Part shown: piece after piece, positions 1 through 64,000 of the stretch | Numbering within the stretch: position 1 is the first letter of the stretch | Layout: each line of letters opens with the position of its first letter | Assembly: GCF_030684315.1 (NCBI RefSeq) | Contig: NC_081390.1 | Coordinates: 23,173,288-23,237,287 of the forward strand | Direction: 5' to 3' | Source of the DNA: Stegostoma tigrinum | Lineage: Eukaryota | DNA length: 64,000 nucleotides | Notes under the pieces: generated by a model | What the model was told of the DNA's origin: nothing | Seen by the model: the letters and a program-made list of their open reading frames with translations, nothing else | Database searches by the model: none | Translations under genes and position numbers: made by a program

Positions 1-175
1 CTTGTTCACTAATGTCCTTCAGGGAAGGAAAGTGCCATATTTACCTGGTCTGGCCTACATGTGACTCCAGACCCACAGCAATGTGGTTGACTCTTAACTG
101 CCCTCTGGGCAATTAGGGATGGGCAATAAATGCTGCCTAGTCAGTGATGCACACATCCTGTTAATGAATGAAAAA
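1..175 (+). mobile_element. 3' part of an abundant tRNA-derived SINE ('SINE-b'), cut by the window edge
   Basis: TGGTCTGGCCTACATGTGACTCCAGACCCACAGCAATG...GGGATGGGCAATAAATGCTG. Related copies near 2510-3790(-), 7140-7360, 8190-8460, 8505-8790(-), 16485-16800(-), 18640-18900, 43190-43745(-), 46320-46900(-), 50085-50650. Confidence 0.85.
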
Positions 176-633
176 ATTAATTGGGGTTTTATCCATCCTC
201 CCATTAGATGCATCAATGCCATTTGCCTCATCTACTGCATGTGTTCAAACACTGGCACCTCTTGTTAGATAAACAGGTTTTTGCTGAATGTCTGACTGGA
301 TTTATTCGTTAGTGTCCAATTTATTCCTCCTTGTGGGTTACCCGACAAAGTGGACACATTTACCCTTTGTTGCCACTATCAAACCCCATCAAGATCTGAA
401 CGGCGTCAATCAGCTCACTCCCTCCCTACCAACCCAGCCTTTTGCCTTCTATTTAACAAAGAAAAGAACCTCAGTCCTGATGACAAGTGAATGGTTCTGA
501 AGGAGTTAATGTTCATGTTACAGTGAATTCCACCCATTCTGTTGTCATCTCACTCAGTCTACGGATGGAGGCAATGAGTTCCATGCTGGCCTTCAGAGGG
601 AGCAGATGTGCTCTGTACAGCACCAGGACTCTT

Positions 634-953
634 CATAGAATCCCTACATTGTGGAAACAAGGCCTTTGGCCCAACAAGTCCACGCCGAACATCACAGCAT
701 CCCACCCAGACCCATACCCCATAATCCACCTAGCCGACACACCCCTGAACACTACGGGCAATTTAGCCTGGCCAATCCACCTAGTCTGAACATCTTTGGA
801 CTGCAGGAGGAAACTGGAGCACCTGGAAGAATTCCATGCAGACACAGGGAGAATGTGCAAACTCCACACAGATGGTTGCCTGACGGTATAATCAAACCCG
901 GGTCCCTGGTGCTGTGAGGCAGCAGTGCAAACCACTGAGCCACCGTGCCACCC
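634..953 (-). mobile_element. HE1-like tRNA-derived SINE
   Basis: Minus strand GGCACGGTGGCTCAGTGGTTTGCACTGCTGCCTCACAGCACCAGGGACCCGGGTTTGATT (A/B boxes), body TGTGTGGAGTTTGCACATTCTCCC, CR1-type tail ending GGGATTCTATG. Confidence 0.9.
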
Positions 954-2657
954 CTAGGAATTATGCCTTCACTAGTAATGGAGTTGTCCTTATTACTATG
1001 GTTCAATCATCAACAGTGCCTCATTTGTAAACTGTGTATCCTCCACCATTGCTTATTAGACAGGCTTTAGACACAGGACAGACAAAGAGGACTGGTGAAC
1101 TACCTCGAGCAATGTCAGCCACAGACTGGCAGACGTGGCAGATATCACAAGGTGTCAGTGATGCCAATCGTAACAGTGGCACCAGCTTCTTTGAGCCTTT
1201 CCTGGTAGATATACCTCTTTCACACATCACACCACTCACATCTACAGTGCATTTTCCATGAGCTCAGAAACCGCAGAATCTTCCACTTGTGAATGACAAC
1301 GTTCGAAAGTACAATCAATGTAGTGATAAACACAACAGCTGTGAACAGTTAAAATCCCATACCCACCAAACATATTCATCTGCTCAGGGAGTCTGAAGGT
1401 CTGGGGAAGCTGACTACATATTTGAAAATTGTTAACTGCACACAATATGTCTGTAAGAAAAGAATAGTATTGCGAGTTGCCTAGGCTGTTAAGGAGGCAT
1501 GTGTCATAAACACTGATTAGGCAAATCTAATTACTCCAACCTCGCTCACCTAGCAGCCAAGATCAATTTGGGACTGGTATGTTGTTGATAAATTTCTGGT
1601 TCTAGCTCAAGAGGATCCAGGATGAAATATTTGGCTTTCTTTATTTTATTGGACTGTTAGGGAGCAAAAACTTAATTGCTGCAGGTACGCACAAGCATCA
1701 CTAGAGGCATATCTCACTGGAAGGTCCAGCCACCAACAGTACAGATAATTTTGAGGTGTTTGCAAAGCTGTCTTACTTTAAAATAGAATTTGTCCTGACT
1801 TAGAGAGTCCAGCAGAATGTCCTACTCAGGGCACCTTCTTACCCCATGTGGGTCCCACCTGGTGCCTTTCACTGGGCTCCAGAGGCAACATCTATTCCCT
1901 TTGAGGTTGGGAAGCTGCAATGCCCAACATATGGAAGTCTCCACTACTGTCACCCACTCCCTCCTCTCCCTCTCACTGAGGCTCTGCCCGCCACCATTCC
2001 CCAAAGAGAAAGGCAATGGAAATGAAACCATCAATCCATGGTCTGCCTGTGTTGAACCCTGGCTGAGCTTGTGACCATCTGCCAGAATGGCTGAAGAGCT
2101 TGGAGGCCAGTACACTTCCTCCCTTTGAAGGGTTTGATTCCTCCTGAAGTCAGTTTAAATGCTATAAACTGGGATTTTCCGCAAGGCAGAGAAAGCAAAC
2201 AAGCCCATGAGTGGGCAGTAAGGATTGTTGAGTAACAGCTTAATGGAGAATTGGTTAAAATTCTTTGCCCAAAGATGACTGTGGAACTCTGTGCCACAGG
2301 TGCTGGTTGAGCGGAATAAGATCAATGCAGTTATGCATGAAGTAGATAAAGTGATGTGGGAGGAAGGAATAGCAGGATATGAGAGTTTGGCAAGATTGAA
2401 TAAGGTCAGAGGTAGCTTCTGAGCAGCAGCAATATTGACACACACCAGATGAGCAAATAGTCTGTTTCACTGCTGCAGACTCAATGTAAAGTAAATCTTT
2501 CTTGTCTACTCTTTTGTGGGATGCGGATGTCACTGCTAAAGCCAGCATCTATTGCCCTTGACATGAGTGGCCTGCAGGCCTTATCAGGGGGCAAGTAAGC
2601 ATCAACAACATTGCTGTGGATCTGGAGTCACATGTAGGCCAGAGCAGATTGCCCTCC

Positions 2658-3588
2658 CGTTATGGACAAGATCAAATCCCCTCAAAATATTGAGGAGATA
2701 GTTGAGATCCTAATCTTTTCTTATTTTAAAGGTAAACATAAGATGTGGCATTCCAGATGAAATTTGATGGATCAAACTTTTTAAAGCAAAACACACTTTA
2801 TTCATCCACCATAGTTAGCAGGAGGAATTGGAATAACAACTGTCGTGGAAAACTTAATAGAACAATGGATACAGTGACTATTACTAATTAACTGTTCCAA
2901 TATAGTAACATCCCATCAACACACCCTTTCATAGAATCCCCTCAGTACAGAAACAGGCCATTCAGCCCAATAAGTCCATACAGAACTTCTGAAGACCATC
3001 CCACCTGGACCCATTCCCACATTTCCCAAAGCTATCGCACCTAACCTACACATCCCTGAATATTATGGACAATTTAGCATGACCAATCCACCTAACTTGC
3101 ACATTTGTGGACTGTAGGAGGAAACTGGGGCACCCAGCAGAAATCTATGCAGACACGGGGTAAATGTGCAAACTCCACACGGACAGCTGCCCAAGACTAG
3201 AATCGAACATAGGTCCCTGGCGCTGTGAGGTGTAGCGCTGAGCTACTGTGCCATCCCATGCAGAAGGCAAATTCAGGAAACAGATCGTCTTACATGCAAT
3301 TCCAGCAGCCCAGGAGAAAAAAAAGCAAGAAGTTATGTAAGAATGTAGCATCTGGGAGACAGTTCCTGCAGCTTAGCCCTACTGAGACCGCAGCAACAAC
3401 TGCTGAAAGCTAAAACTAAAAATCTTGATTCTGTGGAATTTTGATTCCACCCATTCAGGTTGCCTCTATTGTTCCAAATTTTAAAAAAAAAACCCAAGAC
3501 CTCACAAGCTGTTTACTTGAGTGGCTCTGGGAGATTGCTCACCACCCCTGCCACACAATACACCTCTTAATGACACAGTTGTGTCACA
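2658..3588. mobile_element. Solo LTR-like insertion splitting a SINE-b, itself interrupted by an HE1-like SINE
   Basis: Ends cGTTATG...TGTCACA. 4-bp TSD CTCC at 2654-2657 and 3589-3592. The flanking SINE-b sequence is continuous across it. Confidence 0.65.
2930..3256 (-). mobile_element. HE1-like SINE nested in solo LTR
   Basis: Same body and tail as 634-953. Confidence 0.85.
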
Positions 3589-4369
3589 CTCCCTAAACTG
3601 TATTAGTGAAGTAGATGGGTCTTCACAACAGTTACATGCTTGTCATTAGACCAGGATTTTGACCAAGATTTTTACTGAATTCAAATTTCCACAGTCTGCA
3701 TTGGTGAGATTCAAACCCATATCTTCAGAACATTTTCCTGGGTGTTGTAGATTAGCAGTCAGTATCTTTACCACTTTGCTAGTGGTGCCTGCTCTACAGA
3801 GCCACAACTGGAGCTCTGTACAGTGGGTGTGAGGACTGCAACTTGTGTCAGTTTGAGTCCAAACACAACACGTTTGCTGTGGCTTTTTCAAGTACAGTCC
3901 ATCCTTTACTGTCATGCAATATAATCCACTTCATATTGTTCTCCAATACAATATCCTTTTTATCCAAAAGGATTGACATGACTGGAGCACAAAATAAATG
4001 TTGCGTATTGAAACAGCCATAATTCACAAATAAGTATCTGCAGAAACTAAAATATACAAGAGAACAGTTTAATTTATACGCTGGTACTAAATTAAACTGG
4101 AGTCCTGCCAAATATATCATGAACTAAATGAATCCTTCACCTGTAATGACTTGTTTAATAATTGACAATACAAATGACTGTGGAATAAATGGTCCTTGGT
4201 GTAATCAGATCCATTTCATTTGTTAGCTTGTCGGCTAAAGGCCAGCTGTTGTTTTGAAGCAAAGTGCACGAATACGTTAAAAAGCTGGGCTGCAGTCCTC
4301 AGAGGGTGTCAAAGGAGGAAACGTTGAGTTAGTTAGATCCGAATGCATTGAGGATGAGCAGAATGAGCA

Positions 4370-4755
4370 GCGACCTTGTTGAAACTTAGAAGATTCAGGA
4401 TGGGGGTACGAAGAACAGATTGACAGGGTAAATGCTGAAAGGTTATTTTCTCCTTGTAGGGATTCTAGAATGTAGAAGGGGGGCAGGCAGTGTTTCAAAG
4501 TAAGGCAGGGATGAGCCATAATTTCTTCGTTAAGAGGATCATTAATCTTTGGAATGCACTACATCAGACAACAGCGGAGACTGGGTCACTGAATACTTTC
4601 AAGGCCGAGACTAGCAAGGTTTTTGAGTTAAAGGGCTTGGGGGACAGGCAGAAACCTGGAGTTAAATCACAATCAGATCAGCCATGACATTACTGAATAG
4701 TAAAACAGACTGGAAGGACTGAGTGGCCTATTCCTGCTTTTGCTTCTTATGATCG
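4370..4755 (+). mobile_element. CR1/HER1 LINE 3' fragment
   Basis: ORF 4490..4687 NFFVKRIINLWNAL...SLNTFK is the CR1 ORF2 C-terminus, followed by the GAGTGGCCTATTCCTGCT tail. Confidence 0.8.
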
Positions 4756-5809
4756 TATATCAATCAGGCACAGACATTCCAGAAAGGCAACATTGCTCCT
4801 TTCAGAACCATAAGATTAGTGAGCCCGGAATTTTACCATCTTCTTTCTAGTTAGTATAAGGTTCAACCTTTATTGCTTTTGTGAAGTACAGCACGAACAA
4901 AATACCAGACTATAATATCAGTCCAACAGCCGCTCAGAATGTAGGCTGAACCAAAAACATCTGAATTACCGACGAGTTTGGTACAATCTGATCTAAGCTG
5001 ATTGCTTGCACGCTGTGGGGAAAGGCCAATGTATTGAAATGCACAATGTCACTTCAGTCATTAGAGCAAGATTTACCTTCAATTGCATCCCGTTCACTTA
5101 ATGAACATTTAAAAAAAAATTGACAGGCACAGAAATCCTCCCCGGATCATTATGAACAAACAGTTCATAAATCATAATACAACCATAATGTGGCGACAAG
5201 TGGGGAGCATTGAACAATCATCATACACAAAAGGGAACAAACTCATGAAGGAATTACTTAGAATGTTCAGTTTAAAGGACGGCTTAATCTTCTTGGCCCA
5301 AGGTACAATAAATCTGCATTGAATACTTTTAGTCCTTTGAAACGCAGAGTTAAATGGACAATTTAATCAAAACAAATTGCTTCTGTATAGACTGCAGATA
5401 ATAATTACACAGAATGCATTATAATCAACTAAACTGGTACTTTATAACCACTTGAATGCTGATCATAATCTGGTGAGATATATCAATCATATTATTCATA
5501 ATCAACTGATTTTGATTAACCCCAAGCATCCATTAAATACTTGGTGCTAATATGGATGACAGTAGATTGCCAAGCAGGCTTGCCAAACTAGAGCCCAATT
5601 ACACACTAAGATGATATTAAATATTTCCCATGAACTGCTCAGTGTCTCTGATTATTCAACTGGGGACTAAAACCAATATTCAGAAAAGAGGAGATAACAA
5701 GGTGTGGAGCTGGATGAACACAGCAGGCCAAGCGGCATCAGGGGAGCAGGAAGGCTGACGGTTCAGGCCTACAGAAGCATTGCTCAGGCAAACAATAAAA
5801 AAGAATATG

Positions 5810-6207
5810 TGAGTGATAATGGGAACTGCAGATGCTGGAGAATCCAAGATAACAAAGTGTGAAGCTGGATGAACACAGCAGGCCAAACAGCATCTCAGGA
5901 GCACAAAAGCTGATGTTTTGGGCCTAGACCCTTCATCAGAGAGGGGGATGGGGTGAGGGCTCTAGAATGAATAGGGAGAGAGGGGGAGGTGGACCGAAGA
6001 TAGAGAGAAAAGAAGATAGGTGGAGAGGAGAGTATAGGTGGGGAGGTAGGGAGGGGATAGGTCAGTCCAGGGAAGACGGACAGGTCAAGGAGGTGGGATG
6101 AGGTTAGTAGGTTGGAGATGGAGGTGCGGCTTGGGGTGGGAGGAAGGGATGGGTGAGTGGAAGAATAGGTTAGGGAGGCAGAGACAGGTTGGACTGGTTT
6201 TGGGATG
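5810..6207 (-). mobile_element. PLE family A 3' fragment (pseudo-LTR plus tail) with decayed hammerhead at 5909-5939
   Basis: Same sequence as the 3' end of the GIY-YIG-bearing copy at 30905-31640. 13-bp TSD CAATAAAAAAGAA (5793-5805, 6208-6220). A second short copy lies at about 5692-5770. Confidence 0.85.
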
Positions 6208-6477
6208 CAATAAAAAAGAACGCTTGGTTCCTGAAATAATACGGCCATTTCTCAAGGCTGTGAATCTTAGAACTACTCACTGCATGTGTAAAGATAAAGC
6301 TGACGATGGACACAGCTGCCTGCTTCAGGTTAACCCGGGGTCCAGTAGTTTCTTATTTGGGGCCTGAGGCCCCGGCGATGTTTTGATGGAGTCTCCTCAC
6401 CCACACTGCTGCCTTGATTACCCTCCTACAGTCAGTCAGACTCCCCCATCGACTGAGAAGTCAAGATGACTGGTCCA

Positions 6478-6665
6478 GCTCAGACAGCTGGCTTGCAATG
6501 CAGAGTGACACTGACAGTGTGGGTTCAATTCCTACACCGGCTGAGGTTACCATGAAGGGCTCTCCCCTTACCTGAGGCACAGTGACCCTCTGGCGAAAAC
6601 ACCACCGGTTGTCTCTCTAATGAGAAACCACACGTACGATCTGGTAGGACCAGGCAGTGACCTCA
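6478..6665 (+). mobile_element. Third tRNA-derived SINE family ('SINE-c')
   Basis: B-box GGTTCAATTCC then GGCTGAGGTTACCATGAAGG...GTGACCCTC. Copies near 26195-26345, 36935-37110, 53405-53590(-), 62790-63012. Confidence 0.75.
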
Positions 6666-6699
6666 TTTTCTTTAATATAACCTGAATGAGCTGAATGCC

Positions 6700-7130
6700 T
6701 TATGAGGAAAAGGCTAGACAGACTATCCCTGAATCCTCTGGCGTTAAGCAGAGTCGGAGGTGACTTAATTGAAATGTATAAATTCCCCAGTGGACTTGGC
6801 TGGGTGAATGTGGAAAGGATGTTTCATCTTGTCGGAGTGTCTAGAACGAGGCACTATCATTTAAAAACAAATGGTTGCCCATTTAAGACAAAGAGAGGAA
6901 TTAAATTTTCAGAGGGTTGAGAGTCTTTGGAATTCCCTTCCTCAAAAGGTAGTGAAACACAATTGTCAAATATTTTTAAGGCAGGCGAGATAAATTCTTG
7001 ATGACTAAGGGGAATGGAAGATTTTCAGCATCATGCAGCAATGTAGATATGGGACTGAAATTGGATCAGTCATGAACTTACTGGATGGCGGAACAGGCTG
7101 GAAGGGCTGAGTGGCCTACTCCTGTTCCTT
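6700..7130 (+). mobile_element. CR1/HER1 LINE 3' fragment
   Basis: ORF 6702..6920 RLDRLSL...GDLIEMYK...SRTRH is the CR1 ORF2 C-terminus plus 3' tail. Confidence 0.85.
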
Positions 7131-8816
7131 GTCGATGGTAATATCAATGAGCTAAAAATCTAGAACTCAAGTTGATTTTTTAGCATGATGGGTTCAAATC
7201 CCAAGTCAGCAGACGGTGAAATTTGATTTCTGGTATTACAAAACTCACCTTATGACAACATGTAATCACAATCAACCGTTGTGAAAACCCATCTGGTTCA
7301 CTCATACCTTTTAAGGAGGGAGATCTGCCATCCTTACCTGGTCTGGCTTACAAGTGGCTTCAAGTTGGAGTAATAAAAATCACGGCTGTATGAACTGTCT
7401 GTACTGTAGCAACACCAAAGGTTGTAGGGCAGGAGTAGGTGTGACAGTTAGTGAGGAACAATGTCACGGAGAGAATTTATTAACAGGTTGAGAACGAGTT
7501 TGTTCCAGGAACCAGGGAAGGTTGCAGAATTTGAAATTATATTAATGATTATCCAGCTAGACAAATTGACCAGGGTGAGGGCCATGACTGAAATATTTTC
7601 CCACTTGGCTTTATCTCACCATACAAGCTAATTCCATCTACATTACTGTCAGTGAACCAACTGTATACTGTCCTAGCTTGCAGCTCAGTTTAGCTGGTGA
7701 AATTCCATCAAACGTCCTGCACACAGTTGAGAATTATTCCAACCTTGACTCTTACCAACATGTGCTCTCAGGATATGGACAGAATGAACACATGGCTGAG
7801 TCTGTCCTAAATGAGGCAGCATCCTGCAATCTGATGTAAATGCAAATTCATTTGTTTAATCAAAAAGAAAACACAATAGTGGAATTATCAGGGGTTCTAT
7901 TTTCCAGACACCAATCATAACGATGGTTTTGTAACACCTGAGATTTTCTCTCTCGTCCAACAGGTCAATTTTTCACAATTAGTTAAGTTGTTTGATTAAA
8001 TCTTCACTAGTGAATAACAACAGTTATCAACTACCTCGTTCCTTTATTATACAGAGAAAAAAATACAGCCCTTTGATAGTTTGATCTCAATATGACACTG
8101 AACACCAGTATCAGTCTCTTCAAATTGTGAAAAAAACATTGATCATTTTTGGAGACAAAGGCTCATCAAACATGCTGTTGAGAACAATAGTGGAGCAGCT
8201 CTGTCACTAGAAATGCAATCCAGAATCTAGGACAAACCATCTTGTGACAGGAATTCAAATTCAAACAATTGAAGAAATTTGGCATGAAATAAAACCAAAT
8301 GGTCACTGTGAAATTACTAGATTGTCAGGAAATACCTGACTGGAACATAAATGTCATTCAGAGAAGGAAATATGCCATCTGTAGGTGGTCTGGCCTTCAT
8401 TTGACTCCAGACCCACAGCAATAACTTATCTCTGAAGTGGTTTGTCAAGCCATTGAGTTGTCTGGGCAAACATCTCAAAAGCAATTTTAATTTGTTTCTT
8501 TTAGTCTATTCATGGGATGTAAAAGTCTCTGGCATTTTTTATCCTCAAACTGAGTAGCTTGCTAGGCCCTCATTGAGGGCAGTTAAGAGTCAACCTTGAC
8601 GCTATGGGTCTGGAGTCATATGTAGGCCAGACCAGGTAAGAATGGTAGATTTCCTTCCCTAAAGGGCATCAGTGAACAAGATGGAGTTTTTACAACAATT
8701 AACAGTAGCTGCACAGTCAACACTAGATTAGACTTCAATTCCAGATTTCACCATCTCTCACGGTGGATTCAAACTCAGGTCCCCAGAAAATCAGAGCTTA
8801 AGGTAATTAGCATACA

Positions 8817-9047
8817 GAGAATCCCTACAGTGTGGAAACAGGCCATTCAGCCCATCAAGTCTGCACCCACCCTCCAAAGAGCATCCTAGCCAGACCCCTT
8901 CCATATCCCCACATTTCCCATGGCTAACCCATCTAGTTTGTACTTCCTTGGGCACTATGGGGCAATTTCCCACGGCCAATCCAACCTAACATGCACATCT
9001 TTGGACTGTGGGAGGAAACTGAGGCACCTGGAGGAAACTCACACAGA
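8817..9047 (-). mobile_element. HE1-like SINE, partial
   Basis: Body and tail match 634-953. Confidence 0.85.
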
Positions 9048-9121
9048 AAAAGTATATATAGCCCAGTGACATAACCACTAATGGCAACCTCCTTCCAATA
9101 CTTAGTTGTAGGCAATTAATA

Positions 9122-9339
9122 CAGGAACAAAAACAAAGTTGCTGGAAAAGCTCAGCAGGTCTGGCAGCATCTTTGGAGGAGAAAACAGAGTTAACATTTC
9201 GGGTCCAATGATCCTTCCTCAGGCACCGGACCTGAAACATTAACTCTGTTTTCTCCTCCACAGATGCTGCCAGACCTGCTGAGCTTTTCCAGCAACTTTG
9301 TTTTTGTTCCTGATTTACAGTATCCACAGTTCTTTTGGT
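9122..9339. mobile_element. Fold-back PLE family B mini-element with hammerhead motif (9191-9222, minus)
   Basis: About 85-bp inverted arms 9122-9206 and 9228-9312, plus one-sided tail. TSD AATTAATACAGG/AATCAATACAGG (9114-9125, 9340-9351). Confidence 0.85.
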
Positions 9340-9906
9340 AATCAATACAGGGCTCTTCTGTCATAACACCCACACCATGGTAATTCTGACATTACCAAGG
9401 CTGTAAGCTTTGCTTGGTTTCCATATGTTTTGTGACTTACACACCAACCTGTGTCGGGTGGAGTGAGGAAGTTTCAAAAGAAGTCTTTAAAACTGGTCAG
9501 CTTTGTAGTCTTATTTAGATGTCATGCTTCATATCATCGACAGCTTGGCCATGAGCTAAATGAAAGGCTAATTTGACAAGAAAAGGCACAATCACTTAAA
9601 AACAAACAAAAGCATCTGTGGATGCTGTAGATCAGAGACAACGATAGAAATTGCTGGAAAAGCTGAGCGGGTCTGGCAGCATCTGTGGGGTGAAATCAGA
9701 GTTAACGTTTCGGGTCAAGAGACTCTTCTTCTGGGTCATCTGATTCAGCATTGATATGACCGATAGGAATACAGTGCTGGGTGCTCTACCCTGAAAGAGC
9801 ATACCAACAGGAATACATTAGGGTTGCAAGCAGCAAGTTTGAATACACAAACAGAAAGAAAACTGCTGCCTGAACAGGGAAACTAGACACGCTGTACCAC
9901 CTAAAT

Positions 9907-10036
9907 GACAAAGTGTGAAGCTGGATGAACACAGCAGGCCACATCAGGTGCTCCTGAGATGCTGCTTGGCCTGCTGTGTTCATCCAGCTTCAGACTTTGT
10001 TATCTTGGATTCTCCAGCATCTGCAGTTCCCATTCG
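9907..10036. mobile_element. Fold-back PLE family A mini-element
   Basis: 34-bp arms 9908-9941 and 9967-10000, one-sided tail, 15-bp TSD CTGTACCACCTAAAT (9892-9906, 10039-10053). Confidence 0.88.
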
Positions 10037-11684
10037 CTCTGTACCACCTAAATTGGGATACACATTGAATACATTTTTAACGGGTGTAGCAATTTTATCA
10101 GCTGACCCCATCACTTTGTTTAGCTTTACAACTATTGCTGTCCCAATGCTGACATCCTTTGCCTTGCTGATTCGCCAAAGTTTAACTGATTGTCAGGAAA
10201 CCTGTGGATCTCACAGCCACAAACGGGAGTGAATGAGCGAGGAAATGGGAAGCTGATCTGTGGTTGTCTGCAGAGTGCTCCTTCCTGCAGTTTGTCTCCC
10301 TCCGATTCTGCGTCCATTAAGGCCAATTGTCAGTCTTCTGCCCAGTGACTGCTTGTGGGTCAGAACTATTTCTAACAGGGGCGCAGAAGACAACCCTGTC
10401 CCAAGCATACCGCCAACTGTGTTTCGGAACTGGGCAAGGATGTCGGGATGTGGTTCCAGGTGAAGCTCTGCATTAAACTGCAGCCCAGAGAAAGAAACCA
10501 CTTTCAGATCACACTGCTAGACGTTGCTTCATTGAGCACAGAATGAATTATTTTGAAATTCCAGCATCTGCAGTAATTTGCCTTTAACTGGAAATAGTTA
10601 ACCCCCTGTCCAACGATGGTACAAACACAGAGAACGCTGGAGAAACTCAGCAAGTCCGGCCACATCTGTGGAGACAGAGATAAACAGCGTTTCTGAAGAA
10701 CAGTCATACCAGACTTGAAAAGTTAATTGTGTTTCTCTCTGCGCAGATGTTTACCAACACAGAACCTTACATATTTTTGAACACAGCTGTTAAATTTCCC
10801 CTTCACATTTCCTGCATTAAGGAGAACAATTCCAGCGTCACTGGTCTGCAATGCATTCAGAATCTGAGTCTGCTCCATCCGTACCGTGAGATTTCAGGCA
10901 CAAGGTTGGTACATTGTGAACCCATGCCTTGCTGGACACCCTCCAACGTTCACATCCTTAACCTCTAACTACTCACCGGATAAATTAGCTTGTTTCCCTA
11001 ACATCTTTAACAAGCAACATTAATCCTGCTTACATAGTTTTTAAAGACAGCCTGAAGTAAATATTAAAGTCTGATGTTTTACTTGTGCGTGCTCCAGTAA
11101 GGGGGTTTACTACAGAATCAGACTCATGCACTGACAAAACACTGCACTGCGGTGGCAAGAATGTTTTGTGGTTTCATTTGATTGAAGGTCAGAGCTGAGA
11201 TCAAGTGAGGCTCCAGGTAATGGCCAAGATCACCCACACCGTCATTCTAACGGAAAGAAACACATTTTGGTGGAGCAGCTACCTGTCATCTGAAGCTACA
11301 CACACAAGGGATATGAATTTTCATACATTCATTAGACCAAATGGCAGGAAATCAAAACGACAAAGCCCTGAAGAGCTCCCCAATTTAGAGCGAGTGATGC
11401 AGAATCTGTCAAGCAACCGAGGAATAATGACGAAAGTGAAAGCAGCTGACCACTGATCCATTAGCTGGCTCATTAGCTTCTCTTTATGCCCCGTGTCAAT
11501 CTCCTGACATGCACCGTGTGGGGAAATAAACAAAGCGGGATTAGAGCCTCAGGGTTATGAGGACCGAGGCATCCAGGTGTATCTGCTGTCATGCAGTAAG
11601 GGTATTATTAAATTTGGCTGCAGTTAAGGTACAAGTCACAATCAGTCAACTGCCCATGACACATCACTCCCTAATTTTACAATC

Positions 11685-12235
11685 ATAGAGTCATACAGCA
11701 TTGAAGCTGACTCTTAGGTCCAACCAGTCCATGCCAACCACAGTCCCAAACTAAACTAATCCCACCTGTCTGCGCTTGACCCATATTCCTCCAAACATTT
11801 TTTATTCATTTACCTATCTAAATATCTTTTAAATGTTTTAACTGTACCCCCGTGCACACTTTCTCTAGCAGTTCATTCCACACATGAACCACTCAATTCC
11901 CCTCATGTCTTTTTAAATCTTTTTTCCTCTCACCTTAAAAATATGTCCCTTAGTCTTGAGATCCTCCAGCCTCGGGAAAAGGACACCTATCATTCACCTT
12001 ATCTACACTCCTTATTATTTTATAAATCTCTATAAGGTTACCTCTCAACCTCCTATGCTACAGTGAAAAAGTCTCAGCCTATCCAGCCTCTCCTTATAAC
12101 TCAATGCCTCCATTCCCAGCAATATCCTGGTAAATCTCTTCTGAACCCTGCCCAGCTCCATAATACCCTTCCTATAACAGGAAGGCCAGCAGTGGACACG
12201 GTACTCCAGAAGAGGCCTCGCCAATGTCCTATATT
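11685..12235 (-). mobile_element. CR1/HER1 LINE 3' fragment
   Basis: ORF 12045..12296 YRTLARPLLEYRVHCW...RVQKRFTRIL...LSYKERLDRL, with (CTATGA)n tail. Confidence 0.9.
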
Positions 12236-12259
12236 CAGAGGTGTATTTACTTAAATTTT

Positions 12260-12445
12260 TGATGTGGATATGCCGGTGTTGGATGGGGATGGACAAAGTC
12301 AGAAGTCACACGACACCAGGTTATAGTCCAAAAGATTTACTTGAAATCACAAGCTTTCAGTGCATTGCTCCTTCACCAGGTGAAGTCAGACTTCACCTGA
12401 TGAAGAAGCAGCACTACAAAAATTTGTGGTTTCAAATAAACTTAA
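12260..12445. mobile_element. PLE family D fold-back with two back-to-back decayed hammerheads (12351-12379 minus, 12397-12426 plus)
   Basis: Centre CAGGTGAAGTC-A-GACTTCACCTG. Motif type CTGATGAAGGAGCAGCGCTCCGAAAGCTTGTG. 13-bp TSD TATTTACTTAAAT (12244-12256, 12455-12467). Confidence 0.75.
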
Positions 12446-13889
12446 TTAAATCTATATTTACTTAAATCAGGTGCATCTGATTATTTACATATTGCTAAAA
12501 AGAGTCTATAAGTTAAAGCTTTTTGTCTTGTACTCACCAGAACTAGGATACAAGAAACAGACTGTGCAATGAATGAAACCACCATCAGTTACACTGGAAA
12601 CAAACTTAAAGATCATCAACTGGGCTCACAGTAATGATGCATTGGCCAATGTTGGAAGCTACATACATAATTGCGCAGAACTTGTTTTACGGGTGCAAAA
12701 CAAACTTTTATAGATGTATTGCACCTTTTATAAAGAGAAGTTCAATGCAGATAGCCAAATGTTGCTGCATCTCCACGGCAACACTGACCAATCCGAATCT
12801 ATCTGTCTTGTCTAAGACTTAAGATTGACAGTTAACTGTTCTTGCTGCACCTCCATGCTTGTTATGGTCCAAACAATCAGCACCCTCTTCTCATTCTATA
12901 AAAAATCTTGTTTCTCTTCTCAAGCCTGTCCTAGTTCTGGTGGAGGCAAGATAAAAAGTTCAACCCGTAGTCTCCTTTTGGCAAAACTTGAGTTCTCTAC
13001 TGCCAAGCATTCACCTGATACTGCTACAATCCAGCTACTATCATTATTGGACAAATCAGATCCCAGAATGAAAACTAGCTTGATAGATCATATTTCATTT
13101 CTTCTTAACCTAATGTGGCAGTCTCTCACTGAAACATTAATATAAGCTGCTAATTTGCTTATAACAACAAAACAGAAGTTTATTACATAAATTCCTTAGG
13201 GAAATAGCCACCATTTGGAAAGCTCTTTTTGAGTTTGCAAAAAGTCCACAGTTCCTCCTGAAACACGGAGAAAATTTAAAACCATTTAGAAATAGGTTAC
13301 CTCTGGGAAAAGGTTTAATTTTAAAGTTCTAGATCAGTAGTGTTTGGTTAGAATACTGAAGGAATTATTTGAGGCCAAGAAAATCTCAGTCCAAGCTCAG
13401 TTGCATAAATAATTAAAGAAAATGCTATATAACTCTCAATACTACAAATTGAAAGAAACAGTTAAGTCAGACTCAAAGATGTGATAGAGAAAGGAAGCTT
13501 CTAGTCATAGGCCTCCAGCCTGAAAAATACCCTTCCAACTCTATCCTCTTTCTTCTATAGGCAACCCAATTATGTACAATAAATTTTTGTTGCATTGTTA
13601 AAAGAAATCCTGTGGCCTCGATGAGTGTGTTTTAGTGAAAATCCACATTGTGAAATACAAACAAAATAATCCATGAAGCCAGATTTCAGTCTGGGATCTG
13701 ACTTCTCAACATCAGCTGGGATTGTAACAATGGAAACGTCAATTCCAAAGTAGGGATACAGTCTGTTCAATTCAGACCTACCCGAACCTGCATGTATTGC
13801 CTGTCGTCCAAAGCTTAAGAAATCTGAACTTTATAATCAGGTACTTCATGTAGTTTTTGCACAACTTGTTGATTATTCTGGATACAGAA

Positions 13890-14365
13890 TGAATCATTGA
13901 GTCATAGAGGTCGATAGCACAGAAGGTGGCCCTTTGGCCCATTGAGTCCACGCCAGTTAAAAACAACCATCAAATGATTCAAATCCCATTTTCCAGCATT
14001 TGTCCCACAGCCTTGTACGTGCTGGCATCACAAGTACTCATCTAAGTGCTTCTTCAATGTTATGAGGGCTTCTGCCTCTACCACCCTTATACGCGGTGAG
14101 TTAGAGTTTCCTGCCATTCTCTGGGTGAAAACCTTTCTCTCGCATCTCTTCTAAGCCTTCTGCCATTATCTTAAGTCTAGGCTCACAGTCATTTATCCCT
14201 CCACCAAAGGGGGAGTTGGAGGGGAGTGTTCCTTCCTGTCTATCCTGCCTATGCCTCTTATAATTTTCTGCATCTCAATCACATCTCATCTCAATTTTCA
14301 CTGCTCCAAGGAAGACAAATCCTGTCTGTCCAATCTCTCTTCATAACTGAAACTTTCCAGCCCTG
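13890..14365 (-). mobile_element. CR1 LINE 3' fragment
   Basis: CR1-type tail (GTCATAGAG...GGCCCTTTGGCCC) and degenerate ORF2 end. Confidence 0.75.
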
Positions 14366-14694
14366 GCAACAATACATTCAGCATGTGGTGGAAAATTCAT
14401 TTACTCTTGCTCGACACAAGGGAGCTACCTCGGAAAAAAAAACATGCTTTGTAATGGTTTAGCCATGAGAATAATTGAGAAAAATGTCAGTATTACTTTT
14501 CGTGTACCAAGAGAGAGCAGAATGGAGAAGGGATACATGGACAAACCTGGCAATGAATCCATTTTGACAACAACAACTTTAACACCACATTGCATCATTA
14601 TCATACTGAGCTGTAATTCACATCAGTGCTTCATAACACGATAACTTCTTCATCTTGCTACCTGGGATCAGCTCTAAGTAGATATTAGGTTTTA

Positions 14695-15056
14695 GAGTCA
14701 TGGAGTTGTACAGTACTGAAGAGATGCTTCAGTCCAACTTGTGCATGCCAACCAGATATTCCTAAATTGATCTATTCCCATTTGCCAGCATTTGGCCCAT
14801 ATCCCTCTAAAGCCTTCCTATTAGTCCAGATACCTTTAAAAAGTTGTAATTGTACCAGCCTCACCACTTCCTCTGGCAGCTCATTCCATACACACGCCAC
14901 TCTCTGTGTGAAAAAAGTTGCCTCTCACGTCTCTTTTGTATCTTTCCCCTCTCACCTTAAACCTATGCCCTCTGGTTTTGGACTCCCCTATCCTTGGCAA
15001 TTCACCTTATTCATGCCCCTCATGATTTTATAAACCTCTATAAGGTCACTGCTCAA
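14695..15056 (-). mobile_element. CR1/HER1 LINE 3' fragment
   Basis: DLIEVYKIMRGM; closely similar to the 51140-51510 copy. Confidence 0.88.
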
Positions 15057-18000
15057 CTGAAAAACATTGGTAGATACACAACCCAAACTTTGAACAAGCT
15101 CAGTAGAAGCATTAAACGATAATCTCAACTGCCCTATGTATCCCACACCTGGTTGTCCAGCAAAATAAGGGAGTTCTGAAGAAACAACTTTAACCAAAGA
15201 ATGTGCCTAGACTTTGGGATTTGATGCCCCAAAGAGTTGCTGTTGCAATTGGTATTGGTGTGTTTAGAGGGCAGCTCGATAGATACATGCCAAACAGATA
15301 CAAGGATATGTTGACATGGTGAGCTGAAGAGGTTGGATGTGAGTAACATGCACTCTGCTGTAGAACTGGGATCAGGAATAATCAACATTAAACTATAGGA
15401 TGCCTGTGAAAAACATGGAAAGCATCTGTACACCATTTACAGAAGAAAATCTGCCATTTTTACTTGGTCTAGCCGAAGTGTGACACCAGGCTAATTGCAA
15501 TGCGGCTGACTCTTAACCACATGTGAAATGGTGCCAATTATCACCGTGACGTTCTCGACAGCATTTGGATGGTTGGTAAGCAATGTGATGAAAATATGAA
15601 GTCAGGTCAAATGGCTTCTTTCTAGGCTTTGACCACCTGTGGTTGGCCTCATTGCCTTTTATCCTTGTCACTCCTCTCACCAACACAACCACCTCCCCAT
15701 GACCTGCCAATGCCCATTTTTCTCATACAAAAATAAGCAGCCAAACCAAAAATGTCTGGCATTTATCGCATAGAACAGGCAGATGGTCAGCGAGGAACCG
15801 CAGAGAGTGATGACTCGCATTGTACTGGCCCCACACCAAACTGGGACTGCAAACTGGCTTATGACTTCACCTCCACCACCTGTCCTTCCACTAAAGCAAC
15901 TGCATACAGAAACTGAAACAAACCGAACAGTCCACTAGATACAGAGCAGAAACCCACAGGTCAATGCTAGCCCAGTGACGTCACCTCAATGCCACCATCT
16001 GCCACCTCGATGGGCCAGTCACACAGAGTAGTGGGAATTGAATTGTCAGAAATAAAGGTTCATAAAAGGGAAGAAGGCTGATTGGCTCATTAAATTATTT
16101 CCTCTAGTATTTTAATTGATCCAGCCTATCATTAGAATGTATTGCACTGTTGTTTGCGGGAGGTCACTGTGTGTAAACTGTCTGCTGCATTTCCTACGTG
16201 GCTCCTCTCGACAAAGTATTCAATTGGCCACAATGTGCTTTGGGACTTCCAGAGCTCATGAAATGTTCAAAATAAATGGCCATTCTTTGTAACACACACT
16301 TGTAAGCTAAACAGCCAAAACCTCAGAGCCCAGTCTTCACAGGAATAAGGCAGTATTGTTCTATGAATCATGCTGCAGGATCTACCCTTGTGCTGATAGC
16401 TGATCATGGTCAGAATTACATCAGAATGGCAACATATTTGAAACAGTGGATGAGTTTAGCATTGCTAACTTTTTAAAACACATTTGCCCATGGGATGTAG
16501 GCATCAATGGCTAGGGCAACATTTATTGCCCATTCTTAATTTTCACAGTTAAGAGTCAGCGACATTGCTGTGGCTTGGAGTCACATGTAGATAAGGGTAA
16601 GGTGTGGCAGACTTCCTTCCCCAAAGGACATTAGAGAACCAAATGGGTTTTACAATAATCAACACAATGTTATTGTTAGACCATATTTTCAATTCAGATT
16701 TCTATTGAATTCAAATTTGAACCATCTGCAATAGTGGGATTCAAATCCACATCCCCACTGAGGTTCTGGATTATAAGCCTAGTGACCCCACCACAATGCC
16801 TTTTCCTCCCTACTCGAGGTGGATGTATGGCTGGGAGTGCTTCATTTCAAACCGTCCTCCCCAACCTTCCAGTCCCATCAGCCTCAAGTCTCTGTCTCCA
16901 AATCGTACGGCTCCCCTACCTTTTTTGAGGAGGGAACAGAGAGAGGCAGTTGCTGGTAATTCACGTGAATTTCCAAAAGCATTCAACCAGGTAAATTAAT
17001 AAATAACATAATGCAAAGTTAAGACGCTGCTGAGTCAAGGGAAAATGGCAGAATAGAGTGCTTGCTTCAACTCTGTACTGTGGAAATATAAGGCAACTAT
17101 TCCAGGGCAATATTTAACAGCCCTGGATCAAATTCTAAGAAATGATGAACAAAGGCAGATTCTGTTGTGAACATAAGATGTCATTAAGAAATCCAATACA
17201 GCATTCAAAGGAATCTACTTGACCCACAGAGTGGTGAGAATGTGGAATTTGTTATCACAGGTAATGGCTGAAGTGAAAAAAAATAGCTGTATTTAAGAGG
17301 AAACTAAACAAGTCCATAAGAGGGAGGTGAACAGAGAACTAAGATGATGGATTCTTAAGAAGGAAGTGGGGGGATGCTTCAGTGGGCTATAAAGACTGAC
17401 ATGAACAGTTGGGATTGGATGGTTTGTTTCTGTGCTGCTTATCTGATGTAATACTAAAGAACCGTGGTCAAAGAAAATCACACAGACTCGTACAAAACCA
17501 GAGCAGGAGTAGGCCATTCAGCCCTTCAAACCTATTCTCCCGTTCCATATGATCACGGCTGATCATCCAGCTCAATAGTCTGCTCCTGCTTTTCGCCTGA
17601 TCTTTGATCCTTTTAGTGCTATATCAACTCCTTGAAATCGTATAATGTTTAGGCCTCATCTGCTTTCTGTGGTAGTGAATTTCACAGGCTCATCACTCTC
17701 TGTGTGAAGACATTTCTCCCCATCTCAGCCCTAACTAGTTTGTAAAGTGTCCTTAGATTGTGACCGCTGGTTCTGGATACCCATCTCATTGGGAACACAA
17801 AATATATACCTTAAGTGCCTTGCTAACTTTTCTGCACTGCTCTTTGGAGTTTCTAGTATCTAACTGACCAATGTCCACTTAATGGAGGTTCCTGAGCACC
17901 TCTAACTCAGTTGTTTGGCAGAAGCAGCGAGAGCATCATTGTAATACTGAAATTGGGATCTCATTCAGTCATCAGAACTGAAGACTTATTTTGGTGAAAA

Positions 18001-19344
18001 TGGTCAAAATTTAACAGCAGTTTTTTGGCAGGATCTGGGATACTTATACATCTAATGGACAGAAATAAGTGGGTAGAACGGAATTGGTGCCATGAAACGT
18101 TTATACAGTACAGGCAGTCCCCCGGGTGCACATGGTTTCTGTTTTCGATTCCATTCACACATCCAGAACACAAAGCAGAACAATGTTAAACAGCCGTGTG
18201 TAAATAAGTGGAGACATACTATAGTGGATCTTTAAAGTTACACTCCTGTATGGGATCATGTTCATAAGTCAGACATTCGTAAATTGGGGACCACCCCCCC
18301 ACCCTGTCATATAACACGCAAAAGGAACATTTAAATGTCACAGTCTTCTCTCCCACCTCCCACTTCAATGAAAGTTATTCCCCTTATCAAAACAATTGAG
18401 ATGTAACAACCAATTTCACAATCACAGAAAACTGTAGCAGAGTGAGATCGATGCGATCATGTTACAATGCAATTACTAACCAAAAATTGGGGATTGCATT
18501 ATAGGTGCATTGGTGCATGGCTGTGAGCTTTCTATTCTGTCTTTTACAATCCATATAAAACTTTTATCATGGGATTAGAACAATGAAGCGATGTCAGGAA
18601 CATTTTAACTCTGCTGAGGTCAAAATGCTACCCTTAAGGATGTGGTGGCCAAGAGGTACAGTCACTAGACAAGTACACTCATACAAATACTTTGGGGATA
18701 TGGGTTTGAGGCCCACCACTGCAGATGATGAAACTTATATTCTACCCTAATGGTGAGCTTGTAATCATTAAGCTGATGCCGTTAAAAAAAAACCCATCTA
18801 CCCCTTTGCGGCAGGAAATGTGCCATCGTCACCCGGTTTGGCCTAACTCTGACTGTAGGACCACACCAATATGGTTAGGTTAACTGTCCTCTGAAATGTC
18901 TTTTAGCCAACACACAAAATTTCAACTTTCTCACTGAAGCAAGATGCTTACACTGCTGGGGTCAGCTTAGTCTAAAACCTAAAATTAAACTGTTTGTTTA
19001 TAACAGAAGAAACCCCTTTCACTACTCATGCAGAGCGTTATTTTTAATCTAATGATGTCCTTTTTTTGGCCACTAGCTCATGTGATAGTTCACTGGAAAC
19101 CAGGTGCTTTACCATAAATCCCTTTTCAAAGAAACATAGTTCTTAACAAAGCCACAAAACTAAGATAAAATACAGAGCTCTTCTCTCCAGATGCTATTGC
19201 ATTGATAATTCCCAAACTTGGTCGAAAGTGGTCCAAGGGTGACCCTGTAATAGCCAGAAATTGATTGCTCACTGGCTGGACTGGTCATGAGTGCAATTCA
19301 GTTGTCGTGGGAAGAAATTTGAAACTCTCCTAAATGAGACGAAG

Positions 19345-19502
19345 AGACATAACAAGGTGTAGAGCTGGATGAACACAGCAGGCCAAGCAGCATCAGAGGA
19401 GCAGCTTTTCTGCTCCTCTGATGCTGCTTGGCCTGCTGTGTTCATCCAGCTCTACACCTTGTTATCTCAGAGTCTCCAGCATCTGCAGTTCCTACTATCT
19501 AT
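19345..19502. mobile_element. Fold-back PLE family A mini-element with a perfect 56-bp stem
   Basis: Arms 19349-19404 and 19410-19465 are exact reverse complements with a 5-nt loop. One-sided tail. TSD GAGACGAAG (19336-19344, 19505-19513). Confidence 0.92.
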
Positions 19503-20174
19503 GAGAGACGAAGTTCCTTTCAATGTTCTGAGAGCAGGTCTCAGTAAATTACGCATTTAGCAGCGTGGACTAGTGTAGTTCATGGCTGTGCAGGGCTCTA
19601 ACCTCTCTGCAAGAACCAACTTTTATCCAAACCAGCTGAAAATTCATGTTATTCCAACCTTGCATTTTTGGACAATATTCAGTTGTGGTCAGAACTGACG
19701 GTGATACAATCCTATTTTTCCACCCTCCCTGCACCATTCACCTTCAGGGATCCACACAGCCTTATATCCCTTGACCAGATTTTGTTCTGTCATTGAGTAA
19801 CCTCAGAAGGGAGCTTGGAACTGCAGCGACATTTTGAAAACATAATGTGCCACTGAACAAAATGCCTGAAGGCTCAATGAACATAATTAAGTAATGCATC
19901 ATTACTTATGCTAGGCTGCAAACCGAACCCATTGCACATTCACAAACATGGGAGCAACACATGGGAGTCAAAGAAAAATGAACAAAATGTTTGTCAACAA
20001 CAACATGAACCTGTATAGCACTTTTAAGATCATACGGTGGTTTCACTTGAATGATACTGTCAAACATTGACATTCAATATTCAAAGGTGGTGACACAAGA
20101 ACAGGTAACCAGGGATCTTGGAATTCCCTCCCCTAAGGGCATTGTAGATCTATCTACACCAAATGGACAGCAGT

Positions 20175-20488
20175 GGGGTGGGATGGTGGCTCAGTGATTA
20201 GCACTGATATCTCAGCAGCAGGGACCCAGGTTCAATTCCACTCTCAGGTGACTGTCTGTATGGAGTTTGTACATTCTTCCCTGTATCTGCATGCGTTTCC
20301 TTCCACAGATGTGCAGGTTAGGTGGATTGGCCACTCTAAATTGCCCCATAATGTCCATGGATCTGCAGACAAGGTGGGTTAGCCATGGGAAATGCTGGGT
20401 TATGGGGATGGGGTATGGGGATGGGCCTGGCTAGGATGACTTCAGAGAGGCAGTGTAGATTTGATAGGACAAATGGCCAACTTCTATA
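20175..20488 (+). mobile_element. HE1-like SINE, diverged
   Basis: GGTGGCTCAGTGATTAGCACTG...GGTTCAATTCC head and HE1 body. Confidence 0.85.
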
Positions 20489-22809
20489 CTGTATAAACAG
20501 AACAGCAATTTATTGTCACTAGTAATGAAATGCAGTGAACTATGTATATGTCACCACAATTCAGTGCCATTTTAATTTCAAGAAACAGTAAAAATAAATA
20601 ATTGAGTGAGGACAACGTTGATCTTTTGTTCCCTCCATGGCTCCTAGGTTTATGGGGTGGCTGTGTGACGCTGGCCCTGAGGCTGCCAAAGCCAGGATTT
20701 CTGGTCAGGACTGACCACATTGCCACTGCCGAAGCCAACACTGAAATGACTGCACCTCCACCACAGCAAGGAGGAACAGACTGGCTGAAACTGTCACTCA
20801 AACCATCACCAGTACATTCAGTGGTTCATGAAAGCAGCTCACCACTACTTTCTCCAGCGTAACTAAGGACAAGCAATAAACGCTGGCCCAACCAGCGATG
20901 TCCATATCCCATGAGTGAATAAAACAAAATTGATCCCATAGACAGGTTTTATGCAGTGTCTCAGAGGAGGTACAGAGAAGAAACTGCAAAATGTAGGACC
21001 TGAATGGTAGAAGGCATGGTCGCCAATCCTAGGGCAAAGAAGACTGGGGATAAGGGCCAGAATTGGGAAGGGGCAGAACTCAGAAATGACTCTAAAAATT
21101 TGTGGAACTTACGGGCTCAGAGAGCTGAGCTCATGGTGGGGCTTGAACACAAGCAGTGGAATTGTAAAACTGGGACCGTGCCAGATCAGGAGTCAACACG
21201 GGTCAGCAAGCACAGGGGTGACAACTAAATGGGATTGAGTGCAAGGTGAGGCTTGCAAGGCAAAGATTTGGAATGGCTGGAGGTTATGGACGTTGAACCT
21301 AAACTTTTTTGACCTGTGACAAAGAAGATGCTAGTTTTGCCCAGGAGAATGCAATGGAAACAGTGCAATATTTTCCTCACAACTATTAAAACTTCACCAA
21401 CCTGAAAGGTTAACTTTATTTTTCTTTCCACAAACACAGAAAGACGTGTTGAGTACTGGCACCATTTCCTCAATCACTCTCACATTTTGCCACCTACAAA
21501 GTCCAGTATTTTGCCCTCAAATAGAACCCTAACACTTTACTCTGAGAATAAACACCTGCACTTGGAGTATTTGACTTAAGCTATGTGCAACACCATCTGG
21601 AGGTAACAAATTATTTTAGGAGAAGGCAACACGTGTCTATTGTTACTGTAAGGAAAAACAAATCATTATAATCTTGGCCAATGACTACAGGGGTGTTGAA
21701 ATAATAATGTGCTAGTTGTATTTTTGAACAAATCTGAATAGTATTCCAAAGGAAAGTAAAATTACCACAAGTAAAAATCATTTTAAGTAATGGTGGCACA
21801 GCCCGGTCTAGTGGAACATGTAGTCGGTAAAGTGTGGGGAGTCACGGGCCCTATCAGTGTCTCAATCACCACATGTGCACGAAGCAAAGCCAGCGACAGA
21901 AGTTTCAACTCAAGGCTTTGGGTTTGAGCAATAGCTGCGGGCACTGATGCATCCACGAGGCTGGGAGTCATGTAGATAACACGTTCACAGAGGCAGTCAC
22001 ATTGCAGCTTAAAGGCCTGGAGACAGAAAGAGAATGTGTGACCACTACAGAATCCAGGAGAAACGGGCAGGTAGTGCAGGAGTCTCTTGGGTTCGAAATT
22101 TCGAATCGGTTTTCCATTTTGCAAGCTGGTCAGGGCAATGGTTCCTCAAAAGTGTGCAGTCAGACCCAAGGCCGAGGTGACATGAACAGGTTGGCTGAAC
22201 AGATGGTGAGGAGGAAGAAAGGAGGTGCAATTGTGAGAGGGATTTCATTAATGAGAGTAACCACCAAATATTTCTGTGATCATAGACATGTCTCCAGGAG
22301 GGTATGTTGCCTCCCTGATGCCAAGGTAAAGGACAACACAGAGCAAGTGCTACACCCTGTTCTAGGGAGGGTGAACAGCCAGAAGTCATGGTCCACTTTA
22401 GTGCCAATGGCCTGAAGTGGAAGTGAGATGTGGGAATGAAGCAGGGAGTTAGCAAGCAGGACCTCAAATGTAGTAATCTCTGGATTACTCCCAATGCTAT
22501 ATGCAAGTGAGTACAGAAATAGGAGGACGAAACAGATGAATGTGCAGTTGGAAAGATGATGCAGGACAGAAGGTTTTAGAATTGGCTCTCAGGAAGATAG
22601 TAACTGTACAAGCCAGCTGGGTTGTACCAGAACAGAATTCGGACTGAGTTGCGGGTATTTTGTTGGCGCTTTTCAGTGGACTTTAAACTAATTCAGTAGG
22701 AAGTGTGGGAGCCAAGAGAGAATAATACTAGCGAGTTTTGAGAAGATTTGTAGCTCAGGTTGAGTTTCTGGATGTGAGTTTGCTCGCTGAGCTGGAAGGT
22801 TAGTTTTCA

Positions 22810-22843
22810 GAAGTTTCGTCACCATTCTAGGTAACATCATCAG
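22810..22843 (-). ncRNA. Minimal type I hammerhead ribozyme motif (PLE family E)
   Basis: CUGAUGA-U-GUUACC-UAGAAU-GGUGAC-GAAA-CUUC. Core intact, stem III palindrome mutated. Confidence 0.75.
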
Positions 22844-23692
22844 TGAGCCTCCGATGAAGCGCTGGTGTTATGTCCGCTTTCTATTTATCTGTTTAGGGTT
22901 CCCTTGGTTGGTGATGTCATTTCTTGTTCTTTTTCTCAGAGGATGGTAGATTGGCTCCAAATCAATGTGTTTGTTGATGGAGTTCCAGTTGGAATGACAT
23001 GCTTCTAGGAATTCTCGTGCGTGTCTCTGTTTGGCTTGTCCTAGGACGGATGTGTTGTCTCAATCAAAGTGGTGTCCTTCCTCATCTGTATGTAAGGATA
23101 CGAGAGATAGTGGCTCATGTCGTTTTGTGGCTAGTTGATGTTCATGTATCCTGGTGGCTAGCTTCCTGCCTGTTTGTCCAATGTTGTGTTTGTCACAGTT
23201 CTTGCAAGGTATTTTGTAAATGACGTTCGTTTTGCTTGTTGTCTGAATAGAGTCTTTTAAGTTCATTACCTGCTGTTTTAGTGTGTTGGTGGGTTTGTGG
23301 ACCACCCTGATGCCAAGAACCGTGACAAACACTACATTGGACAAACAAGCAGAAAGCTAGCCACCAGGATACAAGAACATCAACTAGCCACAAAACGACA
23401 TGACCCACGATCACTAGTATCCTTACATACAGATGAGGAAGGACACCACTTTGATTGAGGCAACACGCCCATCCTAGGGCAAGCCAGAGACATGAATGAG
23501 AATTCCTGGAAGCATGGCATTCCAACCAGAACTCCATCAACAAACACATTGGCTCCAAATCAATCTAACATCCTCTGAGAAAAAGAACAGGAAATGACAT
23601 CACCCATGCAGGAAATGACATCACCAACCCAAGGAAACCTAAACAGATAAATAGAAAGTGGGACATAACACCAGCGCTTCATTGGAGGCTCA

Positions 23693-23725
23693 CTGATGAT
23701 GTTACTAGAATGGTGACGAAATGTC
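23693..23725 (+). ncRNA. Minimal type I hammerhead ribozyme motif (PLE family E)
   Basis: CUGAUGA-U-GUUAC-UAGAAUG-GUGAC-GAAA-UGUC. Confidence 0.75.
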
Positions 23726-25099
23726 TGAAAACTAACCTTCCAGCTCAGCGAGCAAACTCTCATCCAGAGAATAATACAGAAGAATGTCAGGATGCAATAG
23801 GTATTTGGAGACTAAAAACACTAGTAAAAAGGATAAAAAAATTCAAGAGTTTAAGTTGCAATGAGGGAGAAAGGAATGAATTTTAAATCAAGGTTACTTT
23901 TCACATAGTATAGTAAATAAGACTGGGGAGTTATAGATGTGGATTGCCATATAGAAATATGTTATGGTGATAATTGAGAGCTGAATGTTAAGTATTCCTG
24001 GGTCCAAGAGTGTTGAGAAAAGACAAGAAAACAAAAAAAGGAAGATGGTGGCAGGTTAAGTACAGAGTGGGAGAAGGATGAGGTTTCAATGGGTTCAAGG
24101 ACAGAATCAATCTGAGTGCAGTTACAGAACATAAAAGGATGAATTTTCCTACTCAGTATAGTCTATGGAGTGCCAGTTGGAAGGATGCAAGGAAACAAAT
24201 CCGCGGGGAAAGTAGAGAGCCAACATTGTAGAGAGACTATAATTGAGGACTTTAACTACCTGAATATAGATTATGAGAACGGCAGCACACTGTGTGGAGA
24301 GAAGCAAATGTTCCTAGATTGAGTTCAGCTTTTTAATCCATTTCATTACAAATTTGGATTTTCACTTCACTGTAAAGTGGAAACCTTGCAAATCAGAAAA
24401 TCATCGCTTTAATTCCCAATAAAACTCAATGAAACAGGTTACAGGGAAGGAAGCACCATCAGTAACCATTTCATTAGTATTTAGAATTAACAGTATTGCT
24501 GGTGCAATGGGAGGCCATTACAGGTAGCTTGTGTGAAAATAAAACCACTTAAATGACTTTAGGTTTAATGTGTCCGTGGAGATGCATAAATATTTCATTA
24601 CATGTTATTTCAAAGTTGTAATAAATTTGCTCGTCTCTTATGACCATAAGCACAAGTGATAAAATACCCTTGTCTCAAAAAGGCTGGCAAATTAGAGAAA
24701 ACATTGCGATTAGCTGGGAGAGCAATGTTTGCCAGGGAGAGGACCTTGCTCATAAACAGTGAAATCAGTTCTTTAACATCTATGTGAAGCCAATGGCAGT
24801 TCAACACTTCAACCAAGGGCCACATCCAAAAATTCAACAGTTCCTCACACCTGCACTAGTCTTTCAGCTTAGATTACACGATCCAATATAGTAGAAGGGC
24901 TTAAACTCATTTATCACAGCATAGCTGTTTCAGTTTAATAGAAACAGCTTTCTTGGGACCCCTCAGTTTGTTTTCCTCATGCTTGATTTCCTTCTGAAGT
25001 TTAGCACTGTTCCCAATGATAACGAGTGGGTAAATCTTATCACTGAAGTCACTGTTTGGTTTCTCATTGTACAGCTGTTTTGTGTCCTGATCAACAACA

Positions 25100-25442
25100 G
25101 CTACTTAGATGCAGAAAAAATGTCTCTTCACATTGGGCAATTAGAGGATATAGTTTTTGGATAAGGGGTGGCAGATTTAAAACAGAGATGAAGTGGAATT
25201 ATTTCTCTAGAAGGGTCATGAATCCGTGGAATTCACTCTCCCAGAGTGTGATGGATGCTGGGACATTGAGTAAATTTAAAAAGAAGATCAATAGATGTTT
25301 AATGAGTGATGGGTTGAAGGGTTATGGAGAATGGGTAAGGAAGTGGAGTTGAGGCTAAGATGAGATCAGCCGTGTTTGTATAAAGTGGCAGAGCAGGCCT
25401 GAGGGAGTGAATGGGTTGGCTCTGTTCCTAGTTCTTATGTTC
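25100..25442 (+). mobile_element. CR1 LINE 3' fragment
   Basis: ORF 25056..25352 RFKTEMKWNYFSRRVMNPWNSL...FKKKINR. Confidence 0.88.
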
Positions 25443-26730
25443 TTCTCAAATTAAGCCAAATGATAAACTTTGTTAGCTCCTAACTTTTCCTCAGTGTAAG
25501 ACATCACAGCACTCTTAAGAACTAGGAGCAAGGATTTTATAACAAACAGAGTGAGATATTTGAGAGTAGATCCAGATTAAGCACAATTACATACAATTAG
25601 TTCCAAATCACAAATATCAATTTCCCATATTTTCAATAGCTCTGTACTTGCTTTAAATCCAATGAAGCCTTTGAGCCCTGGGCGATATTCCTCTCTCCAG
25701 GTCACAAATGTGCAAACATCGCTTAAAACATCTCAACTTTGGCTCACAAAGAGCCTCATCTATAACTTTACTAAAAGTAATTGGGCTCTTGAATGTTGAT
25801 GATGCTGAGATCTACATTTTAAAATTAGAAAGGAATATTAAACCATGTCAAACACAATGTAACCAAACGTCTGCTGTCCGTATCCCCCCCACTTGCACAG
25901 GGTCGTGCAGACTAAACTGCGCTCTCCTGCACTCATTGAAATACAAGGCACTCGGTAAAGCACAGCCTTAATTTTAAACGAATTGTGCTTTTCCAGGCCT
26001 TGTCCCTCCCTATCTCTGAAACCTCCCAGACTCTGAAAGCCTCTGGGATCTCAGCCAAACCTGGACTCTTTACAATGCACTGTTTATGGCCGAGCCTTCA
26101 GCTGTCTAGGTTCTAAACCTCTGGAATGGCTTCCCTATATCTCTTGCTCCTCTTCACTGCTATCTCTCCCCCTGCTTTCAGATGTTCCTTGAAATGTGGC
26201 TGAGGTTACCATTAAAGAAGCTCCTTTACAACTTTCCACTTGCCTGACGTGAGGTGACCCTCAGGTTAAACCATCACCAATCATTTCTCTCTTTCTCTCA
26301 TTCATGAAAGCATGACCCTTTGGTCCAGTAGGACTATTACAGCTTTATCTGTTACAACATTTTTTCTATTTTTTTTGGGGGGGGGGGCACTTATTATCTC
26401 CATATATGATTCGGCATCAGGATATCATATTTCCATGACGCTCCCTGGGATATTCTGCTACGTTAAAAGGTGCTGTTCGGGTGGAAGTTGTTGTTGGTAT
26501 TGAAGAATTTCTTTAAGACCTCAGTATTAAACTCGGTGAGAATCAGACTTAGTGTCGCTGGGTCAGAATCCTAGAATTCCATTGTGCGTAAATCTTCAGC
26601 AGATGGACCTAAGAGATTCACCACCACCAGTTCATGACCACCTTTCTCAAGGGCAACTCGGGATGGGCAATAAATGCTGACCCAACCACTGACACCTTCA
26701 TCCCAAGAGTGAATAAAAAAGACTGCTGTG

Positions 26731-26966
26731 TGAAACGACTCCGCAAAGACCGGTATCCTGTCACCAAGTCACTGTTTATTTACACATGCATAGTACATGA
26801 CACTGACTTAGCTAGCTCAGAGCTGGCTCCCAGACTAAGCAGAACTGCCAACACTCCTGTTTATTCCTGACAGCCAGGGCTCCCTGATAGGACTGGGTTC
26901 ACAGCCCCAGTCAGGGAACTCGTGTTCGATGAGATGCACCTATCTGCTCTGGCGCCAATCACTACC
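26731..26966 (-). mobile_element. Short solo LTR, same family as 50282-50497
   Basis: Reverse complement shares GTAGTGATTG, TCAGGGAGCCCTGGCTG and GTAAATAAAC/G..TGAC with the 50.3 kb copy. Confidence 0.7.
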
Positions 26967-27546
26967 CTATACCCAACCAAGCCACTGGGAGACGTACTGC
27001 TACTTTATAATCTTGAAGAATATGAGAGGCCAGACAAACTTACTCTTTTTAAAGTATGACAGCAGAAACTTTCTTGCAGTGTAATTACCTCTGATGCGAG
27101 GCATATATATCCCACAAATAATTACAAGCAAATGGCACAGTAGCCTGTTGCCTGTGCCATCCTAGTCTTACCCTCTGACTGACAAACTAAGCCTCAGTTT
27201 GTCAGTACACCACACGAGCGACAGCCAATTGGCATTTAACTCTTCTGATAATCATCTCCATTTTGCAGATGCGGAAGCAGGGTACAGAATGCAGCACACA
27301 ATCTGTCACTACAGCTAAACAAATAGGTGTTTGCATCGGATTACACTGACCATATTCAGCCCGTTTAAACACCTGCTCCCAGAATCAATTCCCTTCATCC
27401 TTCATTGAAATGAGCAACGGATGGTTATGGCACAAAATGCCACTAAAAGCCCTTTGAAAAGACCCATCTTATAAATTATGCCAACATAATCTTTTGCCTC
27501 TGTAATTCCTTCAGTGAGTGTATTGCAATGAAAGAGGAGTACAGGA

Positions 27547-27961
27547 TCAGAGATAATGGGAACTGCAGATGATGGAGAATCTGAGATAACAAAGTGTGGA
27601 GCTGGATGAACTCAGCAGGTCAAGCAGCATCTTAGGAGCACAAAAGCTGATGGTTCGGGCCTGGACGCTTCATCAGAGAGGGGGATAGGGAGAGGGTTCT
27701 GAAATAAATAGGGAGAGAGGGGGAGGAGGATCGAAGGTGGATAGAGGAGAAGATAGGTGAAGAGGAGACAGACAAGTTGAAGACAAGAGAGTTGCAGTAG
27801 GAGAGAGATCCCCTGAGGTTTGTCCGGAGGGAGGAGGGTAACTTCTTCAGGTTAGGCATCCCTCGAAGAGGCTTTGCAGTGAGGTCTGAAACATCAGCCT
27901 GTGTGCTCCTAAGATGCTGCTTGGCCTGCTGTGTTCATCCAGCTCCACACTTTGTTATCTT
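27547..27961. mobile_element. Fold-back PLE family A element with decayed hammerhead (27646-27676, minus)
   Basis: Arms about 27584-27660 and 27886-27960. 11-bp TSD GGAGTACAGGA (27536-27546, 27962-27972). Confidence 0.88.
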
Positions 27962-28259
27962 GGAGTACAGGACCAGTAGATCTTCATTACAACTGATAGC
28001 TTCAAGGTTCAGCAGGACTCCCCCAGAGGAGAAACGCAATACAATCTCTGTCTGCTATGTTGTAACATCATAACGTGTGCTTTGAACCTATTCCCGGCTC
28101 GGCCATGGGTATTACCATTCCCCATACTTCCTCATCTCCACCAGGCAAGGTGGGATTTTCAGAAAACTACTGACAGACAATCCAAGGGTCATATTCTTCT
28201 GGGTGGCCACACAGAACAGGCAACACTGGATCAGCTGCCGTGGTTCCAATGAAACCAAA

Positions 28260-28602
28260 GATTAGATTACTTAGAGATAGATTAGATTAGATTAGATTCC
28301 CTACAGTGTGGAAACAGGCCCTTCGGCCCAACAAGGCCACACCGTCCCTTGAAGCATCCCACCCAGACCCATCCCCCTACAACCCACACACCCCTGAACA
28401 CTACGGGCAATTTAACATGGCCGATCCACCTAATCTGCACATCTTTGGACTGTGGGAGGAAACTGGAGCACCCGGAGGAAACCCACACAGACTCGGGGAG
28501 AATGTGCAAACTCCGCACAGACAGTTGCCCGAGGCTGGAATCGAACCCGGGTCTCTGGTGCTGTGAGGCTGCAGTGCTAAACACTGAGCCACCGTGCCGC
28601 CC
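28260..28602 (-). mobile_element. Young HE1-like SINE with (TCTAA)n tail
   Basis: Intact A/B boxes (GGTTCGATTCC), CpGs retained, GATTA repeats at 28260-28297. Confidence 0.92.
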
Positions 28603-28991
28603 CATATAAGATGTGGCATTGTGTGTTAAAAATGGCCTTTTTCATATTGACCAACAAGTCAGACTCCAACACTTACTGCACAGAAGGAGGCCATTTTCCC
28701 ACAAGGCTTAGACACAGAAGCAGGCCATTCAGCCCATTGAGTTAGCTCCAAATTTTAACGAGATCATGCCTGATCTGATAACCCTCAACTCCACTTTTCT
28801 TGCCTTTCCCCCATAACCCTTGATTCCCAATTAATTAAAAACCTCTGTAGCAATGTCCTGGCTGCTAAAACACAGACTGAGAACTTGGCCAAACAGCAAG
28901 GGATTCTGGGCCAAGTGAAACTCTAAAATCACAAAACCCACACACAGACATGTTGCAATTAAAGCAGCTAGGTGTGAACAACATTAGCATA

Positions 28992-29420
28992 CTTGCGAAG
29001 GGTCTTGCGAAGATCTGTAGCTCGGGTGGTGGATGAGGTTGTTGGCTCGCTCGCTGAGTTGGCTGGTTATAGCGAGTTTTGAGAAGATTTGTAGCTCAGG
29101 TTGAGGTTCTGGATGTGAGTTTGCTCGCTGAGCTGGAAGGTTAGTTTTCAGACGTTTCGTCACCGTTCTAGGTAACATCATCAGTGAGCCTCCGATGAAG
29201 CGACGTTGTTCTACTCTGCTTAATATTTATATGATTATCTGTTAAGTTGGTTTATGTCATTTCCAGTTCTGTTCTGCATGGGTTTGTACATGGGGTCTAA
29301 TTCAATATGTTTGTTAATTGCATTATGGGTTCAAATCCAGGCCTCTAGGATATAAGGCCTGGATTTCAACTCATAATCTGTACGATAACCTGCCAGCTCG
29401 GCGAGCAAGTCAACAGCTAA
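28992..29420 (-). mobile_element. Composite PLE family E insertion (older variant with a young pseudo-LTR end at about 29071-29212)
   Basis: 9-bp TSD ATTAGCATA (28983-28991, 29421-29429). Older part encodes LEAWI*THNAINKHIELDPMYKP, a PLE C-terminus. Confidence 0.8.
29151..29184 (-). ncRNA. Fully intact minimal type I hammerhead ribozyme motif
   Basis: uca-CUGAUGA-U-GUUACC-UAGAAC-GGUGAC-GAAA-CGUC-uga. All core bases, 6-bp stem II, ACGU palindrome, GUC cleavage triplet, UCA/UGA stem I. Confidence 0.85.
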
Positions 29421-30151
29421 ATTAGCATAATGCAAAAAACAACAGTTAGTCCACACAGACACTCCCAGCAATTTAGCTACTAAACAAAGGGCAGCCCAGA
29501 CAGAAAGGCACCGAGTCCTGCTACACAAAGAAACTTGACATTAGCATGCCATCTAAATGGCTGACTCTTGCTTCAAACTGTGAAGTGCATCTCCCTGATT
29601 AGGTAGAACTACAGAAAGTACCAGAAAACTGTCTAAAAGGTATAAAAACAGAGTTCACCTGCAGCCCGCTCTCTTGGAGCCAGTTTTGGAATCGTCTGAG
29701 GCCTTTTGGGCAGACCAACATGGCAACAGGCAGGGACCAGCTGACCACCCAGAAAGAGAAGGAGAGTGAGAGAAAGCAGACTCAGAGGCAGTGCCACAGA
29801 GAGCGCGACTGTGTAAATTTCCAAGACACTCGGGAAGTACTGTAACCATAAACAGCCAAATAGGATGAGGGACATTCTGTTCAGTATTAAAAATTATAGT
29901 AATTTTGTGCCTATTGAAGTGGCAAGGTCTTGCTTTGGTACTGGCTTGTGCTTGTATTATTTTGGCTGCTTTGGCATTGAGAGACACAAGGGCCAATTCA
30001 TTCATAACATTCTGGTTGGAGTTGTCTACAACTTGTTTAAAGAGGAACCAGACAACGCCTCACTATCTCAGCCTTATATATACATAATACCACAGCTTCA
30101 ACAGCTGTCAGCAGTAAAGAGTTACAGAGGCTCACAAGCCTCAGAGAAAAG

Positions 30152-30450
30152 AGTGGCATGGTGGCTCAGTGGTTAGCGCTACTACCCAGAGCACTGGGAA
30201 CCCGGGTTTGATTCCACCCCCGAGCGACTGTCTGTGTGGAGTTTGCACGTTCTCCCTGTGTCTGCGTGGGTTTCCTCCCACAGTCCACAGATGTGCAGTT
30301 TAGGTGGGTAGGTCATGTAAAATTGCCATGGTTTTCAGGCTAGGTGGATTAATCATGTGGAATGCAAAGTTATGGGGCAGGAGGTGGGATGCTCTTCAGA
30401 AGGTCAGTATGGGCTGAGTGGCCTGCTTCCACCCTGCAGGGAATTCTATG
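30152..30450 (+). mobile_element. HE1-like SINE inside a CR1 tail
   Basis: GGTGGCTCAGTGGTTAGC...GGGTTTGATTCC head, GGAATTCTATG end. Confidence 0.88.
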
Positions 30451-30904
30451 AGGAAAGGAAACCTTCCACATCTCTGCCTTAAGAGTGATGCCTTACTCTG
30501 AAATGATACCCTCTGGTCTTAATCTTTCCCACAAGGGGAAATGATCTTTCACCATCTACCCTGTCAATCTTACATGTATCAAAAAGTCACTTCTCATTCT
30601 CGTCAATACCAATGCGTATAGGCCCAATCTACTTAGCCTTTCCTCATAAGATGATCCCTCTACACCTAGGATCAAGCTAGTGAACTGTCTCTGAATTATG
30701 ACCAACGCCAATACAGGAGACTAAAACTGTTCAGTGTTCCACCTGTGGCCTGACGAGATCCTTGCATTTTTTCTTTAAGCAAGACCTCCCAATTTTTCTA
30801 GACTATTTCCGTTGAAATAAAGGTCAACATCTCAATTGCCTCACCTCTGTGCTGGTCAACAGACACTGATCCCACTTTCTGAAGAAGGGTCCTGACCTGA
30901 AACA

Positions 30905-31837
30905 GTGATAATGGGAACTGCAGATGCTGGAGAATCCAAGATAACAAAGTGTGAAGCTAGATGAACACAGCAGGCCAAGTAGCATCTCAGGAGCACAAAA
31001 CCTAACGTTTTGGGCATAGACCCTTCATCAGAGAAGGGGATGGGGAGAGGGTATTGGAATAAATAGGGAGAGAGGGGGAGGCAGACCGAAGATGGAGAGG
31101 AAACAAGATAGGTGGAAAGGAGAGTATAGGTGAGGAGGTAGGGGGGGGATAGGTCAGTCCAGGGAAGATGGACAGGTCAAGGAGGTGGGATGAGGTTAGT
31201 AGGTAGGAAATGGAGGTGCACCTTGAGGTGGGAGGAAGGGATGGGTGAGAGGAAGAACAGGTTAGGGAAGCAGAGACAGGCTGGGCTGGTTTTGTGATGC
31301 AGTGGGGGGAGGGGACGAACTGGGCTGGTTTTGGGATGCGCTGGGGGAAGGGGAGATCTTGAAGCTTGTGAAGTCCACATTGACACCATTGGGCTGCAGG
31401 GTTCCCAAGTGCAATATGAGTTGCTGTTCCTGCAACCTTCGGATGGCATCATTGTGGCACTGCAGGAGCCCCATGATGGACATGTCATCTAAAGAATGGG
31501 CAGGGGAGTTAAAATGGTTCGCGACTGGGAAGTGCAGTTGTTTATTGCGGACCGAGCGGAGGTGTTCTGCAAAGCGGTCCCCAAGCCTCCGCTGGGTTTC
31601 CCCAATGTAGAGGAAGCCACACCGTGTACAATGGATACAAGCGGAGACCGCTTGGTGGATGGGGAAACCAAGCGGAGGCTTGGGGACCGCTTTGCAGAAC
31701 ACCTTCACTCGGTTGGGAACAAACAACTGCACCTCCCAGTCGCAAATCATTTCCACTCCCCCTCCCATTCTTTAGATGACACGTCCATCATGGGCTTCCT
31801 GCAGTGCCACAATGATGCCACCCGAAGGTTGCAGGAA
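30905..31837 (-). mobile_element. PLE family A 3' region with GIY-YIG endonuclease domain and inverted 5' segment (31659-31837)
   Basis: ORF 31262..31768 CIHCTRCGFLYIGETQRRLGDRFAEHLRSV...PVANHFNS...EQQLILHLGTLQPNGVNVDF. Decayed hammerhead at 31001-31031. Confidence 0.93.
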
Positions 31838-32257
31838 AGCTAGCCACCAGGATACATGAACATCAACTAGCCACGAAACGACATGACCCACTATCACTAG
31901 TATCCTTACATACAAATAAGGAAGGACACCACTATGATTGGGACAACACATCCATCCTAGGACAAGCCAAACAGAGACACGCACGAGAATTCCTAGAAGC
32001 ATGGCATTCCAACCGGAACTCCATCAACAAACACATTGGCTCCAAATCAATCTACCATCCCCTGAGAAAAAGAACAGGAAATGACATCACCAACACAGGA
32101 AATGACATCACCAACCCAAGGAAACCTAACCAGATAAATAGAAAGCAGGACATAACACCAGCTCTTTGTCGGAGGCTCACTGATGTTGTTACCTAGAATG
32201 GTGACGAAACGTCTGAAAACTAACCTTCCAGCTCAGCGAGCAAACTCACATCCAGAA
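31836..32257 (+). mobile_element. PLE family E arm fused directly to the family A inverted segment
   Basis: Closely matches 23352-23768. Hammerhead at 32180-32213 has one core substitution (CUGAUGU). Confidence 0.92.
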
Positions 32258-33199
32258 TTACACCATGAATATTGTTCTCCGATAAATGATGAAGGAAGAT
32301 TTTGTTCTAGAGTCAGAACTTCATTAAAGACAGACAGAATGAAAGCACAGAAACTCAAACTGGAAAATCCAAGATAATATAAAATTTCTTTTTGGTGCTG
32401 CAGGATTCTACAAGTATGGAGGCAGTGAGTGATGTGGAGAAGTTGGTGGAGAGATGTAGCTGCATGTAGTCAGTACGATAGGAGCAAGAGATCATAGGGT
32501 TAAGGGTGAGATGTCCAAATTTACAGAAAAAAATTAAATCATTAGAACAAAAGAAGTGAAAATCCAGTAGAGGCTACAAGAAGTATTGTGGGAGGTCACA
32601 AAACATCAAGATCAATGACTGTAGCTGTGGTGTGCTAATGTTTTAGAATGAATATAAGAAGTTCTATCCCTTGGTCAGGAGGTATCTAAGACAAAAGGAC
32701 AAGCCAATAAAATTACAGACAGACCTTTGAGGTGCGAGCATTTTTCTTGCAAAAACGTGGTGGAAGTTTGGAACTTAAGTTTTAAATCTGAGATGGAATA
32801 GATTTTGAGTCAAAGGTTCGTGAGACGTTTGGGGCAAGGGCAGGTGCATAAAGGTCTAACTCCAATGATTCCGATCAGTCACACTGGGAATGAGAGAAAG
32901 AGGAGTGCAAAGGTGATGTGGATGCTCAAAGTGGGAGGTGGCGGTGGGGGGGGGTGGGAGAGTGTGGCAGAGAGGAAGAGGTTCAGGTGTGGTTGGGAAG
33001 AGGTGGCTTAGTGATAACCTAACACATTCCATAACTCCAGCCTAATGTTCTGGACATATGGGTTCGAATCCTGCGATGACACATGATGAAATTCAAATTC
33101 GAGATGTGGACTCACTGGATTATGAATGGTTTCATATCTCAATTTATACACAGCTGCAATACAATAATGATATAATACAGTATAACATACAACAGTCAC

Positions 33200-33382
33200 T
33201 GGATACAAAATATTGAATGGCCTGGACAGAGTGAATGTTGGGAAGATGTTTCCATTGGCAGTAAAGACTAGGAACCACGGGCACAGCCTTAGAGTAAAGG
33301 GAAGGGCCTTTAGAACAGAGAGGAGGAGAAACATCTTCAGCCAGAGAGTGGTGAATCTATGGAATTCACTGCCACAGAAGGC
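33200..33382 (+). mobile_element. CR1 LINE fragment
   Basis: ORF 33213..33434 GLDRVNVGKMFPL..TRNHGHSLRV...FSQRVVNLWNSLP. Confidence 0.88.
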
Positions 33383-33436
33383 CTCACATCTCTCAACACC
33401 TTTGCTGACCAAAAACCATCCATCTCAGATTTAAAA

Positions 33437-33638
33437 CTGTAGACAAACAGGAGACTGGAAGAACACACCAAGCCAGGCAGCATCTGGAGGAAAGGAGAAT
33501 TCAACATTTCAGGTATTACCCTTCTTCAGTCCAGTACTGGAAACAGTGATTGCTCCTTTCCTCCAGATGCTGTGTTCTTCCAGCCTCCTGTTTGTCTACC
33601 TTGGATTCCAGCATCTGGAGTTTGTTTCTTGTCTCTAA
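33437..33638. mobile_element. Fold-back PLE family C mini-element with hammerhead (33502-33529, minus)
   Basis: Arms GTAGACAAACAGGAG...GAAAGGAG and its complement. CUGAAGA-AGGG-UAAUA-CCU-GAAA-UGUU. TSD TCAGATTTAAAA/TCAGAGTTAAAA (33425-33436, 33639-33650). Confidence 0.78.
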
Positions 33639-35589
33639 TCAGAGTTAAAATGAATTGATCAATCATCAAGAGCTATTTACAGAAGACAATTCTAAACCTC
33701 CACGCTGTGTGAAAAAATGTTTCCTCACTTCATGCCTAAAATGACCAGCTCCAATTTTTAAGACAACGATCCTCATGTTAGACTCCAACCAGCAGAAACA
33801 GCTTCTCGTACTTACATCATTTTACTTGTTACCTTTTCGCAATTACTGACATGGAATTTTATCTCCCCTAATACTCCCTGTAATCTTCTGCTCTTTGAGA
33901 GTATTTTTTGCTGCACTATTTGAGTGTTTTTTTTTGTCAATTCTGCAATCATCCTCAGCTGAAGAATGGGTGAGGTGACTGAAGGAATGGGGCAATAAAA
34001 GTATTCAGGAACGTACAGGCTTAGGGCAACTGGTAGATAAACATCAACAACAAATCACAGGACCAAACCTGCCCCTGGTAATTTCTGGCAATTTGTCATT
34101 TCTGTGATAACTCCAGCCATAATGTGGAGGTGCCGGTGTTAGACTGAGGTCACATGACACCAGGTTACAGTCCAAGAGGTTTATCTGAAATCATAAGCTT
34201 TCAGAGCTCTGTTGGACTATACCATTGAGTCGTGTGGCTTCTGACTAATTCTAGACAAACACTGACTGCAAAAGATGGAAATTCTATCTCAGTAGTTTCA
34301 GTCAATGGCTCAAGTATTAAGTAATTGTCTGTTGGTAGTGTATTGTGGTCCTCTTCTTCTGTTGGCCTGCTGGTGATTAAAATCTGAAGAAAAACATTAT
34401 TGCTGTTAATGGCTGAGCAATTAGATTTTTGAGCATCTGTTTCGAGTAATTATACCTGCCAAATGTAGGCATCTTGTGTGCAATTTCTAATTTAAAACCA
34501 TCTGTTCATAAAATAATCACAACTGAAAATAATTCTATGTATCTCTCTTATCCACAAAAGAAAAACAAACAAAATTGTGTGGTTATGAGGACTTTGTGAG
34601 AGCTCTCATTAAGTGCAAAATTGACAGATCACTTTTGCAACAAACAAGTACACAGTAATGGATACCCGGGAGTGAGATTAGGTGATGCATGGGCTAACAA
34701 GCTTCAACTCAAGAATAAAACTGGAACAGTCTGGAACCATCATTTAAAGACAGATGAAAAATTACAGTTTAAAAATGAGCCTCTAGTATATTTTCTAAAT
34801 AACAATAAGTATTATTAACAATTGGAGTGTTTTGTTGCATTGTTAGAATTGAATAGGCCAACTGTTAGTGCACATAATATCAACAAAACGTGCTGTTATT
34901 AATAAACGGCCAAACAATTGGCTGCACTTGGGTGGGGGGGGGCACGAAATAAAGAAATGAAATAAAGCCTATGTTCACATTCTCTTAAAAGAGAAAGAGA
35001 TACACTGATATCACACTTTTTATGGCCTCAGAATGTCCCAAATAGACAATGAAGTGCATTTGAAGTGTAGTTACTGTTGGAATGTTACTAACATTGTAAC
35101 GGAATACAAATGTAAAAGCAGATTTGCCTGCAGTTTCTGGGCCACCGACCAAAAGCACATGAATGTCTTGGAGGCACTTTATAGAATCAAGGCCAAGAAT
35201 GTTCTACAAACAGAGATTCAGATGGACTACATTTGAATCAGTGACAACTTTGAAAGACAACATACTCCATAGATGACACGGAGCCCATAAAGTACATTTC
35301 CCACTGCATTAGACCCAGGTTTTGCAGTTTTTGCTACTTATAGAGTCATAGACTCAGGCAGCACAGAAACAGACCTTTCGGTCCAACCAGTGCATGCTGT
35401 ATGCCTTCACCCGCTGTGTTACCCAGAGGCAGTTGGGGTGACAGGTGATAGTGATGTGGCAGGTTGCTATCAGCTATTGCCTGAGGTAAATTCTAGCCAC
35501 TTATTCTGGAGTTTATAGCATTGGGCAGGATGCGCATATCCACTGCTATCATAGGAATACAGGGTTTGATTTATAAAAGCCAATGGAAT

Positions 35590-36000
35590 AGGCTGGACTT
35601 CTTTCACTGGAGAGTGGGAGGTTCAGGGATGATAATGTAGCGGTTTCTAAAATAATGGGAGGCATGGATTAGATGAATAGCAAAGGTCTTTTCCCGGGGG
35701 TGGGGGGAGTTCAAAATTAGAAGGCATACTTTTAAGGTGAGAGGAAAAAGATTAAAAAAAAATGAGGGGCAACTTTTTTACAGAGGTGGTTAGTGTGTGG
35801 AATGAACTGTCAAAGGAAGGGGTGGGTGCAGGTACAGTTACAACAGTTAAAATACAATTGCATAAGTACATAAATAGGAAAGATTTGGAGGGATACGCGC
35901 CAAACGTAGGCAAGTGGGACTAGTTTAATTTAAGAACATGGTCAGCCTGGACTAGTCAGACCGAAGGGTCTGTTTCTGCACTCTATGGCTCTATGACTCT
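35590..36000 (+). mobile_element. CR1/HER1 LINE 3' fragment
   Basis: Complementary to the 11685-12060 type copy; CTCTATGGCTCTATGACTCT tail. Confidence 0.85.
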
Positions 36001-37989
36001 CTGCTATTCTGAGGCTTCAGTCTTGTTGAAATTGGTCAGGTGAGGTGTAGGCTGCCTGACAGCCACCTGAACAGAACCTGGCAGATTTGGCGCAGGATAA
36101 TGGCACATTAGAGGACAGGTGGAGCAATGGCAACCCATTTGAGGCCTTTCCTTGAACACCAATGCTACTCCAGGGCCCACTGCAACAGTTCAAGGCTCAT
36201 TTTTAAAGGGCTTTGTCCTTGCCATCACTGGGGGAACTGGTCAAAGCCTCCACTGCACAGATTCTGACCAGTTCCAACTAGGAGGGTCGCCACCCTCACC
36301 AATCTGCTGCAATGAGCCCAAAGGTTTTACATCATTGGATCTGGAAAAGGACTTAGCATTTCAATTGTGCAGGTGTTGTGAACACCTTATGTTAGACCAT
36401 TTCAAAGTGTAATCTGTTGCAACAGTTCTGTAACAAGAGCAACAAAGGTATTTTTTGATTTCTCCGTACAACGGCGTAGAGTTGCCAGAAGTTGCTGTCC
36501 AAGTTACCCTTAATAACAGTGAGCATGGAGTGAGTCTCAGCATTATCCCTACCACCACCTGGGGTAATACATCCTCATTAACACAGCACACTGCAGACAA
36601 GCGACTGGCAGTAATACAACAATCACACTGAAATGGTTCACTTCTTCACATTCAAACTGTCGCCACCTAATGCAATAATTATCATTTTTGTTTTGTTTAT
36701 TTAGTGGGTATGGGTGTCACTAGACGGGCCAACCTTTATTGCCCATCCCTAGTTGCCCCTGAGAAGGTGGCGTGAACTGTCTTCTTGAACCACAGCAATC
36801 CATGTCCTGTGGGTTGACCACAATGCCATTAGGGAGGGAATTCCAGGATTTTGATCCAGCAACAGTGAAGGAACGGTGATATATTTCCAAGTCAGGATGA
36901 TGAATGGCTTGGAATGGAACTTGCAATCATTACTGGTTGGACAGATGGTTTACGATGCAGTGTGATGCTAACGGCGTGGGTTCAGCTCCCATACTGGCTG
37001 AGATTACCATGAAGGACTCACTCTCACCTGAGGTATGGTGATCCTCAGGTTAAACCACTACCAGTCCATCTCTCTTTCTAATGGCCCACTGTGATTGTGG
37101 CAACTTCACTTCTATTTGGGTAAAAAAAACTCAAGTAGCAGCAAATCACACCAGGATGGCTGATCAGTTTGTGTTCCTTTGTCTTGCAATACCAGGGTCA
37201 TCCTGTGGTTGCCTCAATATAGTGGCTTGGAATTTGTGATCCCCAACACATGCTCTGAAACAGGACACACACTGAGTTTCCCATTTGAGAAAATACTACC
37301 TCTGATACTGCTGCACCACTCTGTCCAATGACATGGCCCAGTCCTGGAGTGGACTTAATCTGACACCAAGTGCACCTTTGGGGCAGGTGGGGTATGAACC
37401 CAGACCTTCTGGCCCACTGGTTCAGACACTACCACTGTGCTGAACACAGACAACTTCTAAAATGGACACATGCATTTCAAAATATTTTGCATTTGTTATC
37501 AGAAAGCCATCTCTTCAACATGAGAAACCTCTGGAGATGGACTACAATTAGAACAATAATGTAACCTAAATTAGATTCAGTTATAAAATGACTAACCCTG
37601 CAAGACAAGGTACAATTATTGCAAATTGCTCTGAAAGGCCATCTGTAGCTCCAATCAGGACAAATTGTTGGAAGGCTTCCACATTGCACACATCAGATTC
37701 TTATGGAGTAATAGAAATACATTTCCCACCACTTCCATGTTGAAATATGTCATATTGATGAAGGTTCATAAAACATTGTTATCATTATCTGGAAACTGGA
37801 GTTCCGAAGTAGAACTCAATCACATCTCTTTTCAAGTTTGAGGTTAGAGTGTTAAGGGGAGGCTTAAAGTGTTTTTCTGAGTGAGCTTGATGATGCCAAT
37901 CCATGCCAGTTCACAGTCTGTTCTTTACCTCATTACCCGACTTTAAGATGCCTACCTCATGAATCACACAGCATAGGGAGCTGGAAGTG

Positions 37990-38650
37990 ATCCTCACTGC
38001 TGGGATCCCCAAACATTCACATGCAGATGCTATATCTAAAGCCCACATGCACACCACTTCAGATGCTGCAGCCGAGGAATTGACTGTCACACCGTGGGCC
38101 TTAAGTCACTGTGCTCAGGACAGAGCCCAGGGAGGGAGGTTAGCTCCTCGGTTTACTGCCTGGGACCTGGCGATACAGATGGAAGAAACTCCACATGCCA
38201 CCTGAATCCACCATTCTGGGTTGGCACAGCAGCCCAGGTTAGTGGATTGTCCTCTAAATACAATGTGGTGCGGACTGAAGGTCAATAACCTGCTCCCCCA
38301 CCCCCGAAAAATGGTGCCAGCATCTTCTCACACTGACAGGGCTCTCTGCTCACTCTTACTGTGCCATCGCACTCACCTCTCATTGTGGCGCACAGACTAT
38401 AACTCTCAACACTGCATGCTTCACGTCTGCTCAAGGGCTCTCCTTCACATCAACTTCCAAATTACCACCATCTGACTATATCCTGCATTACCACTAACGC
38501 GTCTTCAATCCCCTCCATTAGTCTTAAACCCTGCCTTTGTCTCATTGTAGGAAGGATTGTGTCCCAACCAGGCCAAGGACGGGCATGACTGCCACTGGGG
38601 GAGGTGGCAGGTCTGGGGCAGATATAAGGCTTTTCATGCCATGGGGGAAC
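37990..38650 (+). mobile_element. Possible decayed PIF/Harbinger Myb/SANT-like gene remnant
   Basis: Broken frames give RLAPRFTAWDL..., FW..TAAQVS...VVRT..., KVNNLL, resembling the Myb-like helix pattern of Harbinger ORF2. Inferred only. Confidence 0.4.
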
Positions 38651-39464
38651 AATCTTTCATGTGAATGGAGAACACTGCAACCTAGAGGAGGCTCCAGAGT
38701 GCTTCCTTTCAGTGATAGCTCTGGATTGTGTTCAGAAATGCCAAGCACAGGCAATGCTTTGCAGTTAGTGTCTCATTACTTTTGTTTCGCTCAAATGACA
38801 AGGAGGCAATTAGGGCCAATAATTGCAGGCGGCCATAATCATTCTTGGACAATGCTTGCTGATGCTGTAGACCTGTTGGGCTGAATGGTCTCCTTCTGTG
38901 TTGTAACACTTTTGTGATTCTGTGAAGAAGCACAGCTTGCTCTCAGTGGGTGGTATTACTGGATCAGCTGATGTGAGACAAATGTGACTGCCCTTAGTGG
39001 TTCAAACAAGTTATCTAGGCTGCTGAAGAAAGGCATAGTAACTAAGTCCACCAAGTCTGCACACACTGGCACCCATTTTGTCTTGCCATGGCACAGCTGA
39101 CGTTGTGTTGAGGTTGGTGAGGGTTTCCATCTCATGAGTGACTTGCAGGCTGGGACTGAGTCACACCGTCTTCCTGCTCCCTTGGTGCTGCTGTCCCTAT
39201 GTTTCTCATTCAGCCCCTTTATAAAGCCCTCAACTTTCCCAATTCATCACCCCATCCCCATACTTCCCCCTGAGCCCATGGCTTTGTAAATTACCACATA
39301 CTTGTCTATAAAGAGGCGAGAGTGATAGTGGCTGGTGAAACCCCCTGCCCTCAGCTCCCGGTCACCTCTTACGCTCCAAGAGACCCTACTTTTCTATCTT
39401 GAATTGCCCCATTTGCTGTAATCACTTCCTCAATGATTAAGTCCTGCTTCCTGAGGAAGCTTAG

Positions 39465-39832
39465 CAAATTTGGCAAGTTCATAAGGACTCTCATCAACTT
39501 TTACAGATGCACCACATCCTTGGTTATACTTCCTTCCAACCTCTTCTGTTCGGGAGAAGATACAGAAGCTTGAACACACTCACCAACAGATTCAAGAAAA
39601 GTTTCTTCCCTGCTGTTAATAGACTGCCAAATGGACCTCTCTAATTTCAAATCGAATGTTAATCTTGCTTCATGGACCTCTTGTGCAGCTATAACCTTGT
39701 ATGCCTCACTCAGTCTAAACACCCTATGATCTGTATGTCCTTGTTTGATATGATCTGCCTGTACTGCTCACAAAACAAAGCTTTTCACTATATCTAGCTA
39801 CATGTGACAACAATAAATTAAATCAAATCAAA
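39465..39832 (+). mobile_element. Rex1/Babar-like LINE fragment, internally deleted
   Basis: TTTTACAGATGCACC (FYRCT) joined to LPS-GRRYRSL...RFKKSFFP-type sequence; AAATC tail. Confidence 0.75.
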
Positions 39833-40419
39833 GCCCAGCTCCAGACATGAAACTCCTATTTTTCCTCGGATTGATGCATATTCCCAGGATCTGGATATGA
39901 GAAATAGCTCCAACTGATTATGATCCATAATTATGACTGAACTATTTGTATTCCTGGACTGATGCCCTTGTTAAAGTGCAAAATAGATTTTGTTTCCCCT
40001 GTTGTGTTAAAAAACGTCCACATTGTTTTGTTAAAAATAATTGGCAGGCTCTTGTCAACATGTTCAGTGACTGGCCACCACAGAAACCAAATTACAAAGA
40101 TAAATCTGATGGTCTATCAAGTCAGGTTTCTCTCTGGGATTAGACTTGTCAATTACTTCCATCAACTGGGATCACAACAATTGAGCTACACCCTCTTATT
40201 ATGTGCAGCAATTAATAAGTGCAAAATTTTGGAGAGAATTATTCATATCTCTCAATACTGAGCCTTTCAGTACACAAATGTACAACATGAGCAGACTCCT
40301 CCAAACATGTACTAAAGACGAATCCCAAACCGTGCTGGCTGATGCGGTGGCCTAGTTAAATAAAGTGGAACAATTCAGTTCTTTCATTTGAGCTTACTCA
40401 CAGCACCCATCATTTAAAA

Positions 40420-40940
40420 CATAACAGTTAGGAGCAGGGAGAGGCCATTCAGCCATTCTAGCCAGCTTCACTTTTTAATACAATCACAGTTGATGTCAGC
40501 TCAGCCTCAACTCCACTTTCCATCCTATCCAGCCTTTCTTTATAACTGAAACCTTCCATACCCAGCAACATCCTGGCAAATCCCCTTTGAACCGTCTCCA
40601 GCTTTATAATATTCTTCTTATGTCTGGACTTGATCTAGTGAAACCTCCTCTGAGCTGCCTCCAATGCAACTACATTCCTCCTCAAGTAACAGGACAAAAA
40701 CTGTATGCAATACTCCAGGTACAGTCTCCTTGGTGCCTTGTACAATTGCGGCCACACGTTCCTAATTTTATATTTTATTTTGTTAGCAATTAATGCCAAA
40801 GTTCTATTTATTTTCCTTATTACCTGCTACACCTGTATATTGGGTTTCTGCCATTCATGTGTGAGAACGTTCTGAGGTTTCTCTTCATTTAGATAATAAG
40901 TTGCCTTTCTATTCCTGTTATTTAAATGGATAGCCTCACA
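40420..40940 (-). mobile_element. CR1 LINE fragments
   Basis: ORF 40827..41063 NKCEAIHL..RNRKATYYLNEE plus CR1 tail. Confidence 0.75.
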
Positions 40941-41243
40941 TTTATTTAGTAAACGATTATCAAAATTGCCCATCTCCTTCCCATTTCCACACAAACAGTT
41001 ATACAGATTAAACCGAGGCATGTTACCTGTAAATTCATATTCACGGGATGCCGCAAACAGCATTTCTTAATCTATCTGACACATGTCACAAGAATGATCA
41101 CTGACCACTTGAGGGATGATGACATGCAAACAACACTGGTGTCACATTTTGCTGACTGCCATGACATTATCTCTCAGCTGCTGGTGGGAAAGGTTTAGAT
41201 CTGTGGGTCAGGGAGAAATGCACAGTTGTAAAAGAGTCCTTAC

Positions 41244-41402
41244 CACAATACTAACGACGATGAGTCCAACAGACGCATTCTCAAACAAGCTCACGTTGTA
41301 TAGCGATTGGCTAAATACTGGCCTGTTATCGTTTTCATTGATTAGGTCAATCTTGACACGAGCAAAGCCAACATGATCGGAGGATGTCTCGTTTGCAAAA
41401 AT
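41244..41402 (-). CDS. CDH23: Cadherin-23 coding exon, 159 bp, phase 0/0 (EC4-5 linker, start of EC5; equivalent to human exon 14)
   Basis: caacag|ATT...GTG|gtaagg. Translates IFANETSSDHVGFARVKIDLINENDNRPVFSQSLYNVSLFENASVGLIVVSIV, matching recalled human LFANESVPDHVGYAKVKITLINENDNRPIFSQPLYNISLYEN. Missed by the ORF track. Confidence 0.96.
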
Positions 41403-42039
41403 CTGTTGCCAAAATGAAAGTAAAGGAAGAGTTTGGGTGGACTTGGAGAGAATATAGTTACATTACATAATGTAAAAACTTCAAAATAAATAGCATGCAG
41501 CATTCAAGACAAGAGTTTGTTCTACATTCATGAAGCTTGCATGTATTCTACTAGAACATATACCAGCTAATGTTTCATAATGTACTTTACAGATAGGAAC
41601 AAACTAAAATTCTCTCTCTTCCTGTCACCAGCTTATTCATTTCTTTCCTCTGTTTGTCCTTTCTATCTGTTTATGCTGCATTATTTCTTTATGGCTAACC
41701 TTTTCTCCCCATTCGTTCTGTAATGGCATCCTATTGTCTCCCTTTTCTGCACACTCCCCGTTACCACGTTATGGTTGATCAATTACTAACTATTGCATTA
41801 TTGAAGACGTGGGAGACAGTAAGGAACATGGGTGTATATGATACCCACCACCATCCAAACCTCAATGGGCAGGAGAGAACTAGCCATGGGTTGGACAGAG
41901 AGGCATGAAACATACCTCTTGGTTGCATCTACTACTTTATGACCATAGGACCATAAGAAATAGGAATAACAGTAGGTCGTTCAGTCCCTCGAGCCTACTC
42001 CACCCTTCAACAGAATCATAGCTGATCCAACATTCCTAA

Positions 42040-42613
42040 TGTCTTTTCTTCCTTGGGTGTCTCAGGAAATTTGCCATGTCCATAAGGTCCCTCACCGACT
42101 CGTCAGAGGCACCATCAAAAGCATATTGTCCAGGCGTGTAATGGTCTGGTATGGTAACTGCTCTGCCCAGGACTATAAGAAACGACAGAAGGTGGTGCGC
42201 ACAGCCCAGACCATCAAAGAAGCCAACCTTCCATCCATGGACTCTATTTACACAGCTCACTGCCGAGGACAGGCGACCAACATCAAAGACCCAGCATACC
42301 CTGGTGATGCTCTCCTACAACCTCTTCCGTCAGGTAGAAGTTACAGAAACCTGAACACGCGCGCCAGCAAGATCAGAAACAGTTTCTTCCGGGCCATCAT
42401 CAGATTGATGAATGGACTCTGTAGCCTCAAGTAATGCTGACCTCACTAACATTGGTCTTGCCGAGTGCATGCCCTGTGCAACGTAACTTGTATGTATCTG
42501 TCTAAGTCTTTTTGATCTGCACATCCTTGCTTACCATGATCTGCCTGTACTGCTCATAGACATAGATTGTTCACCATACTTTGGTACATGTGACAATCAA
42601 TCAATCAATCAAA
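42040..42613 (+). mobile_element. Rex1/Babar-like LINE 3' end
   Basis: ORF 42039..42434 TIKSILSRRVMVWYGNCSAQD...KDPAYPG...LPSGRSYR...IRNSFFRAIIRLMN; (AATC)n tail. Confidence 0.88.
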
Positions 42614-43276
42614 TGAGCCTCATGTTCGAGAGAGGTGGATATTTCAAGAAAATATTTAAAACTGGTGTTAATTAAGAGCCTGATATAAAATTCATTAATT
42701 TCACTATAGAATATAATGACTTTCTTGACAGCTGCTGAAATCACAATTTATAACAAAAAATGCAAAGTTTATTCAACTGTTTTCTTCAAATTATGAGTAC
42801 ATAATTCTAGCATTCACAAAGAGAATGGAGACTCTGTTATCTTTTTATTAAGAAAAGCAGTATTTTACCATATCTGAAAACCCAACTCTTGTTGAATGGC
42901 AGAATGGGCTCGAGGATTTGAATCTTGTTCTGGTGTTGATGTTTCTAGAAACTGAGGATGACCACACCTGAGATGCTGTACCTGCATCGCCGTGGTTTAT
43001 GTGACACACCGAGTAATGCAAATGTGCAACGTCCATTGAATAAAACCTGGCTTTATCAAAAGTTTAGGTCAAGTTATGTTCCAGGTGAGGCCTACAGGAA
43101 AACAGTGGTGATCACTCCATCCCATCTGATACAGTAGGGTTTGAGTTGTTTTGTATTCATTCACAGGATTCACATTTATTTCCCGAATAACGGTCAACCA
43201 CATTGCTGTGGATCTGGAGTCACATGTCAGCCAGATCAGGTAAGGATTGGCGCCTTCTCCATATGAGTTTTTTGTA

Positions 43277-43562
43277 GGATCTGTACCATGTGGCAACAGG
43301 CCATTCAGCCCATTGAATCCACACTGACCCCCTGAAGAGCATCCCAACCAGACCTACCCTCTATCCTATCTCTGTAGCCCTGCATTTCCCATGGCCAATC
43401 TAGCTAACATGCACATCTTTGGATTGTGGGAGGAAACTGCAGCACCTGGAAGAAATGCACACAGACAGGAGAATGAACAAACTCCAAACAGACAGTCACC
43501 CGAGGGTGGAATTGAACCTGAGTCCTTTGTATTGTGAGGCAGCAGTGCTAACCACTGAGCCT
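43277..43562 (-). mobile_element. HE1-like SINE nested in a SINE-b
   Basis: HE1 head and body; SINE-b sequence on both sides. Confidence 0.87.
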
Positions 43563-43816
43563 TCCACTTAAGTGACAATTAACAGCGGTTTTACGGTCAC
43601 CATTAGACCCTTTATTCCAGATATTTTGTTGAATTCAAATTACACCATTAACCATGGTGGGATTTGAAATGGGGTCCCCAGGGCATTACCTGGGTCTCTG
43701 GATTAACAGTCCAATGATAATACCATGAGGCTGTTCCCTTCCCCAGAAAGCAGTGAGAAGCATTGCTGAATTGTAGCCCCACAGGTTGTACCAAGGAACC
43801 AGGGGAGAAGATCTGG

Positions 43817-43881
43817 GCTTTCCTGCTCCTTTGATGCTGCCTGGCCTGCTGTGTTCCTCCAGCTCTACACTTTGTTATCTC
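43817..43881 (+). mobile_element. 65-bp PLE family A insertion starting at the predicted hammerhead cleavage site
   Basis: GCTTTCCTGCTCC...TTGTTATCTC. TSD AGAAGATCTGG/AGAAGATGTGG (43806-43816, 43882-43892). Confidence 0.8.
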
Positions 43882-46604
43882 AGAAGATGTGGTCTTCCCT
43901 TTGGCTCTTCAGAAGGGCACGAGTGGAGTAATTAGACATTTGGAAGTTCCACATATATTATCAACATTACCACACCCTGAAACACTGGGAACTGGCAGCT
44001 GAAAGTCAGCGTTTGTTTACAGAATATATAATTGACTGCATTTTAACTTCTGATTACTTCCTTTGATATATGAATGGAAATGATTTGAATGTTCGGCAAG
44101 TTTCCATTATCTTGGTAACGGGATCTGAAGACACAGAGTACTTTTTTCCTAATTGAGACCCAAAGGCATAAATGTTTACGCTTGAGTGTGCGAAAAAAAA
44201 ATTAACAATCTCTCTACAAAATATTAAAGTCCATGTAAAGCTAATTTAGCTCAAGGCCATAAATCTTCAGAAAATAGCTGACAAATTAGGAGCTCAGAAT
44301 GCACACTAGTGACAGAAATAAAAATGGGAAGTGCTGGAGTAGCTCAGCAGGTCTGGCAGCATCAGTGGAGAGAGAAGCAGAGTTAATGTTTCAGGTCGAA
44401 GACCTTACATCAGAAGAAAGATTAAAAAAGCAGTGGTTTTAGGCAGCATAATGGGGTTGGGTGTAATATGAATGAATGGGAAGGCCTGTGATAGGAAGGG
44501 AGAAGGATGCATTAAATGAAGGAGGAGTTCGGAATGGGTGTTGTAAAGGAATCAAAGGGTGCCTACAGCAGCTGTGTATGACAGAATGACATACAATCAT
44601 CTGAAAGGAACTACAGAATAACAAAGCTAAAACCTTTTCTTTATTCATTTATGGGATGTGGGTGTCACTGGCTGGGCCAACATTTTATTGACAAATCTCT
44701 CATTGACCTTGAGAAGGTGCTGCCTTCTAGAATTGCTGCAGACTCTGGGGTATATGGGTTGGGGAGGGAGTTCCAGGATTTTACTCAGTGACACTGAAGG
44801 AACAGTGATGTATTTCCAAGTCAGGATGGTGAGTGGCCTGGATGGGAGCTTGTTCCTATGTATCTGCTGCCCTTGTCCTGCTTGATGGAAGTGGTCATGT
44901 GTTTGCAAAGAGCTGTCTAAGGAACCTTGGTGAATTTCTCAGCGCACCTCATGGATGGTACATACTGCTGCTAAAAACAGAAATAAAATAGATGCAGGGA
45001 CTCTGGCACAAGACTACTGAACTCAAAGTTGAATCTAGAATAATTCCTAACTTTGCACAAATTCTCTGTACTTAAATCCCAAATAAAAACAAAGCATATT
45101 TACAGATTGAATAACAGACGAAGCCTTTCCATGGGTCTAACTGGAACGGGTTCAAATTGAACAGTGGAGTCAGATGAATAAATTATTGATAAACAGCTGA
45201 ATAAAGCTGTCGGAGGTGCACAGTACAGGGCTTAATTTCTAGAAGTACAGAATTCAAAAGTAAGTTGAACTTTATTGATCTCTTTCTGCACCTTCTCTGC
45301 TGCTGTAACATTGTGTTCTGCACTCTGTTCAGTCTCCCTGCTGTATTTGATGGTACGTTCTGCCGGTATAGCACAGAAGACAATACTTCTCACTGTATCT
45401 CAAAAGATGTAACAATACTAATACCAATACTAATCATTAACAATAAAGCCTTGAGTAGTGAGAATCTCAAAAGTGCTGTATGTAGCTTTGTCTTCTTATA
45501 TTATAAAGAAAAGAGAAAAGCACAAACCAGGAGCAAAAATGATTTGCATTGGTGATACCTGAAGTGAGAAGATATAGTTTCAGTAAAGTCTCAACAGACT
45601 TGAACTCAGGACTTGTGGGCAGATGGAGAAAAACAGAGTTAACGTTTCAAGTACAGCCTCAGTCTTCCCTGGAAGAGATATGCAGATGAAGAAGAGTGGA
45701 GGGAGGAAGGTGTGGATGACAGACACCAGCCTGGAGTGGATGGGCTGCATGGCCTGTTTCCATACTTGAAGGTTCTATGTCTCACTGCTGTACAGTCTCC
45801 AGATTGTTTAGTGCACAACTTCAATTACAGAGCTATCAAAGGATTGTAAGATTATTAAGACCTCAAGTTATCTCCTTTCCAGGGCTTTACAAGAAAAATC
45901 TACCTCTATCCACATCATTACACTGCTTGACGAGGCAATTATAAACACATGCAAACAAGCATTCAGTGCACATATGGCCTCATAATATTGGTCAATGAAG
46001 GATCTCTGCTCTATTAACAATAAGAGTCTGCTTAGACTTGTTTGCTTTATAAATAAGAACAATTAAGCTGTGCTATGTCTTAACAGCGACATGCCATAAA
46101 GACAGTAACACTGTTAAAAACTAAAGGAACAATTAAGAAACTCAAAGCAAAACAAGCCACGAATGAAGAAAGTATCAATGCAAGTTCGTACATGAGTACA
46201 CCAGCAACTTTTATTTGACAAATGTAGCAGACATCTTCAACACAGCACAATCCAAAAGCATGGGATAAATGGTCAAGTGATAGGTTTCTGGTGGAATTGG
46301 ATTTTTAAACATTTTAAAATTCATTGACAGGACAAGGGCATCACTGGCTAGGCCAGCATTTATTGCCCATGCGTGATTGCCCAGAGGGCAGTTGAGAATC
46401 AACCACATTATAGTGAGTCAGGTGTCACATATATGTTAGACCATGTAAAGATGGCAGTTTCAGATTAAGTGAACCGGGCGGGTTTTCCTGACAATCGATA
46501 ATGGTTCCATGGTTATCATTCGACTCTTAATTCCAGATCTTTATTGAATTCAGATTCTACCAATGTGCCATGGCAGGGTTCAAACCTGGCTCCCCAGGAA
46601 ATTA

Positions 46605-46831
46605 AGAACAAAAACAGAAGTTGCTTGGAAACCTCAGCAGGTCTGGTAGCACCTATGAAGGGAAATCAGAGTGAACATTTCGGGTCCAGTGACCCTTCCT
46701 CAGAATGTTGGGTCACCAGAACCGAAACGTTAACTCTGATTTTTCTTCACAGATGCTGCCAGATCTGTTGAGCCTTTCCTGCAATTTCTGTTTATGTTCC
46801 TGATTTACAGCATCCACAGCTCTTTCATTTT
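46605..46831. mobile_element. Fold-back PLE family B element inserted in a SINE-b
   Basis: Inverted arms about 46605-46694 and 46710-46799. TSD CCCCAGGAAATTA/CCCCAGAAAATTA (46592-46604, 46832-46844). Confidence 0.87.
46674..46703 (-). ncRNA. Minimal hammerhead ribozyme motif (family B), core intact
   Basis: CUGAGGA-A-GGGUC-ACUG-GACCC-GAAA-UGUU. Confidence 0.75.
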
Positions 46832-48943
46832 CCCCAGAAAATTACCTGGATCTCTGGATTAGCAACCCAGCAATAATATCACAAGGCCACTGCCTCCCCT
46901 GGCTATGAGCAGAATGTGATCAAAGACAGCTGGAAAGCACCCTCTTCCCCTGTGAGCATTGCAAAGGAGTCATAAACATCATTTTACTTGTGACATTGGA
47001 AGGGAACATTGCAACTTCTCGCATTCCAGTTGCCTGAGATTTATTGTCAGATGGCTCTGTGCAGCAAAATACCGAGGCGGTGGGGGGAGGTCATTCACAA
47101 ACAATTTATCAAGTTTCCTGATTGAATGATATCTGAGCATAGAGCTGGTCTCGAAAACTCATTGCTTCAGATCGCGAGTGACATCCTTTTCATTCAGTAC
47201 CGTGATGCCACTTGAAGGTAACAAGCCAGAGCACCAGATCAGAGCTGGTACACACTCCAGCAGAATGTAAATTGCTGTCTAATGAGATTTTGCATTGTGC
47301 ACACACTTCATTCTGCTGGCATTTAGTTTAGCAGCTGTGGTGGTGGAAAATGGGCAGTCTGTACGATTACTTTGTACCAGGGTGACATGATAGCTCACAG
47401 CAATTCACAATACAAACAAAGTCACCGCAATCGGTGTCGGAAGCAGGCATTGTATTATCTCCAAGCGTCTGAATTAAGATTCAATTCTGAATATTAAATT
47501 TCTCCCAGTTTGTTTTCCCTGTTATTTCACACCTTCCAGTTATGTTTGCCTGATATAATCGTCCTGGTAGACGGTTGAGCTATTTTTAAACCTTGAGTTT
47601 TTGTGGACGTGTGCTCTGCACAGTCTGAATCTCTTCACCCCCTTGTTTCTACTTGGGTTGTGAGGATCGAGGAATCTCTTTTACAAGGACCAGCTAAGCT
47701 GCTATTTTCTGGAGGCTGGGTAGAAGCAGCAGAATTCCTCAGATATCTCCCTCGGAGCAACTCAGTCTCAGATGCTGCTGGAGTAGTATCAGAGGGGATG
47801 GATTGTGCATTCCATCACTGCTTGGCAGAGTATCCAAGTCTTGATCTTGGCTTGATGTCCCTGATGATCTGAAGGTCAACTACGTGCGGGCTGAGTAAAG
47901 GCAAGGTGAGACATGGCGAGGGCTGATTCTCATTGTTTGTGCTCTCAGTAGGGTGGCCCGTTGACTGGAGGTCACCTCAGTGAATGGTAGGTCAACTGGG
48001 CAGGGTGCCAGAACACTGCTTGAATGTCTGCAGAAATATATTTTGGTGTGAAGCAAACAGCTTCAGGAGAGGAGAGGCATGCAAAAAGATACTCATGAAA
48101 AATGCAAAAGTGCCGTGATCAAGACTCCAAACAATTCCAGCTTACATTCTGATTCCATTTTCTCTCCGCTGGTACGGACTGCCCTGCTAATCTACTCACT
48201 TCCGGTCTGAGTGGTCTCCTTTTCACCAAGCATGTTTAATCCATGTACGCCTCCAAATTTCCACTGGGACAGCTGGCAAACTCTCACCTCCACTCACCAA
48301 CAGCCTCATAAGTAACATCCGTCCACCGTCCTCAGTTCGGCCCAGTGCACCTAACTGTGCTCAATTGCCCTAAGTGGCGAGTGGCAGGCAATGAACTGCC
48401 CCCGCCAAAGTATTCTCACAGAGTCATACAGTCATACTGCACACAAACTGACCCTTCGGCCCAACAAGTACAGACTGACAGTAATCCCAAACTAAACTAG
48501 CCCCACCTGCCTGCTCTTGGCCCAAATGCCCCCAAACCTTGCCTATTCATGAACTTGTCCAAATGTCTTTTAAACACTGTAACTGCACCCACATCCCCCA
48601 TTTCCTCAGGAAGTTCATTCCACACGCAAGCCACTCTCTGTGTTAAAATAGTTGCCCCTCATGTCCTTTTTACTCTTTCCCCTCGCATCGCAGGGTATTC
48701 TTTGAACCTCACATAGGTCGGATTGAAAGCATCTGTCCCCCTTAGTTGAAGGGTCAATAATAAGGAGGCAACATTTTAAAGAGAAAGCCAGGACAGATCC
48801 TGAATGCATTCTCACTGCGTGAAAACTGTCCCACTATAAGGCTTTCCTCCCTTTTCCATTGCTATTTATTTTGATCTGCTCCGTAGGAACCTCCTTTCGG
48901 AGGGGCTGTTTTCTTGGGAGCAGAGAAGGCTGAGGGGGAATCT

Positions 48944-49296
48944 GGGTGGCACTGTGGCTCAGGGGCTAGCACTGCTGCCTCACAGCACCAGGAACCCGGG
49001 CTCAATTCCAGGCGCAGGCAACTGTGTGGAGTTTGCACATTCTCCCTGTGTCTGTGCGGGTTTCCTCCCGGTGCTCCGGTTTCCTCCCACAGACCAAAGA
49101 TGTGCTGGTTAGGCTGGATCAGCCATGCTAAATTGCCCGTAGTGTCGAGGGATGTGCAGGTTATGTGGAGTAGCCTTGGGAAATGCTGGGTCACAGGGAA
49201 ATGGTAGGGGGCTAGGTCTGTCTGGGATGCTCTTTGGAGGGATCAGTGTGGACCTGAAGGGCAGAATGGCCTGTTTCCACACTGTCGGGATTCTAT
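48944..49296 (+). mobile_element. HE1-like SINE within a cluster of CR1 tail fragments (about 48420-49620)
   Basis: Full-length HE1 body ending GGGATTCTAT. Confidence 0.9.
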
Positions 49297-50281
49297 AACT
49301 GTTCTCCTTAGTTGAAAGGTCAATAACAAGGGAGTATAATTTTAAAGTAAAAGGCAGAAGGTTTAGGGGTGATTTGAGGAAAAACCTATTCACCTAGAAG
49401 GTGATGGGGTTCTGGAATACATGGTCTGAGAAGGGAGTTGTGGAAGGAAACCTCACGACTTTCAAAAAAGGTACTTGAATGTTATGACGCTTCAAGTATT
49501 CATCCAAGGCTATGGGCCTGGTGCCAGCAAGCAGGACTGGTGTAGCTAGTACTGCATTTTGGGTGGTATAGCTTGAGGGGGCAAAGGGCCTCACCTGTAC
49601 TGTACGATTCTACGATTCACAAAAAGGTTGGAGGAGCTGGAAAACAACACTTTTTGTTTTGTTTCAGATTTCCAGCAGCATTCTATATTGCATTAATCCC
49701 GATAACTTCCCCATCCCCCCATTCCAATATCTCTACTGATCAATAAATAGAAAGCACGTGAAGAAAACAAAGAACCTCAGTTTTCTTTCAAACTCAATAC
49801 ATTTCTTTTCTCTGCTGGGTAGAAAAAAAACTGTTCTGGAGATAAATTTGACTCCTGGAGAGGTGACATCTCTGTGAGCCATGGGAAACAATCCCCTCTC
49901 AGGGGACGGCGATGAATAAAAGCCAAAATGCAGCAGGTGCTGGAAATCTGAAACAGAACCCCTCAATCCGCGTACCACACTCGAAACATTAACCAAAACA
50001 TAAAATCAGCAGGTCTGCAGCATCTGTGGAGATACAGGGCAGAGTTAATGTTCGATTCCCCGTCAGGGAACATTGATTTTTGTGGGGAGGCAATGACCTA
50101 GTGGTATTATTGCTGGACTATTAATCCAGAAACTCGGCTCATGCTATGGGGACATGGATTGAAATCCCACCATGACAGCTGACAAATAAAGAATCTTGAA
50201 TGAAGGGTCTAATGATGACCATGAACCCATTGTTGATAATTGGAAAAAAACTATCTGGTTCACTAATGTCCTTTGGAGAAG

Positions 50282-50497
50282 TGTAGTGATTGCAAGCAAT
50301 GGATTTTATCGACTATAGGATCCTTCATTGCGGCTGTTAACTTGGGCCAATCAGGGAGCCCTGGCTGATGGATATAAATAGGGGATTGAGAGTCTCCTCA
50401 CTTTTGGGACTGACTGAGCTGGTTGGTCACAGCCAGAGGTACATGTAAATAAAGGGTGACCTGGTGCTGGGATACTATCCTCTGTGCAGTTACCTCA
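50282..50497 (+). mobile_element. 216-bp solo LTR inserted in a SINE-b
   Basis: TG...CA ends, CCAAT, TATAAATA and AATAAA in LTR order. Flanks AGAAG/TGAAG look like a TSD. Confidence 0.8.
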
Positions 50498-50912
50498 TGA
50501 AGGAAAGTGCGATCCTTATGTGGTCTGGCCTACATGTGACTCCGACCCACAGCAATGGGGTTGACACTTAACTGACCTCTGGGCAATGAGGGATGGGCAA
50601 TTAAGTGCTGGTTTGGCTGGAGATGACCACATTCCATGAGTGAATTAAAAAAATGATGTTTGGGTCCAGTGACACTTCTTGAGAACTCAGAATGAAGCGT
50701 TAAGTCTGTTTCTTTCTCTATGGGTGCAGCCAGGCATGCTGAGATCTTCCAGCATTCTTGGAGCTTTGTGGGGTTTTAATGGAGTCCAGCCACAGACCAG
50801 CCAGTAAACTGCTGAACAAGGCTCTAGGGACCAAACTGACCTTCCCCTTATGTTGTAGTAAGAGAGAAAATAAAAAATCACACCTGAAATGGAGTCTAAT
50901 CAAACAACTTAC

Positions 50913-51062
50913 CGAGAATTCATAGTGAGCGATGTGCTCAAAATCTAGAGGCAGTGCCACTCGCACCCGGACGTCGACCTTCCCCTGGCCTGATGTTGGA
51001 GAAATGGTAAAATGCTCAGAGTTATTTCCCATGAGCTGGATGTCAAACATGCTGTTGGGTGC
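50913..51062 (-). CDS. CDH23: Cadherin-23 coding exon, 150 bp, phase 0/0 (EC4; equivalent to human exon 13)
   Basis: ctttccag|GCA...TCG|gtaagt. Translates APNSMFDIQLMGNNSEHFTISPTSGQGKVDVRVRVALPLDFEHIAHYEFS, matching recalled human GLNSMFEVYLVGNNSHHFIISPTSVQGKADIRIRVAIPLDYE. Overlaps ORF 50718..51050. Confidence 0.96.
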
Positions 51063-51137
51063 CTGGAAAGGGAAGAGAAATGAAAATTACATATTTCTCT
51101 TCCAGCAACAACTTAGGGTGGCAGAAAGTTAGCACGG

Positions 51138-52105
51138 AATCATAGAGATGTATAGCACAGAAACTGGTCCTTCAGTCCGAATTGTCCATGCCAACCAGAT
51201 ATCCTAAATAAATCTATTCCCATTTGCCAGCATTTGGCTCATATCCCTCTAAACCCTTCCTATTCATGTACCCATCCAGATGCCTTTTAAATGTTGCAAT
51301 TGTACCAGCCTCCACCACTTCTTCTGGCAGCTCATTCCACACACGCACCACTCTCTGCTGGAAAACCTTATCCCTCAGGTCCTCTTTAAATCTTTCCGTT
51401 CTCGCCTTAAATGTATATCCTCTACTTTTGGACTCCCCTGCCCTGGGGAAAAGACCTTGGTTACTCACTCCATTCATGCCCCTCATGATTCTATAACCTC
51501 TATAAGGTCATCCCTCAGTCTCCGATGTTCCAGGGAAAATGGGCCCAGCCCATTCAGCCTCTTGCTGTAGCTCAAACCGTCCAGACCCAGCAAAATCCTT
51601 GTAAATCTTTTCTGCACCCTCTCAAGTTCAATAACATCCTTCCTATAGAAGGGCAACCAGAATTGTACACAGTATTCCAAACAAGGCCTCACTAATCTCC
51701 TGTACAGCTGCAACACGACCTCTCAACTCCTACAGTCAAAGCAATGACCAGTGAAGGCAAGCGTACTAATTGCCATCACCACCCTTTCTACATGTGCTGC
51801 CACTTTCATGGAATTATGCATCGACAGCCCTAGGTCCCTTTGTTCAGCGACACTCCCCAGGGCCCTACTGTTTACTGGATAAATCCTGCCCTGGTTTGCT
51901 TTACCAAAATGCAATACTTCACATTTGTCTAAACTCCATCTGCCGCTACTTAGCCCATTGACCCCTCTGATCCAGATCCTGTTGTACTCTGAAGTTACTT
52001 TCATCGTTGTCCACTGCATCTCCGACTCTGGTGTCATCTGCAAACTAACCATACCTCCTAAACTCACATCCAAACCATTGATATAAATGACAAAAAGCAG
52101 CGGAC
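51138..52105 (-). mobile_element. CR1/HER1 LINE, RT C-terminal half with frameshifts
   Basis: GPLLFVIYINGL, DKCEVLHFG, LYRRLVRPCLEYCVQFW, RVVRVWNELPEEVVEA. Confidence 0.95.
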
Positions 52106-52477
52106 CTTGCACTGGCCCAGATTGAACACAAATCAAAAGTCTGTCTGACAGCTAGGGAGATAAGAAGGGTAGGGGGTGACACAGAGGGAGTGACCCAAAA
52201 TGATTTCAGAGATATGCAACATAATAGCACAGCTTAACAGCACATAATCAGAGTTCTACAGAAACTAGTTTAAAAAACCATCACAAAAAGGTGTACAATT
52301 TCATGCATGGAACGCTGCTAATGGCTAAATGGTCTGATTGTGTCTGTATGCAGTGACAGGGCCCTTCACCATGGGCAGCTCAGACTATGAAGAGACTGAC
52401 TCCATCATCAATGAGAATTGCTATTTTATCAACAGCAGCGAGCAAGCTGGCTCTCAGGGTGGAGCTGCAAATCACCA

Positions 52478-52643
52478 ACACACACATGCACGTTATACAC
52501 ACACACACACACCATGGCACACACACACACACACAATGATTCTCTCTCTCTCTCATACACGCACACACACCATGACACAACACGCACAGTGATTCCCTCC
52601 CACTTACACACATACATACACACGCGCACACACACTCACGCAC
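52478..52643. repeat. Imperfect (CA)n microsatellite with a (TC)n patch
   Basis: Directly visible. Confidence 0.95.
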
Positions 52644-52957
52644 AGCCTGAGTTCAATGAAAAGCAATTGCTCTGATCTTCTCACTGCAGGTGTCTCCCAT
52701 CTCCTTCAAACCAAAGCTGAATGCCTATTGTGACTTCCCAACTTACCCTGCCTTGCCCCCATCTCACACAGAGAGCACCAGCCATAGATATCTCCTTTGG
52801 CCCCATCTACCTCACTGAACCCCACCCATACTCACCAAACCCAAGCATCCACCGAGCCCAATCACCTAACTGCCCATTTCCCCTTCCCCAGACTAACCCG
52901 TCCCTCCATCTACTACATACTCCACTGCTCATACCCTCCCCAAACTTCACCTTACAG

Positions 52958-53129
52958 AAATCTGTGAGAACCGCGGATGCTGGAAATCAGAAACAAAAGC
53001 AGAAATTTCTGGAAAGCACTCAGCAGGTCCTCAGTTGGGACACTAGGCCCAAAATGTTAACTGTTTTTTTCTCTTCACAGGTGCTGCCAGACTTGCTGAG
53101 GTTTTCCGGTAATTTCTGTTTTTGCTCTG
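52958..53129. mobile_element. Fold-back PLE family B element, decayed
   Basis: Inverted arms; 9-bp TSD ACCTTACAG (52949-52957, 53130-53138). Confidence 0.75.
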
Positions 53130-54379
53130 ACCTTACAGTGGCCTTGCCGAATCCAAATCTATTCTCAATTTCACTAAATTGCAGCAGCCACTACATTTAA
53201 TAAAAATGACTGTGAAGCAATTAAGGATGTCCTGAGGCTGTCAAAGTGCTGTGTCAATTTAAATTTTGTTACTCGATTTCTGAAAACATTAGACTTTTCC
53301 CACCTCACTGGAAGAGGGGACTACTACAACAATTCATGCCTGGTCTGTTACGGTCTACAAAGATCCATCAAGCGTAGAAATACCCCTGAGGAGATAAAGG
53401 TAGAGGCAAGATCACCTTCGTCCCAGAGGACTGCTCCCTCATTTGAGAGAGATGACTTGTGGGTGATTTAACCTGATTGTCACCATATCTCAGGTGAGGG
53501 GAGAGGTTGAGAAGCAGAGTCCTCATGGTAACTTCAGCTGGTGTAGGAATTAAACCCATCATACCTAACCATCCAGCCAACTGAGCTAACTGGAGGAAGG
53601 CACAGGCTGGTGCATGGAATTCCATGCACGATGAGTTCGTAAACCCAGGAGTCCCACCATGGAAGTGCTTCCAAGCATCAGGAGTGAAAGACATTGAAGG
53701 GTAGCAGCAATGACTGGCTGACAATATGTCATGCCTGCTCCCCATTTCTATGGAGACAAAGTATGCAACAGCGGGCAGAGAAATTCATCAGGAAATACTT
53801 TGGGAGAGCTGGAGGAGCATACTTTGAAAAGGAAAATCAGGAAAATAGACAAGAGGACTCTATTTTTGTGAAATTTTGAAAAATATCACATGTCCCCCTT
53901 CTGGTATGGGTTGCACATTTTTTTTGCCAAACTAAACACACATCAGACATGATCCTGGCAAGTTCTCTATCTCTCATGTTCCCTGCTCCAAGTAAAGCTA
54001 CAGAAAGAATCATTAGACTTTTGCTATTTCTGTTGCTGGTGTCTGACTTGAATTATTGCTTAAATTCCAAACACTGGAATGATCAATTGGATTCAACAAG
54101 CTTGTGGCTTATCACTGTTTGATGGGCGAGGATATCGATTTTGTTTTCTCTTCTCCTTTCAATCTGCTTCTCGGTGCATTGTCATCCATTCCGCAGCAAA
54201 TTAATTTTTACTTGAAGCGATCCACAACTGAATGCCTGCACAGCTGCCTGCAAAGTTGAAACCAAATTTCCAAATGGCCACGCAAACAAAGAGCCTTCTG
54301 TCTGGGGCAGAAGTGAGCAAAACTCTCTGTCTCAAAATTAACATCTGAATGGTTTGAACCTTTATTGGTCGGGCCTGTC

Positions 54380-54820
54380 ATAATTACATCCCATCACCAG
54401 CACTGATGGCCCCTCACAGTCAAGAGTCCTTCTCTTCCAATCTCAGGGTGAGTCCATGGGGGCAGACTAATGGGGCTACCGCAGGCTCTGTTATACTTGG
54501 GGCAAAAGGTGTTGGGGCGGGGGGTGTGTTCCTGTGGCACCATGCTCCTTGCGCTGTTTTCATCTGGCTTCTGCATATCACCCCCCTTGGCAAACCCCGA
54601 GGTGCTCGACACATTCCCGGATGCTCCTCCTCCAGATTGGATGGTCTTGAGTCAGTGACTCCCAGGTGTCTGTGGGAATGTCCATTTTCCCAGTGAGGCC
54701 TTGGGGGTATCACTGGAACGCTTCCTCTGCCCACCTGGGGCTTGCTGTTTCAAAGGTAGGAGTACAGCACCCACTTTTGGATTCTCGTGTTGGTCAAGTA
54801 GATGACGTACCCACCCCATT
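54380..54820 (-). mobile_element. RTE (BovB-like) LINE 3' fragment
   Basis: Broken frames on the minus strand read W.G.VI...TRIQKWVLYS...APGGQRKRSSDT.KASLGK..PTDTW, the RTE ORF C-terminal pattern. Confidence 0.7.
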
Positions 54821-55089
54821 GTAGCTAATTACACCTAATTAATTACATCCAATTCAGTAACAGAGCGCCAAAACATGTAAATGTTTTAGTCAGGGTCTAA
54901 GTAGTTTCAAAAGGCCATTCTGAAGAAGGGAGACAGGACCTGAAAATAGTAACTCTTTTTCTCTCTCCACAGATGCTGCCAGACCTGCTGAGGTTTCCCA
55001 CCAATTTCTTATTCTGTTTCAAAACGGTTGCAAACAAGTTCAGCATGATTCTGTTCTTCTCCACAGGCCATAGTGGGGCTCAAAATTGA

Positions 55090-57310
55090 AAGACCATAAA
55101 ACAAAGGAGCAGAAATTAGGCAATTCAGCCCATCGAGTCTGCTCTGCCATTCAATCATGCCTGATAAGTTCTTTAACCCCATTCTCCTGCTTTCTCCCCA
55201 TTACCCTTGATCCCCTTATAATCAAGAACCTATCTATCTCAGTCTTAAATGTAGTCAATGACCTGGACTCCACAGCTTTCTGCGGCAGTGAATTCCATAG
55301 ATTCACCACTCTCTGGCTGAACTTGTTTCTCCTTATCTCTGTTCTATAAAGGGCCTTCCCTTTACCCTAAGGCTGTGCCTTTAGGTCCTAGACTCTCGTA
55401 CCAATGGAAACATCTTCCTAACACCCACTCTGTCCAGACATTCAGTATTCTGTAAATTTCAATTAGATGACTCCACATCCTTCTAAACTTCAGACAACAA
55501 ATCTTTTATCTATGCTAGCACCTTGCCTCTAACACCGTGGGCCCTTGTCTTACTCAGCAACCTCCTGTGTGGCACCTTGTCAAAGGCCTCTTTGAAGTCC
55601 AGGTAGCTAACATCCATTGGATCTCCTTGGTCTACCCTGCTAATTACTTCCTTGAAGAATTCTAACAGATATGTCAGGTATGATCTCCCCTTGATGAAAC
55701 CATGCTGACTTCACCTTGCTTTACTATTCACTTCCAAATAGTCAGAAATCTCATCCTTTACAATGGACTCCAAAATCTTATCCACAACCCAGCTTCGGCT
55801 ATTTGGCCTGTAATTTTCCATCTTTTGCCTTACTCCCTTTTTAAACAGGGGTGTCACGCTAGCGATTTTCCAGTCTTCTGGGGCCCTCCCTGACTCTAGT
55901 GATTCCTGAAAGATCACAACTAATGCTTCCGCTATCTCCTCAATTACCTCCTTTAGAACTCTGGGGTGTAGTCCATCTGGTCCAGGTAATTTATCCACCT
56001 TCAGGCCAATCAGTTTTACCAGCACCTACTCCTTGGTGATGGCCACCATACTCAGCACTGCCCCCTGACTCTCTTGAATTTTTGGGATTTTACTCATGTC
56101 TTCCTCTGTGAAGACTGACGCAAAGTAACTATTCAGTTCCTCAGTTATTTCCTTGCTCTGCACTATTATCTCTCCACTGTCATTTTCCAGCCATCCTATG
56201 TTCACTTTTGCCTCTCTTTTGCTCTTTATATATCTAAAGAAACTCTTATAGCCTTCATTTATATTACTGGCTAGTTTACCCTCATATTTAATCTTCTCTC
56301 TCCTTATTTCTTTTTTTTGTTGCCCTCTGTTGGTCTTTGTAAGCTTCCCAATCCTCTGGTTTCCCACTGCCTATTGCCACATTATATGCTTTCTCTTTTG
56401 GTTTTATGCTATCCCTGACTTCCCTCGTCAGCCATGGTTGCCGTCTCCTCCCTGTACCATGGTGCTTTTTCCTAAGAATGAATTTTTGCTGCTTCTCCTC
56501 ATAATTACTCCCAGAAACACCTGCCTTTGCTGTTCCACTGTCTTGCCTGCTAGGCTTCTCTTCCAGTCGATTCTGCCCAGCTCCTCCCTCATACCTCTGA
56601 TTCTATCTTCACCGTCTCAAATTGCAGAGTAAATTCTATCATATTATGATCACTGCTTCCTAAGGATTCCTTTATGTTAAGCTCCCTTATCTAGTCTGCC
56701 TCATTGCACCACACCAAATCCAGTCTTGCCTGTTCCCTTATGAGCTCCACCACAAGCTGCTCCAAAAAGCCATCTTGTAGACATTTCACAAACTCCTTTT
56801 CTTGCAATCCACTGGCAACATGACTTTCCCAATCCACCTGCATATTGAAATCCCCTATGATCACTGTGACTTTGCCTTTCTTACACCTTTTCTATCTCTT
56901 GGTGCATTCTGCATTCCAGCTCCTGACTACTGTGTACAGGCCTGTACACAACCCAATTCTACCTATACAGATTCCACACCATCTGACCCTACTTCGTTTC
57001 TTCCTATTGATTTAATTTTATTTCTCACTAATAAGGCAACCCCTTCCCCTCGGCCCGCCTGCCTATCGTTTTGATAGGATGCATATCCTTGAATATTTAG
57101 TTCCCAATCCTGATCCCCTCGCAGCCACGTCTCCACGATACCTACCATGTCATACATGCCAGTTTAGATCAGCCCCACAAGCTCATTTGCCATATTCCTT
57201 ATACTGCATGCATTCAGATATAATGCCTTCAGCCCTGTTTTAACCCTCCCTCTTCTCACTGTCTTTCATTTTTCCAGTGTTTGATTGCTAGCGCTGTCCA
57301 AACACTGTTC
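55090..57310 (-). mobile_element. Largest CR1 LINE copy: APE endonuclease, tether/RT start and 3' tail, internally deleted and inactive
   Basis: YDMVGIVETWL...IQGY...DRQAGRGEGVALLV; KLPGPDGLHPRVLKE...PEDWKIASVTPLFKKG..ENYRP; stops and deletions. Confidence 0.95.
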
Positions 57311-57804
57311 TACTTGTGTCTGTGTTGGAGACCTTAATAACCTCTCCTGGGTTCTCCTTCTCTGTCATTTTTTTCATATTTTTCCATGGAGTTGAATCCA
57401 TCACCACAGACATTAATCTGATGCTTTGTTTCGCACTGGGAAAAGTTTAACCATTCCCTTACCCCCAGCTTTCTAGCTTGAAGTCCTGAGAGGAGGTGAC
57501 ATTGTTAATTATTTTACCTGTAGCTCAGATCAGAAACAAGGAAGGCGCGTTTCTTAAATTAACAAATAAACAGCGGTTTTATTGCAAAAGGAGCTTGCTC
57601 AAGCAATATCCAATAACCCTTGCTGAAAAATAACACAATCACTCACTCCAAGCCTGCAAAAAATATAAAATATTGCAGAGCATTATCTCAAAAGACCCTC
57701 GACCAAGTAACAGTTAAAATGCTTGAGGGAAAAAAATACATTTACAGAATGTATAAATACTGCAGCTGAAGTCACTCTCCATAGAGGCTAGTGGACCTGT
57801 TGAG

Positions 57805-58362
57805 GATGTGAAGGTGCTGGTGTTGAACTGGGATGGACAAAGTCAGAAGTCACGCAGCACCAGGTTGTCATCCAACAGTTCTGAGGAAGGGTCAGCGGAT
57901 CTGAAAGGTTAACTCTGATTTTTTTTTCACAGATGCTGCCAGACCTGCTGAGGTTTTCCAGCAACTTCTGTTTATAGTCCGACAGCTTTATCTGAAATCA
58001 CAGGCTTTCGGAGTGCTGCTCCTTCATCATGTGAAGGAGATGTTTTGTTACCATGCTGAGTAACATCATCAGTGCATTCTCCGATGAAGCGCTGTTGTGT
58101 TTTCCCACCTGATAGTTAGACTCTGGGGTCTGTTGGAGTTGGTTACCTCATTGCAGGTTTTTCTTTGCAGTGGTGTGTATATTTAGGGTCTAATTCTACG
58201 TGTTTATTCATGAGGTAACCAATTCCAGTGGACCCCAGAGTTTGAAAACCAGGCAGGAAAACATAACGGCGCTTCATTGGAGGCTGCATTGATGATGTTA
58301 TCCAGCAGGGTAATGAAACGTCTGCGAAACAACGATCCAGCTTGGCCAGTGAACCAACCGCA
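57805..58362. mobile_element. Cluster of PLE families D, B and E-like with four hammerhead motifs
   Basis: Motifs at 57881-57911(+), 58002-58030(-), 58039-58072(-), 58289-58322(+). The last two are ends of a diverged fold-back. Confidence 0.78.
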
Positions 58363-59213
58363 ACAAATTTATGACTTACGAGTAGAAAAACTTAGGTGAA
58401 GGGTGAATGTTAGGTCAATTACTTTTTTGCAAAGGGTGATTCACAGATGGAATAGGCCACAGATGGAAGGGGAACTGGCAGAGGCTGACTGCATCAACAC
58501 AGTTGTAATGTTACCTGGTAGGTGGGACAGTGAGACTGAGTCCTTAATATGGTCAATATGTTCCAAGACACTCAGTGCAGGGTAATCAGAAAATAGAAAC
58601 TTTACACCATTCTACACAAGTTAATATTGCAACAGATGGTCAAACGTTTGGTCCAAGGGATAGGTTTATACAGCATCTTAAAGGAAGAGGAGAGGAAGGG
58701 AAAGGGATGGAGAAGTTTAGTGAAGCTACTCCAGAACTTGGGGGCAAAAGATCAGAAGGCATGGCTGCTAACAATGAAATGATAAAATCAAGGATGCACA
58801 TAAGGTCAGAATTCAAGCAGTAGAGCAATCCTGGGAAGGCATGGGGCTGAATGAGGTTACAGAGTTAGGAAAGGGACAAGTTACAGGAGGTGAAATTTGA
58901 AAATAAGGCTGACAATTTTGATACACATCTGTTGCTGGACCTGGCAATGAGAAATCAGCCAGCGGACAGTACACAAAACAGTTTGCTTGATGCATAACAT
59001 CCATAACACATCTGTATAAACTGTCCATCCATTCTCCCAGTTAGTGATACGGCTTGTCCATGTATATTGATTTCTTTGTTATGATGGCTATAGAACTGGG
59101 TTTACTAGACACAAGGCCAGAGGTTGACTGAGGACGGCAGAAAAGCTCCATGATGGGGCCAGCTGTCAGTTTTTAATCAGGTTGCATTTGCAAAGCACTG
59201 TTTTGATACTTAC

Positions 59214-59402
59214 ATCATCTTTATCCTGTACTTGGATGAACAGAGGGAGCGCGAAGCCCACCTGGGCCAACTCAGTGATACTGACGAAATACTCAGACCG
59301 ATTAAATTCTGGTGGATTGTCATTAACATCAATCACCAATATATTAAATGTTGTGGAAACTGTGGCATTTGACGGGGTCCGGTCCTCATTCAGTTCAGTG
59401 CC
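59214..59402 (-). CDS. CDH23: Cadherin-23 coding exon, 189 bp, phase 0/0 (end of EC3, EC3-4 linker, start of EC4; equivalent to human exon 11)
   Basis: ttggatag|GGC...GAT|gtaagt. Translates GTELNEDRTPSNATVSTTFNILVIDVNDNPPEFNRSEYFVSITELAQVGFALPLFIQVQDKDD, near-identical to recalled human CDH23 GTELNDDRTPSDATVTTTFNILVIDINDNAPEF...LFIQVVDKDE. DxNDN and DxD calcium motifs present. Confidence 0.97.
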
Positions 59403-60094
59403 CTATCCAAAAAGGGAAAACACAGACAGGATTACAAATAAAATATTTATACATTATTCTACAAAACATACCAAAGTGTTTACATTAAGTGCAACAAATA
59501 CTGTCGTGTAGGTAAATGTGGCAACAAACTGACAGAAAGCAATATCCCACAAACAAAAATGAATTGAATCTCTGTTCCCTTTGATATTATTGACTACTCA
59601 GAGCAGATGGAGAGAGACTGTTGCTGTGAGTTTGAGAGCCAAGGACTAAAGGGCATGCTGTAAAGATTAGACCAGGAGTGAAACTAGGAAGTGCTCCTCC
59701 ATGCAAAAGGTGACAAAACTTTAGAGCTTTCTACCCAGTTGCTGCTGGCTAAATTGTTAATTCTAAATTTGAGGTTGACAACATACAGTTAGCTGAAGGC
59801 ATTCAGGATTATTAAGCCAGGAACAAATGGCTCAGCCATAAAATGCATATTTAGAGTGATAGACGTTTTCATGTAGAATATGACAGACAGCTACAAGTAT
59901 TTGGAAGGTGGATCAGTCACGATGTTGTGGAATGGTGGAACAGGATCGAGGGGCCTCCAGCTGTTCCTACACAGTTTAGTGGAGGGATGTTTGTCAGGAT
60001 ACTGGGACAATGCCATGGTCTTTCCTGGAATAATGCTTGGGGATCCTCAACACCCACCTAAAGGGTCAGACAGGAGGGTGTTGCGTTAATAAGG

Positions 60095-60460
60095 ATGTTT
60101 AGAAGACTGAGGAGGAATCTGCTTGAAAATTACAGGATACCGAGAGGCCTGGGTACAGTGAACTTGGGCAAGATGTTTCCACTACTGGGAGAGACAAGGA
60201 CCCAAGGTCACACCCTCAGAGTGAAGGGAGGAATTTCTTCAGCCAGAGGGTGGTGAATCTGAAGAACTCATTGTTGCAGAGGGCTGTGGAGGCCGAGTCA
60301 ATCAGTGTAATTAAGTCAGAGATAGATAGGTTCTTGATTTTTAAGGGGTTTAGGGGGAGAAGGCTGGAGAATGGGGTTGAGAACTATATCAGCCAAGATC
60401 AAATGATAGAGCAGAATCAGTGGAACAAATTGCCTAATTCTGCTCCCATATCTTACGGTC
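60095..60460 (+). mobile_element. CR1 LINE 3' fragment
   Basis: ORF 60250..60471 VNLKNSLLQRAVEAES.SVIKSEIDRFL. Confidence 0.85.
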
Positions 60461-61835
60461 TTCTGGCCTGATGCCCTGTGCAATGGGAAGTGACTTCACT
60501 ACAGCAACATACAAAAAGCCAGCTCGACAAGCATTCTCGCAAAAGTCCTGCAAAATCAACTACAATGCGTAGCTGAGAAGTGTCAGGTCCCAGTTTGTCA
60601 ACTCTCAATCTACCAGTGCTGTTCTGGGAGGACACAGAAAACGCTGCAAAGACCTGGAATCTCTCCTTGAAAGCCTGGTAGCTTTGACTTTGACAAATGG
60701 GAGAGGCTTGCTACAGCAATGACCTGTCTGCCAGGTTCAGCACATTTTGAACCTGAGCACCTGATGGATAAGGCACAGCAGTGGCAGAGAAGGAAAGAAC
60801 AGGAAGACAATTCTCTGTCCAGATCTCAAAGCCTTGCAGCACCGTCCTGCCTCCACAGGCCCAAAGATTTGAAAGTCAAGGACTATTCAGTCCCATGAGG
60901 ACACAGGATAGAAACCCTGGGAGTCTGAATAGACATCATCCCTTGAGGTGGGAGATGGAAAATGATGATCTCACCAGGAATACACTACACTGACAGCTTG
61001 CATTACAATACATCACGCTGTGACAAAAATTATTATCTGAATCTAGCCATAACATAAAACAGTAAATCCAAAAAGCCAGCTTGTAGCAATTACAATTTTG
61101 GTCTGAGCAAGTAACATTTGTTGAGATGCAAAGTATATTTTGTTTTACAGACTTATCCAACTGTTAGGCTGCTACAATCAATGAGAATTGGAGTCCAAGC
61201 CATAAATCCAGATTTAACAAACATGTATTCAGCAGGCCACTGGTTCTCATATCGATTTTAATTAAAATAAAGAATTCCTCAGTGTTGAACATAAATCCAA
61301 AAAAGTAAGTCAGCACTTCTCATGGTGTGCATATGCTTCAATGCACATTTTATTATAACTTTCAGGTTTAATTTAGTGACTCAGTGTAGAGACAAAAATA
61401 GAAACAAGCAACCCTATGTAGGGGAGAGACAACAATTATTGGGATTGTAGTAATGGAATGTCCCGTACTCGGTTACCTTTGTGTGACATTCCAGGAACTT
61501 TACTGGCATTTTGGGGTAGTGTGCTGCCATTGTGTGTTCCTATCAGCCAGTAAAACTTTGTGTAAGCTTTCAAGGTTAATGTTCTTGCCAATTACATACC
61601 AAGAGCTGTCCTTCCCAACAGGTTACCGGTTTGTAACCAGTCAATAACTCAATTCTGAAGAAGGGTTATAGGACTTGAAGTGTTAACTCTGTTTCTCTCT
61701 CCGCATACCTGCCCACTTGCTCCAGGAATCTCTGTTTATCTCACGTGTCCAGCATCCACAGTTTTCTGTTTTATTAAACTCAAGTTCTTTGTTCATTCTT
61801 ACCAGTATTTTGGGAAACCCATTTCGGAACGTGAA

Positions 61836-61957
61836 CGTGATAATGGGAACGGCAGATGCTGGAGAATCCAAGATAATAAAGTGCGTAGTTGGATGAACAC
61901 AGCAGGCCCAGCAGCATCTCGGGAGCACAAAAGCTGACGTTTCGGGCCTAGACCCTT
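61836..61957 (-). mobile_element. PLE family A end truncated inside the hammerhead; a family B remnant lies at 61655-61770(+)
   Basis: Minus strand AAGGGTCTAGGCCCGAAACGTCAGCTTTTG with CpGs intact, lacking CUGAUG. Confidence 0.82.
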
Positions 61958-62034
61958 TTGGTTTTTCAGCTTCACTGACCTTCAGTGGCTTTGTCATTCA
62001 CACTGCTTTGGGATTTGTTCAGTCTTACGGACAG

Positions 62035-62498
62035 CAACCCTCAGTGAGTAGCACTGTCACATGACAGTCAGTAAATTCTGGGTCCAAGGCTCAAATCCTG
62101 AGATTTGATCTGGAATATCAGAGGCGACTACGACCAGAGCAGGACTGAGGCAGTGCTGCACTGTCCGAGGGGCTGGCTTCTGGGCAAAATGAGAAACCAA
62201 AGTCACTTCTGCCCTCTCAGCTAGATTTGAAAGATCCCATAGCCACCTTTTCAAAGAGAAGTGGAAAAATTCTCCTACGGTCTGGGACAGGAATGATTTC
62301 CTATCCCACTTCGTTAGAAGTTAGGTGAGCTGGTCATTATCTCATTGCCAGCTGTTGGAGTTTGCTGTTTGCAAATTGGCTGCAGTGTTGTCCAAATTAC
62401 AACATTGATTCCATTTCAAAAAGTAACTTCACTGGCTTCAAGCACTTTGAGACATTCTGTACTTATGAAAGGTGCTATGTAAATGCAAGTTATCTTTC
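62035..62498 (+). mobile_element. DeuSINE (SacSINE1-like) element, near full length
   Basis: TGCTGCACTGTC...AAAGATCCCAT.GC.AC...TGGTCATTATC.CATTGC...CAAATTGGCTGC...GAAAGGTGCTATGTAAATGCAAG. Fragments also near 16140-16290, 35040-35140(-), 37270-37360(-). Confidence 0.75.
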
Positions 62499-63341
62499 TC
62501 CTCCCATTGACGCAGTCATTCAATTTTTCTGTCATCGGGAGTTTGCTTAAATGAAGCAGGAGGTGGGGTTTTTCTAGGATGGAGAAAGGACTTCAGAATA
62601 TATATGGGCTAATAACAAATTTGACCCTGTTGCAATTTGCTGCTTTGCCTTGCATCAACAATTACGAGGTGGAGGTCAATCTCTATTGTCAGGGTCTAAT
62701 CTTTTGGATACGGTAGGATGCACAATAACATCAGTGACCTGACTTAAACTGTTTCTATGATCCATGCACATTAAACATCAGGGTGGGTCAGCTTAGCTCA
62801 GTTGGCTGGACAGCTGATCCGCCACACGGAATGATGCCAACAGCATGAGTTCAGTTCCTGCACGAGCTGAGTTTACCATTACGGACTCTCCTTCCCCATC
62901 TCTCCCCTCCCCTGAGGCATGTTGGCTCACAGATTAAACCATTACCACTCATCTCTCTCTCTCTCTACACAGAGAACAGCCCTGTGGTCTGGTAGGACTA
63001 TAGTGACTTTACCTTTTACATAATGAAGCAGAAAAGTAACGACACAATTACAGGAACAAGATCCTGAAGGTGACTGCTCCTCTCAACTTCAGTCAGAGAC
63101 TAGGTAAAAAAAAAGTTAAACTACGAAGGTGCAAGTGTATCATTTGCCTCAAAAGTACCAATTAACTAACACTCTTGAGACAGCCCTTTCCAAAACCACA
63201 GCCTTTACCATCTAGAAGGGCAATGGCATCAGATACGTGGCAACACCACCTTGTGAGATCCCCTCCAAGTTACATGCGATCCTGAGGTGTAATTACCTCA
63301 CTGTTCCTTCAGTGTCACCAGGTCAAACTCCTGGAACTCCC

Positions 63342-63860
63342 ACCCCAAAGTCCCTTACGCCCCAAGGTCCCTTACGCCTCAAGGTCCCTTACGCCCCAAG
63401 GTCCCTTACACCCCAAGGTCCCTTACACCCCAAGGTCCCTTACGCCCCAAAGTCCCTTACACCCCGAGGTCCCTTACACCCCAAAGTCCCTTACACCCCA
63501 AAGTCTCTTACGCCTCAAAGTCTCTTACGCCTCAAAGTCCCTTACGCCCCAAGGTCCCTTACACACCGAGGTCTCTTACACCCCGAGGTCCCTTACATCC
63601 CGAGGTCCCTTACACCCCAAAGTCTCTTACACCCCAAAGTCTCTTACATCCCAAGGTCTCTTACATCCCGAGGTCCCTTACACCCCAAAGTCTCTTACAC
63701 CCCAAAGTCTCTTACATCCCAAGGTCTCTTACATCCCAAGGTCCCTTACACCCCAAAGTCCGTTACACCCCAAAGTCTCTTACATCCCAAGGTCCCTTAC
63801 ACCCCAAAGTCCCTTACACCCCAAGGTCCCTTACGCCCCAAGGTCCCTTACACGCCAAGG
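63342..63860. repeat. Minisatellite, 17-bp unit CCCCAAGGTCCCTTACA, about 30 copies, embedded in a LINE 3' end
   Basis: Directly visible. Flanks CCTGGAACTCCC and GGACTGCAGCAGTTCAAGAAG belong to the LINE tail also seen at 36690-36925 and 44640-44970. Confidence 0.97.
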
Positions 63861-64000
63861 ACTGCAGCAGTTCAAGAAGACAGCACAGGGTCTACCTTCC
63901 CCAGGGACAGACAATATGCTGATTCACTCATTGACACTCAGAATCCATAAATAAACACTAGGTTCCTCATTCATTAATGCACAAACAGTTAGGATACCTA

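Follow-up and report, generated by a model that had tools for sequence, protein, structure and literature searches.

Minimal hammerhead ribozymes are known from metazoan Penelope-like elements (PLEs), where their cellular role has been termed unclear (PMC8557442). In the passages covered from Cervera and De la Pena (2014, PMC4209133), these ribozymes have a core without stem III, a palindrome, an extra base between A9 and stem II and a G10.1-C11.1 pair, and one genome holds many covarying families, mainly as single copies of truncated PLEs. All of these features are shared by the motifs that we describe here from a 64,000-nucleotide stretch of the Stegostoma tigrinum genome (contig NC_081390.1; hereafter the window) and from the genome as a whole. 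Stem I has 4-5 bp in that work and 2-4 bp in the shark. The same passages, in which sharks are not named, give about 4,000 hammerheads for the coelacanth and about 9,000 for Xenopus, whereas we count at least 169,127 by a different descriptor. The Anolis element Poseidon PAc (Frangieh et al. 2024, PMC11167929) is also close, and in the parts of that paper covered here it shares with the shark elements a hammerhead at the junction of pseudo-LTR and ORF, an ORF for reverse transcriptase (RT) and GIY-YIG, and two downstream tail ends. Those parts also describe cutting of both strands, cleavage helped by protein, internal priming where the tail ends and the use of uncut RNA. The ORF is placed differently, starting inside the hammerhead in PAc but about 165 nt past the core in shark family A, and ending in loop II in family E; the accumulation of 5' ends that we see at the hammerhead is not described in them. 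D. virilis Penelope has an internal promoter that lacks TATA, and its start lies far upstream of the hammerhead (PMC2377424).

Animal non-LTR retrozymes (PMC7229834; bioRxiv 10.64898/2026.07.22.740005) likewise have type I hammerheads, a link to PLEs and very high copy numbers (126,247 in axolotl, a count that the shark motifs exceed about 12 times in density per base). However, retrozymes are tandem units of 170-400 nt, whereas the shark copies occur dispersed, as solos and fold-backs, and have coding parents. A further parallel concerns a LINE found in one of the shark families. Like Tx1L in Tx1D, Tx1-Mar, Keno, Kibi and Koshi (PMC4494074), it is an APE-RT LINE with a zinc-knuckle ORF1 that occupies a single fixed site in another repeat, re-inserts in tandem and raises the question of hitch-hiking. 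Unlike those Tx1-clade LINEs, it targets a PLE hammerhead in its catalytic core, its 5' end is PLE-tail-like, its leader hammerhead is mutated and the composite is also PLE-copied. New here are the 5' ends near a TATA-like box, the joins at the family-A cut site and the Tx1-like LINE in the family-E core.

Results

An earlier note on this DNA had claimed about 20 hammerhead motifs in the window. A recognisable motif is indeed present at 22 of the 22 places listed, but CUGANGA...GAAA is kept in only 10 of them, and the palindrome and UH as well in only one (29184, minus strand). Searched with natural copies as the query, nhmmer found 37 hammerhead or tail matches in the window, 22 of them spanning the hammerhead. 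Zero-mismatch core and stem gave 7 matches, against 0-3 in six Markov shuffles, and 770 kb of unselected genome gave 85 motif matches against 8 in the reversed control. Rfam returned no match for the whole window at the gathering threshold, and no hammerhead family at five loci with E up to 10.

The best preserved copy is a family E hammerhead and tail (29109..29196, minus), the only listed one with core, palindrome and GUC triplet intact; its core starts at 29184 and the predicted cut falls after 29151. Family E also forms an inverted pair (22768..23767) whose hammerheads (22843, minus; 23693, plus) have outward-facing tails and mutated palindromes and enclose GIY-YIG remnants. A third family E copy (31816..32255, plus) has a GIY-YIG C-terminal frame that runs into the hammerhead at 32180, where A9 is mutated, and ends in loop II; the cores of an older E-like inverted pair (58031..58364; 58072 minus, 58289 plus) are mutated. 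Family A is present as a 3' end (30940..31771, minus) with a GIY-YIG frame (31265-31771), pseudo-LTR, hammerhead (31031, G12 mutated) and tail. The other family A copies are a hammerhead and tail at 5848..5951 (minus; hammerhead 5939, G12 mutated), an inverted pair at 27585..27959 (hammerhead 27676, minus, GAAA broken) and a copy 5'-truncated within the hammerhead at 61872..61957 (minus). Short fold-backs represent family B at 9135..9299 (core 9222, minus) and 46609..46795 (core 46703, minus), family C at 33439..33598 (core 33529, minus) and family D at 12293..12442, with mutations in both cores. A short family B solo (57869..57975, plus) starts just 5' of its core at 57881, and a family D copy with a mutated core lies at 57969..58032 (minus).

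At family level the core of CUGANGA, stem II, GAAA and UH is that of a minimal type I hammerhead of the PLE type, and the palindrome for dimer helix III (15.1-16.1 / 15.2-16.2), the unpaired base after A9 and the G10.1-C11.1 pair are all present. The proposed cross-family covariation is borne out in the commonest intact variants, whose palindrome alternates between ACGU and AGCU and whose stem I spans 2 bp (CU/AG) in A, 3 bp (UCA/UGA) in E and 4 bp both in B (AGUU/AACU) and in D (UCAC/GUGA). Stem II variants are GGGU/GCCC, GGGUC/GACCC, GGAGC/GCUCC and GUUACC/GGUGAC; these are not completely different between families, as had been stated, since A, B and C all begin with GGGU. Better conservation of the core than of the tail was found in family A, where non-CpG departures were 1.8% in the core and 8.3% in the tail (3.6% without subfamily-split columns, which number none in the core and nine in the tail; core versus tail, p 0.009), but not in family B, where the core was kept no better than unsplit tail columns (7.5% versus 8.7%, p 0.61). 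The youngest family A copies showed no better core conservation (p 0.12). Taken as a whole, the recurring motifs are decayed members of the known minimal PLE hammerhead type, in at least five families.

The host gene lies on the minus strand. An exon at 59217..59402 (minus), from the end of repeat 3 onward, has cadherin-23 as its only match (5w4t, E 6e-9), and a second cadherin exon of the same gene lies at 50913..51062 (minus; Pfam Cadherin, E 2.7e-5), with which a PDB search gave no useful match. A third cadherin exon lies past the window end, and a motif scan of the window found none below 50.9 kb, so that the location in CDH23 introns is established for the copies above 51 kb and presumed for the others. 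It is very improbable that these hammerheads have been domesticated as regulators of CDH23 pre-mRNA: the sole intact copy (29184) lies in sense orientation to the gene and amniotes have conserved intronic hammerheads (PMC6155905), but 22 copies in 64 kb is close to the genome mean, damage affects 21 of the 22 and the copies lie on both strands. Within CDH23 introns the copies are passive, most of them are dead, and nothing ties the load to CDH23.

A genome-wide descriptor search gave 169,127 core-intact matches against 356 in controls, a lower bound on the load, and by extrapolation the recognisable motifs number roughly 0.8 million. In the unselected 770 kb sample, 188 copies cover the hammerhead, or 1 per 4.1 kb, and 57 of these 188 are fully intact. 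The string given earlier for family A occurs exactly 92,176 times in the genome, the B pattern 1,417 times and the D pattern 32 times. The very large motif load foreseen in the earlier note is supported; to call it a ribozyme load overstates it, because the bulk consists of dead or non-cleavable copies.

The idea of several Penelope-like families is supported, and A, B, C, D and E all have GIY-YIG-coding parents. Two full-length family A copies, L329 and L331, have frames of 1,112 and 1,092 aa and a hammerhead at each end, 3,693 and 3,633 nt apart, and in this family a single ORF holds RT and, at its C terminus, GIY-YIG; all 150 scored matches were identical across 154 RT residues. The family E parent has RT and GIY-YIG in two frames (L248), and for B, C and D only the GIY-YIG/linker part was observed, 200-350 nt upstream in long B and D copies and in one family C copy (L095, E 5e-7). 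The Cys linker CxxxxCxxC between RT and EN, a Neptune-clade feature, occurs in A and B and in incomplete form in D, and was not seen in E; candidate clades are Neptune for A, B and D and Penelope-Poseidon for E. The PLE layout includes pseudo-LTRs in partial tandem (shown for A only), inverted 5'-truncated copies and an optional tail of 30-40 bp. With GIY-YIG parents in all five families, B, C and D are not the orphan, retrozyme-like elements that had been suggested. Most B and D copies are only 100-150 nt long and lack coding sequence, as expected if B, C and D were separate non-autonomous retrozyme- or SINE-like elements amplified from short masters. We regard this as improbable, however, because the coding parents have the same hammerhead and tail, the upstream box is absent from the short copies, fold-back centres vary copy by copy, and only 3 same-strand, same-family pairs closer than 500 nt occur among the 188 copies of the 770 kb sample, which therefore holds no retrozyme-type arrays.

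The short copies begin at a preferred place. In the 770 kb sample, 5' ends at -10..-1 outnumber those at -60..-11 of the core by 16 to 1 in family A (n=89), 15 to 0 in B (n=28) and 6 to 0 in D (n=10), and family E shows no such pile-up (0 of 8); these positions come from local alignments and are accurate to a few bases only. The peaks in B (-3) and D (-7) follow upstream words of the long copies, at -33 and -37, that we take to be TATA-like, together with words that we take to be Inr-like. Upstream of short B and D copies lies unique sequence or inverted tail, and tail ends fall at fixed positions. Since the starts lie 1-10 nt before the core and about 30 nt past the TATA-like box, the short copies are likely run-off cDNAs that end at the start site of the element itself. 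A 3' splice site was rejected as the cause of the pile-up, as AG occurs there only in B and the short copies have no common upstream exon. That the pile-up instead marks an RT stop at a folded or protein-bound hammerhead seems unlikely to us. In three families the ends do fall at the base of stem I, and a stop requires no promoter, the known Penelope promoter being TATA-less (PMC2377424). Nevertheless, a stop would be expected 3' of or within the structure and not beyond it, and the peak moves with the TATA-like box (-3 in B, -7 in D) and not with stem I, which is 4 bp in both. In a separate comparison of two contig runs with a full-length A copy, which can reveal neither ends nor expression, the loose end that had the most X2 contigs, among those listed, fell at -1 relative to the core; X2 is possibly the source sample itself.

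Among 266 matches, 92 lie in tight fold-backs. The commonest join in family A fold-backs is the predicted cut site (28 of 50), and cut-site joins number 0 of 23 in family B; fold-back joins are subject to a caveat of microhomology. The predicted cut falls at +27/+28 in A and at +33/+34 in E. When the monomers of A and E are folded in silico, an inactive competing hairpin is predicted to sequester the core, and dimer cofolding predicted no clear active dimer. The triplet context is GUU and GCUU in B and D.

The Tx1-like LINE is present in at least 2,289 copies, and each of 30 unselected 3' ends places it within the family-E core. It encodes an APE and RT ORF2 and a zinc-knuckle ORF1, and its best named relatives include a TX1 149 kDa protein (36%). 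Its insertions show a 15-16 bp repeat (target duplication) and tandem units, and a flank variant without linkage to the LINE tree points to independent insertions; the bottom-strand nick in the family-E hammerhead DNA is predicted at +20/+21. Its 5' end is similar to the PLE tail, and inverted truncated LINE pairs are bordered on both outer sides by PLE tails. Hitch-hiking of one LINE-PLE master as the sole process is ruled out by the unlinked flank variants and tandem units, and site-specific insertion as the sole process by these inverted pairs. Some LINE copies hitch-hike, and the PLE machinery copies the LINE-PLE composite as well. The preceding hammerhead is intact in 1 of 23 cases, against 20 of 42 for plain copies; the leader hammerhead of the LINE is mutated and likely disabled.

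The motif might no longer cut in this lineage and be retained as a fold that binds protein or as an element near the promoter. The weak stem I, the inactive predicted folds, the triplet contexts in B and D and the lack of cut-site joins in B would fit, and cleavage is dispensable for insertion in vitro in the passages covered of PMC11167929. We nonetheless think this doubtful, given that core and palindrome are kept amid five unrelated flanks, that cut-site junctions spike in family A and that the core is specifically lost ahead of the LINE.

Discussion

Our results make it probable that the motifs are PLE pseudo-LTR hammerheads of at least five families, and that most copies are short promoterless inserts, primed in the tail and run off the RNA start. 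The element's reverse transcriptase would prime within the tail, some 85-130 nt past the motif. Synthesis of cDNA would then run off the RNA start a few bases ahead of the motif, so that the 5'-end pile-up would mark a transcription start, predicted at about -4 in A, -3 in B and -7 in D, with its TATA-like box about 30 nt upstream. Fold-backs may arise by priming on both target strands. Selection in master elements would maintain the ribozyme, which may cleave only as a dimer, protein-assisted and at low yield; under such cutting it would be mostly uncut RNA that is copied. The family-E core is the insertion site of the LINE, which likely borrows the promoter of the PLE.

The load of at least 169,000 core-intact motifs exceeds the published counts compared, and Rfam misses all of it. 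The genome offers a young, intact-looking family A together with natural loss-of-function hammerheads ahead of a parasitic LINE, and the copy ends predict start and cut sites to within a few bases, which makes the role of the hammerhead testable. We tentatively speculate that germ-line hammerhead cutting is recorded in about 800 family A cut-site fold-backs and in the dead leader hammerhead that the Tx1-like LINE has evolved, sparing its capped RNA from the PLE promoter. If this is true, these records and the run-off copies, which number in the hundreds of thousands and map the start site, would together provide a natural read-out, in vivo, of the cycle by which PLEs are copied.

Results and Discussion

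The earlier note claimed about 20 minimal hammerhead motifs in the window, and a hammerhead-like motif is present at all 22 places that it listed. A strict scan found seven core-plus-stem matches with zero mismatches in the window, against 0-3 in six shuffles. CUGANGA...GAAA is kept in only 10 of the 22 copies, and core, palindrome and UH are all kept in one (29184, minus strand). The identification of motifs of the Penelope-like element (PLE) type stands. The host gene, encoded on the minus strand, is cadherin-23, and a crude motif scan found none of its exons below 50.9 kb of the window; the note's CDH23 angle was not upheld. A family-E reading frame continues across the core of the hammerhead as far as loop II, where it ends (32180-32196; also locus L075), and at 31660-31837 (31816) a family-E piece borders a family-A insert at the latter's inverted arm, a nested or switched junction. 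The window also holds an array of a 17-nt unit with at least 29 register copies (63216-63969) and a dispersed 220-nt repeat (734-954, 3045-3265, 28383-28603 and 43384-43561) that, as we take it, resembles shark SINEs.

Across the genome (3.2 Gb) the exact family A string has 92,176 matches (control 0) and a generic intact core ending in ACGU has 169,127 (control 356). The 77 unselected 10-kb stretches, taken at fixed positions on large contigs, contain 188 hammerhead-covering copies, 57 of them fully intact. Scaled to the whole genome, these figures correspond to about 780,000 and 237,000 copies, respectively. In published surveys, minimal motifs number about 4,000 in coelacanth and 9,000 in Xenopus (PMC4209133), and type I motifs 126,247 in axolotl (PMC7229834); the comparison is rough, as the motif descriptors differ. 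We found no shark PLE hammerhead counts in the accessible literature, where subscription papers are sparse and supplementary species lists could include sharks; a tandem-retrozyme survey took in one chondrichthyan (bioRxiv 2026.07.22.740005).

Among the commonest intact variants (225 distinct contexts, some of them taken from loci selected by pattern) the core is constant, and stem I, stem II and palindrome vary together. Better preservation of the core than of its flanks, on which the earlier note had made its reading depend, was found in family A and not in family B. In 83 unselected family A copies, non-CpG departures from the commonest letter occupy 15 of 823 core cells versus 372 of 4,497 in the tail, the PLE sequence 3' of the hammerhead. 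Nine tail columns and no core column split by subfamily; without these the tail has 135 departures in 3,778 cells and the core is still lower (p 0.009). In family B, compared in 23 copies, the excess is gone against unsplit columns. Stem I of family A is 2 bp, and in the folds predicted for A and E monomers the core is buried. These features are consistent with a ribozyme that depends on dimers and on assistance by protein, as described for PLE hammerhead cleavage (PMC4209133, PMC11167929), but also with an inactive motif.

Families B, C and D had been proposed to be non-autonomous and retrozyme-like. The former fails at the family level and the latter was not upheld: long copies of family B (5/30 loci reach upstream) have GIY-YIG frames, GIY-YIG is readable in two of the three long D copies among 30 examined, and C has such a frame in locus L095. 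In full-length family A copies (L329, L331) a hammerhead, the tail and an RT + GIY-YIG frame some 1,100 aa long are followed by a second hammerhead, 3.6-3.7 kb from the first, a layout seen in two of four long-frame loci examined. All 150 scored RT matches are identical over 154 residues, so family A is young; the best named relative of its protein (78%) is from the shark Chiloscyllium punctatum. Family E has both RT and GIY-YIG. Additional hammerhead-bearing variants with their own GIY-YIG (L236, L112, L105, L123) bring the genome to more than five such PLE families.

The 3' ends of the copies sit at one or two tail points in each family, as reported for PLEs (PMC11167929, PMC8557442). Their 5' ends, counted from the start of the core, fall at -10..-1 versus -60..-11 in 16 versus 1 copies of family A (n=89), 15 versus 0 of B (n=28), 6 versus 0 of D (n=10) and 0 versus 3 of E (n=8). 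What we take to be a TATA-like box stands in long copies at -34 in family A, -33 in B and -37 in D. The 5'-end peaks of B (-3) and D (-7) lie about 30 nt past it, at presumably initiator-like words. We take these sequence features to mark a probable transcription start at the base of stem I; against this, the Drosophila Penelope promoter is described as TATA-less (PMC2377424). Priming in the first tail would yield a cDNA of 100-140 nt running off the cap, and short inserts, lacking the TATA-like box, would therefore be dead ends. Tight fold-backs, inverted inserts with two arms head to head, hold 92 of 266 matches; their RNA would be double-stranded, and the ribozyme could not fold. The accessible literature, with subscription papers sparse, contained no report of a 5' pile-up before the hammerhead.

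Family A copies truncated 5' between +23 and +35 give 9,321 matches. Read by eye, about 32 of the 100 listed start at +28, the first base 3' of the predicted cut, and one each at +27 and +29; 19 of the 32 or so are perfect fold-backs. Family A fold-backs centred at +16 to +31 number 1,481, and among 50 listed the centre is AGCT at +28..+31 in 28, GGCC in 7, ACGT in 2 and elsewhere in 13. The +28 junctions are possibly a footprint of cleavage, as two cDNAs of a cut RNA would anneal through exactly this AGCT. They may also reflect plain microhomology with a preference for AGCT; among 50 listed of 948 downstream control fold-backs, three centre on GGCC and four on newly formed AAGCTT. None of 23 family B fold-backs is joined at the predicted cut site, and cut-site-joined fold-backs make up at most about 1% of family A copies.

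From 8 of the 30 best family-E loci a 5.3-kb LINE continues, with a ZCCHC3-like/zinc-knuckle ORF1 and an APE-RT ORF2, which its best named match suggests is Tx1-like. Its exact 3' end has 2,289 genome matches, and the A-rich LINE tail is followed by the E core's 3' half in 30/30 unselected ends (28 by pattern, 2 by eye), with another LINE after the core half in three. Both LINE ends carry a repeat of 15-16 bp that begins at stem II and reaches two bases beyond the cut site. No such LINE lies within the window; one copy in an E hammerhead (L266:2410-7735) lies 12-18 kb before window base 1, and further loci are L250-L257 and L268-L317. Variants of the E tail that follows the LINE are distributed without regard to the LINE tree (13 changes against a shuffled mean of 13.2, in 41 rows), so the insertions were independent; the tree is largely star-like, although variants are still mixed within one supported young clade. 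Four of five inverted pairs examined (L298, L300, L301, L302) consist of two truncated LINE fragments joined at their heads, with a PLE tail at either outer end, short on one side and long on the other, so PLE machinery also copies LINE-PLE composite RNA. More distant Tx1-like LINEs (3' part 68-82%; L129, L142 and, on the minus strand, L096) have no hammerhead after their end. No report of Tx1 targeting a hammerhead was found in the accessible literature, with subscription papers sparse and Repbase and Dfam outside the search.

Ahead of the LINE the hammerhead is intact in 1/23 copies versus 20/42 plain E copies. A6 is changed to U in 9/23 versus 0/42 (p 3e-5, which overstates independence because leader copies are related) and G16.2 to A in 20/23 versus 11/42, while the 3' duplicate behind the LINE keeps G16.2 in 37/45. 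The leader was thus likely carried in LINE RNA and joined by homology. Its loss of the hammerhead may be under selection, since cutting would remove the cap, or may be relaxed constraint only, for which it counts that two of the three leader changes are CpG decay.

Taken together, these are PLE hammerheads of a known kind at an unusual scale, and three leads from this genome are open to testing.

Follow-up and report, generated by a model that had tools for sequence, protein, structure and literature searches.

Short fold-back insertions in Stegostoma tigrinum as probable products of two separately primed cDNAs of Penelope-like elements, with many arms stopping at a predicted hammerhead core

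How does a genome come to hold short hairpin-like insertions in which the end of an element is followed by its own inverted copy, with a target-site duplication (TSD) around the whole? The question arises in a 64-kb stretch of Stegostoma tigrinum (all of it, 64,000 nucleotides, is called the window here), where the original prediction had named nine insertions of several families, each with inverted arms, a tail of about 30-38 nt on one side only and TSDs of 9-15 bp. The inverted-arm and TSD plan holds at all nine sites: two head-to-head arms are 82-98% identical over 34-430 shared nt, and TSDs of 9, 9, 11, 12, 12, 12, 13, 14 and 15 bp flank them. When the flanking direct repeat was scored against 1,500 random boundary pairs per locus, at most 0.2% of the pairs matched the score, giving p ≤ 0.002 at each site. 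No sequence is common to the nine TSDs, and their base content (68% AT vs 57%) indicates AT-leaning targets. The tail, an extra 3′ segment of 28-41 nt on one arm, is found in eight of the nine; at 12260 that part of the prediction fails, since the short arm there stops early, not at its family site, and leaves a one-sided asymmetry of 75 nt. Exactly one tail per fold-back is nonetheless the rule in 9/9, a result that an independent choice of start by each arm would give with p ≤ 0.002. The predicted size of 130-430 bp fits the same number of sites, eight insertions of 132-415 bp that consist of two ends only, without an ORF, and not 22729, which measures 1,037 bp. The arm reaching further 5′ is the tail-less one in four fold-backs, the tail-bearing one in four, and neither in one. 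A proposed check for recurrent internal junctions found a different centre at every named locus in the window, also within a family (three B loci, three A loci).

Three of the nine belong to family B, which has the shortest tails (28 and 31 nt). These lie at 9114..9348 (site 9122; insert 9126-9336, 211 bp, TSD 12 bp, 28-nt tail on the right arm), where the tail-less left arm begins at C3 of the hammerhead core (9222); at 46591..46844 (site 46605; 226 bp, TSD 14 bp with one mismatch, 31-nt tail), with the left-arm start lying 2-6 nt upstream of the core; and at 52949..53138 (site 52958; 172 bp, TSD 9 bp, the short left arm bearing the 36-nt tail). Family A1 supplies the fold-backs at 9892..10053 (site 9907; 132 bp, perfect 15-bp TSD, 38-nt tail on the right arm) and 27536..27972 (site 27547; 415 bp, TSD 11 bp, 37-nt tail on a long left arm, right arm 79 nt), and family A2 the one at 19336..19513 (site 19345; 160 bp, TSD 9 bp, 36-nt tail), in which the arms are 98% identical and the right arm begins at the predicted ribozyme cut site, inside a 3-nt microhomology. 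The family C fold-back at 12244..12467 (site 12260; 198 bp, TSD 13 bp), whose right arm is the one that ends early, has both arm starts 8 nt upstream of the hammerhead core and a single nucleotide between the arms, and the junction of the family D fold-back at 33425..33650 (site 33437; 202 bp, TSD 12 bp with one mismatch, 39-nt tail on the right arm) holds a 12-nt palindrome. The Poseidon-like family E fold-back at 22717..23777 (site 22729; TSD 12 bp, 38-nt tail on the left arm) carries GIY-YIG coding remnants in both arms.

Fold-backs had also been called the dominant insertion outcome, and here the census disagrees. Forty-five profile hits, which we grouped into 28 loci in 64 kb, comprise 14 loci with an inverted arm, 11 of the 28 being short fold-backs, and 14 single arms, of which 3 of 12 tested have clear TSDs. 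The prevailing feature is therefore short arm length and not folding back. One single arm, a tail-bearing A1 copy on the reverse strand (5793..6220, TSD 13 bp), serves below as the reference for genome-wide end mapping; its landmarks are the tail end at about 5808-5815, the tail-less end at 5846-5848, cut site +1 at 5911 and core C3 at 5939. Five further inverted loci lie beside the named nine, at 10618, 28994, 30903, 34121 and 57805, and only one has a TSD, a marginal one (p = 0.029); a search at 10618, 30903, 34121 and 57805 found none. The marginal TSD, of 9 bp, flanks a composite of F and E-like parts (28985..29427) that reads F tail segment, E-like tail end, short palindrome and F-like tail-less arm, its F tail segment beginning about 8 nt past the cut site and its F-like arm approximately at it. 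In a second composite (30903..32256), a long A1 arm with a GIY-YIG remnant is joined through templated filler to a 178-nt inverted copy, and a family E arm is attached at 4-7 nt of microhomology. A third (57805..58367) combines a family F fold-back with a family C arm that a single B arm (57879-57970) interrupts; at junction 58037 the C arm, ending 5′ at 6 nt before its own core, meets an F left arm that ends at the predicted cut site. The remaining two are degraded fold-backs, of family C at 34121..34262 and B-like at 10618..10750, the latter joined at 4-5 nt of microhomology.

Sequence comparison supports the predicted Penelope origin, in that the insertions appear to be ends of Penelope-like retrotransposons. 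The GIY-YIG remnant of family A1 is 76-87% identical to shark proteins that combine a reverse transcriptase (RT), a Cys linker and GIY-YIG; homolog P0001, with RVT_1 and GIY-YIG, matches window positions 31337-31687 at 76%, and P0002 runs on into the spacer and hammerhead at 5898-6230. A single ORF with a PLE-type RT, and with GIY-YIG at its C terminus, is thus found for A1 through its homologs, while the window holds only the GIY-YIG end. The Neptune-type CX2-5CxxC linker precedes GIY-YIG in P0001, P0002 and P0007, and by these homologs family A would be classed as Neptune-type, its window copies being truncated before the linker. Family E looks Poseidon-like, with no Cys linker in the roughly 25 residues before the GIY-YIG motif. 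Its GIY-YIG remnant resembles P0001 (E = 8e-5), its window copies are without RT, and its atlas lead has GIY-YIG on 17% of members. Families B, C, D and F are known here from their ends alone, and for B, C and D the window contains no coding sequence and no link to an autonomous element. A core-and-stem scan with helix I pairing predicts minimal hammerhead cores with a 2-4 bp helix I in all of families A-F; Rfam gave no hammerhead at gathering score in the whole window and none by E-value in 27400-33700. The family E tail ends 112 nt from an ATG that lies within the hammerhead core, in an open frame of 37 codons. Prokaryote genomes searched with P0001 yielded no relative, and viral contigs searched with a 31-nt motif gave 0 matches. 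A 21-nt end motif had 31 loci in metagenome contigs, which we set aside as chance hits because none matches the window beyond about the motif itself.

The 3′ ends of the arms are not random. As predicted, family A has its tail-less arms ending near TTGTTATCT, with a spread of roughly −5 to +3 within the window, and family E has them ending at CATCCAGA, both at 23768 and at 32256. Contigs of two runs of one study (X1 and X2) and of a second organism were mapped on the A1 reference, all counts being lower bounds, and about 200,000 contig pieces map to one family in one run. Loose ends peak at 5846-5848, with at least 721, 2409 and 847 contigs in X1, at least 734, 2328 and 858 in X2, and at least 629 and 148 in the second organism. 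In X1 and X2 the 3′ ends form two peaks, separated by about 32-39 nt, both ends occurring in hundreds to thousands of contigs. The mapping thus supports tail-less endpoints that are fixed genome-wide; single arms share them, and they are fixed, we suggest, because a second RT start site exists, as described in PMC11167929.

The 5′ ends pile up as well. Among 23 window arms that reach the hammerhead core, 14 stop 0-8 nt upstream of it, and in 11 of these 14 the end is pinned by a TSD, a host repeat or a junction. Further upstream, sequence is unrelated among nine B arms (mean 25%) and 74-81% identical among three long A1 arms. The stop is confounded with family, in that the 14 short arms are all A2, B, C or D and the nine long arms all A1, E or F; none of the three A1 arms reaching the core in the window stops there. 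Genome-wide, a loose-end peak stands at 5940 (at least 618 and 623 contigs) with an agreement (0.37) that matches the low level seen at the 3′ junctions. Two side observations belong to this mapping: A2-like relatives may co-map on the A1 reference, and contig depth drops upstream of the hammerhead, although contig depth cannot rank parts of an element. The 15 joints listed from the mapping include no head-to-head junction. They include eight rows of tail-to-tail joints (at least 92 and 80 contigs) and head-to-tail, or go-back, joints of 97-98 and 127-131 nt, which lead from 5939-5945 back to either 3′ end (at least 48 and 40 contigs among the joints listed); the window has no head-to-tail tandem hammerhead units. 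The simplest reason for many cDNAs to stop just upstream of the core would be that the template RNA has its end at this point. If the RT stalled at the ribozyme fold, arms starting at +1 to +8 could be accounted for, and not those starting upstream of the core. In Drosophila virilis helix I begins, on its 5′ side, at an intron end (PMC4209133). Here a spliced exon as the 5′ boundary finds no support in the 15 joints listed, none of which is spliced, or in the low loose-end agreement, although a very short exon could fit.

We regard the fold-backs as probably, if far from certainly, dead-on-arrival insertions of endonuclease-bearing Penelope-like elements, each made anew from two separately primed cDNAs. 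The GIY-YIG nuclease would nick both target strands 9-15 nt apart, giving rise to the TSD, and each nick would serve as primer for reverse transcription from one or other of two start sites within the element RNA, about 36 nt apart, so that one arm has the tail and the other does not. The two cDNAs would face inwards, stop early, in many cases just upstream of the hammerhead core at the end of the template RNA, and be end-joined into a head-to-head hairpin with a locus-specific centre; where only one was kept, a single arm would result. We infer that both nicks are primed in one event, that the cDNAs are end-joined and that the 5′ pile-up is the RNA end. LINE-1 twin priming likewise has cDNA synthesis primed at each of the two target nicks, followed by end-joining of the products. 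In L1 the outcome is an inversion in which the parts of the one RNA do not overlap, whereas here a single terminal segment is copied into both arms, from two fixed start sites.

On the arms, their 5′ reach and their structural variants, the data favour two separately primed cDNAs over copying back or MITE amplification. A nascent strand or antisense RNA that folds on a palindrome and self-primes the second arm, the tail being left over or resolved by the endonuclease, would need no extra assumption for one tail per insertion, and would suit the near-perfect central symmetry at 12260 (1-nt loop), the palindrome at 33437, the short palindromes at 29322-29377, the right arm at 31660-31837, which has no pLTR end, and the variants that the arms of 9122, and those of 27547, share to the exclusion of other copies; indeed 12260, 33437, 29322-29377 and 31427-31837 look like its products and count against two cDNAs, as do the lack of a head-to-head junction among the 15 joints listed and the tail-to-tail joints, which the two-cDNA model does not predict. 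We nevertheless hold such self-priming to be unlikely. In four of the nine fold-backs the tail-less arm reaches further 5′, so copying one cDNA back on itself cannot give those four; tail-less ends are fixed and present on single arms too, as a start site would give; and PMC11167929 describes priming on both strands in vitro. Two structural variants also set the arms of 22729 apart. A 9-bp micro-inversion and a 21-bp duplication link the right arm to a copy at 31831 and not to its own left arm, whose state is found in a copy at 29070. Only these two characters separate the arms, because the three long E copies show a star-like pattern of single-base differences (19, 17 and 14 sites; identities 91-92%), and gene conversion, or two differing repeats in one master RNA, could also lie behind them.

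A different template is conceivable, and we give it a modest share of belief: non-autonomous, retrozyme- or SINE-like masters of about 100-130 nt that start just before the hammerhead and borrow Penelope protein, the 5′ stop then being the element start. No B, C or D window arm extends more than 8 nt upstream of the core, the 97-98 and 127-131 nt go-back joints are of the right kind, and vertebrates, one cartilaginous fish included, have tandem hammerhead units akin to pLTRs (10.64898/2026.07.22.740005). Yet four families that differ in stem II sequence share this boundary, which is also seen on the A1 reference, where the sequence upstream joins the ORF without a break. Short masters leave the variable central junctions unexplained and therefore change the template, not the way fold-backs are made. 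Hairpins built from Penelope ends and amplified as MITE-like DNA transposons by a cut-and-paste transposase would have the right overall look (short, inverted arms, flanking duplication) but are very improbable: TSDs vary from 9 to 15 bp and are unrelated in sequence, termini are asymmetric by 28-75 nt in 9/9, sizes and centres differ across loci (three B, three A; beyond the window, recurrence is only weakly tested among the joints listed), and single arms, with clear TSDs at 3 of 12, are equally common. The fixed short TSDs, symmetric ends or random arm ends that were to have overturned the prediction were thus not seen in the window. That the fold-backs are chimeric reads, an artefact of sequencing or assembly, is scarcely credible, even though no contig among those listed spans a named fold-back, since arms differ by 2-18% and have significant TSDs, and the family-fixed ends recur in other runs and a second organism.

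Granting two cDNAs, the 5′ stop allows a further and quite tentative reading, in which integrated strong-stop cDNAs mark the RNA 5′ end and the ribozyme core is a terminal redundancy. The RT might start 75 or 112 nt into the ORF and run off the RNA 5′ end just before the core; the cDNA could then, we speculate, jump to an RNA 3′ end made by self-cleavage at the downstream hammerhead. The roughly 30-nt core would then act like retroviral R. Failed jumps would perhaps leave the 97-130 nt single arms and the fold-backs, and jumps to a start site the short tandems. Junction 58037, one post-hoc example, might conceivably be a jump to the cleaved RNA of the wrong family. If this were true, the Penelope hammerhead would have a function and the regeneration of the pseudo-LTR would be accounted for.

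Much of the architecture is already published. The accessible parts of PMC3846280 and PMC8557442 describe endonuclease-positive Penelope insertions with an inverted 5′-truncated pLTR, a 30-40 bp tail and a TSD, snap-back being proposed for the inverted arm (PMC3846280) and endonuclease resolution for the tail (PMC8557442). The head-to-head copy, the tail at one end only, some junction palindromes and a hammerhead near the 3′ end are alike; TSDs are 8-10 bp in those rotifer copies and up to 15 bp here, and, unlike the published insertions, those here are often two ends only, without an ORF, at 28 loci in 64 kb. The same parts contain no report of a fixed 5′ stop at the hammerhead or of two-template arms. 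For Anolis carolinensis Poseidon (PAc) in vitro, the available text of PMC11167929 reports two internal RT start sites with the tail as the interval between them, both strands nicked and extended, an ORF that begins inside the hammerhead and AT-leaning targets, all in line with the reading here, and an RT start 111-118 nt into the ORF against 112 nt for family E. Among its RNA-seq reads none has either end at the cut site, whereas here there are genomic joints at the core start as well as at cut site +1 (5911). With the plan published and the second start site known, this is therefore not a new family. Metazoan PLE hammerheads are minimal type I, without helix III and with a short helix I and a palindromic 4-mer before the cut, a form the cores here match; solo motifs occur by the thousands, opposite-strand pairs 100-700 bp apart are noted in Schistosoma, and PMC4209133 does not connect the solo motifs with insertion boundaries. 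Animal non-LTR retrozymes (10.64898/2026.07.22.740005) likewise have short hammerhead units akin to pLTRs, as monomers and tandems, but are defined as head-to-tail tandems, which are a minority of the joints listed here; the present loci, with their TSDs, are either inverted pairs or single arms.

What is added is the 5′ stop at the hammerhead with its genome-wide peak, the different structural variants in the two arms of 22729 and the further 5′ reach of tail-less arms in 4/9. Outside subscription papers, Repbase/Dfam entries and figure-only supplements, we found no literature that describes, for Penelope elements, such a stop, arms from two templates or a strong-stop model. Hairpins of this sort can be misannotated either as MITEs or as microRNA precursors; Rfam miRNA-family matches in 27400-33700 all fall below gathering score and arise because of the hairpin shape. 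The later steps of the Penelope cycle and the role of the hammerhead are called unresolved in PMC11167929 and PMC8557442, and the value of these insertions lies in the large natural archive of Penelope reverse transcription that they provide. In any shark assembly it is possible to place their junctions and the ends of their arms to the exact base, and these positions discriminate between twin priming and self-priming. The sharp 5′ stop at the start of the ribozyme motif may be a clue to how the element is copied, and mapped arm ends could show whether ribozyme cleavage happens in vivo.

An inverted-repeat scan together with self-BLAST of the window recovered all nine of the fold-backs, each a pair of head-to-head inverted arms, with inserts and one-sided 3′ extensions of 211 bp and 28 nt at 9122, 132 bp and 38 nt at 9907, 198 bp and 75 nt at 12260, 160 bp and 36 nt at 19345, 1,037 bp and 41 nt (38 after overlap with the target duplication) at 22729, 415 bp and 37 nt at 27547, 202 bp and 39 nt at 33437, 226 bp and 31 nt at 46605, and 172 bp and 36 nt at 52958. 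The original prediction of 130-430 bp insertions with a tail of about 30-38 nt fits seven of the nine; the exceptions are 22729, by its length, and 12260, by its asymmetry. In a search anchored on the insertion boundaries, target-site duplications (TSDs) scored 9-15 at every one of these sites, while among 1,500 random boundary pairs a score of 9 was reached by 0.2% and a score of 11 by none. Profiles made from window copies gave 45 matches at E ≤ 0.05 (18 shuffled control searches gave 2), which we grouped into 28 loci; an inverted arm is present at 14, and the other 14 are single arms. Short fold-backs, proposed as the dominant insertion outcome, are only common by this profile-based grouping, since 11 of the 28 loci are inverted and at most 430 bp long. 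The five additional inverted loci have no TSD except a marginal one at 28994 (p = 0.029); for the 12 single arms tested (50003 and 30877 were left out), p was ≤ 0.002 in three and 0.029 in one, and eight had none. The fold-backs are not MITEs: their TSDs vary in length, the two termini of an insert do not match, and every locus has a centre of its own, also among members of one family.

The elements behind these insertions can be recognized from their coding remnants and ends, which we labelled families A (with A1 and A2) to F. The long arm of family A at 30903-31659 codes for a GIY-YIG remnant (Pfam E = 0.015) with 76-87% identity to shark proteins that combine a reverse transcriptase (RT), a Cys-rich linker and GIY-YIG, the domain layout given for Neptune elements in the available text of PMC8557442. 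Family E, which is Poseidon-like, carries a distinct GIY-YIG remnant (E = 8e-5 to P0001, a shark homolog with RVT_1 and GIY-YIG domains) together with an atlas lead, and has no Cys-rich linker within the stretch present in the window. In each of the six families there is a minimal hammerhead core, of the type reported in PMC4209133, that includes stem II and a helix I of 2-4 bp; Rfam gave no hammerhead here. The proposed retrotransposition origin from Penelope-like elements is borne out by the coding remnants of A and E and by the hammerhead cores, and families B, C and D are assigned, putatively, from the end features alone (core, stem II and helix I).

To follow the ends beyond the window, assembled contigs of four public runs (X1 and X2 share an organism and a study; X12 and X13 come from two others) were aligned to a single A1 copy at 5790-6230; all totals are lower bounds, a further 119 joints, 286 between-letter rows and 1,645 loose ends lying beyond them and some events being uncounted. 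Loose ends fall at 5815 in at least 1,214 (X1) and 1,268 (X2) contigs, where the consensus adds about 7 common letters and so places the tail end near 5808, and at 5846-5848 in at least 721, 2,409 and 847 (X1), 734, 2,328 and 858 (X2), and 629 and 148 (X12) contigs; from both places the contigs continue into long, unrelated flanks. The peak at 5846-5848 confirms genome-wide the predicted fixed endpoint of the tail-less arms, which is already explained, because the anole Poseidon element has two RT start sites whose interval is the tail (PMC11167929, in the text available). The same source has its ORF begin in the hammerhead, RT initiate 111-118 nt into the ORF, and nicking and extension proceed on both strands; in family E, the ATG within the hammerhead core lies 112 nt from the tail end, in agreement with that initiation distance, and 74 nt from the tail-less end. 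Eight of the joints listed connect the tail end (5807-5815) with the tail-less end (5847-5852) on opposite strands, in at least 92 and 80 contigs of two runs. Tail-to-tail inverted joints are absent from the window, and no head-to-head junction occurs among the 15 best-supported joints of the A1 mapping, which argues, though weakly, against amplification of any one hairpin.

The 5′ side also shows a sharp boundary. The hammerhead core is reached by 23 arms, of which 14 start within the 0-8 nt before it, nine extend about 80-630 nt further, and none starts in between. For 11 of the 14 short arms the end is marked by a junction, a TSD or a host repeat that the insertion interrupts; the ends of arms 9733, 30879 and 44413 are placed by similarity loss only. 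If an arm stops within any given 9-nt window with a probability of 0.03-0.25, stopping of 11 of 20 arms at the core has p from 2e-12 to 0.004, the arms not being independent of family. In the contigs, position 5940, one base before the core, is the sole internal 5′-side loose end among those listed for X1 and X2; at least 618 and 623 contigs end there, with an agreement of 0.37 and a median of 255 nt. Five listed rows of head-to-tail joints run from 5939-5945 to either 3′ end (at least 48 and 40 contigs). We consider it unlikely that the short arms are integrated strong-stop cDNAs ending at the RNA 5′ end. The stop tracks family, with short arms in A2, B, C and D and long arms in A1, E and F; alternatively, B, C, D and A2 may be non-autonomous elements, short and retrozyme-like (compare the available part of 10.64898/2026.07.22.740005). 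In D. virilis the boundary position is an intron end, with the start site further up (passages of PMC4209133 and PMC2377424); no spliced joints occur among those listed for the A1 mapping. A smaller class of listed joints, in both X1 and X2, links the predicted ribozyme cut site (+1, at 5911) to the tail end, and arms 19402, 43819 and 29378 start -2 to +2 from that site. These differ from the anole Poseidon element, for which RNA-seq reads at the cut site were absent in the accessible portion of PMC11167929, and stalling at the ribozyme fold could produce both joints and arm starts.

Exactly one tail is present in all nine fold-backs (p ≤ 0.002 if arms chose independently), and the two ends are therefore coupled. 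The second arm may arise by snap-back copying, the model favoured in the part of PMC3846280 available: 12260, 33437, 29322-29377 and 31427-31837 resemble its products, and at 9122 and 27547 variants are common to both arms. Copying of the second arm from the first cDNA would, however, leave the tail arm as the one extending further 5′ in every case; it does so in four of nine fold-backs, the tail-less arm in four, with one tie. At 22729, the right arm has a 9-bp micro-inversion and a 21-bp duplication in common with the unlinked copy at 31831, and the left arm, like a more distant copy at 29070, shows the alternative state of both. Because the arms carry different states, we read each as stemming from a template segment of its own, although gene conversion would be another explanation; the two-template route and snap-back may both operate. 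LINE-1 twin priming offers a comparison for a two-primed origin. The micro-inversion, frame-preserving and flanked by a 4-bp inverted repeat, tells the E copies apart (22960-22980, 23545-23566, 32033-32054); their single-base differences are star-like and add no information.

Several loci are composite. Neptune-type and Poseidon-like GIY-YIG segments are fused at 30903-32256 through 4-7 nt of microhomology (31831-31837), with no TSD, either by a cross-family template switch or by later deletion; templated filler lies at the inversion centre (31637-31660), and a hammerhead fragment (30877-30902) adjoins the tail end. At 58030-58072, a family F arm ending at its predicted cut site meets a family C arm starting 6 nt before its own core. 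An E-like tail end directly meets, at 29068-29070, an F segment whose start lies about 8 nt past the cut site; this is a head-to-tail jump between families, within one locus of marginal TSD.

The window is repeat-rich, intron-like vertebrate DNA; a cadherin-domain exon lies at 50718-51083 on the minus strand (Pfam E = 2.7e-5), and the repeats probably sit within introns of a cadherin-type gene. The retroelement remnants match whale shark and zebra shark proteins best, and the window was treated as shark-like on that ground. Also present are an unclassified dispersed family (8551-8704 and about 12 related copies, e.g. 1-105, 7278-7362 and 16546-16664), one copy of which has a hammerhead-like core match at 8672 (-); a tandem array at 63341-63860 (period 17 bp, 30.6 copies, 89% matches); and 7-8 dispersed copies of about 300 bp (28293-28604, 30153-30451, 48944-49296 and similar), which we take to be SINE-like from their appearance.

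The inverted pLTR with a 31-bp tail and an 8-10 bp TSD is already published (PMC3846280, PMC8557442 and PMC8969392, in the text available), and the fold-back architecture is this known Penelope-like insertion plan in miniature. Within the published text available, our literature search found neither a hammerhead-bounded 5′ end nor two-template evidence for Penelope elements, and these two are the additions made here. A family B single arm (57879-57970) sits inside a family C copy, and the 5812 copy was inserted where the 5691 copy has its 5′ end; in both cases one Penelope end was the target of another. The fold-backs at 31570-31694 and 33435-33604 have below-threshold Rfam matches to microRNA precursors, and such fold-backs are a source of false microRNA calls.

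Follow-up and report, generated by a model that had tools for sequence, protein, structure and literature searches.

The hairpin at positions 19336–19513 of the window (the whole stretch of 64,000 nucleotides of Stegostoma tigrinum DNA analyzed here) is probably a dead, 160-base, head-to-head insertion of the end of a Penelope-like retrotransposon, made from two cDNAs, whose sense arm is likely to have stopped at the cut of a hammerhead ribozyme. As a population, it is reasonably probable that the junctions of such stubs record both 5' ends of the germ-line RNA, one at a capped start before the hammerhead and one at the cut that the hammerhead makes; a few percent of templates would therefore be cleaved by the minimal ribozyme in vivo, and insertion would proceed via two cDNAs, each primed from one side of a single cut. 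The window hairpin is a miniature of a known Penelope-like layout and, as a single hairpin, is ordinary. Both the layout and the ribozyme class are already known, and the value of the observation lies in population statistics rather than in this one hairpin.

The exact stem is 56 bp long and pairs positions 19349–19404 with 19410–19465 around a 5-nt loop (19405–19409), just as the first-pass annotation had described it, and it extends to 59 bp (19346–19468) if one mismatch is allowed. As minus-strand RNA, the hairpin is predicted to fold with −132.2 kcal/mol (z-score −17.75), a stability equaled by 0 of 200 shuffled sequences. With the element numbered from the first base after the predicted GUC cut (+1), the insertion reads as a left target-site duplication of 9 bp (19336–19344, plus strand, identical to 19505–19513), an inverted pseudo-LTR arm without a tail (19346–19404, minus strand, element positions +8 to +66), the loop (plus strand, +3 to +7), a sense pseudo-LTR arm of an older subfamily type (19403–19468, plus strand, +1 to +66), a tail of about 36 nt present on the sense arm only and corresponding to the optional tail described for Penelope-like elements (19469–19504, plus strand; PMC8557442), and the right 9-bp duplication (19505–19513, plus strand). 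This family identity and layout (Penelope-like, inverted pseudo-LTR, tail, target duplication) are close to certain. The start of the tail-bearing arm, 19403, coincides with the first base after GUC in intact copies, for example in the minus-strand copy at 61943, in agreement with the earlier proposal that this arm begins at the predicted cleavage point; a reference copy of the same family, outside the hairpin (61837–61957, minus strand), retains stem II and the GAAACGUC box before the cut. When compared with intact copies, bases 19402–19404 form a 3-nt junction overlap that may belong either to the inverted arm, as its inner end, or to the sense arm, as positions 0 to +2. Because these bases fit both arms, the arm start is ambiguous between positions 0 and +3, which is the blurring by microhomology that had been anticipated. 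The hammerhead motif is missing from the insert, whose start falls behind the motif. The window junction has 52 exact matches genome-wide, many of which probably represent one duplication, and a junction-centered DNA search (21 loci, among which L004/L005 and L017–L020 are duplicates) is biased to this junction and was excluded from the frequencies given below. The window also contains a second hairpin of the same family, hereafter family A, at 9905–10035, whose perfect stem of 26 bp encloses a 25-nt loop, with a duplication of about 14 bp and a junction near +8, downstream of the cut. The longer known layout is found at 27547–27966, where an inverted pseudo-LTR crossing the cut site is combined with an internal piece, a sense pseudo-LTR with its tail, and an 11-bp duplication; at 63341–63863, units of about 17 bp are repeated in tandem.

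Judged by its coding sequence, the parent element looks like a Neptune-like Penelope element. An ORF encoding a reverse transcriptase (RT) followed by a C-terminal GIY-YIG domain leads into a family A pseudo-LTR at locus L159; Pfam matched RVT_1 (E-value 3e-4) and GIY-YIG (1.4e-3) on this ORF, with scores below the curated cut-offs, and the RT-endonuclease linker of P0001 contains a three-cysteine motif, the zinc-finger-like criterion for Neptune, which is shared with Nematis (PMC8557442). The features of EN+ Penelope-like elements were all found: a single ORF with RT and GIY-YIG, the optional 30–40 bp tail at one end, an inverted 5'-truncated copy, and a target duplication. Intact family A copies carry a minimal hammerhead with CUGANGA and GAAA boxes, an NUH triplet, and a covarying stem II (86 long copies, variants assessed by eye), and an Rfam scan of the window gave no match at the gathering score. 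Long copies also display, about 50 nt upstream of the cut, a pyrimidine tract ending in CAG that resembles a splice acceptor; in Drosophila Penelope, an intron ends at the hammerhead (PMC4209133). At L057:5119-5547, a 39-bp unit taken from the sequence immediately upstream of the hammerhead is repeated in tandem about 11 times. An unbiased sample of 140 evenly spaced 10-kb stretches (1.4 Mb) yielded 310 pseudo-LTR ends and 60 head-to-head pairs, which extrapolates to about 1.4e5 similar hairpins genome-wide. Exactly one arm carried the tail in 56 of the 60 pairs, a target duplication of at least 8 bp was present in 38 of 60 (vs. 3% in shuffled pairs), and the arm cores were identical in 5 of 60.

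Cadherin exons were identified on the minus strand at about 59.3, 51.0, and 41.3 kb of the window, and the next one about 47 kb to the left of the window. Because they flank the hairpin on both sides, the latter is intronic, in an intron of roughly 88 kb. The location in CDH23 given by the first-pass annotation thus stands as regards an intron of a cadherin gene; the name CDH23, which the exon sequences also suggest, is compatible with the exon matches, the 59.3-kb exon matching many cadherins with cadherin-23 included but not on top. A Pfam scan of the cadherin exon peptide returned no family. In contigs of run X2, the passages from the left flank into the stem and from the tail into the right flank are covered with 0–1 differences, and none of the contigs listed bridges the loop. 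An assembly artefact is unlikely, as run contigs contain both outer junctions and the same junction is seen elsewhere between other flanks. In the empty-site comparison, the related-organism contigs of X5 and X12 end at 19325 and leave 19548–19723 uncovered.

The cut-site class represents a few percent of family A 5' ends, most copies probably deriving from uncleaved RNA that ends 27–33 nt upstream. In the 1.4-Mb sample, 73 of the 310 ends were dropped for reaching the reference start or a stretch edge, leaving 237 internal 5' ends, whose positions are BLAST ends accurate to a few bases: 68 fell at −33 to −27 (the main class), 48 at −26 to −17, 16 at −16 to −2, 9 at −1 to +2 (3 of them at +1), 30 at +3 to +12, 27 at +13 to +40, and 2 at −43 and −40, with the remaining 37 still further upstream. 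Genome-wide, 29674 matches were obtained with a pattern for ends immediately ahead of the first core box, and among the first 100 of these a G precedes 20 of 22 young-type starts at −31, or 11 of 13 (p = 2e-4) once the nine in which the other arm supplies the G are removed. The upstream loose-end places listed for run X2 contigs are −28 (419), −31 (146, ending in G), −29 (62), and +9 (57). The letters flanking −31 resemble the consensus of pyrimidine-rich or Inr-type start motifs. In LINE-1, an extra G at full-length 5' ends marks a copied cap (PMC11702581). The extra G at −31 and the main end class therefore suggest that the usual template was capped and uncleaved, and the main 5' end is probably a capped RNA start. 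We found no report of a cap-like G at Penelope ends in the main texts of the open literature.

As a class, the 5' ends quite likely show a cleavage footprint at the predicted cut. Exact symmetric joins genome-wide numbered 709 at AGCT (+1), 39 at ACGT (−4), 257 at GGCC (−12), 130 at CTAG (−15), and 23 at GGCC (+28), counts obtained with patterns that differ in length, degeneracy, and subfamily reach and are not strictly comparable, the AGCT pattern covering young subfamilies only. AGCT forms the weakest duplex of the five words; because ends at +2 or +3 give the same symmetric product, the 709 joins place ends only within +1 to +4. Individual starts were counted by hand from listed matches, all located at the start of contig C1. 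Among the first 50 of 2200 loci in one set, an arm reached +1 in 30 and went past the cut in 1: 22 joins were symmetric, 1 doubtful, 8 asymmetric from +1 (5 of these arms being preceded by a base other than C), and 18 of other types. The first 100 of 4076 start matches comprised 32 starts at +1 vs. 11 at 0, 9 at −1, and 8 at −2 (p = 2e-6), with 29 that either extend to −3 or can be put down to overlap or deletion and 11 set aside as indels or ambiguous. On the downstream side, the first 100 of 13179 matches gave 17 non-symmetric starts at +1 (6 with a 3-nt overlap) vs. 3 at +2, 4 at +3, and 3 at +4 (p = 6e-4, or 0.03–0.14 if the 6 overlapping ones are dropped), the others being 23 of the symmetric type, 5 look-alikes at +4, 9 starts at later positions, 25 matches of an extra-A subfamily, 9 with indels, and 2 ambiguous. 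In these two sets of 100, non-symmetric starts at +1 thus exceed those at neighboring positions about threefold. The extra-A variant, seen also at L104, belongs to an older subfamily and has its additional A right after the cut, where it would lengthen stem I. In the unbiased 1.4 Mb, no peak appears at +1 (the 9 of 237 ends at −1 to +2 being per position no more frequent than the 30 at +3 to +12), the symmetric AGCT join occurs in 0 of 60 pairs (0.3 expected), and +1 is absent from the four loose-end places listed for run X2. The histogram of 5' ends that the first-pass annotation had put forward as a test therefore has two sides: a sharp local boundary at the cut, and a main end 27–33 nt upstream of it.

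Two other families provide context for this boundary. Family C, which served as the replicate, is young, carries a hammerhead, includes a large inverted structure (window positions 22729–23768, 29070–29318, and 31831–32257), and has no symmetry after its cut. Among 50 of the 51 loci matched genome-wide, two +1 arms were joined bluntly in 9 (exactly in 5 and with a base change in 4), 4 others started cleanly at +1, 10 were compatible with +1 given a 1-nt overlap, 2 went past the cut, and 25 were shorter or unrelated. These are small numbers, in which only the inner letters carry weight because the control pattern count (224) exceeds the hits (51). Family B, which is related and also bears a hammerhead, has hairpins too and shares the 5' boundary immediately ahead of the first core box (9122–9337, 9607–9716, 46599–46825, and 57879–57975); we rejected it as a replicate by inspection, since a blunt join at its cut cannot be told by its letters from a join at its six-base symmetric word.

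The boundary could arise without cleavage if cDNAs from uncleaved RNA were trimmed back to short self-complementary words, of which AGCT, or the 3-nt overlap in the window, happens to lie at the cut. Other four-base words do gather symmetric joins (257 and 130), the window overlap includes position 0, and palindromes at inverted junctions were reported by Arkhipova 2013 (PMC3846280); yet only 39 joins (vs. 709) fall at ACGT, a slightly more stable word 5 nt upstream, family C shows blunt joins at +1 without overlap, and non-symmetric starts peak at +1 too, so that we consider symmetry by itself an unlikely source. A similarly low probability attaches to stalling, in which RT would pause on uncleaved RNA shortly after entering the ribozyme fold at its 3' foot and drop off near +1. 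In young subfamilies, the two core boxes of the monomer are predicted to pair, down to +2, with a probability of 0.97; stalling would also account for ends inside stem II, and we retain it because predicted pairing extends to +2 in family A and to +3 in a family C copy. However, both families peak at +1 in spite of these different predicted feet, and starts at +2 and +3 are fewer than at +1 among the first 100 of 13179 matches. Against cleavage, the unbiased sample shows no peak, family A has a stem I of only 2 bp and a monomer predicted to fold into an inactive helix, and for an anole element cleavage proved unnecessary for insertion in vitro and no RNA-seq ends were reported at the cut (PMC11167929). 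We favor cleavage for the class. At the window locus, we lean only slightly toward a ribozyme-cleaved template, because its junction also fits other routes, including a 3-nt overlap without cleavage: a cDNA that ended at +1 and overlapped by 2 nt would produce it, as would a longer cDNA joined through 3 nt or a symmetric join that lost 5 nt. The earlier claim that the template was self-cleaved is thus backed by the local excess at the cut in two families and is not general, concerning a few percent of ends.

The hairpins very probably arise from two cDNAs joined at their 3' ends. The alternative, a single cDNA that folds back and primes itself, or self-priming on an antisense template, has been proposed for Penelope (PMC3846280) and does agree with the window hairpin, whose tail arm extends further 5' and whose arms are perfectly complementary; within pairs, moreover, arms differ at 6.8% of sites vs. 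12.3% for random copies of the same class. A second arm made by fold-back is contained in the first, and the tail arm should therefore extend further 5'. Instead, the tail-less arm does so in 26 of 43 informative pairs, which a single fold-back is unable to yield. Snap-back is equally unable to make the loopless symmetric joins that exist genome-wide; both arms end at two fixed element ends, and at L064 the subfamily variants differ between the arms. Tail placement, loopless joins, and L064 exclude fold-back as the general mechanism, and even counting the window locus, which taken alone it also fits, we regard it as improbable. Two cDNAs remain the best model because of these three observations and because a related Penelope protein cuts both strands in vitro and extends them from two internal starts (PMC11167929). 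In such a model, the endonuclease would cut both strands 9 bp apart; one DNA end would prime at the tail end of the RNA and the other at the pseudo-LTR end; RT would run off the RNA 5' end, usually the capped start about 31 nt upstream of the cut and, in a few percent of cases, an end made by the hammerhead ribozyme; and the cDNA ends would anneal via 2–4 bases, with flaps trimmed and gaps filled. The sense arm of the window hairpin would then end at +1 because its RNA template was hammerhead-cut. Short templated pieces of stem II lie between the arms at L132:5748-5946 and L135, which suggests template jumping or filling-in during end joining. Editing or dicing could act on a stem this long, and the hairpin, being intronic and very stable on the transcribed strand, might act as a functional double-stranded RNA in the cadherin pre-mRNA, a source of editing or small RNAs; by eye, its 112 stem bases hold no mismatch, compared with 4 differences from typical copies outside the perfect stem. 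However, identical cores recur in 5 of 60 pairs and the window locus shows no sign of selection, which leaves such a function very unlikely. The candidacy as an ADAR, Drosha, or Dicer substrate raised by the first-pass annotation is not specific to this locus because of the roughly 1.4e5 similar hairpins extrapolated.

Whether the minimal hammerheads of Penelope-like elements (PLEs) cut in vivo and how inverted repeats originate are both stated as open (PMC4209133; PMC8557442; PMC11167929). Some 1e5 junctions in one genome make both questions testable by counting, and, if the reading of two RNA ends is true, junction counts made subfamily by subfamily would read out ribozyme activity over evolutionary time. 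We found no report of Penelope junctions at the hammerhead cut in the main texts of the open literature, and figure S2 of PMC11167929 may bear on this point.

The hairpins resemble the inverted-pLTR insertions of EN+ Penelope-like elements in their adjacent inverted 5'-truncated copy, their tail of 30–40 bp at one end, and their junction palindromes, and share with them a short target duplication, which is 9 bp in Adineta Pen2a; unlike the elements presented in these reports, the window hairpin has no ORF between the repeats, measures only 160 bp, and has its junction at the hammerhead cut (PMC3846280; PMC8557442). Tail placement in the hairpin class favors two cDNAs over the self-priming proposed in PMC3846280. 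As with Anolis Poseidon in vitro, both strands would be cut and extended, two internal RT starts would define the tail, and uncleaved RNA would be the dominant template; in contrast, no ends at the ribozyme cut were reported there, and the shark family looks Neptune-like (PMC11167929). In LINE-1 twin priming, likewise, a second DNA end primes its own cDNA, the inner junction is sealed by end joining, and full-length ends carry an extra G, but the L1 arms copy adjacent RNA segments, whereas the hairpin arms copy the same one, which gives the hairpin (PMC11702581). An L1-type twin-priming inversion is thus ruled out, as both arms come from the same segment and poly(A) is absent, and so is a non-LTR retrozyme, which is described as tandem units that each have a complete hammerhead (10.64898/2026.07.22.740005), the insert being head-to-head and without a ribozyme. 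The HDV-like ribozyme of R2 also sets, by its cut, the 5' end that is copied into DNA, with junctions using chance microhomology; there the cut is the normal 5' end, whereas in family A it marks a minority of dead stubs (PMC3774820). The ribozyme resembles the minimal type I hammerheads of metazoan PLEs, with which it shares the core boxes, a self-complementary 15.2–16.2, the lack of helix III, a covarying stem II, and the location in the pseudo-LTR; its helix I of 2 bp compares with 4–5 bp in Schistosoma motifs and 2 bp in D. virilis (PMC4209133). The same paper states that there is no in vivo evidence of cleavage by PLE hammerheads, for which family A gives an indirect genomic footprint.
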